A stretch of 64,000 nt of DNA from Torpedo marmorata (taxonomy: Eukaryota): contig OZ360228.1 in the NCBI GenBank assembly GCA_977017645.1, forward strand, positions 82,212,001-82,276,000, in the 5' to 3' direction. The notes under the pieces were generated by a model. It saw only the letters and a list, made by a program, of their open reading frames with translations. It was not told the DNA's origin and made no database searches. The translations under genes and the position numbers were made by a program. Below, in pieces: positions 1 to 64,000 of the stretch; within the stretch, counting starts at the first letter, position 1; each line of letters opens with the position of its first letter.

Positions 1-118
1 ATGTTTCCGCTCTTTACCTTTCAAAACAGCTGAGTGGGGTAGGCTTCAGTGATCCAGGAATATGGCAGAAGAAAAAAGATAGATTGCCAGCAGGGAGGCC
101 GAGCACCTCCCTGTACAG

Positions 119-493
119 CAGTGGTTTTCAAACTGCCCCCCTAAATTCACATTCCACCTTAAGCAATCCCTATGCCATAAGTGCTCTGTGATTAGTAAAG
201 GATTGCTAAGGTGGTATGTGAGTGGAAAGAAAAAGGTTTGAAAACCACTGTTTTAATCGTACCTAATTGACTCGTTATGTGCACGGTTTCATAACTCCAA
301 AGGAAATGGGCCAATGACAATTTTTCTCAAGCAAAATATTTCAGTAACAATTGGGTCTAGAGCAGTGATTCTCAACCTTCCCTTCCCACTCACATACCAC
401 CTTAAGCAATCCCTTACCAATCACAGAGCAGTTATGGCATGGGGATTGCTTAAGGTGGAATGTGAGTTTAGGGGGGCAGTTTGAAAACCACTG
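119..493. mobile_element. Composite hAT (Charlie-like) MITE: two ~131-bp units in inverted orientation (119-250, 363-493) around a 112-bp spacer
   Basis: Termini CAGTGGTTTTCAAAC...GTTTGAAAACCACTG; each unit is internally palindromic; inner unit preceded by GTCTAGAG, matching the NTCTAGAN target preference of Charlie-type hATs. Confidence 0.8.
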
Positions 494-1560
494 ATATAGA
501 CTAATGATTTGGATGAGAACGTAGGTAACATAATTAGTAAGTTTACAGATGACACCAAAACTGATGGTGTGGTGCACAGTGAAGAAGGTTGCCTAATGTT
601 GAAAGAGAAGAACTGATTGCATGCGAGAGAAGATCTATCGGCTTTTGAAAAGGCAGGAATCTAGGTCAAGTGGGAAAGTGGCAAAAGAATGGCAGATGGA
701 ATTTAATTCGGATAAGTATGAATTGATACATTATGGAAAATTAAACCAGGGCAGGAACTGCTCACCCTAACCATCTGAGACTCTCATTTCTACAAAACAA
801 TATTTATTTATTTATTTTTATCGATATAATACTTGTCCTGCATATGTATTATTTGTCTGTATGTGTGTTATGTCTGGTTGTGTGTCTGCATGTTTTTGCA
901 CCGAGGACCGGAGAACACTGTTTCGTCGGGTTGTACTTGTACAATCAGATGACAATAAACTTGACCTGACATACACAGGGCTCTGGGGAGTGCTGTAGAA
1001 CAGAGAGACCGAGGGGTACAACTTTGTAGTTCCTCGAAAGAGTCAATCCAATTGGCTAGGGTGCCAAAGAAAGTGTTTGACATACTTGCCTTCATCAGTC
1101 AGGCATTGGGTACAATAAATAGAATGCTATTCAAGACATTGATATAACTGAATATTGTATGCAGTTCAGATCAGCATGTTATAGGTAGCCTGTTACCATG
1201 CTGTCTCTCTTAATTTAAAAATTAAATAAATATTACAATTATAGATAAGGTAGATGGTGACAGTCTATTTCCAAGGGTGGGGGAGTGTAAAACTGGAGGG
1301 CATAAGTTTAAGTTGAGAGGGGAAAGATTTAAAGGGGCGAGGGGCACTTTCTTCACACAGAGGGAATGTAGAATGAGCTGCCAGAGGAAATAGTAGAGGA
1401 GGGAACAATTACAACATTTAAAAGACATTTGGACAGGTACATGGATGGGATCTGTTTAGAGGGAAATGGGTGAAATGCAGGCAAATGGAACGGGCTCAGG
1501 CACTGGGGTTGGCATGGATAAATTGGGATTAAGGGCCTATTTCTGTGCTGTATGTCTCTA
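494..1560 (+). mobile_element. Degenerate CR1/L2 LINE 3' region, interrupted by another LINE tail at about 785-970
   Basis: AATGATTTGGATGAGAAC...AAGTTTACAGATGACACCAAA (NDLDE...KF.DDTK-like); ends in the GGGCCTATTTCTGTGCTGTATGTCT tail shared with the tRNA SINEs. Confidence 0.7.
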
Positions 1561-1964
1561 CATAGACAGAAAGAAGATGATCTGTTGAATATGAAGCCCA
1601 GCAGTGTGGTAGTTATGGACAATAAATACCTCATTCCTTGTAAGAGAGAGAAGGTATGAGAGCAGAAGAATGGCAAATTGCATCTATTTTGAAAAGGTAC
1701 TTATCAATCAACCATGGAGCAGTGAAGTCCTTGGTTGAGGTAAGGGAGGACATCTGATGGGGAAAATGACAGTTATAACACTGCAATGGAGATCTAAACA
1801 GGGAGAAGGAAGTATAGAATTCTTTGGCCTTTTAATAGATGTTGGACTATTTATCAAGGATGGAAGGGAAGAATCAGAAACGATGCTCAAAGGTAAGGAA
1901 CAGTTTAAATCTGAAGCAAAGTTAATGAGGTTCTCTGGACATTCAAGGGCAGGAAGCAACAGCC

Positions 1965-2462
1965 TGCCAAAGAGAAATATTGGAGGAACTCAGCAGGTCT
2001 TGCAATGTCCAGAGGAGGTAAAGATATATAACTGACATTTCGGGCCTGAGCCTTTCTTCAAGGTATGAATAAAAAGCAGGCAGCTACCTGAATTAAAAGT
2101 CTGGGGAAAAGGAAAGCAAGAGCAGGGGGAGGAGCACAGACCAACAGACAAAGAGTGATAATGGACATAGATTAGAGGACAGGAGAGAAAAGGTGAGAAT
2201 TGATCGGGGAGGGGGTGGCTCTGTGAATGCAGAGCTGGAGGAAAGGACACAGAGAAAAGCAGAGAGAGACAGCTTGAGGAAAGGAGAAATAGGGATAGAA
2301 GAGGGGGGTTCTAATGGAAACTGGAGAAATCGGTTAATGCCATCCGGTTGGAGGGTGCTGAGATGGAATATGAAGTGTTGTTCCTCCAATTTTCAGGTGG
2401 TCTCAGTTTGGCAGTGGATGAGACCATGGACAGACATGGGAATGGGGCGGGGAATTGAAATG
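1965..2462 (-). mobile_element. Penelope-like element 3' fragment with pseudo-LTR
   Basis: ORF 2093..2389 EEQHFIFHLSTLQPDGIN matches the C-terminus in other Penelope copies here; hammerhead-like motif at about 2031-2064. Confidence 0.75.
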
Positions 2463-2465
2463 GAA

Positions 2466-3970
2466 AAAGACATCTCCACAATCTCCATCAGCACTGGAGC
2501 ACCACAGGGCTGCATACTTAACCCCCTGCTCTACTCGCTTACACCTAGGAGTGCTTGGCTCAGTATGACAAAACCATCTACAAATTTGCTGATGATAGCA
2601 CGGTGTGTGGGTTATATAAAAAGGGGCAATGAGTCGGCATACAGAAGGGAGATTGAAAACTTGACTGAATGGTGTATTAACAACAACCTCACAATCAAAG
2701 ACACCAAAACCAAGGAGCTGATTGTGGACTTCAGGAAGGGAAAACTTGAGGTGTACGTTCTAGTGATCATTGGTGGTCAGAGGTGGAGAGGGTGAGCACA
2801 TTGGTTCCTGGAATTCACTATCTCGGAGGACCTTTCCTGGACCCAACATACTAATGTCATCATGAAAAAAGCATGTCAACACCTCTACTTCCTCAGGACT
2901 TGGCGGAGGTACGGTATGACATCGAAAACCTTGGCAAACTTCTACAGATGTGTGGTGGAAAGTGTGCTGACTGGTTGCATCATGGCCTGGTATGGGGGCA
3001 CCAATACCTCTGAGTGGAAAGCCCTGCAAAAGGTAGTGGACACAGCCAAGTACATCACAGGCAAAACTCTCCCACCATAGAGGAAATCAATGTGTAATAC
3101 TGCCGTCAGAGAGCAGCAACAATCAACAAGTATCCACACCACCCAGGACATGCTCTGTTCTTGCTGCTGCCATCAGGAAAGAGGTGTAGGTGCCACAAGA
3201 CATACCACCAGGTTTAGAAACAGTTGCTACCCCTCCACCATCAGACTCCTCAACAACAAACTTAATCAGAGACCCTTACTTTGCACATTACAGTAAAAGT
3301 CCAAAAATCCGGATGCCAGAAATCCGGACCACCTGAGAATCCAGACTCTCAAACATTTTAAATTTAGCGGGCTTTTGTGTGCGTGCGTAAGCGCCAGAGA
3401 TGCACAGCGGCAACAAGTGACCACGCTTAATATAGGTAATCTTATCACAAAGAAATTCATTTGTATACTGTATTTTTCTTTTACAATGTTCATTTTTAAA
3501 CATAATTTCAAGCATTACACACTTTTTTTTGTAGAGAAAATTTAAAGTCAGGTGTTGACTTTATTTTACTTTAAAACTGCTCATTTTGATAAATGAAGCA
3601 TGCCAACGAATATACGATCAATATTTACCTGTTCATTTCTTTATTCCTCCTTAAATTTGAATTTTAGAAGTACCTCCTGAGAATCTGGATAATCCAAAAA
3701 TCCGGACCGACCCAATCGCCAAGCAGTCCGATTTTAGGACTTTTACTGTATTTATTCCTGATTATTTATTTATTTCTGTATTGCACAGTTTGTTTACATT
3801 TCTTTTTTTTGTTTACATTTCTCTCTTTTGTATACATATCTTTTTCCTGAGTCCAATTTGCACTACTAATAAGTAGAAATTCTGCTTGGCCTGCAGGAAA
3901 AAGAATCTCAGGGTTGTATGTGATGTAATGAATGTACTCTGACAATAAATTTGAAATTTGAACTTTGAAC
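2466..3970 (+). mobile_element. 5'-truncated Rex1/Babar-clade LINE (family 1), frameshifted, with a MITE inserted in its 3' UTR
   Basis: TGAPQGCILNPLLYSL, KTKELIVDFRK, KKACQHLYFLR...FYRCVVESVLTGCI; tail ACAATAAA(TTTGAA)n. Confidence 0.85.
3291..3748. mobile_element. Tc1/mariner (pogo/Tigger-like) MITE
   Basis: TIRs CAGTAAAAGTCCAAAAATC / GATTTTAGGACTTTTACTG; TA duplicated at 3289-3290 and 3749-3750; internal AATCCGGA repeats. Confidence 0.85.
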
Positions 3971-4739
3971 TAGAAATTATTACAAATGCATAAAAGAAAC
4001 AGAGACCAGAGTGGGTGGTAACCGAGGGAAGGTGGCCATTCTCTGTGTAACAAGCTGCATTGTACAGATGCAAACATTTCTGTCAGGCTGTAACTGACTT
4101 TTTGGAGGCAATCTTTCACTGACAAATTAATTTGTAATTTTCCTGCCTCTTGGACTCTGGCGGTAATGCTGCTAAATACTACTGAGCAAAAAACTGAAGC
4201 ATCCTCTCTTACACATTGCATCACTTAAATATGTAAGCTCATTGCTCTGTGAAGGGTTGATTCAACTTTAAAGACTGGTTGAAACTTTGTTCTTCAAATG
4301 CAGTATGTTCATGACCTTAATGTTGATGGTGTGACCACATCATCCATTTCCTCATTGGACATGATGCAACTGTGTGTGGCTATCTGCAGTACCAATGTTT
4401 GAAGCGAACTTGCTTCATCTGCCACAACATTACTGTTTTTGGACTAAAAATGGAAATTTGTAGCAGGAAATGAAAAAGATCTTTCTTATAATATCTGATT
4501 TGGAGACTTTCTTTAAATATTTCTTCATGATAATTGATAATCACTTGTAATTCCTTTGAATGTTATTTGGGAATTGTAGATTTTCTAAGATGGGGAAAAT
4601 TAGATCAATTGATATTTAGATAAATGCAGCTCCAAGTAGAAAGCTGTGAGGTCTGCATGAGCAAACTATAATTTCAGGCAATTTTTTTCACTGGAAGATA
4701 CAGGACCGCATCATTGTGGCAGAAACAACATATAGCAAG

Positions 4740-5360
4740 ATTTAAAGGGTGTGCAAATATGTGCACAAATCTTTAAAAGTGGCAGGGCATGGTGAGTGAA
4801 TAGTTAATGGGAGCCTGGCCTTCATAATCAGAGACATAGAAGTTCAAAAAGTTTTGTTAAGACTTTATAGATATGGTTTAAGCCACAACTGAAGTACTGC
4901 ATCATCTTCTGTTCACTGCACCTTCAGAAGGATGTGAAGGTCCTACAGAGGGTGCAGAAGAGAATTATTTTAGGGATGAAAATTTTCAGCAACAACATTA
5001 GGCTAGGGAAACTGGGCTTGTTACCCTGGGAGAAAAAATAGATTGAGAGGAAATTTGATAGAAGTCCACAAGACAGTTAGAAGTCAATATGGGAAAGTAG
5101 AGAGATGCTGTTTCCATTAATAGGTGATTCAGGGTCCAGGACCATAAATCTAAGCAGAAAATATTGTAAGCTGGAAATCACACCTGTAAGCCCGATGGAA
5201 ACTGTTAGTTATAGTTTTTAATTGGGAAATGGATTGGTACTTGAGGGGAAAAAATGCAGAACTACTGGGGGAAAAAAGCAGGGTATTGGTCCTGAATAAG
5301 TCTGCTCCACATGGATCCAGCATAAAGTCAGAGAGCCTTCTGTACTACAATGGTTCTATC
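4740..5360 (+). mobile_element. Degenerate CR1/L2 LINE 3' fragment
   Basis: Decayed match to the better preserved copy at 63017-63650 (for example GAGGGTGCAGAAGAGA, ERVQ.R). Confidence 0.6.
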
Positions 5361-5549
5361 CATGGGGTTACATCAATCCAATCCATGTTGCAACAGTTTG
5401 ACTTCAGTCGCTGTAGGGTGTTTTCCTTTCTCTACTCACAGAACTTGCTACAAAGGTCAAATAGTTCATTTAGAAGTCTTATATATACTCTTAAATGCCT
5501 GAGTTTTTTTATTTATATAAAATATATCACACCACCGCCATCAAGTGGA

Positions 5550-5740
5550 CAATACTACTATGCCTTATACTCAACATCCAAAAACAAAGGTCCTCTACCA
5601 ACCTGCCCCCATTGAAGCACTCTGCCCTCCATGGCGCAACATTGGAAAACCGCTTTCCATATCCAGTAATCACCTCTTGGCAAAGGCAGACATTGATGAT
5701 GAAATTCACCATCACCTACAACACAACAGCACAGCCCTGG
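5550..5740 (+). mobile_element. RTE-clade LINE fragment
   Basis: Frameshifted LNIQ/KTKVLYQPAP...LENRFPY...LAKADIDDEIHH motifs typical of RTE ORF2. Confidence 0.6.
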
Positions 5741-7436
5741 CTAATTGAAGAAATAGTCTCACAACCTCACCCTTCCCCTCCCCTACCTGACTCCATATGT
5801 CCATCATTTCCCTCCTTACCTGGTTCCACCTATTGCCTGTCAGCCATGCCTCACCCCTTCCTCTTATCTCTTTATACTGGCTATTTGCCCTCTACCCTCT
5901 CAGTCCAGATGCAGGGAAGCATTGACCATCCTTCTGACTCCGCAGTTGCTACCTGACTCACTGAGTTCCTTCTGAAGTTTGATCGTTGGCCCTGATATAT
6001 CAGTGCTGAATAGCTGAATGTCTCCCCAGACCAACAATTTCATTTTTGTTGCAGAAACATACTGTGGGTAACTTTTTGCATCACAATACAGAGGGTTCTA
6101 TAAAACCTGAAAGCCAGGGGGATGGTAAAATATTCTAAGTTTGACAAAAAAATCATTCCACTCACTGGAACAAAACTAGGGTTAGTGGAGGATTGAGGAA
6201 AGATTCCTCACGTCATTTGGTTGCTGGAAGGTCATTCACTACAGCCTAAGGATATTATGGCTGGACTCTGAGTACATGCTCAGCTTATTCTTGGCTGATT
6301 CATCAATGACCTTCTCTCAATCACGAGATCAGGTTTGGATTCTGCAGTTTGTAGCCTGATTCGTAACCTTGCAAAAACAAAACCGAGGCAGCAAAGCCAG
6401 GAGAATATTCAGGCTTGAACTGAGCTAGATCAGACTATTTATGACAAAAAAGCATAACCACCTCCATCTGGCCTTCAAAAGGGCCACCATAGTCAAGTTT
6501 CATACCATCAGTATTCTGGATAGGTTTGTGGTGGGTGGGATATAGGGGTGCGCCATTGACCAGGAGTTTAACTCAAACAACAAAATCAACATAATTGAGG
6601 CAAGAACGGTTATGTTTTCTCAAGATGAATACATTATCACAAGGATCTTGCTTCCTGACTCCTAAACATTTCCTCCAGTATCAACAAGCAGTAAATTAAG
6701 ATCATGACAAAACACATGCTGACCATTTGCCATTAATCGGTTAGGAGGTGAGCTCTTCCTAGTAAAACTCCCAGCAGGAGAAATCAATTCAAATGATTTC
6801 ATTGAATTGCTTAATTTTGACAAGATATATTTGCAAATTTTTTTAAAATCTTGTGATAAGAGTTGACTGCTCTTATTACCTGTCTTTGGAGGCCAGTGTT
6901 CAACCTCGTGCTAGGGTCAGCTATGCTCCACATTGGAACAATATGAATCAATCGTGTTTAGTCAAGCTTTCATCCCTGGTAAACTGATGTTGGCACAGCA
7001 CCGAGTGCTTAGTATAGAGATGGTGTGAGATCTTGAAGAGGGTATTGGATAAAGTAATGATGAAGAAAACTTTGCAAGTCTGCAGAGAAAGGGCCAGGGG
7101 TTGGAACAAGTAAGTTGCTCTGGTTTGAGAACCTGGCACGGATGAGGCCTCCTATGTTGTATTCTATGATTCTATGAGGGCATTGGTACAGACCAATACT
7201 ACAATTCACATGATTCAATGTTTCATCTGGCTACGTTATGCATTATAGGCTGAACAGCACCTATGTTTAATCAAATCTGTTCACATGAATCTCTTCAATT
7301 TTTATGAAGCACAACCACACTTGATATATTTGTGTATTGTGTCCTGACTTGTGGTGTTTGCTCAACAAACTGCATGGACTACTTTGGCATAATCCGAAGG
7401 AACTAATCTTGCATCCCATGTAATCTCTGTATTTGT

Positions 7437-8270
7437 CAAGATTCAAGATTCAATTTATTGTCATTGTAATAAAACAGTGTAATATTACATGAAATTGCTT
7501 TTGCCTGCTGTAAGGCAGACAGATTCGCCATCGGCAGAAATTGCCTGAAGCGCCTCTTACAGTCAGAGAAAGAGAAGCAAAAGAGAGTCCCCCCAGAGTC
7601 ACCGAGTGTCCGTAGATTCACCTCCAGTGCTTCCGCAGCCTCCACAGCCACACAGAGTCCAGTCCAAACCATTGGCAACCCGAGCTCCAGATCCGAACCT
7701 CCGACACGGTCAGAAACCCTTCAGCGCCTTCGGCACCCCCTTGCATCCCGATTCCGATACCTGGTACCCCTTCAGCCAGTTTCGAGCCAGTCACCAGCAG
7801 TCCGCAGCCCGGAGTGAGTCGCTTGACAGCAGTCTCCAGCAGCCCACAGCCTCCGTGGGTTCCTCGCCTCGAGTCGCATGCATTGGTCTTTCAGCCGCAG
7901 AGCCCCCTCACTGGTCTGCCGCCGTGGTCACTGTCCCATGGGTCATCTCCTCTGCTTCTCCTTCTCAGACGGGGGATGGTCTCCCCGTTTTCTGGTGCCC
8001 TGCGCCAGTCCTCTGCTCCCCTGGAGTCTGCAACCCCTCGTGGCTGCTGCCGATCATAGGCGCCGCCATCTTAGGTGCAGACTCCGCGGTCGCGGGAATT
8101 TAAATAAAACTACCGTCGGCTCCTTCAAAGCCTGTGCGGAGCTGACGGCAGTTGACTGAGCGGCTGGACCCCGCAGGAGCACTGTATCTCCGCTCCTTGC
8201 TCCCCGCGGGTCCGCACCAGTGGCAGCGCTGCCGTTACAGCGGCTCCGGCAGTGCCGCCATTTTCCAAAA
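7437..8270 (-). mobile_element. Non-coding GC-rich retroelement with Rex-like 3' tail (putative non-autonomous Rex1/Babar derivative)
   Basis: Closely related copy at 48900-49775 in the opposite orientation; 5' end AAAATGGCGGC; tail ACAATAAA(TTGAATC)n. Confidence 0.8.
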
Positions 8271-10434
8271 TGATGTTGATATAAAATATGGTGTTAGCGC
8301 AAAGCTGTAATAGCACAGAGACTGAAGTCACCAGGCTGAAGGTGTTTGTCTTGGGAATTATGCATAAATGATGTTTCTTTAAGTAGCTCTGATTACCACA
8401 AACCAATGAGCAGAGCTCTGCTACCCTTGTCAACCATCAGAACAAAACTGACAGTATAACTCGGGTTCAAGGAACGTCTACAGATGGGATCTTATGATTG
8501 CTTGCAAGATACATTTTTTTAAATGTTTTACTGGAAAACATGCTGGATTACAAACACCTGAATCATGTAACTATGTCCCACATGCCAAAGTTATTTATTC
8601 ATGGTTACAGATCTTACAGGTTGAGAACTGGCAATTACCATGTGGGCCACTAGATGGCATCAGAATTTTTAAAATTGAACACAATTTATATTTTGTTGGG
8701 CAGAAGATAAAGTTGTCAAGTACTGTATAAGGCAAGAATTGTGTCATATTGAATCCACCAGAAAAACACATGTGAATAAATCTAATACTGTCCATAGAAT
8801 GTTCTGTCACAATAAATTCCATACACAATAAAGTTTCAACTCTGAGGTGAAACTGAATTGCACCTATGTGGTCGTTCTTCTCTCCCCCTTCAACTTTTTC
8901 TTTTTTCCAATTTGGTAGCTTTTACTGATAAAGCCAATCAAACATTTTCGAAGAAGCCATTATATCAGTCTTAGTTGCCAAATATTGAACAGAATGGCAA
9001 AGATTGATTATAAACAGGCATTTGCTTAAAGCATAAATTGCATAACATTGGGAATTGATGTTTGCCTCCAACACACATCCCTTTTTGTGCGACCAATCTC
9101 CTCACAGATGTACTGGATACAAACTATCAGTCGTTACATCTTTGTACCTCTGGGGCGTGGAATTGTTCATTATAAAGTGGCAAAAATACAAAACTTCTGT
9201 TCAAAGAAAACCCTGTCTCAAAAGGAAATACAATATTTTTATATTAATGTATTTTTCCCATAAAGTTAACTGTGAGGGAGAATGGACAAATACAATCTAA
9301 TGAACTATATTATGTTTTCATATTTGTGTTTTTTCTTGGGAAATACAGGTCACATTTAACAGGGACTTGAATGAAAGCTCCAAACTCAACAACATCCCTT
9401 CTTCTTCAACTGTCCACTGTAAACATAAGTTGCAGAGTCACATTCTTTAGTTGCATTCTTGGCAAATGTTGTCTATATACTGTAGTCTTCTCCTACCAAG
9501 ATACAAGTTCAAAGTCTGATGAAGCGTTTTCCATTGGATCGTGCAACAACTTCTAATGTAAATCTATTAATCACAGACTGCTCATCTCAAGCAATAAATT
9601 TCACAGGCTTCATCAATTTTTCTACATCAAGTCAGAAAAGAAGATTATCTTAAACTTCCATCTACAGTTAAAGGTTTCTTGAATGAGACAGTTTATCTCC
9701 AGCCATCTCGTGAGAGCAAATATCTGAGAGACCACAGGAAGTTCAATTTAACCATCAGCTCATATTACAATGAGATCAAATTGGTAGACAAAAGTATTCT
9801 AAGTACCACAAAGAAGTAATAAATCCTACTTCCACAAACAGCATGAACAACAGCTTCATGTAACTCATTCTGCACCATTTTAAAGGAACAAACTCTTTTA
9901 TTTAGCTGCTAAATGTACTTGTTTCAATGGTGATTCTTTATGGAAAGAACATTGCAGATTACCAAATTCTTCCTGATGGATATCTTTGAAAAATCAGCAT
10001 TCTTCTACTCTTGGCTTGTAGGATACTTTTCATTATCCAGAAGAGTTGTATTTATGATTCAATCAAGCAAGGCAATTCAAAATTATTTTGGTGTCTTTGA
10101 ACTAAAAATGCCAATTCCTCAAATGTTAAGATTTTAATCAAGAAAACAACTTGGGTGGATCAATATACATGTACTCACAAACTGGAGGAACTGTAACAAA
10201 TACTTTTATCCCAATTGTCAGCCACAATGTATTTCTCCACCACTTCAGTGTATTCTTATTTCCATTGTTTAAACTAGCCCCTGGAACATGTAAAGGCATT
10301 TGAAGACATTTGAAACCATAGCACCTATAATGTGCCTTAAAACATTTCAAGAGAATACCTTTACATTTTATACCCAAGAAGACTGTTAAGTTGGAGGAGG
10401 TTTAGAATATTTACCTGGAAAAAACAAAGGAAGG

Positions 10435-10850
10435 TAGAGAGATCACAAGATATAGGAGCAGAAGTAGGACCATTGGCCCATCGAGTCTGCTCCACCATTC
10501 TAATCATGAGCTGATCCATCCTCCCATTCAACCTCACTCCCCGGCTTTCTCCCCGTAACCCTTGATGCCCTGACTAATCAAATACCTGTCAATCTCTGCC
10601 TTAAATACACCCAATGATCTCGCTTCCACAGCCGCCTGTGGCAACAAGTTTCACAGACTCACGACCCTCTGACTAAAGAAATTTTACCGCATCTCTGTTT
10701 TAAATTGACACCATTTTATCCTGAAGTTGTACCCTCTTGTCCTAGACTCCCCAACCATGGGAAACATGGTCCTTGCCACATCTACTCTGTTCAGGCCTTT
10801 CATCATTCAAAATGCCTCTATGAGGTCCCCCCTCATCCTTCTGTACTCCA
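10435..10850 (-). mobile_element. CR1/L2 LINE 3' end
   Basis: Reverse strand ends ...GATGGGCCAATGGTCCTACTTCTGCTCCTATATCTTG, a typical CR1/L2 3' stem-loop tail. Confidence 0.7.
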
Positions 10851-11029
10851 AGATCTCTGTGCTCCAAATGTTGAGACATGCTGTTGATATGAAACTTTTG
10901 AAATCATTGTAAAATTCTGGAAGTTGTAACAGTTGTAATTAAAAGATAAGGTATTGTTTCATGAGTTTGTGCTGATGATAGAGAGGCTAATGGGAATGAG
11001 ATGGAAAATTGAAGCAACAATTAAAAGTT

Positions 11030-11500
11030 GCACTTGCAGACTGAAAGACATATTCTGAAAAGTGATCACCCAACATGTACATTTGGTCTTCCCAATATAG
11101 AGGAGTCCATGTAATAAGCTGTGGCTCCAGCATACTAAATTAAAGAAGTGCAAGTAAATTGCTAAATCACTTGGAAAGCGTGTTTGGGGCTTGGTAGGAA
11201 AGAAGGAAATAAGAAAACAGGTTTATCTGCTGTGGCCATGGACATGTTGCTGTTGGAAGGGAAAGGATCATTTATGGAGATGGAAGATTAAATCAGAGCT
11301 GCACAGAATGAAGACTTGCTTTGATTGGATGGGCAGGAGAGAAAAAGATTAGTCTTTTGTTGTTGTTGTCATACTGTTGTCTTAATTTGTGCAGGATGAT
11401 CCGTTGAATGTGAAGGCTAGTGGAGTGGAAAGTGAGGATGAGGATAGAATTCTTCTAATCAAAGGAGGGGAGGGAGCGAAAGTGCAGGGAAATGGAATTG
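11030..11500 (-). mobile_element. Old Penelope-like fragment (GIY-YIG region)
   Basis: ORF 10959..11153 contains LLYIGKTK, a decayed YIGET motif. Confidence 0.5.
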
Positions 11501-11599
11501 ATGTGGTTGAATGAGTGTCTTATTTACTGTGGAGGAGTGAAATCCTTATTTGAGGAAAAAGAAAACTACAGGGCTTATTGTTGGGACCCCTTACTATAA

Positions 11600-12690
11600 A
11601 TATTAACCATCTGGATGCAAATGTAGTAGCTATGATTAGTACACTGACAGGTGACACAATCACTAATGGTGTTGAGGAAGGTGAGGAGGGTAGTCCTTGG
11701 TTACAATATAATGTTGACTGGTAAAAGCGTAATGGTTGGCACAACATTACTGCAGTGCCAGCGAGCCGGGTTCAAATCTACCACTGTCTGTAAGGAGTTG
11801 TACGTTCTCTCCATGTCCACGTGGGTTCCTCTGGGCGCTCCAGGTTCCTTCCACATTCCAAACACGTATGGGTTGGGAGGTTGATTGATCACAAAGGTGT
11901 TTTGGGGCTATGTGGGCTCGTGGGCCTGTTACCGTGCTGTAGATCTAAATTAAAATTTGAAAGATGGATAGAGAAATGACGAATGGAATTTAATCCTGAA
12001 AAATGTGAAATGTTACATTTTGGGAAGACTAATCAGGCTAGGATCCACAAAATGAATGGTTTACCCTGAGAAGCACTAGGAAATAGCGGTATACCTTGGT
12101 ATACATGTCCACGGACCCCTGAAGGCAGCAGCACAGATAGAAATGAGATACTTCCTTCATTAACCAGGTCATAGAATATAAGAGCATGGAGGTTATGGTA
12201 AAACTATATAAAACATTGGTTAGGCCACAGCTGAAGTACTGTGTTCGTTTTTGGTCACCACACAAAAGGAAGAATGTGATTGCACTGGAGAAGGTGCAGA
12301 GGAGATTCTTCAAGATGCGACATTACAACTTTGAGGAGAGACTAGAGAGGCTGGGGTTTGTTTTCTCTGCAGTGGAGAAGTCTAAGGGCTGACCTGACAG
12401 AGATGTACAAAATTGCGAGAGGCAGAGAGAGTGGGATTTTTTTTCATCTCAGCAGGTTTATGTTGGGGGAAGTAGATTTAGAGGTGTTTGGTGGTGGGAT
12501 TTTTTCACCCTGAGGGTTATTACTTGAATCACTGCTTGAGAAAATGGTGGAGGTTCTCCCACAATTTTAAGAAGCACACGAAATCCTGTGGCATAAAGGC
12601 TACAGGCTGATATCTGGAAAATTGTTTCAGTGTATGTAGGTGGTTGACATGCAGGGCCAAAGGTTTCTATGATGTACAATTCTTTGACTC
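11600..12690 (+). mobile_element. CR1/L2 LINE fragment interrupted by a tRNA SINE
   Basis: ORF 12186..12392 EVMVKLYKTLVRPQLKYCVRFWSP...ALEKVQRR. Confidence 0.8.
11727..11960 (+). mobile_element. tRNA-derived V-type (HE1-like) SINE, diverged
   Basis: B-box GGTTCAAATC; core GTGGGTTCCTCTGGGCGCTCCAGGTTCCTTCCAC; CR1-like tail. Confidence 0.8.
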
Positions 12691-12847
12691 AAAAATTACA
12701 ACATGAATGTCAGGTAACTATAACCTAAATCTTTCCCAAAGGATCAATAATTCAAACTAATTGTGGAGCCTTTCTTTTAGAGTTTAACAAAAGAAATATA
12801 AAGATGTTAAAATGTGCATTCTTTCTTTGAACATAAGATAACATTAA

Positions 12848-13112
12848 GGGGCGGCACGGTTAACGTAGCGGTTAGCGCAACGCTGTTACGGTGCCAGCGA
12901 CTGGAGTTCGAATCCAGCGCTGTCTGTAAGGAGTTTGTACGTTCTCCCTGTGTCTGCGTGGGTTTCTTCCAGGTGCTCCGGTTTCCTCCCACCTTTCAAA
13001 ACGTGCTGTGTTGGAGGTCAATTGGGTGTAATTGGCCGGCACGTGCTCGAGGGCTGAAAGGGTCTGTGACTGTGCTGTATGTCTAAATTTTTTTTTAATT
13101 TAAAAATTAAAA
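12848..13112 (+). mobile_element. tRNA-derived V-type (HE1-like) SINE
   Basis: A-box TAACGTAGCGG, B-box AGTTCGAATCC, V-domain core, tail GTGCTGTATGTCTAAA. Confidence 0.9.
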
Positions 13113-14035
13113 ATTTGTATCCAAATTTTTAGACAGATCAGCCACAATATCTTTCAATGATTTGTGCCCACATCTGAAGGTAAATTGAGTCTTCCCACAC
13201 AATACATGATAGTCCATCACAATGCTTGGATATGTCCTGTCCCATTCGCGGGTCAGAGACACCATAGGAAACAGGCGGAAGAGAGTAGCCATAGGAATTG
13301 TCAATATTGATTCCAGGCTCTGTGAAATTGAGTGTTATCGGGTTAACCAGGGCAAAGAAAGTTCCTTTAGATTCCCAGTGAACATCCTCTTTCAGTGCTC
13401 CTCATCTTGATGAGCCACTAGGAGAAGCATTGAAGGTATTAAGGGCACTGGATGTATTCTGAGTGGAGGACGCTGAAAATCTGGGTGGAGGACGTTGAAA
13501 CTACCGTCCATAGCTTTGTTGCATCAACAATTAGTGAGACGACTGAGCCCTGAGGTACGGAGCTACCAGATGGGTCAGTAGGTAGTAAGTGAGTGAGTGA
13601 GTTAAGGCTATGATTGCCAGAGAACATCACAGAGTACTTCTGATCCCAGAAGCAATGGAAAATAAATGCTAGACCTGGTAGCAATGCCTACAGATTGAGA
13701 AATTAATAAATAAAAAGGCTAGCATCAGGTGAAAGGGTCAGTCTCCTATGTTGACGAACATTGTTTAATCTTGAAATATACCACCAGAGAAAATTATTAA
13801 ATATTCTTATGTTGGAAAACCATTGAGGGGAAATATTAACCTCTTTTTCTCTCCATGGATTCTGCTTGACAGATAAGTAGTTGCTGTATTCTCAACTTGA
13901 ATTTCAGATTATTACAGGGGTGGTGCAGTAATTAGTGCCTCAGAGCTCCCACCATGGCCCGAGGTGCTGTATGTACGAAGTTTGCACATTCTGCCTATGA
14001 TATTCCATTTATCCGCCCTTAATGTAACTAATTTT

Positions 14036-14300
14036 TTTAAATTTTATAAAATTTAGACATACAGCATGGTAACAGGCCATTTCGGCCCACGAGCCCGTGC
14101 CGTTCAATTACACCCAATTGACCTACAACCCCTGGTACGTTTTGAAGGGCGAGAGGAAACCAGAGCCCCAGGGGGAAACCCACGCATACACGGGGAGAAC
14201 GTACAAACTCCTTACAGACAGCGCGGGATTCGAACCCAAGTCCCGATCGCTGGCTCTGTAACAGCATTGCGCTAACCGCTACGCTATCCATGTCACCCTC
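14036..14300 (-). mobile_element. tRNA-derived V-type (HE1-like) SINE
   Basis: Reverse complement of the 12848 and 54775 copies. Confidence 0.9.
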
Positions 14301-15204
14301 GGTGGAAAAAGAGTCAGAAGGAACTAAAGGGCAAATGGGAGATAATGTATGCAGAGTTGCAGGAAAATAAAGGAGAGAGGAGACTGATGGGAATGCTCTG
14401 TGAGAAGCTGGCATGGATCTCATGGGCTCGATGGACTTTTGTGTCCTAATAAATACTGGTAAGTAATTGTCTGCAGTATTTTCATATTTTAGATTTGAAT
14501 CATGGAAATCCAATTGATTTGCAGCACATACGGTACCTCTTTTGTACTGGCTGAACACAGCAAATGTAATGACCATTGCTCACCAATTCTTCCTTCACAA
14601 ATAAATGGGCACTTTATAAATAACTTTATACTCAGCATAACAGGTGTTGGATGATTTCCGATTTCCGATTTCAGATTTCAGACCTCTACCATCACTAAAA
14701 AAAAGATTCTTAGCTTCTTTGCTGCAGCCTTTCTTCCATACAGTTAAACTAGAAAATAATATTTGAGATAATGCTCTGTTGGATCATTATATGTATCACA
14801 CCAAAATGAATATTCACTAACAGCGCAGTTACAATCAGTTGCCAACTCTATGATAAAAGTTCTTCAAATGTAACAATGAATGGTCTAAGCAATTAGCCAT
14901 CACTAACACCACCAATCCACAACTTTACAATGACATTCTCATTACCTTATGTGCCATTATCAATCAATCCATACCCAGTCCTCTTAGGCATCCAGTCAAT
15001 ATTTTCATCTCTATTTAAACATTCTTCGGCGTTTGAAACCAAATCTTATCCACATCCACTCTGATCAACTGTCTTCCTCATATTTTCCTTCGCTCCTCTT
15101 CTGTCACTCAGGCTGTTATTGCCTGCATTAATTTTTTTCAATAGGCACTTTCTTTCACCTGAACTATCCAAATAATGACCAAGTCATGACATTTTAAAAG
15201 TTCA

Positions 15205-15622
15205 TAGTTCAAAGTTCAAATTTATTGTCAGAGAACATACATGACATCACATACAACCCTGAGATTCTTTTTTCCTGCGGGCCAAGCAGAATTTCTACAT
15301 ATCAGTCAAGCAAACTGTACTCAAGAAAAAAGATATGTATACAAAAGAGAGAAATGTAAACAAGGATAGAAAAGTAAACAAACTGGCTATTCAATGCAAA
15401 AAAAATTCAGTAATAAATAATGTAAGAAGTAAGAATCTTTAAATGAGTCTGATTGAGTTTGTTGTTTAGGAGTCTAATGGCGGAGGGGTAGAAACTGTTC
15501 CTGTACCTGGTGGTGCGAGTCTTGTGGCTCCGATACCTCTTTTCTGATGGCAGTAGCGAGAACAGAGCATGTCCTGAGTGGTGTGGATCCTTGATGATTG
15601 CTGCCGCTCTCCGACGGCAGCT
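15205..15622 (-). mobile_element. Rex1/Babar LINE family 1, 3' end
   Basis: AAAIIKDPHHSGHALFSLLPS...RYRNSFYPSAIRLLN; same tail as 3860-3970. Confidence 0.85.
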
Positions 15623-15629
15623 TTCCATG

Positions 15630-16582
15630 CCTCCTCCTCACTAATTATAAACACAGACGCACCCCAAGGATGCGTGCTTAGCCCACTGCTCTACTCATTA
15701 TACACCCATGACTGTGTGACCAGGCACAATTCCAATGCCATCGACAAGTTTGCCGATGACACCACAGTTGTCGGCAGAATCACAAACGGCAATGAGGAAG
15801 CGTACAGGAGGGAGATAGATCAGCTCGTTGAATGGTGTAAAAACAACAAGCTTGTGCTGAACGTCAGCAAAACCAAGGAGATGATTGTGGACTTCAGGAG
15901 GAAGTCAGGGGAACACGACCCAGTCCTCATCGATGGCTCAGTAGTGGAGAGGGTCAAGACTTCAAATTCCTGGGTATCAACATCTCCGAGGATCTGTCCT
16001 GGAGCCTCCATGTTGATGCAATCACAAAGAAGGCTCGCCAGCGGCTATACTTTGTGAGGTGTCTGAGGAGATTCGGTATGTCACCGAAGACTCTCTTAAC
16101 CTTCTACAGGTGTACCGTGGAGAGCATTCTGGCTGGTTGCATCACTGCCTGGTATGGAGGCGCCAACTCTCAGGACAAGAATAAACTCCAGAGGGTTGTT
16201 AACTTGGCCTGTGACATCACCGGCATCAGACTTCACTCCATCGAGGACATCTACATGAGGTGGTGTCTTAAAAAAGCAGCCTCTATCCTCAAAGACCCCC
16301 ACCACCCAGGCCATGCCCTTTTCACTCTGCTACCATCAGGAAAAAGGTTCAGGAGCCTAAAGACGAGCACTCAACGGCACAATGACAGCTTCTTCCCCGC
16401 TGCCATCAGATTCCTGAATAATCAATGAACCAAAGACACTGCCTTACTTTTCATGCACTATTATTTTTATTTCTTTATAGTAATGTCGTAAGATAGTTGT
16501 AATATGAATGTTTGCACTATGATGCTGCCACAAAACACCGAATTTCATGACTTGTTCATGACCATAGATTCTGATTCTGTTT
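15630..16582 (+). mobile_element. 5'-truncated Rex1/Babar LINE (family 2) with one frameshift
   Basis: APQGCVLSPLLYSLYTHDC...KFADDTTVVG...KTKEMIVDFRRK; tail (TTCTGA)n; near-identical to 61741-62555. Confidence 0.9.
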
Positions 16583-16846
16583 CTGAGATTTTCGTGATGG
16601 TGAGGAGAGTTTTGCCAACAGGAATGAAAATTTCCTTTTAGCTGAGAACACTATAGCCAATTATAATACCTGGCAGTGATAATTCGTTGCAGCAATGGGC
16701 AGGAATCAAAAGTGGAACCTTCTACTCAATACAATCTTTGTGATTCCAATAACATTTGCGAATATTTTAACACTGTGAGATACATGTTGTGAACTTTAAT
16801 TGTGATTTGGTTTCGAGAATGTGACAGAGAATTAATGAGATTCCAT

Positions 16847-16895
16847 GTATCTATCTATTTATTTATTTATCTATTTATTTATTTATTTATTTATT
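16847..16895. repeat. (TCTA/TTTA)n microsatellite
   Basis: Visible tetranucleotide array. Confidence 0.9.
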
Positions 16896-17834
16896 GATAA
16901 GAAACATTTATTGAACAATAGATTTTTTACCCAGAAAATACTCAAAGAAATATGTAACCATTTTGAAAATACTTTTGAAATATTCAAAAGGAGGTATCCT
17001 TGCAAACACTTAAATGGAAGCAGACACTGATCGCAAAAATAGAGTACTGTAGTTGAAATAACTCTGCTTTAAATAATCAATAAAATCACAAATCTAATTT
17101 CTGATAGGTTAGTTTACAATTGGTTACAAAACTCATTGAAGTACAAAGTGAAAAGCAGGGTTTGAGTTTGGCTGCACAGGCTCAGCTTGTTTACTTGCAC
17201 AGGGACGTTATCATTTTTTTCAAAATTGGTGTTTTGTAGGTAGTTCTCTTTTGTGTGTCATTTAAATTCCTGTTGTATCTAATATCAAAACCTGCAATTA
17301 ACTTCCTAATTAGGGGCTAAACTTGTTCTGCTGGATAGGGGCTTGTCCATCATACACACACTGTTTGATGGCTCTGATACAATGTGCCCTTCAGACATCC
17401 TGTCCCCTGGGGAAATCAGTAGTTTTTGGTGGGAGGAGTAGGACTTCCTCTGTTTAAACTAAACTGGTTCATAAGTTCAGGCTTTTCACATCTTCTGTTT
17501 ATTGGGCGCATCATGTTTGAGTTGACTCAAATTTAAACCTTGTTCGCAGCTTTCAAAGTTTGTCTGTGACCTTGAACTTTTGCATAAGTTGCTTTGTTTG
17601 ATGGCTGAAGGGAAACTTCTACATGAAACAGAAATCCTTACCATTTTTTAAAGAGGATATCTAATACTGATATAGGGTAACACCTATTGGATTTAAAGAG
17701 TGAAACAATGAGATGATAGAAATAGAGGAGTGTAGGATAGTTTGCAGTAATTGGACCACTATGTTTCATTTTTCTTAAGTGGAGAGATTTATACTAGAGA
17801 TCTGACCGGTTGGATATAAAATTGAAAGAATATA

Positions 17835-17925
17835 ACTTTTTTTAAAAATTAGACATACTTGTAGGCCCATCGGCCCTACAAGTCCGTGCCGCCCAAATTA
17901 CACCCCATTAACATTTTTGAAGGTT
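17835..17925 (-). mobile_element. 3' fragment of tRNA SINE
   Basis: TTAGACATAC...GTCCGTGCCGCCCAAATTACACCCC matches the SINE tail. Confidence 0.65.
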
Positions 17926-18589
17926 GTCCTTAGTTAATCCAAAACCAATTTATGCCTTAGTATTTTAATTTTTTTCCCATATCCAATCTGACCCAACATA
18001 ATCATCAACTTAAATGCAGCAATTCCTTGATTTACAAACATTTGATTTATGGATTTTTGCTCTAACACCATTAGATCTTTGGGAGTTTAATGACATTCTC
18101 CATGTGAAGCAGTGCATTGTGCTTGAAATGCTCAAATCACATTTAGTGCAACCTTCCACACATTGTGTTTTTGTACAGAATGACTGCTCTATTTGTTATC
18201 ACACCTTATTTTGTACTTTCTTCAACATGGCTCAAAACACCCCAGCAGTTCTAAAGTTTGCAATTCTACTAAGAACTCATGACAAGATTAACATTAAGTT
18301 GAATAAAATTAATGTAAGCATTGAGGGTGAAGATTTGATTGATATTAACTGTTGATTAAATCTTGCAACACCGATGGTATGAACAATCCTTAATGTTACT
18401 TTTGCTCTGTTCTAATTGATGCTTCTCTGCAACTCTGTAACTCTGCATGTTTTCATTGCTGCGCCATGTATGGACTGACTAGCTGGATTGCAAGCCAAAT
18501 GAGCTGTCCCACTGTACCTCAGTACGTAACAATAAACTTGAACGAATTGCAAGCAAAATAAATGTTAGTGCCTAAATTTCATTACATTT

Positions 18590-19330
18590 TACAGCAGACA
18601 GAAAAGTTATGATGGAAGAATGGAAAAAGGGTTAAGTATACGATTAGAAGATCCAAATCAATGGCACATGCCCTTAGGTTTGATGATGATCCAGGAAAAA
18701 ATGAGATCATTATAGAAATATTTGAAAAAGCATGGGAAGGGTGATGGGTCTTCTGGAAGTACCAATACATTCATATTAGCAGCTGCAGATACTGAGTGGC
18801 AGAGATTTTTTTCTGAAGAGCTGAAAGAAATCATCGGGAAAGGCTACTCTTCCAAACAAATGTTTAGTGGAGATGAGACAGGACTCATTTGGAATAGATG
18901 GCTCTTTTGTCATCTTGAGGAATGAGAAAACGGCTCAGTCTGCAAGTAAGCCAAAGAGCTTCATGGAGGCAAAACTAAGGACAACCATAAGCTTAAGTCT
19001 CTCTTAACTTTCCATCTGGAGAATCTGGGGACTCTAATTCAAATCTTCCAGTGGTGTAGTGAATTAACATAATCCCTAGATGATTGTGTTCTTTCAAGAT
19101 TTAATTGTGTTGATTTTTTTCCATCTTCACCAGCCAGTATTGTGCAAACAATAACTTGGACAGTGCAACCTTGACCTCGCCCTGGACATTCGGTTAACAT
19201 TGAGGACATGGCTGATAATCATTGGGCATTTTGGGTAACTGGAAATGCTATTGGAATATTATGATAAAGAGCTGACAGACTTTGAGCTTGAGCAACAGAA
19301 ATCATGAGAAGAATCAGAAGCACTAAATAT
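18590..19330 (+). mobile_element. Decayed pogo/Tigger transposase fragment
   Basis: ORF 18722..18925 EELKEIIGKGYSSKQMFSGDETGLIWNR resembles the pogo/Tigger GY...QVFNADETGLFWK first-aspartate motif. Confidence 0.65.
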
Positions 19331-19764
19331 TGATCAAGTACAGAGAGCACCTCAGATAATACCAAGGAAATTCCCAACCTGGGTAAAGTACTGCTGGGCT
19401 GACACAGATCCAGAATTTTTTATGAGCCTGATCGCCTGACCCAGACTTGGCATGTGTACTCAACATGTTTGGATATCTTGGCCCTAATTCGTACAATTGA
19501 TGGCAATGGATGTTACCCTGAAAAAACCTACAACTTTAATAAAATACTGTGTAACTATTACAATGCAATATCATTCCTGTACCAAAACAAAATGTATGCT
19601 ACGAACTTTCAAATAAATTCAAAACACACAGAACATTTGCTGACTGATTTCACGTGGTCATTTGCAAAGAACACTATTTATCCTCTGGTAATGCCCAGAA
19701 CCATATTATATGAAACAGGACAGCTGTAATTAAAATACAGCTGGTTGCAATCAACAGTTTCAGA

Positions 19765-19940
19765 ATTTCAGAATCAGAATTTATTGTCATGAACAAGTCA
19801 TGAAAGTCGGTGTTTTGCGGCAGCATCATAGTGCAAACATTCATAGTGAAATTAACATTCATATTATAACCATCTTACGACATTACTATAAAAAAATATA
19901 AATAATAGTGCACGAAAAGTAAGGCAGTGTCTTTGGTTCA
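19765..19940 (-). mobile_element. Rex1/Babar family 2 3' tail only
   Basis: (TCAGAA)n TTTATTGTCATGAACAAGTCATGAAA is the reverse of the 16430-16580 tail. Confidence 0.8.
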
Positions 19941-21528
19941 GTGAAATATTGAAATTATTTCAATAGAAATTTTTTAATCAGCATAAAAAGCATGAGAGAG
20001 ATCTAGAAAATCGTTTAAAATATATGCATCTATTTGATTTTTCAGGTTTCGGATTTAAAATTAATTACATTTGAGAGTGGTGTATTAGAAAATAATTACC
20101 TGCAAGAATTAATTCTTAAATTTAGGTTAAGCCCCATAAAATCCAGAAATTTCAAAGCTATTAGTTTTCAGCAGTTTGCAATAGAATCACATAATTTTTC
20201 AAAATCTTGTCAATTTAACATCATTTTATTGTGGCCCCATTGTAAAAACTCTGAAAATATATGCAAAATTCTAAATGGCTTTTTTATTGTCTTACAAAGC
20301 CATAATTACCATGCCCCCCACATAATAATTAATTTTCCTTTTGTAGCTTGTAACACCCTCACACATACTTCAAAATATAATAGATTTTAAAATGTTTATT
20401 TATCTTTTGGCTTCTATCTTAAAATGTTAGTTCTTATTGTTATTTAGCACTCTGCAAATTGTTTAAAAAGTTCATCAAAATGGTACCTTTTGCTTCCTGG
20501 TCTGTGATAATTTCCCTTTAATGTGATTTGTTGCTCATCAAATTTGATGACATTTTGGTGCTGCATGACTGAAATCTCTTTGAAGTGATACCAGACAGCA
20601 ACCAACATTTGAAAAGTAGTTCTCACCACTGATCATCCTGGGATGATTTCTTCAATGTTTGGGCCAAACTTTTCGGCAAAGCCAATATCTGTATCATCGC
20701 AATAGGGATAACTTCAAGAGGGGAATGATGTTGAAAATACATTTAAACTGTATTAACATTGTACTTGTCTATTTAACTTTAATTTGTTTCTCCAAAATTG
20801 CTTTCCTGACTTGAAAGCTGATTTCCAATTACAAGTATGGATTTTTGACTCAGTAAATCTTGTATATAGTGAAATTTCAACTGAATAGTCCTTGTCATAT
20901 CTACCACCTCCCTGTACACAAATCTTTTTTTTGCCCCTTATCCACTTATTCAATCTATTATTTAATTTTGGCATGATTCCTGTCTTAACTACCAATGTGG
21001 AAGTGAATTCCATGCTCTCTACTACTCCCCTTTCTCCTTAAAATTATTCATAACTTGTCTATGCTGTGGCTGAAACAGTATAAAATGTCACAGAGCTGCA
21101 GAAAAATTGAGCTCAAGAATAATAAATCTAGAGATCCAACACAAAAGTCAGTTCAAATTGTAAATGCACTAATTATGCTTAGAATGGAACTAAACAATCT
21201 ATTGCCTATGGGTATGGAGACCTTGCTTCAGCAGAAAGCAATATCATGAAGATTGCAATGATGATAAGCTCCATGCCTGCATCTTTTACCAGTAGTTGCA
21301 GAGTTCAATTATTGCATACCATGGAAAAACAAATATTTTACCTCATGCCCCAATGAAAACAATAAGTAATTTGCTATTTAGAATTCAGAACCTCAAACTA
21401 TTTTGCTTAAGCTCATTATTTAGTGAGACTCCCGATTTGAAGCAGCTCTCACAACTGTCTAATCTAGGCAATAGAGACCCAAGCAACCATAAAGTTAGCA
21501 GTATTTTGGCAACCAAACAGGGCCTTAA

Positions 21529-21652
21529 ACAAGAAAATCTGCAGATGCTGGGGTCAAGTGCAATGCACAAATATGCTGAAGAAACTCAGCAGGTCACACA
21601 GCATCTGTATGGATGCTACGTGACCTACTGAGTTTCTCCAGCACATTTGTGT
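21529..21652. mobile_element. Short inverted pair of Penelope-like termini (hairpin)
   Basis: GCTGAAGAAACTCAGCAGGTCACACAGCATC...GATGCTACGTGACCTACTGAGTTTCTCCAGC. Confidence 0.7.
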
Positions 21653-22766
21653 AACAACCAGGGTCTGATGGGTTCCCTGTTGAATTCGATAAAGTTAGAT
21701 CCTCTCAGCTGATAACAATGTAATAAAAATTATCCCATTCATGCATGTTTGAAGTATCTTCTCAGTCACAATCTGTGGAATGGCAAACAACTATTCACAT
21801 AAGAATCAAACATCCTACTGTATGTATATTTACCTACATTCAATAATGATCATAAAATAAAAACCAAAGTTCTGGCCTCCAGGCTGAACATGACAGCAAA
21901 CAAACTACTCCACAAATGCCAAATTACTGAGGCATTTTGAGGAAGAGATAACAATGAGGTACTCTGCATTAGGACCAGACTTCGTACACTGTATTTTCAC
22001 TCTTCATAAATGGCATTCAAACACTGGAAATTCTTTCTACCCAAGCATATGAAAAGAACACTTGGTGACATATTTAAAACTTACATTAAGAATTTATATT
22101 CCAAACTCTTTTGCTGTGAATTACGAAACCTCCCTACTTTCTACCTTCAAATAAGCATTCCTATTATATATGCTTTGACCATCAAATCTTTGGTAACAGC
22201 ACAACAATAAATGAAGAATGGAAGCTAGTGAGAATAAACTCAAAATAATATTGTGAGTTGGAGATATATACCAGTACCACTGTCTTGTTGTCTGTTATAT
22301 TTGAACATATCAATTACTGAGGGCACTTTTGGGTTACAGAGATAAACAGCAAAACAGACGTACATTAGTCAAGAAATTGAACACATTTGTACGTGTTTTT
22401 AAACACAAATCAAGCATGAAAGGCACTTTACACTTGTTTTAACCAAGCAGTGAATGTTCTCTTATTCATATACTGCCTATTGAGAAATTGAACTGGGCAA
22501 GTATGGCCACAATTGAGATAGACTAAGATTTCTCTGGTGTTACTTGTGCATGTAAAAATGTATCAACATGAATAGTTGTCATTTCTGCCTTAAGTGTTGG
22601 ATATTGGAGCAATAACATGCAACTTATGGCCTTTGTTTTTAACTCTCTCTGAGACAAGGAACAAACCATGTGTATAAGTTGAGTGGTAAGATCTGGGAGG
22701 AATTGATGGGGCTGTGGGAAACATGAAATGTAAATTGGTGCTTGATGGTCAGCTTGGATCAAATGG

Positions 22767-22886
22767 CCTGTTTTCCTGAGGTTTGTCTCTATAGCTCCTG
22801 TTTTCCTGAGGTTTGTCTCTATAGCTCCTGTTTTCCTGAGGTTTGTCTCTATAGCTCCTGTTTTCCTGAGGTTTGTCTCTATAGCT
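22767..22886. repeat. 30-bp tandem repeat, 4 copies
   Basis: (CCTGTTTTCCTGAGGTTTGTCTCTATAGCT)x4. Confidence 0.95.
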
Positions 22887-23356
22887 CTGACATACTTAGG
22901 AAGATGAACCTCATCTAAGGCAAAATGACCAGGTTAATTATCACCCAGTCTATTACTCTGAGCATTCATTCCCTCCACAACTGTCCTACCATGGCTGCAG
23001 TGTGCCTCATCAATCGCAGCTAGTCACGGAGTCTACTCCAACTTCCAAACCCATAATCTCTACCACCAAGAAGGACAAGGACAGTAGGCACACGGAAAGG
23101 ACACCACCTGCAGGTTTCATGATTTGGAAATATATTGCTGGGTATAAATCCTGGAGCTCTGTATCCGCCAGTACTGTGTGAGTTAAAACAGAAAATGCTG
23201 GAAACCCTCCACAGGTCATTTACTTGACACACTAAACACCATTTCTTTCTCCACCCATACTGCCTCACCTGCTGAGTATTCCCAGCTTTGATTTTTATTT
23301 TTGTTTCTGATTTCCAGCATTTTGCAAGCTCTACAGGAATAATTATGACTCTATGA

Positions 23357-23818
23357 TAGTGGTACTCAACCTTTTTTTTTCCACTTACATACCACCTCAA
23401 GTAATCCCTTACTAACCACAGAGCACCTGATGGAGAGCTCCAGGATTTTTCCCAGCAATATATTTCCAAATCATGAAACCTGCAGGTGGTATCCTTTCCG
23501 TGTGCCTACTGTCCTTGTCCTTCTTGGTGGTAGAGATTATGGGTTTGGAAGTTGGAGTAGACTCCGTGACTAGCTGCGATTGATGAGGCACACTGCAGCC
23601 ATGGTAGGACAGTTGTGGAGGGAATGAATGCTCAGAGTAATAGACTGGGTGATAATTAACCTGGTCATTTTGCCTTAGATGAGGTTCATCTTCCTAAGTA
23701 TGTCGGAGCTATAGAGACAAACCTCAGGAAAACAGGAGCTATAGAGACAAACCTCAGGAAAACAGGCCCTTTGATCCAAGGTGGTATGTGAGTGGAAAAA
23801 AAAAGTTGAGAACCACTG
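23357..23818. mobile_element. hAT MITE carrying a 347-bp inverted copy of nearby upstream DNA
   Basis: TIRs TAGTGGTACTCAACC / GTTGAGAACCACTG; 8-bp TSD CTCTATGA at 23349-23356 and 23819-23826; 23434-23780 is the reverse complement of 22753-23160. Confidence 0.92.
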
Positions 23819-26558
23819 CTCTATGACAATAACTTCACCAGCAGTTCACCACCACCTTCTTAAGGGCAAATAACAATGAATGGTAAATACTGGTCATATT
23901 GGTTGATATACTAATTGTATCATTAAAAATGGCTTCCAAATCTGCAAATTGACATTCCTGAATGCTGTTCCCGTGCCTTGTGTTTCCTGCTCTAATATGT
24001 AGAGGTAAAGAAAGTCAAGAAGACGCAAAGATGAAAAAAGACCAGGAACGCAAAAAAAAAGGAGATAAGAGTCTGCAGATGCTGGGATGTGGAGCAAAAA
24101 CAAACTGCCGGAGGAACTCAGCGGATGGACGAGCATCTGTGGGGGAAAGGAATTGCCGGCGTTTCAGGAGGAGACACTGCATCTGGAGGGTATTGATTTT
24201 TGATGCAATAGAAGTATATTGATCGCTAAAGGCCCCATTATTGCTCTACGTGATCGTAGTTTCCTCAAGTCCCGGTTTCATCATCTCTATCCATGCACAC
24301 GATCGTAAAAGTGAAGAATTTACCACGAACCTGTCCCCAAAATGACATAGACCTGTTGTCTATTTAAACTCGTGATCAAAAACGTTTGTGAGACTGACGC
24401 GATTCTATTTATTTTGCATATGAAGGGACGTCTTCACTGTTTTATTGTTCATTTTGAAGTCAGCAACTTAGCCTATGAATTAAAATGCACATTTCGCAAA
24501 TTATTCTTATGGTTCCAAACCTTCCATGGTAAAATTTTAAATGCCCGAACAGACTGAGACTGAGAGGACATGTTTCCCTTGTAAAGTTTTACTTCCCCCA
24601 GTTTCACTGAACGTCTGGTTACCCGGTAAAAAAAATATTCCGTGTACTTCATCCATTGTTTGTATTGTTTTAATCTGTTTATCCTCCTGTCGCCATGAGT
24701 TGCCTTTATGCCTTAGTTTTCGTCCCCCTTCTCCTCCACTGTACTTTCTCTTACTCGGGCTGTTTTTTGCCGCTCCGGAAGAACTCAAATCACATGCGAG
24801 AGGATTCTAAATAAAATACGTGTTATTTACAAGAAAACTGATTAAAAAAGGAGGTCTAACTAGTTTGAGAAAACGGAAAGAGGGAAGTATGCATCTTGTT
24901 TATAGATACGGTATAGGTGCGCTAATCTCCGGTGGCTTGTTGGATGTGCAATTATTACCCATTTCAGCAGGAAGGAAGTGAAATATTACAGATCGGATAA
25001 GTGAGGCTTTATGAACTCTGTGCTAAACTAGCACAGTGACGTACATACTTCCCAACAAATTGCATGAGCTGGGCGGCCACTTATTAGTCGAACTGCCTGA
25101 TAGTTACAGCTCTCTTTCCTCAAATGGAACTAACATGGGAGTTAAGGAGTTTGTGACTTTCCTCAGCGCGTCGTCGATTCAGTCACCTTCAAAGAATTTG
25201 AATTTATTGAACTATGTTGTCCTTGTGTCAAAGCATAGTCATGCAAATGAATTAAATGAGATGATTTTGGAGCAAATGTGTTAAATGTATGGTAAGTTAC
25301 CTTTTAATATTGATTCAGTCATTATTGGTACTCTATGTGGTAAGACTGAGATTGTTATGTATTGCAGTTCTTTGTACCGATCAATAGAAAATGACAGTGG
25401 TTATTTAAGCTGCATATGGATTTCTTATTACTGAAGCCACACGTGCCGCACTCAGCAAAACGCCAGCGCGCTGTTGAATACTGATATCTTTACTTTTACA
25501 AAAGCACATACATATTTTGAACATCGATTGACTGATATTCTAATAGAGTTCCATCTGGTTTAACTTATTTTAGATTTTAGTGCCAGGAGCAGTGTCTGTA
25601 TTCAGTTAAAGGTTACTGCTGATGCTGGGCTCAATTAAGTACGATTAATGTTGTAGTTTTGGAAGTAAAATTGAACTTGTGCTTTTAGAATCTTTTGTTC
25701 GATGCTTAAAACCATGGCTCAACAGAATTTAACGATAAAATATGCAGAATTAAACACGTTTACATTAATACACGTTAGGCAACGTATGCCAGGTTGTTTT
25801 TTCATATACCTATGAATGAGATGAGATGCCTATTTTAGTTGAAAGCCATTTTCATGTAAAGTCGAAAAATAAAAATGTACTGACGTTTATTGTGTTGTAT
25901 ACTTTTGTATCTGCCAAATGTTTACGCACTTGTAATGCTTTCCTTGCGGCTGCATCCATCTTAGAAACATTTCCCTACAGCTTTAAATGAAGGTGGGTGT
26001 TGGTCGACGTTTCGTAAATAAGGTAGAGATGACCGTGCGTGTGATCTGACCCAACGCGCGATACAGTTGTGGGATTTTGTATGAATAATATCGGAATTCC
26101 ATCTTTTATATATGTCATTTAGAATCTTAGAATTGTTACCACAGAGAAAGGTGCCATTCGGCCCATCAAGCCAAGGTAGTTTAACAGTTGTGCAACCGTT
26201 TTCTTATTGAAGCTGTTGATAGTTTGGATTTTTGCAATGAGACTTTTGGGGAAATGGCAAAACTTTTTTTGATGCAGTTTACGAACCTAACCTGATTTTT
26301 TTTTTTAAAAAAATGAACACGCAGAGAACAAAATCTACCCATTGTGGAAAGGGTCGACCGTAAATAACGCACGTTAAAGATATTCCATCCTTCACGGGAT
26401 GAAATAATACTATTCATTGCGGAGCATCTCGAGGTTCATTTCGATGGGTCCAACTCCAGCAGACCTCTGCTGGAATTCCATGTGCCTGTTCTGTTGGGCA
26501 CTGTTAATACTCAGCGCTGTCCCTGTGAGTGCTGCTTCAGTCTCTCTGCACATTGTAT

Positions 26559-26725
26559 TGATTGACAGTTCACCGTGGAAATCACGGCGACGGGCGGTCG
26601 CTGCACAAATGGGGAGAGGCCTTCGCCTGTGATTGGCAGCTGGGGAGGGGCTGGTGCGTGTGATGAAGGGTTGGGGCGGAGCCGGCGCGTGTGATTGGCA
26701 GCGGGGACGGGTCCCGCTGACGTCG
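26559..26725 (+). promoter_or_regulatory. Candidate proximal promoter of BMP4
   Basis: TGATTGACAG 26559-26568; two TGTGATTGGCAGC (inverted CCAAT) at 26628 and 26690; GC box GGGGCGGAGC 26673-26682; CRE-like TGACGTCG 26718-26725; GC/CpG-rich and directly upstream of the conserved 5' UTR exon. Confidence 0.65.
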
Positions 26726-26759
26726 AGGAGAGGAAGCGGAGACGGCTCATTATATTCAA

Positions 26760-26891
26760 ATACTGTTCCAGGAGGGATTCGACAATACGTAGCCGAGCGG
26801 CCAGCTCCAGAGTCCCTGAGCTTTTCAAGAACTTGTCCAAGATCGGCTGTCAAGAATCATGGATTGTTTTCGTCTGCCTTGTTTTCTGTCA
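26760..26891 (+). other. BMP4: BMP4 5' UTR exon (5' boundary uncertain)
   Basis: CAAGATCGGCTGTCAAGAATCATGGA...TGCCTTGTTTTCTGTCA resembles the mammalian BMP4 leader exon as I recall it; donor GTGAGT at 26892; splices to acceptor CAG at 27521-27523. Confidence 0.8.
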
Positions 26892-27530
26892 GTGAGTAGA
26901 CCTTTTTGTACTTTTCTAATGGCTGGGAGGGATTTCATTATCCATCTGTTTGTACACTAACAATGTGTGTGTGTGTTTAACTATTTATTCGATTTCTCCC
27001 TTAGCTTGTACTTGCGATCATTTCCTACATGATTAATTGTAGCTCTCTGTTGGGTGAGACTATGGCTCTTTGCACTTGTGCCTTGGTTGTCAGAAAGCAA
27101 TTAAGGAAATGTTGTGCCAATAGAGCGGAGATAATCAACTTGCTCGATGTGAAAGACGTGAAAGTGAACACAATGAAAGTAAAACTATTTTGACACTAAA
27201 GGAACGTGTACCCCCCCCCCATCCATCTCCACCATTCTCAACAATTATGGGCCGTTCGATAAGATGCCCGTTGCAGGATTTTTTTGGTGTCGCTTCCAAA
27301 AAAGCAGCCTATGATAATTACTAAGATAGTGAAAACACAGAGTAACAGGATGGTGCTATCTGCCTGATTATGGGCTATTTAACTGTAACCGAGAGAGACC
27401 ATGTAATTATACCTCTTCTCCCACTCTCTTTTTCTGCGTCGTGCGCTCTCTCTCTCTGGGGCGTGGATTGAAGATCACCCTTAATTCTCATTTTTTTTTA
27501 TTGTTGCTTGTTTTGCTCTGCAGAGACACC

Positions 27531-27882
27531 ATGATTCCTGGTAACCGAATGCTGATGGTAATTTTATTATGCCAAGTCTTGCTGGGAGGTAATGCTAGTC
27601 TGATACCAGAGGAAGGAAGGAAAAAGTTTGCAGAACAAAACCAGGCTGGTGGACGTCGCTCTCCGCAAAACTATGAACTGCTGCGGGAATTCGAGGCCAC
27701 TTTACTCAATATGTTGGGACTCCACCGGCGCCCACAGCCGAGTAAATCTGCCGTGGTTCCCCAGTACATGCTGGATCTATACAGACTCCAGTCTGGGGAC
27801 GAGGTCACCCATGACATTAGCTTCGAGTATCCCGAGAGACCCACCAGCCGGGCCAACACCGTGAGGAGCTTTCACCATGAAG
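27531..27882 (+). CDS. BMP4: Bone morphogenetic protein 4, coding exon 1 (signal peptide and N-terminal prodomain)
   Basis: [20 protein letters not shown]...[12 protein letters not shown] is the diagnostic BMP4 N-terminus; acceptor ...CTCTGCAG at 27523; phase-1 donor GT at 27883. Confidence 0.97.
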
Positions 27883-28359
27883 GTATTGGACCATCAACCA
27901 CTGTACGAAAAACACAGATTTTTCTTTTTGTTTGAGTGATAATGATAGCAGAACATGGCGGGAGTTTAATATGAAGTGTATACAGGGGTAATTTATTTCA
28001 GTGGGTTTCTGTGCAGCATTATGACCACGGGAGATGAGGTTAATTGCCAATATACTTTAGAACATCTTTCGACCGCGTATATGATCTTAAAATGTAAATA
28101 TATATGTGTGTGTATATAAGTATGTATATTTCGCAAAATATATATACTGTATAAACACACACACGTGTGTTGTGTGTGTCTGTGCGCTCTCATCGCTTTC
28201 GTCCATTGTTTTTTTTTGAGGACGACCAGCTTTGCAAGGCGGGTCTTTGTTGGCCTGCTCTCGGTCTGCTAACAAACGTTAGTTTAGTCCAGGGATATGC
28301 ACACTTTACTTGGGTGAATCGGATTCTAAGGGTTGTCTTTCATTTCTGTTGTGGAACAG

Positions 28360-29198
28360 AACACTTGGAGCTGATGCCAGGGCAAAAGGAAGACACCCAA
28401 CTTCGTTTTGTGTTTAATATCAGCGCGGTGCCCGAGAATGAGGTGCTCTCGTCGGCAGAACTGAGGCTGTATCGAGAACAAATCGACACCGTTTTGAACT
28501 GGAACGAAGGTTTCCATCGCATCAATGTTTATGAAATCATGAGAACCCCCAGCGAGAAGGGCGACCTCATCACCAGACTCCTCGACACCAGACTGGTCCA
28601 CCAGAACAGGACGCGATGGGAGAGCTTCGACGTGAGCCCAGCTGTGCTCAGATGGACCTTGCAGAAACAACCCAACCACGGGCTGGCCGTCGAGGTGATT
28701 CACCTGAACGAAACAAAAAGCCGGCAAGGTATGCACGTGCGGATTAGCAGGTCGCTTCACCAGAGGCACGGCGACTGGTCTCAGTTCAGACCCTTGCTTG
28801 TAACCTTCAGCCACGATGGCAAAGGACATGCTCTGATCCGGAGGGTGAAACGTAGTAGCAAAGGCCAGAAACGCAGGAAGAACAGATCGCACTGCAGGAG
28901 GCACTCTCTCTACGTGGATTTTAGCGACGTGGGCTGGAATGACTGGATAGTGGCACCGCCTGGTTACCAGGCTTTCTACTGTCACGGAGACTGCCCCTTT
29001 CCACTGGCAGATCATCTGAACTCTACTAATCATGCTATCGTGCAAACGCTTGTAAACTCTGTAAATTCCAACATCCCCAAGGCTTGCTGTGTCCCTACAG
29101 AACTCAGTCCCATATCCATGCTCTACTTGGACGAATACGATAAAGTTGTTCTGAAAAACTATCAGGAGATGGTTGTGGAGGGATGTGGGTGCCGCTGA
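28360..29198 (+). CDS. BMP4: Bone morphogenetic protein 4, coding exon 2 (rest of prodomain and mature TGF-beta domain); spliced CDS 1191 nt, 396 aa
   Basis: Acceptor AACAG at 28359; furin sites RISR (28740-28751) and RVKR (28842-28853); 7-cysteine domain [37 protein letters not shown]...[13 protein letters not shown]; stop TGA 29196-29198. Confidence 0.98.
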
Positions 29199-29262
29199 AA
29201 AAAATAATAATTGACTTTTTATAATGTCTGGACACTAATTGTAACAGGCGTTCGCCATTACA

Positions 29263-29368
29263 TTATTTATGACCTATGTGCAAATGTTGACCATATGATC
29301 ATATATTTTGACAAAATATATTTATAACTACATATAAAAGGAAAATAAAATTGAGTCATATTTTAAAC
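29263..29368 (+). promoter_or_regulatory. BMP4 3' UTR AU-rich block and polyadenylation signal
   Basis: AATAAA 29344-29349; ATTTA at 29265 and 29320; palindrome ATATATTTTG-A-CAAAATATAT 29301-29321. Confidence 0.75.
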
Positions 29369-32300
29369 GTAAGAAATTTCTGTACTACGTCTTTGTTAAA
29401 CTGTTTATTAGAATGTATGGAATATATACATAAATATTAAGTGTGTTATTTATTATTTCCCCCTCTGGGATTAAGTACAGTATGCAGAGCTAGAAATCCT
29501 GACAGAATTTTATTGTTTCTTTATTCTCTAAAAGGAAGCGCTTTAAGCGGTGTCATTCTTTTGTTAAGATGCTGATTTGTAAAAGGTGTGAACGGAGATT
29601 AACAGGTGAATATGAAAAAAAGGCAACGTCCAGTTCTTCTGCTAAAACAATTGGTGCAAATGGACGATTAGCCAAAAAAAAAAATCTGATGAATTTCCCG
29701 AAAGAGACGGATCCCGTTGAAACTAAAGATTGTCGAGAAATAAGAAATCTAAATGACTTGATCTGCTTTCCTCTTTTCATACATGATTGTCATTCACTTC
29801 AACGGTGTTTCAGACCCTGAGAAAAGAGTGCCTTGAAACGATCAAAAAAGCACGTTTGGTCGTACCATAAATTACATCCTTGTTTGAAATCATCCCCCTT
29901 CTACCGAAGCAAATGTGAAACCGAATTTATCCCGTGATTTAACTTAAAATTTGTTGAATTCTCCTCCTTTCAGTCACAGCACAGTTGTCACCAGGGCTTA
30001 CTGTATTACGATGTTCACCCTTTCATCTGCCCTCTTCTTTCCCTCCCCCATCCAGTGACTGTAAGAAGTTTTGCCTCCGAGCAATTCATTGTCAAACGAA
30101 TTGAAGGAAGGTAGCGAGAGGGTTAGCAGATGTTAATCAAGGTTGCATGTAGGCTTGATTTTTTTTTGGAGATGTTGAAATGAAGACTGGTTAGGCCCAA
30201 AAGGGATCCAGCAGGCTTAAAACTCAAAAGAAATCTGCAAGAATTGCCTAAGCCTGCGCTCCCTGGAGTGTGCAGGTGGAGAGAGCAGATCAGAGCCTCA
30301 GGCCAAGACATCCATGCTCCGCAATTTACTCTCAACCCTGTTAGTTTTCAAATGTGGCCAACTTGGATAAATCGTTAAAAAGGATTTGATGATTGCATTC
30401 CCCCAGGAAACATTTGTTTTCGTTCCACATAATATCCTAAACTGTACACCATGGGAGGGGAAGGGAATCGACTTTCATGTATGAAATTTTTTGAATCTCA
30501 TTTTCGCCGTTAGCAAAACTTGTTCAGCCGATCTTGCCGGGTCGCCTTGTGCAAGTGACTTTGTTTTCTTTAATGAATAGAAACAACTTAATTTTAAATC
30601 AAGGTTAACGGCGAGACCATTGTCATGTGGACTGAAATTATACGTGTTTTTTAAAGAGCAAAATGTAATTTTAACACTTGTAGATTATTATAAATTTTGC
30701 CGCAGTGTTTAAACTGAGCTCAGATGCTTGGCTTTGATAAAATACTTCAGGAACAGTTAAGTATCGAGTTGGTTTAGTGAAGTGCCCGCTCGCAATCTGG
30801 TTTGGTGTTGCATAAAAATACCAGGAGGCGGAAGACGTCTTTGCTGTGTTTAAATGTTTCTGGTTTCTACCTTCAAAGTTTGTGTGTGGTCTGCTTGTGC
30901 TTTTAAATATAAATTATAAATATTTAATGACAGCCAGTAAACAAGCTAATCATTTTTGTTTGTAGATGAACGGCTCTGGTATGTCTGTTTCCAAGGACAA
31001 TAACCTTTGATTGACGGATTGTTTATTTAGATTTTTAACCCAAAACGCGGTGCAAGTAAGTAATTTGTAGGTCTACTGCTTTTTGAGTAAGTGCTTCACC
31101 ATATCGAAGAGCAACCATCCGAACGCTTTTGTTTAGAATACATGAGTTATTTTCACTGCATTTGGAACCGAATGAGGAGGGTGGATATTGGGGTAGCTGC
31201 CGGGCGCTATGGTTACATACATTTCAATTGCAAATAGAGTTTTATGGAAGCCTTTGTAGTTTCCTCTCGTGATGCTCTTCGGCCATAGTCCCTTCTCCTT
31301 GGTGGCTAACTCAACTCCACATTTATACAATGTACATACACTGTAACCCTCAACATATAATCCAGAAGGTGCGGCGCTAGCGGCAGAGTTGAAAACCCGC
31401 CCTGTTCCAATTTCTCCCGCTGCAAAGCGAACAACCCCTCCTTAAATCTCAAATTTCTCGGACTCGCAGCCTAAATCGGAGTTTCCCACAATCTCCAACG
31501 TCCGGTCTGAGGGAGCTGACCCCTTCTTCTTTCAGCCAGTTGTCTAGGACGCAATGTTTATGCTTCCAAAACGCCAGAAATAAATAATTATCCGAAATCT
31601 CCTTTCCGCCCAACCTTCGTACTATCTCATAAGATAGAATGTCCCGAGGCTAGGACTTGCTGCCTCCCCTTTGATATCAGGCATAACCATGCCAAAGGAA
31701 GAATTTCATTTTGAAGTGGCAATAAGCTGATGGGAGTGCTTTTCAGCTGTTTGACAGTGCAATTACACACATTTCAACTGATACGCTTCATTCAGATAAC
31801 ATCGCCCTACCATTACAAAATCTGGAATGGTAATTGTCTGGTAGCTCATTACCCCAACACTCAATTCTCTGAGCTACAAGGAAGGCAAGCACACATTCAT
31901 TAAAACGCTTCAGGAAATGAAGCTCGGGTTTTCCTACATATGTGCATACCTCTCTAGACATCTTAGCGCCATAAGAAAACGTTTGAAGCTATTAACTGAT
32001 TGTAACATTACACTTCTGTATTTCAGCTATGGCCTTCGCACCAGTCTTATTTTCATCGCGTTGTCTCTATGGTAGTGTGCACACCCAAACCTTATCATCA
32101 GTTTGTAAATAATTTTAGTTTCAAAGTCGTTTCTTTGTTCCAATTCGATAGCATTCAACAAGCTACAACACGTAGAATGTTTGGCTCATTTCAAGCAGAA
32201 TGTAGACTTAAAAGCAAAATAGTTGTATTATCATATATTGAATAGTCTTAATGTGTACACATTTGAAGTTAACCTCGATTGTTTACTTGGTGTTATTTTA

Positions 32301-32894
32301 ATCACAAAATTGATTTACATGCAGTAATTAACAGGCAGCAACATCTCTTGTGTAGGGTAAAAGATGATAAGTCCCTCTTAGATTCCTTTTTGCTCAAATT
32401 ATTCAATTAGATATTTAATTTGCAAATTCTTTATTTAATTTTTACACCTAACAATGGTTACCTTTTTCATAAAGGATTTAGGTCTGTAAATTGCAGTTGA
32501 AATGGCATACATATGCTGATAATCACATAAATTTTATTCTTGTTAGGAGTTTCAGCCATGAATAATACTGCATGGTTTTGTGATAAACAGTTGTAATGAC
32601 AGTTAGGTATGTATAATTCCTCACAAACATATTCTCATTAGCAGATAGAATCCACATACATTCAGCTTGGTTTGCAACAGATCCAGTGTGGGAAATATGA
32701 GCTTTGAAAGAAATTCTACAGCCATATTTATTTGTTAACCTTTTCCTTTTGTGGTGACCTGCAGATTGTTAAAAAAGTAATATTGCTTGTTGTATTACAG
32801 AATGAGTGGCATCAGACTCATAAACTGTTTAACTTTGTTAATATTTTAAAAAAAATCTAGTTTGGAAAACCCAAACCCATTTGAATACTTTTGA

Positions 32895-33115
32895 AGCAGA
32901 GAAAGAATTGCTGGAGGAATTTAGCAGGTCAGACATACAGCATTTAATGGTAGAAATGGTTGGTCAATGTTTCCTATTTTATCTTAGTCTTGGTAAAGGG
33001 TTCGGACTCAAATTGTTGACTGACCATTTCTACCCATGGATCCTGTCTGACCTGTTGAGATCTTCCAGCAATTCTTTGTCTGCTCGATTTCAGCATCTGC
33101 AGTCTATGTATTTTT
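32895..33115. mobile_element. Old inverted Penelope-like termini
   Basis: GCTGGAGGAATTTAGCAGGTCAGAC...TCTGACCTGTTGAGATCTTCCAGC; decayed hammerhead region between them. Confidence 0.55.
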
Positions 33116-35280
33116 CTCAATATTTCTGAAATGCATGTTAATATTCACCAATATAAATTGCTACATAATTTGTTAAACAATATTGAAGTGGATACTGACC
33201 TGCTGTATGTGTCTTTCATTGAAGCATCGTTAGAATTCACTTGAGATTATTCATTCAGTTAATTTAAAAGATGTTCATTCGAAATCATTTAGCTGGATGT
33301 GTATTATAACATTCACAATAAATAAGTGTCCCTGTATTTGGGAAGAATGTTTAAAATGTCAGTATTACTTTTAAGAGGACACTCTTAGTAATAGTTGAAT
33401 TGTTATTGGCTAAATAATATTTTTTTATATAACCATCAAATATCATTACAACAAAATTTGAAAAGTTTTTCTTTTCACAGTAGGCTGCAATGTGATACCA
33501 TGCAGCCCAGAAGGTCATAGGTTGAGCCCTAATCTGATTTTGTCCATTTCAGCTGACATTGATTCTGAGTTACAACAGTCAGTTACAGTCATGTGAATTG
33601 GATTATGAAAAATGGTTAGGCACTTGAATGCTTTTTCTAACCTTTGGTAGAAGATTTTTTTTTTGGCTTATTATTTCCCCCCCCCCCCAAGATATGATCT
33701 GCCAACATGCTTACTTTGGGACTATATCATTGAGTGAAAATTAAGAAAGTTATTGGATGACTGCCAGTATCCGTGGGGCCTTACCCAGCACCAGTTACTT
33801 GGGTTAGAAAGGGAGAACCTGAAACTTTATTAATTAGGAAAATATCAAATCAATAATTCATAGAACTGGTTTAAATCAGATTCATTTATTTTTAAAATAT
33901 TATGGTAATTTATCCACTGCTATGAACAAATTGCAAAAGTGTAATATTGATGAGGTGTGTAACTATACACAAAGGCTGATCATAATTTCACAACAGCCTG
34001 CTTGTCCTCTGTGGACAAACAATAAAGCTTCTCCTATTTACTTAATGATGAATTACCCCATCCTAATACAAGTAAAAATTAAGAAAAAAACTTTGGTTGA
34101 CAAAAAACCAAAAGGTGTTATTTAAATATAATTTGCTGAGGGCTTCACAATCAACTACCTAAATGCCTACTTGAACATAAATTGTTTTAAAATATGAGTG
34201 GAAATTCTTCATATGAGAAAAAGACACAGAAACTGACATGGTTATGATCATTTACCATTTTTGCAGAATGAAAGATGAAATAAAATTTTCTGTTGCATAA
34301 TTTTAAATTTGATTACATTTTCTTCACATATTAGAACATAGAACATTACATTACAGCACAGTACAGGCCCTTCAGCCCCTTGATGTTGTACTGATCTATA
34401 TAAATTTACTCAACAATTTAAACCTTCCCTACCTCACACATAATGTTCCACATTTTTCACCAGAAAAGGTACAGTATTTAGGTTGAGAATATATATTTTT
34501 TTCCATTGGAAATCAAAGAATGCATTAAATATTAGAAACATTTTTCATCCAGCAGTGTGGCCAAAAAAAGCAGATATTTGTTCATTGAATCAACTGAAAT
34601 GGGTTGGTAGATGGGTTCATCATTCTTGAGCCCTAATATAGTATTTGTCCAATTATAACATAGAATATAGAAATCTACAGCACAGTACAGGCCCTTCGGC
34701 CCACAGTGGTGTGCCAACTTAACCTACAACTGCCTAGAATTTCCCTACCGCATAACCCTTCATAACTGGGTTTCTAGGAATGTTGAAGATTACACAATTA
34801 TTGTATTGTTGCGTTATTCTTTTTGTATTTCTTTATGGACTATTTGTTTTTGAGCTTTCTGATAGAATTTGTTTGAAAGCAGTTGTAGGAATGAGAAGTG
34901 ATTGACCTTATTAACCCTAACCTGCCATTTTCCCTTTGTTTTCTTATTGCTGCTGAATAATGCTGGGGTTAAGATCCTGCAGTGACTACAGTCACTGGTA
35001 ATTTACTAAGTAGCATTTCTGTCTGTATGAAAACAAGAGTTTTTGAAATGAGTCGGATACATTTTTCATTCGGTTTTTGTACATGTATAGTTTCAAACAA
35101 ATGTAACTGACTAGCAGTTAGAAGCAGGTATGTTGATTGAGTACTTCAAGGTCATGGATGTTACAGATTGTGAAAGCTTGGGTCTCCATGAGATAATGGG
35201 ATGTCCTTGCAATAGCGGAAGGGCAACAAAGATTCACCAGATCAGTGCAGCCAGGTTGAGCAGATTAGATCTGTACCGTA

Positions 35281-35532
35281 GCAGCATGGTTAGCATAGCG
35301 GTTAGTGCAACACTGTTACAGCGCCAGAGAATGGGGTTCGAATACGGCGCTGTCTGTAAGAAGTTTGTACATTCTCCCCCTGTCTGCGTAGGTTTCCTCC
35401 GGGTGCTCTGATTTCCTCCCACCCTTTAAAAAGCGTACCGGGTTGTAGGTCAATTGGGTGTAATTGGGCAGAACGGGCTCATGGGCCGGAAGGGCCTGTT
35501 ACCGTGCTGTATGTCTAAAAATGTTTTTAAAT
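35281..35532 (+). mobile_element. tRNA-derived V-type (HE1-like) SINE
   Basis: A-box TAGCATAGCGG, B-box GGTTCGAATAC, V-core and tail. Confidence 0.9.
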
Positions 35533-35657
35533 CTCTAGAAATAGATGACTTCGATGAAACTTGCTAATGTCTGACAGGCCTTGAAAAGGCAGATACAAGG
35601 AAGGTGTTTCTCCTGGGTGAGTAATCTAGAAATAGAGCTAAGAGTCCAAAACTAAGG

Positions 35658-36205
35658 AGAGCACCTCCTCTCCGTCCGCAACAATAGTGACCTCCCAGTA
35701 GCCAGCCATTTCAATTCCGAGTCACAGTCCCACACTCACATGTCTGTCCATGGCCTTATGTACTATCCCACCCAGACTACCCGCAAATTGGAGGAACATC
35801 ATCTCATTTTCCGTCTGGGCACTCTCTAGCCAGATGGCATTAACATTGACTTTTGTGCTTTCCACTAAACCTGCTTGTCTTTTCCTTCCCCTCCCCCCTC
35901 ACCTGTCCTTCCTGTTTTTTTCCACCCACCCAGCCATCCCTCCTCACCCTCTTTGCTGCTGTCCCCTCCCTCCTTTCTCCATCTATCATCTCCTGCCTTT
36001 TCCACCCCCCCCCCCTTCCCCCCTCACTCTTTTGTTCGGACGCCTGCCGGCATTTTCTCATAGTTTGATGAAGGGCTCAAGCCCGAAACGTCGGTTATGT
36101 ATTTCTACCTTTGCTACATAAAAGACACTGTTTGACCTGCTGAGTTTCTCCAGCATTTGTGTTTTTTACTTCAACCACGGTGTCTACAGATTTTTGTGTT
36201 TTACT
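35658..36205 (+). mobile_element. Penelope-like element 3' part inserted in a CR1 fragment (about 35535-36480)
   Basis: 13-bp TSD TCCAAAACTAAGG at 35645-35657 and 36206-36218; EHLLSVR...LPVASHFNS and KLEEHHLIFRLG motifs; hammerhead-like core 36065-36092. Confidence 0.88.
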
Positions 36206-36705
36206 TCCAAAACTAAGGGCTAGGCTATTTAGGACTGAGGTGAGGAGAAATGTCTTCATTCAGATGGTGAACCTTTGGAAATACCCTACTCTTGAGGGTT
36301 ATGCTGGCTCAGTCATTGAGTTCATTCAAAACAAAAAAATATATAGATTTCCAGATATTAAGGGAATCCAAGGTTCTGGGAAACTGTTGGAAAATGGTGC
36401 TTAGCTAGAAAATCAACCATGATGATGAATAGGCTGGATAGGTTTGACACGCCAAATGTCAATTTCTGCTCATAATCCTCATACTCCATCTATTGAAATG
36501 GCAACTTTAACTAATCTCCAACATACTGGAAGTCAGTTTTGGTGTTACCGAGAATGAGCACTTCACCACAAGATCAAGTTTTGCACATACTCCCAAAACA
36601 TTTCTTGCTACTACGCCCACCCCCCCCCCCACCTCATGTCATTTGAATACTTATCAATAAATAATCAGATACAGAACTTAAGTAATTTAATACAACCGAA
36701 TCGAG

Positions 36706-37090
36706 TTAAAAGCACGGAATACCTGAAAATTTCAATGGCTACTATTAACACAAAATTAAAAAGATGACTGTGAATTGTGGAAATTTGTTATAATAAGATG
36801 ATGAAAAACAGCAAAATGTCAAAATCATTACTGGGCCTGTGATTTAAATCCTGGGTCCACCCTTCATCCCTGTATTTCTCATCTAAATGTTCATTCTGAT
36901 CATTAACAGTTAGATGAGAAATACAGGGGTGAAGGGTGGACCCAGGATTTAAATCACAGGCCCAGTAATGATTTTGACATTTTGCTGTTTTTCATCATCG
37001 TATTATAACAAATTTCCACAATTCATAGTCATTTTTTTCATTTTGTGTTAATAGTAGCCATTTAAATTTTCAGGTATTCCGTGCTTTTAA
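36706..37090. repeat. Long near-perfect palindrome: 186-bp arms, 13-nt loop
   Basis: 36706-36891 pairs with 36905-37090; about 7 mismatches by eye. Confidence 0.95.
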
Positions 37091-37163
37091 TCACAGAGCA
37101 CCTACGGCATAGGGATTACTTAAAGTGGTATGTGAGTGGAAAGAAAATGTTTGAAAACCACTG
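37088..37163. mobile_element. Right half of the hAT MITE, fused to the palindrome
   Basis: TAATCACAGAGCACCTACGGCATAGGGATTACTTAAAGTGGTATGTGAGTGG...TTTGAAAACCACTG, same family as 119-493 and 23357-23818. Confidence 0.9.
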
Positions 37164-37259
37164 GTTTAGATGATCAAAAATCATCAGGTTTTAATTGTAA
37201 ACTGTAGAGACACATCATTCATTCACCATCACTTTTCTTGATATCCAATCATTTCTAAA

Positions 37260-37740
37260 TTTCAGAATCAGAATTTATTGTCATGAACATGTCACAAAAT
37301 TTGTTGTATTGCGGCAGCATCACAGTGCAAACATTTATATAAACCACCTTACAAAATAAATAAAAATAGTGCAAGGAAAAGAAAAAGTCAAAGTAAGGCA
37401 GTGTCTGTGATTTATTGTTCATTCAGGAATCTGATGGCAGCGGGGAAGAAGCTGTCCTTGTGCCGTTGAGTGCTCGTCTTTAGGCACCCGTACTTTTTTC
37501 CCGATGGTAGCAGAGTGAAGAGGGCATGGCCTGGGTGGTGGGAGTCCTTGAGGATAGAGGCTTCTTTCTTAAGACACCGCCTCGTGTAGATGTCCTCGAT
37601 GGAGTGAAGTCTGGTGCTCATGATGTCGCAGGCCAAGTTAACAACCCTCTGGAGTTTTTACTTGTCCTGAGCGTTGGCACCTCCGTACCAGACAGTGGTG
37701 CAACCAACCAGAATGCTCTTCACGTACTCCAATAGAAGTT
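37260..37740 (-). mobile_element. Rex1/Babar family 2 3' fragment
   Basis: RLHSIEDIYTRRCLKKEASILKDSHHPGHALFTLLPSGK...DSFFPAAIRFLN; (TTCTGA)n tail. Confidence 0.88.
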
Positions 37741-38769
37741 GATTTCGACTTCATATCTACATTTCATTAAAACCACCTATTTCCATCTCTGTATTACCTG
37801 GCTCTGGTGTATTTTTGTCTTCTTGAGGACGTCACTGGGATCGAGGCAGGGTAGGGACAAGGTCTATAATGTGTGGGTCAGACTGGATGAACTGGAGCCT
37901 TTTACTCTTCATTATTGTACATATGTGGGTTTACTTCTGTTGCTACTTTAAATACACTGAGGTTCAAGCTTTGCATAGTTGGAGTGAAAAGAACAACTAT
38001 CCCAAAGGGGATTCTCATGCTGTTATTAAAATGAATGTACATAAATGGATGTCAGGATAAATTAGCAACCCAAGTCTCTGATAACCTCTTTCCAGTTCCA
38101 TTCCCACCATTTCAACAAGCACACCTTTCTGCATTATAACTATATTAACTGTGCCACTAAAGAAATCCTGCTGATACATTGCATTCACATACAATATCTC
38201 AAGGATACATATTTCATGCACATGCCGTTAACACAAAGAAAATGTGATCCATTCTGCATCTGCAAACCATATGCTGGGATATTATTCTTGCTGTAACTTG
38301 CTGGGATTCCCCATTTTCATTCCAACATGAAGAGGTATGAACTTCTAATTTCTGATTGACTTTCTTGATGACTGAAATATTAAATTAGAAAGTTTTGCAA
38401 ATCTCACTTCTTTAAATATTGTCCTTATCCACAATACTAGTTTCCCATAGCAATGCAACAAGATTTACGTAAATCATGAAGTATAGTTTGCTTTTGATAC
38501 ACAGTATTTAAAGTCTTGAATATATTTCCATATAAATTGAGTTCCTGGGTTTTATGCCACATCTACCAGAATTTTATTAAATAATCAGTAAAAGTGTTTC
38601 CAACATTGTTTATTCTCAATCTTTACTTCTGTACATGTAATTTTAAGTATAATTTTAATGAACAAGTATATTTACAGTAAATAAAACACTACATTCCATG
38701 ACAACTGAACCACATGAGTATAAACTTGGTAAATGTATAAACCCAGTAGTTCTCAGCCAGCAGGTCTCA

Positions 38770-39497
38770 TACAGGTCTAATTACCACCGGCCTACAGGAC
38801 CAAGCCTCCATTATGATCTTCCACCTTGAACCGACGGCCAACAGGACCGAGCCTCCGACATGAACTCTCACCCTGGCCCCGGCAACCTACAGGACCGAGC
38901 CTCTGACGCGAACTCTCACCCTGACCCCATGGTTAAACATGAAAGTCTGCAGACACCGTGGTTGAAGTAAAAATACAATGCTGAAGAAACTCAGCAGGTC
39001 AAACAGTGTGCTTTATATAGCAAAGTTAAAGATACATAACCGACATTTCGGCTTGAGCCCTTCATCAAGGTGAAGGGCTCAAGCCCGAAACATCGGTTAT
39101 GTATCTTTATCTTTGCTATATAAAGTACACTGTTTGACCTGCTGAGTTTCTTCAGCATTGTGTTTTAATTTCACCCTGCGGCCCACAGGACCGAGCCTCC
39201 GACGGGAACTTTCACACTGGCCCCTGCGGCGCACAGGACCGAGCCTCCGACGGGAACTTTCACACTGGCCCCTGTGGCCCACAGGACCAAGCCTCCGACG
39301 GGAACTTTCACCCTGGCCCCTGCGGCCCACAGGACCGAGCCTCCGACGGGAACTTTCACCCTGGCCCCTGCGGCCCACAGGACCGAGCCTCCTACGGGAA
39401 CTTTCACCCTGGCCCCTGCGGCCGACAGGACCGAGCTTCTGACGGGAACTTTCACCCTGGCCCCTGTGGCCCACAGATCAGAGCCTCCATTGCGAAC
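38770..39497. repeat. 48-bp GC-rich minisatellite split by a Penelope insertion
   Basis: Unit CACAGGACCGAGCCTCCGACGGGAACTTTCACCCTGGCCCCTGCGGCC; about 6.5 homogeneous copies 39170-39497 and about 3 diverged copies before 38935. Confidence 0.92.
38935..39168. mobile_element. Inverted pair of Penelope pseudo-LTR ends
   Basis: Mirror sequence centred on CCCTTCATCAAGG/TGAAGGG at about 39070. Confidence 0.85.
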
Positions 39498-39499
39498 TC

Positions 39500-40165
39500 C
39501 CCCTCCCCCTTCATTTCCCTAACCCTCCCCTCCTTCCCTTGGATCCTTCCTACCCTCCACCTCCTGATCCATCCATCCACCTCCCTCCCCCCCGACATCC
39601 TCCACCTCATTGAACCCCTCTTCAACCCCTGCCTGATCTTCTCGAAGACGGGACGCTCTATCCTCAGTAGCGGCCTCACCTTCATCCCCTTTCACCCACA
39701 CCTCAACGAGTTCTGCACACACCATGATGCCAAACACTTTTCCGTCAGCTCCAACTCCGTGCCCACTTCTACAACCAGGATTCTCCATCCCCCACTACAG
39801 AACCATTCTACTGCTGTAAACCTTCTTCCTCCTCCTGGACACCTCGATCCGGCCTTCTACCTGCTTTGGACTTTTATATTTCCAACTGCCACCGTGACAT
39901 CAACCGTTTTGACTTCACCACTCACCTCACCCATTCGAATCTCACCCCCTCGGAAAACCTTGCCCTCCACTCACTCTGCACTAATCCCAAATTTACCTCC
40001 CCCTGCCCATTCTTCCCTTCTCCCCAACTTTTTAATTCAGGCACCTGCCTGCTTTTTACTCATACTTCGAAGAAGGGCTCAGGCCCAAAACATCGGTTAT
40101 ATATCTTTACCTCCTATGGATGCTGCGAGTTCCTCCAGCATTTCTGTGTTTTCAATTACCACAAT
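39500..40165 (+). mobile_element. Internally deleted Penelope-like element
   Basis: CTCAGTAGCGGCCTCACCTTCATCCCC (LS.GLTFIP), TCGAATCTCACCCCCTCGGAA (SNLTPSE), then pseudo-LTR with decayed hammerhead at 40063-40097. Confidence 0.7.
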
Positions 40166-41914
40166 GACATCCTCAGTTTGTTCATTTAAACATTTGTAGA
40201 CATTTTACAAATCAGATACAAAAATGTGTATTTTTGTGCAGAATGTTGATTTTTGTTGCATTAATGACAGATATATTTTGAGTAGATCCACATAAAGTAA
40301 TTGTGTGGGTTTGGTCACAAAATCCAAGCGCAGTGAGTGGTTCTTAATAAAGTATTTTGATGGTGAGCTGAGCTCGATGTTCTTCCCTTCCAGCATTTCT
40401 ACATTCCAGCTTCTTTGCGGGGAAAGAGGCATCCTTAATCCTGTGCACCTGAGATTGGTTAATTGAGCACAGGCCACAGCAGTTTTTATATTAGGGCTCC
40501 TTTACCCATGATTCCAGGACACTGCCCTCCACTGTGACAATATTGAAATGATCTCTTTTGCTACAGGTACTGCTACAATGAAAGAGTAAACAAAAACTGC
40601 TAATCAAAGGTAGGGCTACAGTAATTTGCAATGTAGTAATACACCAAATGGATGTTTCTACCAAAGATCTATCTGGACAATAAAGACCCAAGTCTATGTA
40701 TATGTTGAAGATATAATCTGTAAAGAATAAAAGTAATATTACCCATAATTAACATCTGCATCTCAATACTGCAACCAAACTGGATCTGGCACATTAAGCA
40801 GATGAATGTGACAGTTTTTGCTAATACAGATATAAAGTACTGCCTCCATGAAATCAGCACCAAGTAACCACCACAGAGAATCACTGTGCATGTCCATTCA
40901 ATTGTATCACTACTGGGATTGTGTTCCTGTCAGAGCAATTTACTTATTAGGCCCAGAACAAGTGGTAGCAGGCACAGACTAAATCCAAAATCAGGTTTAC
41001 TAGGGCAACGGTCTTAAACAATTCAACATGTTTCGTTATTGGTTGTTGCTGGCTGCATGAGATCCACCTGTCAACAGCCTGGCATCAAAACAATATGAAA
41101 GCAATTGAAAGTATTTAACGGGGTGTTAATTTAAAAATGGGCGTGAACACAACTCTGAACAGTAGACAATCAATAGTGACTACAACAAAGATTGTAAAAC
41201 AAAGCTGCGGTATTTGTCCTACCTCAATTGTTGACTACTTGCCACCTAATGGGCTAATTAGTTCGCTTTATAAAATGGAGTGAAAATGGGTTCACTTTAA
41301 TGGACCTCTGCAGAATTGCACTAGAATGTTGTAAAGTTATTCCATTCATATACATCCATCAAAAGACTTAAGACCTACTTGTGAATTCCCAGGAATGTTT
41401 TGGGAAGTCTTCTTAAATGTGGGAGAATGCAAGAAATAAACAAATGGTCCTCAGGGAGGGTAGTGTTTTCTCTTGTTCTATCTTCTGGTGTGGATGTGAA
41501 AGTAAATATAAACGTTTTGCAATTTTTATATGCAGACCTGTGTCCATTTGGAACCAATTTATTAAAAATGTTTATTTATAGACTCATTTAAAAAATGCAG
41601 TACATTTATAAATTAAACTCGTTGAATACCAACCTGCTGCATGGTGTGTGAATAGATCCAGAAGGATATTTCTTTGTTGGATTAGGTACTCAGTGCAGTA
41701 TCTGAGCTGGCTTCAAAATGTCTAATTTCTTCATGGTACAATAAGTAAATTTTTATATCAGTGGTTCTAAATTGCTCTTGTGGTTTTTAATACACCAGAA
41801 TCTGCCGATTTAAAACAGGGAATAACATTTCCTCGTCACAGCAAAAGTAACTATCATTTTGGACTCTATATTTTCTAAGTTTTTTTGTAGTTTATGAGTT
41901 AAGAACATAGCTTC

Positions 41915-42520
41915 CAGTTCTGATGAAGAAGTTAAACATGCTGTACTTCAATTTTCTGTGAATTGCAAAGACATGGTACATTTTTTAGTGTTTCTGTTTT
42001 TAACACAGTTTTCAAGCTGCTTCTGGTGTCCAATACCATCTCCTCCCCTGCACATGCCACTTTCCCTCCTTGTCAGAACCTTGAAAGGGATACCATCATC
42101 CTTCCACCCGACTGCCCTCTGCATTCAAAGAATCATTCTCTGTCATTTCTGACACCTCCCCACAGTCCTGCTATCATCTTCACCCCTCCCCTTTCAGCAT
42201 TTCAGAAGGGATGTTTCCTCCATGATGCCCTGGTTTGTTTCCTTCTTCAGTTTCCATGTCATATTCCCATAAAAAGAGATACTTTTAAATCCTCCTTTCC
42301 CAAGAGCCCAAAACACTTCCTTAAGGTGAAAGAATGGTTCACTTGTACAGACAACTCTTTCTTCTCATCTGCTTTCCCCACCATCATATTTATTTAAAAC
42401 TTTCTGCAGCTTCATCTTTCGCCACTGGTGATGAAAGGTTGTTATGCTGAAATATTAGCTCTGTTCTCATGTCACAGATGGTGCTGAACTTGTTGAGCAT
42501 TTCCAGCATTTTAAAACTGT
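41915..42520 (+). mobile_element. Old Penelope-like fragment
   Basis: FHPTALCIQRIILCHF and PLSAFQKGCFLHDALV motifs, followed by a decayed pseudo-LTR. Confidence 0.6.
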
Positions 42521-42571
42521 GGTTCTGCAATGTCAATACATCAGGAATCAAACTTATGAAGCTAATATTGA

Positions 42572-43162
42572 AAGAAAGACTTGCATTTGTACATTACCTT
42601 TCTCTATCTCAGGGTAATTATTGTACCATTGTAATGCCACCTTTTCTTCCTTTCACTTTGGTAACTGTAAATATTTATTATCTATCTTTTGTATTTATTG
42701 TCTCTTTTTAATTTTAATGTAATATATACTATAGTTTTTTTAACAAAGTACCTGTTCAGCTGCAGCAAGTAAGAATTATGGCACATATGCACAATGTACA
42801 ATGAATATGACAATAAACTCATTATCAAAATCCAAAATTCTCTCCAGACATTTAAGCACTTTTGAAGCATTGCAATATAGGAAAGTGGCAGCTAATTGAT
42901 CTGTGGCAACGTTCCTCAAGCAGTGAAATGGTAATGAGCAGATCGTCAGTTTTTATTAATGTTGATTAAGGCACTTGGCAGAACTCCATACTCTTCGACA
43001 AGGCAGACATCACAACTGAAAGACAACACCCGTGATGGTACTGCGGTCTCTAAATACAACAGTGCAGCATCAGCTTGGATTATGCACATGAGTCTCTGGA
43101 GTGAGATTTGAACCTACCACCTTCTTTTAGATGGAAGTACTTTAATTAAGCTATGAGTGACA
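42572..43162 (-). mobile_element. Ancient Deu-domain tRNA SINE (SacSINE1/AmnSINE1-like), interrupted by a LINE tail at about 42610-42835
   Basis: GAGTCTCTGGAGTGAGATTTGAACC (reverse B-box region), CACTTTTGAAG...GGAAAGTGGCAGCTAATT and GAAAGACTTGCATTT resemble this family as I recall it. Confidence 0.6.
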
Positions 43163-44123
43163 CTGAAGCAGATTTGTTGTAAATTAATCCTAATATTCAA
43201 TTTAGATAATGGTATACACCATTTGACAGACATTAGGACAGAATTCCTCCTTTCCTCACCTACCACCAGCCTCCGCATCCAACATATCAACGTCCATAAT
43301 TTCCGCCACCTACAATGTGATCCCACCACCAGACACATCTTCCCCTCTCCACACCTCTCCACTTTCTGCAGGGACTGCTCCCTCCATGACTCCCTTGTCC
43401 ACTCATCTCTTCCCACTAATTGCCCCCTCGGTATCTATCTCTGTGACTGCAGGAAATGCTATATTTGTGCCCCCACCTCCTCACTCACCACCATTCAGGG
43501 CCCTGTACAGTCCTTCCAAATGAAGCACACTTCACTTGTGAATCTGCAGTGGTCATCTACTGCATCCAGCACTCTCATCCTCTACATCGGAGAGACTGGA
43601 CGCAGACTAGGAGATAGTGTCATTGAGCATCTTTTCTCTGTCTACTGCAATAACGAGGACCTCCCAGTGGCCCACCATTTCAATTCCACACCCTGTCCAT
43701 GGCCTCATGCACTGCCAAGCCGAGGCCACCCACAAATTGGAGGAACAACACCTAATATTCCATCTGAGCACCCTCCAACCAGATGCCATTAACATTGACT
43801 TCTCCTGCTTCCATTAGGCTCCTCTCCTGTCTGTCTCTCTCTCTCTCTCTCTTTCCCTATCCCTCTGTTTCCTTTCCTCCAGCTCCCCACCCCTCTCAAT
43901 TCAGAGAGCTACTCCCTCCCCCTATCACTTCTCAGCTTTTTTTCCCTTTTGCCCTCCCATCCATATCCACCTATGACCTCTTACCTGTTGGCCTGTGTCC
44001 TGCCACTGCCACTTCTTCCCTCCTTCCCCCAACTTTTATTCAGGTGCCTGCCTGCATTTTGTTCATACCTTGATGAAGGGCTCAGGCCCGAAACATTGGT
44101 TATATACCTTTGCTTCCTATGGA

Positions 44124-45141
44124 TAAAGGTAAAGGTTCCATTATTGTCAGGTAATACTACATTTAGAATGTAACATACATGAAATTCTTTAATTTTTGTC
44201 TACTGTAAGGCAGACAGAGGGTCGCTACTTTGTCCAGCGCTCCTCACAGAAACCTACAGCTCCTGGTGTTCCTTGGCGGTCTCCCCTCCAAGTACTGATA
44301 GTCCTGTACAGGTGTCTAACCTTTTATCTGGAATTCCAGAAACCTCTGAAAACCAAACTTTTTTTCATGGATGTCATGTGCTCACCAAACATGACACGAC
44401 ATGACCTACACTTAGCTCATGCTTGAAAATCCCGTTTTGTTCCGCGTCAGTAGTTAATGGAACGTCAGGGACGTCGGCCTCCCGGCAGCAGCGAAAACAT
44501 CATACAGGTACGGACGCCCCTGCAACCCCGCCCTGTCCAGCGCCGCCGCAAACCCCCCTTGTCCAACGCCTCTGATTTGGAACGCATGCGTAGATTGCCG
44601 TCGCTGGGGAGGGAGAGAGATTGAAGAGGGAGAGAGAGCGACGGAAATCTGCGCATGCGTTCCAAATCACAACGCAGAAGCGGGGCCAACGTCGGCCTCC
44701 CGGCAGGAGCGGGATCTGCATCGTCCTCCCGGCAGGTCAGGAGCGCTGCCGACGTCGGCCTCCCGGCAGGTCAGGAGTACCTTCGGCGTCGGCCTCCCGG
44801 CAGGTTAGGAGCAGAACCAGTGTCGGCCTCCCGGCAGATCAGAGGCAGAGCTGGCGTCGGCCTCCCGGCATGTCAGGAACGGGACCGGCGTCGGCCTCCC
44901 GGCAGGTCAGAATCTAGGTCAGCTTTCCAAATCACAACGGAGCCGGTGACGTCGGCCTCCCGGGTCGGCAGCAGCGGGGACGTCGGCCTCCCGGCAGCAG
45001 CGGAGACGTTGGCCTCTATAATTCTATAATCCGAAAAAATCTGAATTCCGAAAAGTGTCTGGTCCCAAGGTTTTCGGATAAAAGTTAGGCCCCTGTACCT
45101 GCTTAGCTTCCGAGATCAGACAATCCCAGTCGTATTCAGGC
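44124..45141 (-). mobile_element. 5S rRNA-derived SINE (SINE3-like) with Rex-like tail, split by a MITE
   Basis: Reverse strand GTCTGATCTCGGAAGCTAAGCAGG[TA]CAGGACTATCAGTACTTGGAGGGGAGACCGCCAAGGAACACCAGGAGCTGTAGG is 5S-like (45141-45098 plus 44308-44251); then tail ...GAATTTCATG...ACAATAATGGAA(CCTTTA)n. Confidence 0.85.
44309..45095. mobile_element. Tc1/mariner-type non-autonomous element with internal GC-rich array
   Basis: TIRs CAGGTGTCTAACCTTTTATC / GATAAAAGTTAGGCCCCTG; TA duplicated at 44307-44308 and 45096-45097. Confidence 0.85.
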
Positions 45142-46014
45142 GATGCTGCGTGACCTGCTGAATTCCTCCAGCACTTTTGTGTATTAAATTTGCTTTCTTC
45201 AAATTCTGTTTCAATCTTGGCCTGCATTTTATTTTATTGCTAGCCTACCAGGAGATCCTTAATCCATGCAAGGAAAATATGTATGATTAGTTTGCAATCA
45301 CTGGATAATGTCTGTTTAGATGCAAGTTAAATGGATTCAGTGAACTGTAAAAGACAGGTCAGGAAAAGCTTTAACTATAACAATAGCAAATTGCAGACCA
45401 ATACTCCCCGTTCTTCTACTGTTATCTGCACATTTTTTTGGAATAAGTGCAACTCTACATTCTAAAAAGGATTGTTATAATGAAGGGTGCAATGATGGAG
45501 GGCAGGAAACAGCTGTTTATTCCCTAATATATAAAATTCAGGCTATTTGGATTGAAAAGTTTCAATTCCATTATTGTAAACAATGTCATAAACCATGCCA
45601 TGGATTTTAATGGAAGATTTACTTCCACTTTGGTTTTGAGACTCTAAAGTGGCTGATCAGGCGAGGTTAGAATTACAACCTCTCCCTTGCATAGGGCAGG
45701 AAGTGGCTGACATGGATGCAGGGCAGATACACGTCCTTTAGGTTCAGCACCATCCCGAACGTCCCTTCGGCATTTTGAATGGTTATTTACTAGGAGTTAT
45801 TGGGGATGCTGTACTTCAAGCAACTTTAACCATGTATTTTGATCTTTTTCTCTGTCAGCTTGGTTCAGGAGGTCCCCAGGTTAGAACAAGGTTCTGTTCC
45901 TGAGAACTTTTCATGTCAGAAATGAACAAAAACATTGTGTGGGAGGGAATTGCAGTAACAACTGTGAGGGGACAGCGAGCAGGCACAGGAGAGTGGCTTG
46001 CAGCCAGTCTCAGT

Positions 46015-46609
46015 AACCCTTTTTATGCTTAAACACCGCAATAAAGCTGGCTCAAGTCAAAAAAAGGTGAAATTACTTTTTATGGTGACGACCTGTATAG
46101 CGTATCCAGCGTTGACTTTATGCTGAGCTGCGTCGGGAGCTGGCTTCCTGATCTGAGGGAGGCGGGGCGAGTGGTGCAGTAGCGCTGCCCGCCACCATGA
46201 CGTCAAACATACGCGCCAAGAAGGGAAAGCGGCCTATACCCGAAAATGGCGACCAAAGAGCAGGTAAGAGCGCTGGTGGAGATCTGTGCAGGCAGGACTC
46301 AGGCAGATCTCCTGCACAGCGTAATAGCCTCTATTAACCATTTGGGTTTTTTAAAATTCGTGCTCCTGGGTCGCGAGCTGACGGCGTCATCGCAACGTCA
46401 TCAGCCCTCCCCTTTGCAGCCGCTTTCAGCAGCATTCGTTTTATGGAGGAGGTGGAGCGATTCACTCCACCTCTGTGTGTACCCCCCTAGGCGGATCAGA
46501 GTTCGACTGGCCAATCCGCCATCGGACCTTTTATGGAGGTAAGTGAAGCGACTTAAAGACAGAAATGTTTTGTCTTTACAATCGCTTTTTTTGCACTATA
46601 AAAGGGCCT
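46015..46609. mobile_element. PIF/Harbinger-like non-autonomous DNA transposon
   Basis: TIRs AACCCTTTTTAT / ATAAAAGGGCCT; 3-bp TSD AGT at 46012-46014 and 46610-46612; related copy at 63652-64000. Confidence 0.75.
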
Positions 46610-47120
46610 AGTGACTCACTGAGTGAGTGAGTGAGTCTGCTCAATGCTCCCAGCCCTGCTCAGCTCTACCCAACCTCTGATTGTGGTTCAAAGCGGGACT
46701 GAGGGTGGGAAAGGAGGTGGGAATGGGGAGAGAAGACAAATGGAAATGCCCCGTTCCCACCATCCAGAAGATGCATGCAGCAGCCAGCAAATCTACCCCT
46801 ATCCTTCTCACTGTTCTACCCACAATGGTCATGTGTTCATAATGCTGAATGACCTGTAATGTCCTCCTCTGACTGAGCTCGCAATAGAGTGTCTATTACG
46901 AATCAACAGATCTGCCAAAGAACCAATTTCACTGTAGATGTGTCAAACTAGGCTGTGCCATTGCCCCAACACTCTTCTCAATCTTTCTGGCCACAATGTG
47001 GCACTTCACCTTCATGAAACTCTCCTTGAGAATGGACCAATGAGCTATTGGGAAACTGTTCAACCTGTGGCGACTACCCTCCAAAACCAATGGCACGTAA
47101 GCCTCAGTAGTGGAGCCATA

Positions 47121-48170
47121 GGTTCAAAGGTTCCTGTAATTGTCACGTAATAATACATTAAAAATGTAATATACATGATATACTTCAACATTTGTCTGCC
47201 GTAAGGCAAATAAAGAGTTGCCATGCCACCCTGAAGAAGAGAAGCAAAAGAGAGTCCCTTCAGAGACACTGGATTTGCCTTCGACAATCTCGCAGCCTCT
47301 GCAGTTACATAAACTCCAGTTCAAATCATCGGCAACACGAGCTCCAGATCCAGACTTCCAATATGATCAGGAAGCCTTCAGCGCCTGAGACCCTTCGGGA
47401 GCCCTTCTTCCCCTCAGCACCCTCTCGAATCTTGGTTCCAATACCTGGTTCCCATGAGCCAGTCTCCAGCAGCTTGTGTGGGTCTTTCGACCACAAGTTG
47501 CCAGCAGCCTGCAGCCTGGGCAAGTCCTTCGACCACAAGTCGCCAACAGCCGACAGCCTGTGTGGATCCTGAGCCCTTCGCTGGTCACCGTCCTGTGGGG
47601 TCATCTCCTCTGCTTCTCCTTCTCATTCTCAAGGAGTGTTCTCCCCGTTTCTGGTGCCCTGCACCGGTCTGCTGCTACCTTGGAGTCTGCAACCCCTCGT
47701 GGTACGCTTCCCAGCACAGGCTCCATCATATGGGGCACAAACGGGCGGCATGGTTAGCGTAGCGCAATGCTGTTACAGTTCCAGCGACCGGGGTTCGAAT
47801 CCGACGCTGTCTGTAAAGAGTTTGTATGTTCTCCCCATGTCTGCGTGGGTTTCTGCCGGGTGTTCTGGTTTCCTCCCACCATTCAAAAATGTACCGGGGG
47901 TGTAGGTCAATTGGGTGTAATTGGGCGGCACATACTCGTAGGCCAAAAGGGCCTGTTACCATGCTGTGTGTCTAAATTTAAAAATTTATATTTCCGTGGT
48001 TGTAGGTTTTTAAAAAAAAATCACCATTGGCTCCTTTAAGAGGCTGTTTAAAGCCTGCATGGAGTCGTCGGCACCAGGACCAGGCAGTAGGACCCTACGG
48101 AGCAGTGCTATTTATCTGCACCAGCGACAACACTGCCATTACAGCAGCTCTGGCAGCCCCGCCATTTGCA
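47121..48170 (-). mobile_element. Diverged copy of the non-coding Rex-tailed element, containing a tRNA SINE
   Basis: Collinear similarity to 7437-8270; 5' end AAATGGCGGGGCTGCC at about 48168. Confidence 0.75.
47742..47990 (+). mobile_element. tRNA-derived V-type (HE1-like) SINE
   Basis: B-box GGTTCGAATCC, V-core, tail. Confidence 0.9.
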
Positions 48171-48300
48171 GCCACAGGATGCAAATAATTCTTGTGTTTA
48201 CACATGCTCAGATGCTGAGCCTTAAGTCACTGTCAACTCATTCGTTGAAGTATACCAGAAGTTTGGCCTTGAAATGAACATCCCCAAGATGAATGTCCTC

Positions 48301-50011
48301 AATCTAGAGTGAGATGGGAGTCAGATTTGAACGTAACAATTGATGAACAACTCTGGTCAGATTTATGTCAAGGAAGTTTGTTAGCTACCATTAATGCCAG
48401 GTATAGATTGGTTCACTATAATTTCCTCCATCAGCTGTACCTCACCCCACAGAAAATACATAAATATAAGCCTGAGTTGTCAGAGATATGCTTTGTGGTA
48501 TAGAGGTTGGCTCCATTTTGCACTCTACCTGGCTCTGTACAAAGGTGAGACCCTTCTGGTACGACCTCTGTGACACTTTGACTAAGATCACATAAGTCAC
48601 CTTCCCATTGGATCCAGAGCTTTGCTTACTGGGGAATTTCACGAGTGTTAGTAGATCGTTAACTAATTTTCAAATTAAATTTACAGAAATTGGTTTATGT
48701 GTGGCCAGGAAATATATAGCAATGACATGGAAATCTGACTCCCCTCTCCTCATTGATAGATGGTCTTTGGAAATGAACAGCTGTATTCCTCTTGAAAAGA
48801 TCACGTATAATCTTAGAAAATGATATAACACCTTCCTGAAAATTTGGCAACCTTACCTAGAATATATAGGCACTTCCATGACGCCACTATAGGGATGTGA
48901 AAATGGTGTCACTGCCGGAGTCGCTGAAACGGCAGCGCTGCCGCTGGTGCGGACCAGCGAGGAGCGAGGGAGCGGAGATGCAGCGCTCCCGCGGGGTCCA
49001 GCCGCCTAGTCGACTGCCGTCGGCTCCGCACAGGCTTTGAACAGCCCATTGAGGAAGCCAACGGTGGTTTTTATTTGAGATCCCGCAACCGCGGGGTCTG
49101 CACCGAAGATGGCGGCGCCTATTAATCGGCAGCAGCCACGAGGGGCTGCCGACTCCGGGGATGCGCAGGACTGGAGCAGGACACCAGAGGACAGGAAGAT
49201 CACCCCCCCCCGTCTGAGAAGGAGAAGCGGAAGAGACGACCCACGGGACGGTGACCACGGTGGCGGACCAGTGAGGGGCTCTGAGGCTGAAGGACCAGTA
49301 CATGCGGCGGGCTGCTGGCGACTCGAGGCAAGGAACCTGCGGAGGCTGTGGGCTGCTCGAGACTGCTGTCGGGAGACGCGTGCCGGGCGGCGGACTGCTG
49401 GAGACTGGCTCGAACTGGCTGGAGGGGTACCAGGTATCGGAACCAGGATGCGAGGGGGTGCCGAGGGCGCTGAATAATTCCTGACCGTGTCGGAGGTTTG
49501 GATCTGGAGCTCGGGTTGCCAATGGTTTGGACTGGACTCTGTGTGGCTGCTGAGGCTGCGGAACTGCTGGAGGCGAATCTACGGACACTCGATGACTCTG
49601 GGGGGACTCTCTTTTGCTTCTCTTTCTCTGACTGTAAGTCTGACTGTAAGAAATGTAAGAGGCGCTTAGGCAATTTCAGCCAGTGGCAAATCTGTCTGCC
49701 TTGCAGCAGGCAAAAATAAATTTCATGTAATATGACACTGTTTTATTACTATGACAATAAATTGAATCTTGAATCTGGAATCATTTCTGGCTAGCCAGAA
49801 GACCTCTGTAAAGAATATAGCATTGTGGTAATACCGTGTGTTTCACTGTACGCACTGACGATGGGGTTTTTCTTTTTCTCTTTTTTCTTTTTCTTTGTTT
49901 AATTGGGTTTACACAGAAAGGGTAGGGAAGTGGTTTTTTTTTGATGTTTTGTATAATTGTTAATTGTTAAATATACTTAAAAATGAAAAACAAAATATTA
50001 TATAAAAAAAA
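48301..50011 (+). mobile_element. 5'-truncated L1-clade LINE, interrupted at 48900-49775
   Basis: YRLVHYNFLHQLYLTP, CIPLEKITYNLRK; A-rich tail; 12-bp TSD ATGAATGTCCTC at 48289-48300 and 50012-50023. Confidence 0.85.
48900..49775 (+). mobile_element. Non-coding Rex-tailed element, apparently full-length
   Basis: Inverted homologue of 7437-8270; internal AAGATGGCGGC at 49106; tail ACAATAAATTGAATCTTGAATC. Confidence 0.85.
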
Positions 50012-51071
50012 ATGAATGTCCTCTCCCAACCTGTTGCCAATGCTCTATGAAAATAAATCTTTGGAAGGTATTCTCATTCTGCCTGTGACCCTGCGGGGCA
50101 ACAAAACAATAAAGGCAACAAAAGACTTCAGATTCAAGAAGACAACAAATTGTTCTATTTGGGATTGACTCTTTAGTCTTTGGAAGATTTCATGTCTTTC
50201 AAAACACCCCAATGAGTTCATAATTCTGCTCACTTAGAAAAAGTTATATGGCAGAGCATTATGGCCCAGGGTCAAGGCACAACCCTCCAAAGTGGGCAGA
50301 TGGAAAATGTATGGTCCTTTTCCTCTTACAATTTAAAAAAAAAATTATTGTAATAGGGTGGTATTTGTGCCCAAATGTCCCAGATAAAACTCTTCCACAC
50401 ATTGGGGTCAGGGTGCAGTGACTGAAGAACTCTACCTCCAGTGGAAGCAGAAAAAAACACGAGATCTCATTTGCATTCACTTCCCATACAACTATTATTT
50501 CCAGATACACAGAAATTCAATGTATCCCAACTTTTGGATCTTGGGATATCTTATGTGAAGTACTTTCCTACTGATAGAAAATTCCTCTGTTATCTCACCG
50601 ACTCTACAGTTCCTTGCCTTTTGCCAAGTCATTTTTGAGGCCTCCGGAATTTGTAATTGTGATATGTAATTTGCAGTTACAAAAGACTTCAGTTCTTTAC
50701 TGCGTTTATTGAGGCATTTTCACAGAGTTCCAAGTCACGTCTAGAATGTTGGTATTTATTTCATAATTCCTCACAGCTGAATGATTACATTTTAAAGCAT
50801 TTAGTAATAAAAAACAATCTGGATGTTTTTTCCTTTCATGTCAATCCCATGAGTGACTACAGCTGTGTCACTCAAATAAAAAAGTCAATTTTGCCAACCA
50901 GAGTATCACTCTGGAAATGAAACGAAAAGAAAACTTCTAATTATGTAACATTGTTAATATTTATTTCAGGATATGCAAAGCTCTTTACATCCAACAAATA
51001 ACTTTTTAAACATTTTAACGATACAGCTCAGTAGAAAGCCCTTCTGGACCATGAAACCATGCCGAGCAATT

Positions 51072-51846
51072 AGATTTCAGATTTCAGATTTATTGTTAGA
51101 GTACATACATGACATCACATACAGCCCTGAGATTCTTTTACCTGCGGGCCAGGCAGAATTACCACTTATTGGTAGTGCAAAAATAAAAACTGTACACAAC
51201 GAATACATGTAAACAAAAAAAGAAATGTAAAGAAACTGACTGTGCAATATAGAGAGGAAAAAAAAACAATAAAGTGCAAAAGTAAGAGTCCTTAAATGAG
51301 TCCCTGATTGAGTTATTGTTGAGGAGTATGATGGTGGAGGGGTAGCAGCTGTTCCTGAATGTGGTGGTCTGAGTCTTGTGGCACCTATACCTCTTTCCTG
51401 ATGGTAGCAGCGAGAACAGAGTGTGTGCTGGGTGGTGTGGATCCTTGGTGATTGCTGCTGCTCTCCAACAGCAACGTTCCTTGTAGATATTCTCGATGGT
51501 GGAAAGGGTTTTACCTATGATGTCCGGGGATGTGTTCACTACCTTTTGTAGGGCTTTACGCCTGGGGGTATTGGTGTCTCCATAGCAGACCGTGATGCAG
51601 CCGGTCAGCACACTTTCCACCACACATCTGTAGAAATTTGCCAGGGTTTCCGATGTCATACCAAACCTCTGCAAACTCCTGAGGAAGTAGAGGCGCTGAT
51701 GTGCTTTCTTCATGATGCCATTAGAGTGTTGGGTCCAGGAAAGATCCTCCGAGATAGTGACTCCCAAGAAGTTACATTTGCTCACCCTCTCCACCTCTGA
51801 TCCCCCAATGATCACTGGATCGTACACCTCTGGTTTTCCCTTCCTC
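51072..51846 (-). mobile_element. Rex1/Babar family 1 3' fragment with open ORF2 C-terminus
   Basis: ORF 51159..51878 FLGVTISEDLSW...KKAHQRLYFLRSL...FRNSCYPSTI. Confidence 0.9.
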
Positions 51847-52309
51847 AGTGGAAGCTTGAACTTTCTGGGTGAAGTCATTTAGGTTCCTTACTGTTGAGGT
51901 CCTCAGCAATGAAGAGTTTGATTATATTGATGCGGCATTACATCTGAGTCCATCCACTAAACAGCTGGGAAAAGCCATGACAGCCAACGTAGGCGTGGTT
52001 TAACTGGGCATCAAGTCCATTTGAAGACTAAATATTTCTGAATGTCTCTGACATATTTAATAACACTTAAAACCTATTAAATTCAATTATTTCAAAGAAT
52101 GTAATTTTTCTTCAAGCCTTGCCTCTCTAGTCAAGTGAATGAGGAATTCCCACAGCTTGGCTGTCCACTACTGGACTTCTGAATTCATCTTTGTCCACTT
52201 AAAATATTTGTTTATGTAATTGATATTCATGTTATGGCATAAGTGGATTTCTCCTCTGACTCGTACTGTAGTTTAGCTTGGACTGCCACTATTATATCAG
52301 AGAGGCACT

Positions 52310-53245
52310 GTTGGACTGCCTCCCTTGGGATTATTCTCTCTGTGATTCCCCTGTTCATTCTTCCCTCCTGACCCATTCTTCCACTGACTCCCTGGCACTT
52401 TCCACTGCAACCATTGGAGGTGCAATACCTGTCCCTACAACTTCCCCCTCACCACCATCCAGGGACCTAAACAGCCCATCAGCTGAGGCAGAGATTTGCA
52501 TACACCTCTTCCAACATTGCTGCATTCAGTGCTCTCAATGTGGCCTCCTCAATATTGGTGAGACCAAGCGCAGCCTGGGCAACCGCTTTGTCCTCACAGC
52601 TATCTGGAACTCCTGGTTACCACCTATTTTAATTCCCTTCCCCATGTTTGGCCTTGGCCTCCTTCATTGCGAGGGTGGGGTCAAATGCAAATTTGAAGAA
52701 CGGCACCTCATTATATTCTGCAGCCCAATGGCACGAACATTGAATTTTCCAAGTAATCTGTTCCCCCTCGATCTCTTTATCTCTTCTCCGATTCCACCTA
52801 GGTTCTCTCACACACACCCTTCCTTCCAGCCTTCTGTTACTCAGTTCCTTTCCTCTTCTCCACTATCTCCACCCACAAACCCCTCCCACATATTCCCTTC
52901 CCCATTGTTCTCATCAGGCCGTTATCGCTCCCTTCAATCTCCTTACTTCAGCTCCTTCTCCCTTCTCTCCTCCCTCCTGGCTTCATCTCCCTCCCCTTTT
53001 TCCTTCTTCTGCTTCCACTTATCACTGTCTCTGAACTCCACATCACCTGGCTCCATCTGTCAGTTATCCTTCACCACTCTTTGATCCACCTATCACCCAC
53101 TGACCCCTCCCCTTCTCTTTACTACTGCCTGTCTTCCCTCTTCCTTTCTCAGCCCCGAAGCAGGGTTTCAACTGAAACATCAACTGTCCATTTTCCTCCA
53201 TGGATTCTGGCTGACCCACTGGGTTCCTTCAGCAGTTTATTTTTT
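52310..53245 (+). mobile_element. Old Penelope-like element with GIY-YIG remnant
   Basis: CSQCGLLNIGETKRSLGNRF; pyrimidine-rich tract; decayed pseudo-LTR. Confidence 0.75.
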
Positions 53246-53626
53246 CCATGATCAATTTAGGGCTGATAAACCAGACATTTCCCTTGGTTCTGGAAGGTTT
53301 TTTTCTTCAAAGAGTATACTTTATTCATACAATATACAAATGGCACATGGTATTATTTTCTTTCACTGTACCAAACGTACAGTGTTTACAGTGTGTCCAA
53401 TATGCCAACATCTTACTTCACTAACTTTTCTACATATGTGTATTATATTGTATGAACTAGTAAATCATATTTAATATAATGATGTGACTGGATTATGAAC
53501 TGACATATTGAATAATATACCTCAAAAAGAGACTCTTGTATTAATGACTAAACGCAAAAAGCATTAAAATAAATCAAAATAATCTTGCTCTATTAATGAG
53601 AGGTAAAGTGACGATGAAAATGGAGT

Positions 53627-54352
53627 AAAAACAATGCTGGAGAAACTCAGCAGGTCAAACAGTGTACTTTATGTAGCAAAGATAAAGATACAAAACCAAC
53701 GTTTCAGGCTTTAGCCCTTCATCAAGGTATGAGTAAAATGTCAGCAGGTGCCTGAACAAAATGGGGGGGGGAGGGGCAGGGGGGAGGGGCAGGGGGAGGA
53801 GCACAGTCCCACAGGCAGGAGGTAATAGGTGGATAAGAGAAGGAGGGCAAACCACCCATCCCTCTGTCTTCTTTCCTCCAGCTCTCCACCCCCTTCCTTC
53901 TCCTTTCACAGAGACTCCCCGTTCTCCCTCTCTTCCCCATTCCCTCTGTCTTTTTTCCTCCTGCTCTCCACCCCCTCCCTCTCCTTTTACAGAGACTCCC
54001 CGTTCTCCCTCTCTTCCCCATTCCCTCTGTCTTCTTTCCTCCAGCTCTCCACCCCCTCCCTCTCCTTTTACAGAGCCACCCCCCCTCTCCATGTTTGCTC
54101 ATGTGCCCTCCCTCCCTTTATCTACCTATTTCTCCTGCCTGTGGGACTGTGCTCCTCCCCCTGCCCCTCACCCCCTCCACTTTGTTCAGGCGCCTGCCTA
54201 CATTTTGCTCGTACCTTGATGAAAGGCTCAAGCCGGAAACGTTGTTTATGTATCTTTACGTTTGCTATATAAAGTACACAGTTTGACTTGCTGAGCTTCT
54301 CCAGCATTGTTTTTACTTCAGTCACACTATCTGCAGACTTTTGTGTTTTACT
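53627..54352. mobile_element. Penelope-like insertion made of inverted pseudo-LTRs with an internal ~82-bp tandem repeat
   Basis: 16-bp TSD ACGATGAAAATGGAGT at 53611-53626 and 54353-54368; 53627-53850 mirrors about 54105-54316. Confidence 0.9.
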
Positions 54353-54774
54353 ACGATGAAAATGGAGTTGTCTGTCATTTTAATTCATTATTTTTAAACT
54401 ATTTTTGCGCACATAGTACCATTAGTCAACTGCTAGATAAACAAGTATGGGTACTATGCAAATTTATTTACGCATCAATGAATATAAAACTTTCAATGAC
54501 CAGTTCAATCCAGTTGTGTTTTGGAATAATTCTTTGCATTATATATTTTTTATATTTTTACAATTGGTAAATTACTTTTATTATTATTATTGCTAAAATT
54601 GGGTTTATCGCAAAAAAGTAAGTAGGTTTTATCAGAAGCCAGAAATTCGCCTTGGATAATGTGCCGAAAGAGGGGCTGTCAAATCACCTGCTTCTATATC
54701 GTATACAACTAACTGCAATAAAACTGAATATTATGTATAAAACGATATGATCCCATCCATTTGCTTCATTTCCT

Positions 54775-55052
54775 GGGTGGCACGGTTGGCGTAGCGGTTA
54801 GCGCAACGCCTTTACAGCGCCAGCGATCGGGACCGGGGTTCGAATCCCGCGTTGTCTGCAAGGAGTTTGTACGTTCTCCCTGTGTCTGCGTGGGTTTTTC
54901 CTGGGGGCTCCGGTTTCCTCCCACAGTTCGAAACGTACTGGGGGTGTTGGTTAATGGGGTGTAAATTGGGCGGCATGGACGCGTGGGCCGAAATGGCCTG
55001 TTACCGTGCTGTATGTCTAAATTTAAAAATTTAAATTTATAAATTTTAAAAA
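54775..55052 (+). mobile_element. tRNA-derived V-type (HE1-like) SINE
   Basis: A-box TGGCGTAGCGG, B-box GGTTCGAATCC, V-core, tail. Confidence 0.9.
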
Positions 55053-56584
55053 TCCTAGCCCAGCGACCAGACCACAAGATCTCAATCGCACAATTTTAAA
55101 TGATGAAAAATTACCTCAAAAAGGATACAGAACTATTTATTATGTATATTGCCATAGAGTAGTCAGCTTCTTAGTAAAATTAATGGTGACCCTGCCATGT
55201 TCCTGTGCCTTAAAAAGCTGTTCAAATTTTAGATCCTCCTTTAAGACCTGTAAATGTGTAAATTCAACCATGGGCATGGCCAGTGGTGTTGATGGATCTG
55301 CCCTCCAGCACAATATCTTTAATAATATATTTTTAAATTTTAAATATTTTGCACTGGGCTTTTAAACTTAAGGCAAACTCTAACTGTGTACGTTGTTTAA
55401 ATTCTCAGCAATTAATATCTGTGATTTCCGTAGCCCATCTAGCCTGTTTTGTTTCACTATTTGAAGGAGGATATCTGCATGCACATATCCATGGCCAGTG
55501 TGAGCAAAGAAAGTCAGGAGTATGGAGACATTGCATATGAGTTACATAGTTTTATATAAAAAGAAAGTTATTCATTAAAAATTGTACTTATTGTTAAATT
55601 TGTTGTCAGCTGTTTCAGGCAAATTTCCCCATGGACAAGACAGCAATGATTTCCTTTTATTTTAAAATCACAAATTGGACTTTTTTCAACAATAGCACTA
55701 AGCCTAGTATTGCACTACAATGTCATGAATGTCAACAGATTTAAGCTGCTTCATTGACCTCACATTTAGCTGCTCACGTTACAACTTCAATGCACTTTCA
55801 GGCACCTCATTCAAACCACTTCTGCTAATACTATTCATAATTTCTCCAAGTATTTGCTGCTAGTTTTGTTCTGAAGTGTTGTCATCTAATTAATGGGCCC
55901 CAAAGCTTTTGGCCTTTTGTGATGTGCATTTTCTGTATCCTTCTGGTGTTGTTAGTATGATGATGAATACTTGAACTGCTGTTGAATTATGCATTAGTGT
56001 TCCATTGCCCAGGTATTTTGAGGAAAGGAATGGGGAGAGGTTCACTGGTATTGCGGCACATGATGATGTGATGAGCCAATCAGAATAAGAATGCAAAGGT
56101 GCCTTGAGTTGCTTAACTATTGTTTTCACCAGGTGTTATGCACAAGTTTGAGAACCACTTAGATGTTTATCTAAATGAGCTCCACAATTGAAATATACAG
56201 TACCGCATCTAATGTAGAGCATTCTCATTTAAAAACATTAATTTTCATGTATAAATATGAAATATTTCTTTTATTTATGTAAAGTATTGTTGGGTTACTG
56301 TTAACCACCATTTTATTAAAAGAAAAGTGTTGGTTATCACTTAAAACTGTTTACATTCTTTTATGTGAATGATGAAATGCTACCATACACCTCATTTCTA
56401 GTTCTTTTAAGATTAATAGTGCTTCATAACATAATAGTGCTAACATACAGTAAATAAAGATCCTGTTATCAAATCATATTAAATGTTTATTCATAATGTC
56501 TTTCACGAAGAGATAAGCTGATTAATGCAGTTATTGTTAAGGAATTGAGTCAAATGAATCAGAAAAGATTCTGAAATTTGAAAT

Positions 56585-57130
56585 AAAACCTATAGATGCT
56601 GGAAATCTGAAACAAAAACAGAAAATGCTGAAAAAATCTCAACCAGTCAGGCAGGTTTTCCAATTGAGGCAGAGGTTCATTTGCACACCTTCCAACTTGA
56701 TTCCACTGGATTAAGTTCACGAAGTCACCTCCTCGACATTGGAGAAACCAAGCATAAATCAGGTGAACTTTTGCGGAGCAAAGGCACCCTGTCTGCAATG
56801 ACCACCTCCCGCTTCCAGTTGCATGTGATTTAACTCTATCTTCCACTCCCACACCAGCGTCTGTTCTCAGCCTTTTCCGTTGCTATGGAGAGGCCAAATG
56901 CAGACTAGAAGAACAGCATCTCATATTCTGGTTGAATATGGTAGTGGTACGAGTGTTGAATTTTCCAATTTCAGGTAAACCAAACCCCCTGTGTTCACCT
57001 CCCACACACACTTATCCATTCACCTAGTTTTCTTCTCCCTTTGTTTGCCTTCCTCACCCCATTTACACATCTGGTTCCATCTGCTCATCATTCCCTCCCC
57101 ATCTGGTTCCACCTATCGTCAACCACCCAC
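56585..57130 (+). mobile_element. Old Penelope-like element with short inverted terminus
   Basis: ATTGGAGAAACCAAG (IGETK), CTAGAAGAACAGCATCTCATATTC (LEEQHLIF). Confidence 0.65.
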
Positions 57131-57134
57131 GACC

Positions 57135-57560
57135 CCACACCTTCCTTGAAGTGCCATATGTTGGTCTTCCAGCACAGTGAGAGGTTAGTCAGGGAATGCT
57201 GCCGATTGGCACATTCCAGGTGTCAGGAGTACATGCTGAGTGATGTACTGAGGCTTGTACAGCCAAATGCAAAGGCTGTCAAGGGTCCTTTCATGACTGG
57301 GCATTGCAGAGCTGAGACTGGTGGGGAAGCCCCTCAAACAACTGAAAGGTGCGTCATCTCAGGTGCCAAATGAATGGGAATGATTTCACATATAATAATG
57401 ATTGGCTAAGACTACAGGGTACAGAATCAAAATATATGGACTAAATGGCAATATGAATGTACAGAGCATTTTACACTAAGAATGAAAAAGGACTTTGCAC
57501 TGTTTTCCTTTGTATATATATTTTCATTTATGAATAATGTTTATTTTTGAAATAAAACTT
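57135..57560 (+). mobile_element. Tx1-like LINE 3' end
   Basis: LVFQHSE...ECCRLAHSRCQEYMLSDVLRL resembles a Tx1-clade ORF2 C-terminus; AT-rich tail. Confidence 0.55.
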
Positions 57561-57789
57561 ACGCCTCCACAGACACAGCTTGACTCTCTGAGTTTTCCCA
57601 GTATTTTCTTTTAGGTCAGTCAGCAACCGTGGAAAGAGAAACAATCAAATTTTTTGTTCATTCTGTCATGTGCTTATTACAGACCCAAACAATGTTGACT
57701 GTTTCACTTTCCACAGATGCTGCCTGACTTGCTGAGTTTCTCCAGCAGTTTCTATTTTTATTACAGGAAAGGTTCTGGCTTTGATTCAT

Positions 57790-58200
57790 GGACCCCGTGA
57801 CTGTGAAGAAGGCACACAAACGCCTTTACTTTCTAAGGAGTCTGAGGAGATTTGGCATGTCGACAATAACTATATCAAACTTCTACAGGTACATTGTGGA
57901 AAGTAAACTGGCTGGCTGCATCACAGCCGAGTTTGGTAATTCAAATGCCCAGAAATGCAGAAGGCTGCAGAAGATAGTAAACACAGCCAGGTCCATCACA
58001 AGCTCTGACCTCCCATCCATTGCAGACATCTATGGGGGACGTTGCCTCAAGAAGGCAGCCAACATCATAAAGGACCCCCACCACTTTGGTCAGAACCTCT
58101 TCTGATTCCTTCGAGCAAAAGGTACAGACAACCATCACCATTTGTTTCAAGAATAGTTTCTTTCTAACAGCTATCAGACTCTTGAACCTCCCCTTGGTTC
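57790..58200 (+). mobile_element. Rex1/Babar LINE fragment (third family)
   Basis: KKAHKRLYFLRSLRRFGMS...NFYRYIVESKLAGCITA...KKAANIIKDPHH. Confidence 0.85.
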
Positions 58201-58356
58201 TTGAATCAGAGAGTGCTCCGACAGCACAAAAGGACTGTCTGCAGGATTACATCACTCTTTTTGCACGAGGATTACTGTAAATATTTATTAAATATCTTAT
58301 GAATTTATTGGCTCTTACAGTTTAATTCAATTAGTTTCCTATAATAATTTTTCTTT

Positions 58357-61020
58357 AAGTTCAAAGTTCAAATTTATTGTCAGAGTACAAACATGATATC
58401 ACATACAACCCTCAGATTCTTTATCCTGTGAGCCAGGCAGAATTTCTACTTATTGGTAACTGTAAACTGTACTCAAGAATAAAGATACGTATACAAAAGA
58501 GAGAAATATAAACAAAGACAGAAATGTAAACAAACTAACTGCAATACAGAAAAAAAAATCAGGAGTAAATAATGTGCAAACTAATAGTCTTTAAATGAGT
58601 CTCTGATTGAGTTAGTTGTTGAGGAGTCTGATGGTGGAGGGGTAGCAACTGTTTCTGAATCTGGTGATACCAGTCCTGTGGTACCTATATCTCTTTCCTG
58701 ATGGCAGCAGTGAGAACAGAGCATATCCTGGGTGGTGTGGATCCTTGATGATTGCTGCTGCTCTCCAACGGCAGTGTTCCATGAAGATGTTCTCGATGGT
58801 GGGGAGAGTTTTGCCTGTGATGTACTGGGCTGTTGTCCTCTACCTTTTGCAGGGCTTTCCACTCAGAGATATGGCGCCCCCATGCCAGGCTGTGATGCCG
58901 CCGGTCAGCACACTTTCCACTACACATCTGTAGAAGTTTGCCAAGGTTTCCAATGTCATACCAAACCTCCACAAACTCCTGAGGAAGTAGAGGCACTGAC
59001 GTGCTTTCTTCATGATGATAGTATGTTGGCCCAGGAAAGGTCCTCCGAGATAGTGACTCCCAGGAATTTGCACATTATTTACTCCTGATTTTTTTTTTCT
59101 GTATTGCAGTTAGTTTCCTCACCTTCTCCACCTCTGAACCCACAATGATCACTGGATCATACACTTCGGGTCTTCTCTTCCTAAAGTCCACAATCAGCTC
59201 TTTGGTTTTGGTGACATTGAGTGCGAGGATTTTTTTTGTTTTTTTTAAAATATTTTATTTAAATTTTTAAATCACACAATACACAATTCAAAATATATAG
59301 TTTCCAAAATACAAGTGATATAAATTTCCTCCCCCCACACCCTCCCACCTTTCCCTAACCCCCCCCCCCAACCCCACTAATCTAAAAATAGTAAAAAAAA
59401 AGAAAAAGAAAAGTAGATTAATAGTGAGGAGAGAACCATCTAAAAACTTATTTTATCCTGGAGGTTAAACTCTCCAATAGACCTGATTTCTAGAGATTTC
59501 AAATCCTTAAACCCATAACTCTCATATATGGGCTCCAAATTTTTAAAAAAGAATGATATTTATTACGTAAATTGTAAGTAATTTTTTCCAAAGGAATACA
59601 CGAACGAAGTTCTGCATGCCACCTATCTAAATTTAAATCTAAATCTGATTTCCAAGTAATAGCAATACATTTTTTTGAAACAGCTAAAGCAATTCGCAAA
59701 AATTCTACCTGATACATATTCAATCTATTCCTAATACTAAATTTTCTAATATCTCCAAATAGAAATAACATAGGGTCCATTGGAAACATAACATTCAAAA
59801 CTCTCTCTAAAAAATTCTTAACTTTCAGCCAAAAATCTTGAATCTTTGGACATAACCATGTAGAATGAACAAAAGAACCTACTTCATTCTTACATCTAAA
59901 ACACAAATCCGACAATGTCGGGTTAAATTTCTTTAATTTTTTTGGTGTTAAATATAATTGATGAAAAAAATTATATTGTACTAATCTATATCTAACATTA
60001 ATAACTTTAGTCATACTTAACTTACATAAATCTTCCCAATGTTTTTCAGCTATATTAACATTTAAATCTAATTCCCATTTTAATCTTGATTTATGTAATC
60101 CTACTTTAGGCATTTTTCTCTGAAATAATTTATACATTTGAGAAATAAACTTATTAACATTTGCTTTAGTTATTAATAGTTCTAACTCATTATGCCTTGG
60201 AGCAATCAAATCTTCTCCTAATTTCTCAACCAGAAAAGCTTTAACTTGATAATAAGCTAGCCATGTATTATCTAATACATTAAATTTTTCCTTCAATCTT
60301 TGAAACGTAACAAATCTTCCAGCCTCAAAACAATCTTTAAAATTCTTAATTCCTTTTTGAAACCATGCTTTCAATAATTGATTATTCATAGTAAATAATA
60401 AAAGTGGATTTTGATATAATGGCATATTTAAAGAAATTAATCCTTTCCCGCCTATTTCTTTATCTACCTGTGTCCATATTTCCAACAAATGTTTAATAAT
60501 CGGTGAATTTTTCTTTTTTACTAATAATAATTTAGAATTCCACTTATAGATAATATCCTCTTTATAATTTTCTCCTATATTATTTAATTCTATATTAACC
60601 CAAGCAGAAGTTTTAGCTAAATCAAAAAATTCATTAACAAATTTTAATTGAGCTGCTTTATAATAATATTGAAAATTAGGAAGTTGCAATCCTCCCATCT
60701 CATAATTCCATGTTAACTTATCCATACTCACTCTTGCTAACTTCTCTTTCCATAAAAATTTCCTAATTATAAACTTTAATTCTTTAAAAAAATTTTTTGG
60801 AATTCCAAAAGGAATTGATTGAAAAAGATATTGAATTCTTGGAAAAATATTCATCTTAATACAATTTACTCTCCCCATTAAAGTTATAGGCAAATCTTTA
60901 TTGAGTGCGAGGTTGTTGTTAGTACACCATTCAGCCAAGTTTTCAATCTCCTTCATGTATGCTGACTCATCGCCCCTTTTTATACAGCCCACTACTGAGG
61001 TATCGTCAGCAAATTTACAA
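58357..61020 (-). mobile_element. Rex1/Babar family 1 copy split by an L1 insertion (58357-59228 and 60900-61020)
   Basis: KFADDTSVVGCIKRGDESAY...; KKARQCLYFLRSL; tail (TTTGAAC)n. Confidence 0.88.
59229..60899 (-). mobile_element. Young 5'-truncated L1-clade LINE with intact ORF2 C-terminus
   Basis: 13-bp TSD ATTGAGTGCGAGG at 59216-59228 and 60900-60912; poly-A tail; LPITLMGRVNCIKMNIFPRIQYLFQ, GGLQLPN, CFRC...H...C zinc knuckle; no stop for about 466 codons. Confidence 0.92.
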
Positions 61021-61740
61021 GTACCTGTATGGCAGCAGTTAGTAAGAATTTCAGTGCATATGTACATTATACAATATGTATAGCAATAGACTCATCAGCT
61101 TCATATCCCTCAATTGACCTTAGACAGACTGGACTACAACTGGATTGGAGTTCTTAAAGGCAAGAGAGGAGTAATGTTGATTTCACTCTTGGTTGATAGA
61201 CTTTACTCGGAAGAGTGAGTAGAAACAAAGCAATGTAAAGGGTGAAATTCTAATGCGGTTAAAAGAGCAGTGAAATCTGGGTGAATGTGCACATAAATCT
61301 TAGAAGGAAGGAAGTTGAGAAACTGGTTACTCAAATCCTGAGGCATCAATTAAAAATTTGAGAAAGGAATAATAAACCTTTCTAAGACACTGCAGTCACC
61401 TTTTTAGGCTCCAACAGGCTCAGGAAACTGGATTCAGGTCCATATTTGATCTGAAGTATTGTAATCAGTGCTGCTCATCGCAGCTTGGCAGTATGTGAGG
61501 GTGTCTGGAGTGCAGAAAATACTTGCTGGAATGTTTCCAAGATGAGAGAAATGTCTCTTCTCCAGCCACCTTTAATGGAAGGTTCCATGCAGTTGGAACT
61601 TCCTGATGTTCAGTTTCAGAATGTTTTATTCATTTGAGTTTGGTTTAATAAGAAGTTCCTGTGAAGATGATGTTCCCACCTAGCTGCCTGTCCAGAACCA
61701 GGGGGTAACAATCCACAAATAGTGGATCAGCCATTGAGGG

Positions 61741-62555
61741 CAGAATCACAAACGGCAATGAGGAAGCGTACAGGAGGGAGATACATCAGCTCGTTGAATG
61801 GTGTAATGGCAACAACCTTGAGCTCAACGTCAGCAAGACCAAGGAGATGATTGTGGACTTCAGGAGGAAGTCAGGGGAACACGACCCAGTCCTCATCGAG
61901 GGCTCAGTCGTGGAGAGGGTCAAGAACTTCAAATTCCTGGGTGTCAACATCTCTGAGGATCTGTCCTGGAGCATCCACGTTGATGCAATCACAAAGAAGG
62001 CTCGTCAGCGGCTATACTTTGTGAGGTGTCTGCGGAGATTCGGTATGTCACCAAAGACTCTCGTAAACTTCTACAGGTGTACCGTGGAGAGCATTCTGGC
62101 TGGTTGCATCACTGCCTGGTATGGAGGCGCCAACTCCCAGGACAAGAGTAAACTCCAGAAGGTTGTTAACTCGGCCTGTGACATCACAGACACCAAACTT
62201 CACTCCATCGAGGACATCTACATGAGGCGGTATCTTAAAAAAGCAGCCTCTATCCTCAAAGACCCCCACCACCCAGGCCATGCCCTCTTCACTCTGCTTC
62301 CATCGGGAAAAAGGTACAGGAGCCTAAAGACGAGCACTCTACGGCACAAGGACAGCTTCTTCCCCGCTGCCATCAGATTCTTGAATAATCAATGAACCAA
62401 AGACGCTGCCTTACTTTTCGTGCACTATTGTTTATAATTTTTTATAGTAATGTCGTTAGATGGTTAATATGAATGTTAATTGCACTATGATGCTCCCGCA
62501 AAACATAGAATTTCATGACTTGTTCATGACAATGAATTCTGATTCTGATTCTGAA
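61741..62555 (+). mobile_element. 5'-truncated Rex1/Babar LINE family 2 with open ORF2 C-terminus
   Basis: ORF 61847..62395; near-identical to 15774-16580. Confidence 0.92.
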
Positions 62556-62865
62556 CAGAAATAAGACATACTTCCTTCTCCCAGAGTATAATGAAACTTT
62601 GGAATTCTGTACCCATCAGGGCTCAGTGACAGTATATTCAGGACAGAGATCCATAGATTTATGGATATTTAGGAATCAAGGGAAATGGGATAGTGCAGGA
62701 GTGTGGCACTGTTAATGCTGGCATTGTAATCTTTCTTAATCCCACCCAAGGACATTTCCTGGTTCTCTCCTATTGCCCATCAATTTTCAGCACATTACGA
62801 AGATCAGATGAAAATACCATGTCAGGTTCATACACATTCTAATTTATTTTAATTTAATTTTTTAA

Positions 62866-63015
62866 TTCAAGATTCAAGATTCAATTTATTGTCATAGTAA
62901 TAAAACAGTGTCATATTACATGGAATTTCTTTTTGCCTGCTGCAAGGCAGACAGATTTGCCACCGGCAGAAATTGCCTAAGCGCCTCTTACATTCCTTAC
63001 AGTCAGAGAAAGAGA
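62866..63015 (-). mobile_element. 3' end of the non-coding Rex-tailed element
   Basis: Matches 7437-7575 and the reverse of 49620-49775. Confidence 0.85.
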
Positions 63016-63016
63016 A

Positions 63017-63650
63017 TCATAGAACCATAGAAAACCGACAGCACAATACAGGCCCTTCGGCCCACAAAGTTGTGCCGAACATGTCACTACTCTAGGAATT
63101 GATAGACTTACTTATATCCCTCTATATTTCTGAGCTCCATGTACCTATCCAAAAGTCTCTTAAAAGTCCCTATAGAATCCGCCCTCACCACCGTTGCCGG
63201 CAACTCATTCCACGCACCCACCACTCTCTGCGTAAAAAACGTACCTCTGACATTTCCTTCTTCCCAACACCTTAAACCTGTGTCCCCTTGTAGCAACCAT
63301 TTCGGCCCTGGGAAAAAGCCTCTGACTGTCTACACGATCAAAGCCCCTTATCATCTTAAACACCTCAATCATGTCCCCTCTCATTCTCCTTCGTTCCAAG
63401 GAGAAAAGGCCTAGTTCCCTCAACCTGTTTTCATAGGGCATGCTCCCTAAACCAGGCAACATCCTAGTAAATCTCCTCTGCACCCTTTCTAATGCCTCCA
63501 CATCCTTCCTGTAGTGAGGCGACCAGAACTGCACACAATACTCCGATATAGGTCTGACCAACGTCCTATACAGTTGCAACATTACCTCTCGACTCCTAAA
63601 TTCAATTCCTCGATTTATAAAGGCCAATACATCGTAGCCTTCTTAACCAC
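63017..63650 (-). mobile_element. CR1/L2 LINE 3' end
   Basis: ORF 63205..63627 FINRGIEFRSREVMLQLYRTLVRP...ERVQRRFTRMLPGL; tail (TTCTATG)n. Confidence 0.9.
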
Positions 63651-63651
63651 T

Positions 63652-64000
63652 AGCCCCTTTTATAGTGCAAAGAAAGCGACTGTAAAGACAGAACATTTCT
63701 GTCTTTAAGTCGCCTCACTTACCTTCATAAAAAGTTCGATGGCGGATTGGCAAGGCGTACTCCGAAATGCCTAAGAGGTAGACACAGAGGTGGAGAGAAT
63801 CTCTCCACCTCCTCCATAAAAAGAAAGCAGCTTAAAGCGTCTGGCAAGGGGAGGTCTGATGACGTCGCGATGACGCCATCAGCTTGCGACCAAGGAGAGT
63901 TGATCTATATGGCGCTGGCACTGACAGAGCGGTTCCAGCTGCGTAGGGGATTATGGGTAATGAAGACGACTTTGCTCGGCGCGTATGTTTGACGTCATGG
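63652..64000. mobile_element. Second PIF/Harbinger-like element, opposite orientation, running off the window
   Basis: AGCCCCTTTTATAGTGCAAA... mirrors about 46195-46609; preceded by ACT. Confidence 0.75.

Follow-up and report, generated by a model that had tools for sequence, protein, structure and literature searches.

A hairpin hAT MITE of Torpedo marmorata containing an inverted copy of its own flank, with indications of later copying between the two arms

Within the 64,000-nucleotide stretch of the Torpedo marmorata genome analyzed in this study (the window; contig OZ360228.1, positions 82,212,001 to 82,276,000), a hAT-type palindromic MITE contains, in place of its centre, an inverted copy of nearby upstream DNA, and the two copies form a long inverted repeat (Table 1). 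The history that we consider probable is that the MITE broke or stalled replication at its hairpin tip long after insertion, that the flank was captured by template switching, and that the arms of the inverted repeat so formed later copied from each other. The event types involved (MITE capture, template switching and arm homogenisation) are all of known kinds; what is new here is an arm difference of 1.4% and the occurrence of lineage-specific changes in each of the arms, observations that point to arm-to-arm copying.

Table 1. Features of the locus, in window coordinates
Feature	Position	Strand	Length	Remarks
3' end of old dispersed SINE-like repeat	22666..22796 (left limit approximate)	+		Donor arm starts within its final part
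Donor arm of long inverted repeat	22753..23160	+	408 bp	
Donor 30-bp tandem array	22767..22887	+		4 identical copies
Decayed old dispersed repeat fragment	22890..23180	+		38 other places, 70-93% over short pieces
Spacer	23161..23433		273 bp	Old-repeat end, SINE-like remnant (~23184-23330), left TSD, MITE left arm
Left TSD CTCTATGA	23349..23356	+	8 bp	Exact match to right TSD
hAT-type palindromic MITE with cargo	23357-23818		462 bp	Element between the two TSDs
MITE left arm	23357..23433	+	77 bp	Ends at hairpin centre
Cargo, inverted copy of donor arm	23434..23780	-	347 bp	Replaces MITE centre
Cargo 30-bp tandem array	23705..23766	-		2 identical copies
AAG microhomology at return junction	23778..23780	+		Fits donor and family right arm alike
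MITE right arm, truncated	23781..23818	+	38 bp	TIR intact
Right TSD CTCTATGA	23819..23826	+		Exact match to left TSD
BMP2/4-type gene, two coding exons	27531..29198	+		Context only

The element has both TIRs and an exact target site duplication. The coordinates given for the cargo and its source in a preliminary description of this DNA are exact, and that description was also correct about the length of the spacer, the AAG at the right junction and the approximately five differences between the arms besides repeat number. By BLAST, the cargo is 98.8% identical to the donor over 334 bp (E 8e-168), with substitutions at donor positions 22764, 22888, 23102 and 23145 and a 1-bp indel at 23143; a further 60-bp length difference corresponds to the four (donor) versus two (cargo) copies of the 30-mer. 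Compared to the family majority, the left MITE arm carries four substitutions and a 1-bp insertion, with two of the substitutions in the TIR, one of them at the terminal base (C lost). The inserted G occurs nowhere else in the genome and is shared with relative X1; a subfamily carrying it was considered, but a genome search identified none. The replacement of about 14 central bases in the preliminary description assumes a 132-bp form found in 2 of the 22 intact family elements (including L028, tallied as intact since its right arm is present). More elements (10 of 22) are of the 159-163-bp form, whose right-end type is that of the element described here, so that probably ~43 bp of the MITE were lost at capture. 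The word ACAGAGC(A/T)CC is indeed present in both the MITE (23418-23427) and the donor reverse strand (23162-23153), as had been noted, but the join is out of register with it and the product retains both copies. In register, the left junction displays a weak likeness that 37 of 1,500 random sites equal in score, in a test devised after data inspection. The loose-end consensus of the family stops at 23777.

The 28-mer arm motif of the MITE family has at least 4,507 exact matches in the 6.2-Gb genome, compared to none for a reversed-pattern control. Family members are near-perfect hairpins over the whole element, with a variable centre, and have the 8-bp TSDs, short TIRs, lack of coding capacity and high copy number of hAT MITEs of the Buster type. 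The TSD has at most one mismatch in 15 of 24 measured family rows, and T at target position 4 with A at 5 makes up 44 of 48 strand-symmetrised counts (the copy at this locus reads CTC-TA-TGA), in accord with the Buster target consensus nnnTAnnn (PMC3517528). Buster MITEs described in that paper, such as Mar, resemble this family in their short TIRs starting with CAG, 8-bp TSDs with a central TA, non-coding sequence and high copy number, but differ from its whole-element hairpin with variable centre, for which no autonomous partner was found: neither arm nor TIR was observed within 1.5 kb of 30 of the 150 PF05699 and 30 of the 150 PF14291 transposase matches. In the literature covered, which included few subscription papers and no repeat databases, neither this MITE family nor a Pack-TIR that is inverted and homogenised is reported.

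Several family members appear to have broken where the cargo begins. Five of 27 sampled elements end 3-16 bp beyond the arm motif and lack a partner arm in the surrounding 5 kb, although a partner might lie farther away than that, and a further 12 of 49, retrieved with a search pattern picked to find them, end at the base matching the left junction of the cargo. The 49 were drawn from 53 centre-variant matches, leaving out four near-periodic matches on C61. These half-elements lack one TIR and the TSD-plus-flank on that side, suggesting that the family hairpin often breaks at its centre. A long inverted flank copy was found in none of these 76 other copies. One element (L071/L132) has both arms around extra DNA, but this is 572 bp long, resembles a LINE 3' end, carries a tandem tail and has no local source, so it was read as a retro-insertion rather than a local capture; among 12 arm-truncation matches, L086 has just a short fold-back (92.7% self-match).

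Taken together with the junctions, these observations suggest a sequence of events. A member of this family of thousands of copies inserted into older repeat debris. A break or fork stall would then have occurred at its centre, where the half-elements also end, and the new strand may have departed the MITE at 23433, copied from 23160 to 22753 off the opposite strand and returned into the right arm at the AAG. Switch point 1 would lie at 23433, point 2 at 23160, point 3 at 22753 and point 4 in the MITE right arm, giving the order 3-2-1-4 or its other-strand mirror. Subsequently, gene conversion or repeated template switching would have carried later mutations and the 30-bp tandem duplication between the arms. 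That capture came long after insertion is suggested solely by the five changes in 77 bp of the left MITE arm compared to ~2% per cargo arm, both of which are small numbers.

The duplication of cis-regulatory DNA proposed in the preliminary description is not supported; the cargo consists of the SINE-like 3' end and an old dispersed repeat. The SINE-like end occurs at eight other genomic places (76-87% identity), four of which carry one terminal unit resembling the 30-mer and none of which carries the tandem. The fragment at 22890..23180, which may be LINE 3'-end-like, is 67-77% identical to 18 loci in longer pairwise alignments. The 3' end of a CR1-like element (window 63205) was rejected as the source of the left part of the donor, as the alignment was not meaningful and the genome matches are SINE-like. 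With 40 of 128 candidates scored, the cargo had two near-identical places in the genome, and its best match was the adjacent donor (99%), followed by 93% over 46 bp; its dispersed-repeat content does not displace the adjacent copy as its closest relative. Genome-wide, the right-junction 23-mer has one match (allowing at most one mismatch) and the left-junction 21-mer has one exact match, with no transposed daughter copies. Since both junctions occur once in the 6.2-Gb genome, the cargo-bearing element is without a second copy in the assembly and has not moved. The label "potentially mobile" given to it earlier fits poorly with these single junctions and with a left end that has lost the terminal C and one further TIR base.

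Relatives were compared through unphased contigs from relative X1 and relative B (contig sets X2, X4 and X5 of one sample). An X1 contig (23403-23484) covers the left junction, and a contig of relative B (X2, 23659-24000) runs across the right junction and the TSD into the flank, differing at 20 of ~311 letters. No cargo-free MITE was found at the orthologous site, as both relatives reached (X1 and B) show a cargo junction; contig joints skipping the cargo derive from other copies of the MITE family. By these sequence comparisons the capture predates the split from relative B, which is ~6% diverged, and is older than the preliminary description implied. The B donor contig differs from the window donor arm at 15 of 249 positions, B's two arm-like contigs are ~11% apart, and its cargo has one copy of the 30-mer; the contig taken as its cargo arm does not show the left junction. 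At 23142-23232 an X2 contig has one difference, in conflict with the 7-8 found there in contigs X4 and X5 from that sample. The spacer of X1 has 0 of 212 differing letters, one gap aside. Contigs of X3 match only repeat parts of the locus.

It is likely, judging from these alignments, that the two arms have copied from each other since the capture. The arms differ at 5 of 347 sites, compared to 15 of 249 for the B donor (Fisher p 0.004) and 20 of 311 for the B cargo plus flank (Fisher p 0.0009), values that overstate the case because the lineage of relative B is faster; at a corrected expectation of 4%, the low arm divergence has P = 0.005. At donor 22927 and cargo 23666, both window arms have G where B donor, B cargo and X1 have A, and 0.004-0.07 such parallel sites are expected by chance; this is the one substitution polarised without assumptions, while three more sites depend on the assignment of unphased contigs. 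The 30-mer tandem is identical and in one register in both window arms, compared to a single unit in the B cargo and in paralogous ends. In X1, one donor-specific and one cargo-specific contig both stop at donor 23109 and lead into a shared 279-bp contig with 1.5-1.7 times single-copy depth. Contig assemblers pop bubbles, and therefore the merged arms of X1 and the single 30-mer unit of B could partly be assembly effects. Without any copying, capture would have occurred just before the split from B, with the window lineage evolving several times more slowly and 1.4% being the age of the duplication. Polarisation with 18 paralogous repeat copies places most window-versus-B differences in B (by a method biased towards the query); the unchanged X1 spacer and the divergence between B's arm-like contigs also favour this reading, and a slower rate in the Torpedo marmorata lineage accounts for part of the low arm divergence. 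However, a history without copying leaves the shared G and the identical tandems unexplained and, provided that the cargo arm is represented by the second B contig, also fails for 23081 and for the indel at 22989; we regard it as unlikely.

There are several other potential explanations for the origin and persistence of the structure. The preliminary description correctly recognized a capture of adjacent flank via a template switch but attributed it to transposase-induced gap repair. In that case the MITE would have excised and been recopied from the sister chromatid until synthesis broke off at the hairpin tip and jumped to the flank. This route predicts the same product with TSD and both ends restored, the family was highly active, and according to PMC8277862 the route has been described in P elements and may apply to a minority of Pack-TIRs. 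However, a central breakpoint with small loss is the pattern tied there to transposition-independent repair, the half-elements look as they would after a hairpin break, and the MITE arm looks further from its family than the cargo arms from their ancestor. For the central break, transposition-independent repair is no worse an explanation than post-excision repair, and the gap-repair route is unlikely, if somewhat less so than a history without arm copying. It is also possible to suspect an assembly or fold-back read artefact, since inverted repeats are a known assembly hazard and no single contig of the relatives, among those listed, spans the whole structure. However, each junction is covered in a contig of another organism bearing its own substitutions (left in X1, right in X2); the arms are not identical, the cargo keeping the ancestral state at 22764 and the donor at 23102; and both joins lie inside a MITE with a clean TSD. 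With junction-spanning contigs from two other organisms, an artefact is ruled out for practical purposes, and neither of the two refuting conditions named in the preliminary description came true. 

The neighbouring gene, presumably BMP4 from its N-terminus, has its ATG 3.7 kb from the element and a predicted promoter (GC/CCAAT-rich, ~26580-26760) at 2.8 kb, placing the element about 3 kb upstream of the gene. Selection acting via BMP4, through cruciform formation, enhancer duplication or a hairpin RNA, might have retained the inverted repeat, which is predicted to fold as a stem of >300 bp (-463 kcal/mol as single-stranded DNA) and has persisted across ~6% divergence, though parts of the literature describe close inverted repeats as fragile. 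However, the cargo is repeat debris, no Rfam match was found in 21000-28000, and no sequence constraint on the arms is visible against relative B, because the B copies have gathered differences from the window at the pace of the flanks (~6%); such retention is very improbable. The narrower idea of a micro-palindrome with ~350-bp arms, kept in step here and ~11% apart in the sister lineage, that is retained for a cruciform or hairpin-transcript effect on BMP4 is a long shot. The structure is most likely neutral, and on present evidence the locus gives no bearing on BMP4 regulation or mobile cargo.

The favoured history, a hairpin-tip break followed by template switching and arm-to-arm copying, would make the locus a clean worked example of a dead hairpin MITE acting as a fragile site and turning local DNA into a long inverted repeat with no transposase involved, in a lineage absent from the main text of the Pack-TIR study (PMC8277862). 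If arm-to-arm copying is true, high identity between cargo and parent is no clock, as this capture looks young (1.4%) yet predates a ~6% split, and the locus offers a small natural test of the minimum autosomal inverted-repeat length for homogenising and of the timing of escape.

Among known systems, the closest are single-copy Pack-TIRs, which lie near their parent, with breakpoints in the centre and microhomology that is short (Tan et al. 2021, PMC8277862); hAT elements are the commonest animal carriers (208 of 370). As described in the main text of that study, these elements have both ends and a TSD around 100-5,000 bp of filler, a single copy, one best parent at a distance of <5 kb, one junction showing microhomology, and breakpoints that are internal and entail a small loss. 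The present element likewise has arms of 77 and 38 bp enclosing 347 bp, and its 99% identity and length ratio of 347/408 (85%) to the parent lie within the thresholds used there (>=90% identity, ratio 80-120%), while the daughter copies with new TSDs that characterise multicopy Pack-TIRs and Pack-MULEs are absent. In contrast to Pack-TIRs, whose captured DNA is non-TE and whose parent has no TE within 100 bp, the filler here is repeat-derived and the parent repeat-flanked, cases that the study defines out and filters out. Although it works like a Pack-TIR, the element would not enter that catalogue: dispersed repeats match most of the cargo, and repeats border the parent. It also differs in being inverted and 273 bp from its parent, forming a long inverted repeat; supplements of the study may give orientations, and neither "gene conversion" nor "shark" occurs in its main text. 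The switch order is that of the 3-2-1-4 / 1-4-3-2 template switches (Loytynoja and Goldman 2017, PMC5453318), which likewise yield inverted repeats and constitute 31% of high-confidence human-chimp events, although the events described there span tens of bases compared to ~347 bp after a 273-bp jump here, with the outer switch points in a MITE. Arms of inverted repeats are reported to be homogenised through template switching at short repeats (PMC8604942), and sex-chromosome palindromes show gene conversion between their arms (PMC3723533, PMC8600007, 10.1101/800185). As in those systems, the arms here are closer within the genome than to relatives and share lineage-specific changes, at a scale (347-bp arms, 273-bp spacer) between those short repeats and the sex-chromosome palindromes. 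Unlike in those systems, the arms are non-coding repeat debris, and their homogenisation is partial and seemingly weak in relative B.

The window, which contains 0 N, carries an element enclosed by a perfect target-site duplication (TSD), and the cargo inside it is the reverse complement of an upstream donor arm, exactly where the preliminary description had placed this TSD-bounded MITE and its inverted flank copy. Apart from the number of 30-mer units, donor and cargo differ by 4 substitutions and a 1-bp indel, and single-stranded DNA of the region folds into a single long stem (-463 kcal/mol). We take the repeats of the window to resemble those of cartilaginous fishes. The downstream gene encodes TGF-beta propeptide and mature domains whose top PDB matches are BMP2; from the N-terminus of its protein, it is presumably BMP4.

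Features of the window and of other loci (L) and contigs (G000:C) of the same assembly
Feature	Location	Remarks
Paired 132-bp MITE variants	119-250, 363-493	also L037, L038, L125-L129
SINE-like inverted repeat	21566-21651	40 bp, 88% complementary, 6-bp loop
Donor arm	22753-23160	four 30-mer units
Identical donor/cargo block	22889-23101	213 bp
Spacer between arms	23161-23433	273 bp
TSD CTCTATGA	23349-23356, 23819-23826	
MITE	23357-23818	462 bp with cargo
Cargo	23434-23780	two 30-mer units
GC/CCAAT-rich stretch	~26580-26760	likely BMP promoter
31-bp period repeat	26610-26711	CCAAT- and GC-box-like words; inside likely promoter
ATG of BMP gene	27531	
530-aa open frame	59499-61091 (-)	presumably resembles C-terminal portion of a non-LTR retrotransposon protein
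MITE with LINE-like insertion	L132:4356-5072 (= L071)	two arms and TSD; 572-bp 5'-truncated 3' end, (TATTGTC)n tail
Rearranged MITE	L086:1501-1640	110-bp inverted repeat (92.7%)
MITE arms cut between CCTT and AAG	L081-L083, L085, L087-L090, L092	~position 1530
Clustered hAT dimerisation-domain loci	G000:C47:95.4-99.7 Mb	L135, L137-L145, L147, L155, L159, L160
Identical centre-break matches	G000:C61:45.30-45.59 Mb	5, spaced ~70 kb

Parts of the region occur in 6 sequencing runs from 3 studies, 5 of which were aligned, all as contigs. An 83-bp contig of one relative (organism A, run X1) crosses the left junction and reaches 31 bases into the left MITE arm. A 788-bp contig of a second (organism B, run X2) includes cargo sequence, the right junction, TIR, TSD and flank, with one 30-mer unit and 20 other letters in ~311. 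X5, from the same sample as X2, has a contig joining donor and spacer sequence that departs from the window at 20 of 339 letters. No single contig among those listed covers the whole structure; since the left junction is crossed by a contig of A and the right one by a contig of B, the structure is real and predates a ~6% split, and the misassembly that the preliminary description had raised is rejected.

A genome search with 261 bp (40 of 128 candidates scored) found two near-identical places, the donor and the cargo, and 38 further places with 70-93% identity over short pieces. In its left portion the donor consists of a SINE-like repeat's 3' end, and the left and right junction words each occur once genome-wide. 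The source is thus the adjoining flank, as first proposed, and the cargo is repeat debris with no daughter in the assembly, so that the suggested potential mobility is not borne out. Nothing in the sequence points to a function, given the repeat-derived cargo, arms that diverge from B about as much as the flanks, and no Rfam match over the region.

The 28-base arm motif of the MITE family has 4,507 exact matches in the 6.2-Gb assembly (elements with two intact arms counting twice) and its reversed control 0. The first 30 loci represent 27 elements, 22 two-ended and 5 half-elements. The whole element is a near-perfect hairpin with a variable centre, measuring 159-163 bp in 10 of the 22 intact copies and 132-133 bp in 2. 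The right end of the window MITE is of the longer type, so the loss was probably ~43 bp and not the ~14 central bases first estimated; compared to the family majority, its left arm has 4 substitutions, among them one at the terminal C, and 1 inserted base. Target sites are 8 bp with TA at the centre in 44/48 symmetrised counts, like the Buster-type hAT signature (8-bp target, central TA) in the available portion of PMC3517528. The surroundings of 60 transposase matches, 30 out of 150 for each of PF05699 and PF14291, showed no autonomous partner. Among the top 30 hAT dimerisation-domain loci, 14 with near-equal scores lie within ~4 Mb, which suggests local amplification. The paired 132-bp variants, joined by a recurring spacer ending GATTAAAA, apparently move as a composite element.

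The MITE centre is fragile. All 5 half-elements end 3-16 bases beyond the motif, out of ~90 possible, a clustering with a chance of ~2 in 10,000 under uniform ends (hand calculation), and none has a partner arm inside 5 kb. A second sample used a pattern targeting breaks after the central ATGG, the starting base of the cargo; 49 of its 53 matches were examined (12 half-elements, 1 fragment, 1 with a LINE-like insertion and 35 intact with variant centres), and because the pattern enriches for such breaks these counts yield no rate. None of the other 76 MITEs (27 + 49) contained a long inverted flank copy, indicating that capture of such size is rare within the family. The LINE-like insertion and the cargo share their central point of entry, down to the base. 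The rearranged MITE at L086, whose arms take in ~13 bp of non-MITE flank, is a fold-back like the window structure, on a small scale. Spacing of the G000:C61 matches suggests a tandem segmental array. In 9 of 12 arm-truncation matches, an AT-rich LINE-like tail headed by poly(T), common to 8 of the 9, cuts the arm at one position, and at L124 and L126 the remainder of the MITE with matching TSD was found 2.4-2.9 kb off; the arm seems a favoured target of a retrotransposon.

At the right junction, AAG is compatible with both donor and MITE, as noted previously. The shared left word ACAGAGC(A/T)CC also exists, but it is not the crossover because both copies persist in the product. A looser in-register likeness between the last 30 bases of the MITE and the donor continuation, by a test devised after the data were seen, was equalled at 37/1,500 random sites. 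The switch points follow the 3-2-1-4 order of the four-point model, a type yielding inverted repeats in the available portions of PMC5453318 and 10.1101/2023.04.19.537475, and are indistinguishable from a mirror event on the other strand. An inverted template switch at the hairpin MITE would have captured the upstream flank.

Though older than the ~6% split, the window arms differ at just 5/347 sites (Fisher p 0.004 against B donor, 0.0009 against B cargo plus flank). Differing rates explain part of this: across the well-aligned core, the window's base is mostly the one found in paralogous copies at positions where B differs, so B changed more, a polarisation biased towards the query. Divergence in the window lineage is estimated at ~2% per arm, and 5 or fewer differences have a probability of 0.005 at 4% expected arm divergence. 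Rate does not explain changes common to both arms. At donor/cargo site 22927/23666 both window arms have G and the B donor contig, B cargo contig and X1 have A (0.004-0.07 parallel sites expected by chance), and the 30-mer, a single unit in B cargo and paralogous repeat ends, forms identical tandem copies in one register in both window arms. Sites 23081 and 23144 and indel 22989 agree with arm-to-arm copying if the B contigs are indeed donor and cargo.

Two contigs of X1, one specific to the donor and one to the cargo, stop at donor 23109 and join one 279-bp contig (depth 1.5-1.7x single-copy, 7 sites unlike both window arms). Contig assemblers pop bubbles, and this could have merged the arms of X1 instead of copying. 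B's second arm-like contig, on which the left junction is not visible, is ~11% from B donor; homogenisation in B was therefore weak, if any. A further point against copying is an X2 contig at 23142-23232 with 1 difference from the window spacer, where X4 and X5, which share its sample, show 7-8. The opening 21 letters of this contig fail to match, and it is possibly a second copy, divergent haplotype or longer cargo in B. Overall, arm-to-arm copying after capture is probable. Arms are homogenised via template switching in short inverted repeats (PMC8604942, portion available) and via gene conversion in large palindromes (PMC3723533, PMC8600007, 10.1101/800185, likewise in part).

We read the window locus as one old and immobile capture of the Pack-TIR kind, in which a hairpin MITE took up its flank by an inverted template switch. 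This retains the adjacent-flank capture of the preliminary description and discards the mobility. Each ingredient is already known; no earlier report of the MITE family or of the combination was found in the literature searched, which covered few subscription papers. In the available portion of PMC8277862 (Tan et al.), animal Pack-TIRs (TIR elements holding captured DNA) number 370, including 208 hAT; 56.9% lie <=15 kb from their parent, breakpoints are internal and the median microhomology is 2 bp. An orthologue free of cargo exists for 91/97 primate cases, and its authors read this as transposition-independent gap filling. Unlike those catalogued, the window cargo falls outside that paper's non-TE definition, and the locus matches the Pack-TIR pattern described there.

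What the first reader, a model, noticed from the sequence alone, without database searches (positions are those of the whole stretch)
22753..59116. Recurrent local inverted templated duplication, twice tied to one MITE family
Seen: three independent inverted copies of DNA lying less than 1.1 kb upstream, of 347 bp, 186 bp and about 50 bp, with short (about 3-bp) junction microhomologies. Two are joined to the central CACAGAGCACC region of the same ~130-bp palindromic hAT MITE. Both solo copies of that MITE recognised in this window are rearranged this way, and the third occurrence is an inverted composite. Inference: this MITE family may systematically generate palindromes and cargo capture, through transposase breaks or cleavage of its hairpin centre followed by fold-back or polymerase-theta-type synthesis. 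This is the best candidate for an undescribed process in the window, but the sample is tiny.
Basis: partly seen in the sequence, partly recalled or inferred. Interest (0 to 1): 0.7.

Follow-up and report, generated by a model that had tools for sequence, protein, structure and literature searches.

The report
Hairpin transposon breaking at its tip
Thousands of copies of a small, near-perfectly self-complementary jumping DNA are scarred at their exact midpoint, about three in ten having lost one whole half, likely because the DNA folds into a hairpin and snaps there; the inverted duplications first noticed are real but only a rare repair product.

Summary
The three inverted copies exist, but systematic inverted duplication at this MITE is not supported: 0 of 144 unbiased copies carry one within 1.5 kb, against a background of about 4-5 per Mb. 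The family is a Buster-type hAT MITE with two forms. Form B (161 bp, near-perfect hairpin, window site 1) is rearranged at its tip: 23 of 79 copies lost one arm there, against 4 breaks in the remaining 70 bp. Form A (B minus 29 central bases, site 2) shows 1 of 65. A genome-wide pattern test gives about 17-fold more junctions at the tip than mid-arm. Outcomes are mostly one-arm and central deletions with microhomology, some insertions; flank-derived inverted copies occur at 2 of 42 tip-broken loci. The 'inverted composite' is a mobile family of its own, and the 50-bp copy involves no MITE. Site 1 predates an ~8% species split, yet its arms differ 1.4%, so they were homogenised later. Best reading: palindrome centre-break with microhomology end joining, a known process, here in thousands of transposon copies with a built-in control. 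The scan's earlier notes held no such finding.

The parts
22753..23160 (+). Source of the site-1 copy; holds four 30-bp tandem units (22767-22886)
   Evidence: polarity inferred from a repeat tail that runs on upstream of 22753 (tail motif recalled)
23161..23229 (+). Source segment that is part of the insert in organism B but absent from the window's insert
   Evidence: table 8, records 9 and 15
23349..23356 (+). Left 8-bp target-site duplication CTCTATGA
23357..23433 (+). Left arm of a form-B MITE, ending about 4 bases before the hairpin loop
23434..23780 (-). 347-bp inverted templated copy replacing about 43 bp of the MITE centre and inner right arm
   Evidence: 43 bp by comparison with the B reference
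23778..23818 (+). Outer right arm of the form-B MITE (AAG microhomology 23778-23780)
23819..23826 (+). Right target-site duplication CTCTATGA
36706..36894 (+). Original arm of the site-2 fold-back palindrome
   Evidence: continuous with left flank in organism B (records 9 and 17)
36902..37090 (-). Inverted copy; starts with GTTAGAT (36909-36915), likely the left target-site duplication less one T
   Evidence: TSD reading is inference
37088..37163 (+). Loop and right arm of a form-A MITE; left arm lost
37164..37171 (+). Right target-site duplication GTTTAGAT
119..493 (.). 375-bp composite: two inverted form-A-type units around a fixed 114-bp cargo; a mobile family
58532..58580 (+). Source of the 50-bp copy (site 3), in a LINE-like repeat; unrelated to the MITE
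59067..59116 (-). 50-bp inverted templated insertion absent from two other window copies of the same repeat

Best explanation
The 161-bp form of this hAT MITE is a near-perfect palindrome whose copies are rearranged at the midpoint far more often than anywhere else in the element, likely because it folds into a hairpin or cruciform that is cut at the tip and then likely repaired by microhomology-mediated end joining. Shown: palindromic anatomy, clustering of junctions at the tip, loss of one arm as the commonest large outcome, short microhomologies, and near-absence of this in the centre-deleted 132-bp form. Inferred: extrusion in the germ line, a two-ended break at the tip, resection of one end and alt-EJ (polymerase-theta-like) joining. 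In a small minority of repairs the broken end would copy nearby DNA in reverse before joining; site 1 is such a case. Site 2 is likely a snap-back from the left target-site duplication that rejoined in the form-A loop. Site 3 is background templated insertion.
For: B reference folds as one 79-bp stem with a 3-nt loop, -88.4 kcal/mol; A -48.7 with an open centre. Unbiased sample in genome order: 23 of 79 independent B elements end 1-20 bases past the anchor (median 10; loop at 9-11) with no right arm within 170 bp; 4 breaks in the other 70 bp (P=6e-12). A: 1 of 65 (Fisher P=3e-6). Genome-wide: 25 of 2,798 tip anchors pass a four-base non-consensus filter of pass rate 1/16 (23 of the 25 rearranged on inspection) against 4 of 5,158 mid-arm anchors at pass rate 0.094: about 14% against 0.8%. 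Host-repeat sizing gave an estimate for 10 of 42 loci; 8 lost under 100 bp of flank. Microhomology of 2 bp or more in 9 of 16 internal deletions against 236 of 1,365 random (P=5e-4). Inverted flank copies at L246 and L248. Central deletion variants also appear in independent short-read contigs (tables 5 and 5c). Centre-located breakpoints and central deletions are reported for human PATRRs (PMC3197554, passages); fold-back inverted duplications at breaks in yeast (PMC11724301, abstract).
Against: No break or extrusion was observed; all is read from scars. B is about twice as diverged as A (4-5% against 2-2.5%), which explains part, not all, of a 19-fold gap. For 32 of 42 broken loci the missing length could not be sized, so insertions longer than 5 kb or inversions are not excluded; L189, L256 and L274 are insertions, and two estimates were large (L186, L313). 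The unbiased sample comes from one contig and needs an exact 25- or 27-mer next to the centre. Mutations shared by both arms of intact copies were not significantly enriched (3 against 1.1, P=0.08). Best-fit placement of deletions may inflate microhomology. Site 2 is in the stable form and starts at the element's end, which a tip break does not explain simply.
Confidence: 0.7

Rival explanations
1. Transposase activity makes the scars: the centre holds Buster-like target sites, so elements insert there and re-excise, or single-end cleavage and abortive gap repair fill the element with nearby DNA.
For: Nested hAT-like insertions at the centre in L126, L129, L143, L256 and L278. Site 1 keeps both ends and its TSD with filler between. 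Site 2 likely starts at the left TSD.
Against: Form A keeps one such target site and has 1 of 65 half-elements. Half-element junctions lie at the tip, not at the ends where hAT enzymes cut (established knowledge). Most half-elements show no remnant of a nested element.
Confidence: 0.12
2. Replication template switching without a break: the fork stalls at the folded element and the nascent strand jumps by microhomology.
For: Site 2 fits well: one junction likely at the hairpin base, the other in the loop. Arm homogenisation at site 1. Cargo duplicated in reverse beyond an arm in L006 and L049.
Against: Stalling predicts junctions at the base of the stem and removal of the whole hairpin; retained arms end at the tip. 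Whole-element losses are invisible to my anchors, so this route may run in parallel unseen.
Confidence: 0.1
3. One reading: the family systematically produces flank-derived inverted duplications and cargo capture.
For: Two of two solo copies in the window; L246 and L248 among enriched loci; 2 of 42 at broken tips is far above a chance of roughly 0.04% per junction computed from 5 events per Mb.
Against: 0 of 144 unbiased elements; 0 of 29 A loci selected for a broken centre; 0 of 8 A loci picked by eye from 100 listed for a disturbed loop; 0 local events in 40 kb beside the window.
Confidence: 0.04
4. Half-elements are sequencing or assembly artefacts at hairpins.
For: Perfect hairpins trouble sequencing (general knowledge); only contigs, no raw reads, were available.
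Against: Window arms differ by 1.4% and 5.5%, unlike chimeras; a contig of another organism spans the site-1 left junction (X1 record 6) and another spans the whole element (X2 record 9); junctions are diverse and include insertions.
Confidence: 0.04

Closest known systems
Centre-break instability of palindromes: human PATRR11/22 (PMC3197554, passages read); centre-break mechanism of Cunningham et al. 2003 (seen only as a citation in PMC3300023 and PMC4412965; not held, content recalled)
   Same: Near-perfect palindrome, junctions at the centre, central deletions that leave an asymmetric form.
   Different: 161 bp rather than 450-590 bp, centre not AT-rich, a transposon in thousands of copies, commonest large outcome is loss of one arm; translocations not tested.
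Alt-EJ / SD-MMEJ / polymerase-theta repair with templated and fold-back insertions (PMC11724301 abstract; PMC2943611 and PMC5728401 search listings only)
   Same: Short microhomology, deletions of tens of bases, minority of inverted templated copies.
   Different: Copies here are 50-347 bp against mostly 5-34 bp in the yeast study; enzyme unknown.
Buster-family hAT MITEs such as Drosophila Mar (PMC3517528, passages)
   Same: 8-bp TSD with TA at positions 4-5, short terminal inverted repeats, no coding capacity.
   Different: Whole element palindromic; no autonomous partner found here.
Ds formation by abortive gap repair and Pack-type elements (recalled; one search listed one unrelated review)
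   Same: Intact ends and TSD around captured local DNA at site 1.
   Different: No second copy of the site-1 cargo element in 1.93 Mb examined; junction at the hairpin tip.

Membership tests
Buster-type hAT MITE | 8-bp target-site duplication | tested here: met
   37 of 49 B elements with both ends match at 6 or more of 8; exact at site 1
Buster-type hAT MITE | nnnTAnnn target consensus | tested here: met
   T at position 4 in 71 of 77, A at position 5 in 67 of 77; consensus from PMC3517528
Buster-type hAT MITE | Terminal inverted repeats, high copy number, non-coding | tested here: met
   5,335 and 24,004 exact motif hits; folds
Buster-type hAT MITE | Autonomous Buster transposase with the same ends | tested here: inconclusive
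   Only two long pairs inspected (L283, L299); both are composites split by other repeats; no transposase search run
PATRR | Near-perfect palindrome with centre-located breakpoints | tested here: met
PATRR | Several hundred bp with AT-rich centre | tested here: not met
   161 bp, centre not AT-rich; so it works like a PATRR but is not one
PATRR | Cruciform extrusion and recurrent translocation | not testable with these tools
   needs bench work or population junction data
Polymerase-theta-mediated end joining products | Junction microhomology above chance | tested here: met
   9 of 16 against 17%
Polymerase-theta-mediated end joining products | Minority of locally templated insertions | tested here: met
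   2 of 42 plus site 1
Polymerase-theta-mediated end joining products | Dependence on POLQ | not testable with these tools
   needs a knockout system
Pack-type cargo-carrying transposon (site 1) | Cargo element has transposed | tested here: inconclusive
   No other copy in 1.93 Mb; not searched genome-wide. Met for the 375-bp composite

The most novel reading that the evidence does not exclude
A transposon's own perfect hairpin acts as a germ-line fragile site at several thousand loci; the damage favoured a centre-deleted, stable derivative that then out-amplified its parent, and a few per cent of tip breaks capture inverted local DNA between intact transposon ends, whose arms are then kept alike by conversion across species splits.
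Probability: 0.35. Interest if true: 0.7.

Novelty: new variant of a known kind. Interest (0 to 1): 0.5.

Why it matters
Palindrome centre-break is known from a few human loci and engineered constructs. Here one sequence sits at thousands of independent sites beside a natural control that differs by a 29-bp central deletion, so break position, deletion size, microhomology and the share of templated insertions can be measured at scale in a vertebrate germ line. It suggests hairpin stability limits MITE design, and warns that arm identity does not date inverted duplications (site 1).

Tried and rejected
Composite at 119-493 as a local rearrangement: rejected. L047 and L259 as templated duplications: rejected, they are a composite split by a nested element and two separate insertions. 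Inverted matches of 72-82% near L185, L186, L210, L251: repeat-family matches away from the junction. Regional hotspot: 0 local events in 40 kb beside the window (small sample). Arm-shared mutations in intact B copies: not significant. Rfam on the window: 0 hits, so a hammerhead-like reading of 38960-39176 stays a recalled motif. Pfam on one frame at site 3: 0 hits; the LINE label is recalled. Organism B at site 2: one arm and the right flank are laid, the second arm is uncovered, no contig bridges, so inconclusive; absence of a source copy for site 1 in organism B is likewise only a hole in cover. Cargo script stopped after 6 of 13 loci and was not rerun for L148, L166, L129, L179 and L163. 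Literature searches for a prior report on palindromic MITEs broken at the centre listed none; the library lacks most subscription papers and no supplements were read. Twenty further form-A regions were not obtained, so A stays at 65.
Full report
Observation. All three inverted copies are present. Site 1: a MITE at 23357-23818 with an exact 8-bp TSD holds a 347-bp inverted copy of 22753-23160; AAG is shared at the right junction, nothing at the left. Site 2: a fold-back palindrome at 36706-37090 joins through TAA to the loop and right arm of a MITE. Site 3: a 50-bp inverted copy inside a LINE-like repeat (label recalled; Pfam on one frame was blank), with no MITE. The window lies in a 6.2-Gb assembly, G000 contig C40.

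The composite. The 30 best hits fetched for 364-493 all carry the same internal flank at unrelated sites. The 375-bp composite is a mobile family, not a third local event.

Two forms. Form B is 161 bp and folds as one 79-bp stem with a 3-nt loop (-88.4 kcal/mol); form A is 132 bp (-48.7). By alignment of the two references A equals B less 29 central bases bounded by AGG; one sampled copy, L196, shows a near-identical deletion. That A descends from B is inferred from this and from lower divergence (2-2.5% against 4-5%). TSDs are 8 bp with TA at positions 4-5 (71 and 67 of 77), the Buster consensus (PMC3517528, passages). Site 1 is B, site 2 is A.

I took pattern hits in genome order on contig C1 and fetched flanks: 3 kb for 60 loci and 10 kb for 107. 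Eight loci were dropped as duplicates or second arms, 12 as extra copies of one insertion carried in a larger repeat, and 3 as the other form (L110, L181, L048), leaving 79 B and 65 A. Inverted self-matches of at least 30 bp, 90% identity, within 1.5 kb and not explained by repeat families numbered 6 in 1.25 Mb, none within 10 bp of a MITE; without masking, 4 in 1.07 Mb. So 0 of 144 elements, upper bound 2.5%. The filter removes true local events inside young repeats, so background is a lower bound. Three events in the window against about 0.3 expected is a rare draw, plausible among very many windows scanned. Enriched A sets gave 0 of 29 and 0 of 8.

What the family does show. In 23 of 79 B elements homology stops 1-20 bases past the anchor, median 10, with the loop at 9-11, and the other arm is missing; 4 break in the remaining 70 bp (P=6e-12). 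By eye, roughly 27 more have central indels (some recurrent, possibly transposed variants) and roughly 27 are intact at the centre. A shows 1 half-element in 65 (P=3e-6) and one nested insertion. Because intact copies offer two anchors and half-elements one, 29% is likely an underestimate. Genome-wide counts agree: 25 of 2,798 at the tip (filter pass 1/16) against 4 of 5,158 mid-arm (pass 0.094, three of them a 2-base slip), about 17-fold. Breaks in the A loop are rare: 282 of 24,004 passed a looser filter and nearly all of the 100 listed were 2-3-base deletions.

Repair products. Of 42 broken loci analysed, 10 could be sized from a host repeat; 8 lost under 100 bp of flank and 2 gave large values from few third copies. 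L245 and L226 keep the right TSD, so lost only the arm. Insertions at the tip include a poly-A retroelement with its own duplication (L189), nested hAT-like elements (L126, L129, L256) and a 770-bp repeat fragment with no duplication between intact MITE TSDs (L274). Internal deletions show 2 bp or more of microhomology in 9 of 16 (five copies of one 10-bp deletion counted once) against 17% random. Among 42 tip-broken B loci with 10-kb context (23 unbiased, 19 enriched), two carry an inverted copy of local DNA: L246 (145 bp, 92%, source 4.6 kb away, no other hit in the 1.93 Mb held) and L248 (arm plus 83 bp of flank, 92.5%, 1.6 kb away). Both are in the enriched set, and both could be ends of inversions. 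Thus about 5% of breaks (95% interval 0.6-16%), or 1-2% of B copies.

History of site 1. In runs X2 and X5 (organism B, one sample, about 8% diverged) one contig reads left flank and left arm, 17 bases, the inverted segment extended to 23229, 29 bases, right end and right flank (table 8). The insert therefore predates that split and later lost 69 bp at its tip-side junction. The window's two arms differ at about 5 of 350 bases where about 26 would be expected (P=3e-7), and both contain the 30-bp duplication that, by length, organism B's insert seems to lack. The arms were homogenised or recopied later. This rests on one contig of one sample. Run X1 (organism A, 1-2% diverged) has a contig across the left junction and the segment at twice neighbouring depth.

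Site 2. The second arm begins with GTTAGAT, one T short of the right TSD, facing a matching stretch 23 bases upstream. Likely the end at the left TSD snapped back, copied about 180 bases and rejoined in the loop, losing only the left arm. This fits a resected break, a stalled fork or a single-end transposase cut; I cannot separate them. Related runs were inconclusive.

Mechanism. Most likely (0.7): extrusion of the B palindrome, cutting at the tip, one-sided resection and microhomology joining, with templated synthesis as a minor branch. Only scars were observed. Rivals: transposase (0.12), template switching (0.10), systematic duplication (0.04), artefact (0.04).

Comparison. Human PATRRs break at their centre and carry central deletions that alter translocation rate (PMC3197554, passages); this element works like them but fails their size and AT-rich criteria. 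Fold-back inverted duplications at breaks are described in yeast (PMC11724301, abstract). The centre-break paper itself was not available. Six searches listed no report of a MITE family broken at its hairpin tip; coverage is partial. The scan's earlier notes held no finding with all search words.

Verdict. New variant of a known kind; interest 0.5.

Noticed in passing
window 38960-39176: Palindrome (about 90-92%) in an abundant repeat with a hammerhead-like motif at its centre, perhaps Penelope-derived (recalled); Rfam gave no hit. Related inverted pair at 53621-54320.
   Followed up: partly
window 22767-22886: Four exact 30-bp tandem units in the source against two in the inverted copy; likely one in organism B.
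   Followed up: partly
L006:1249-1883 and L049:1214-1691 (oriented): Higher-order composites in which the 114-bp cargo is repeated in reverse beyond a central MITE unit; possible arm-primed duplication or nested composites.
   Followed up: partly
L090, L099, L103, L104, L108, L176, L184, L192, L221-L223, L228, L230: One B insertion with an altered centre amplified as part of a larger repeat (13 of 93 sampled loci).
   Followed up: no
L096, L100, L178: Identical 66-bp internal deletion derivative at three sites: a minimal form that may itself transpose.
   Followed up: no
L325:2854-3858 and 6251-7251: Two copies of a roughly 1-kb structure with 346-bp inverted arms (94-95%) just downstream of the window.
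   Followed up: no
L126, L129, L143, L256, L278: hAT-like elements nested at the MITE centre, which resembles their own target consensus.
   Followed up: partly
window 39174-39509 and 44657-45004: Tandem arrays of 48-bp and 34-bp GC-rich units.
   Followed up: no
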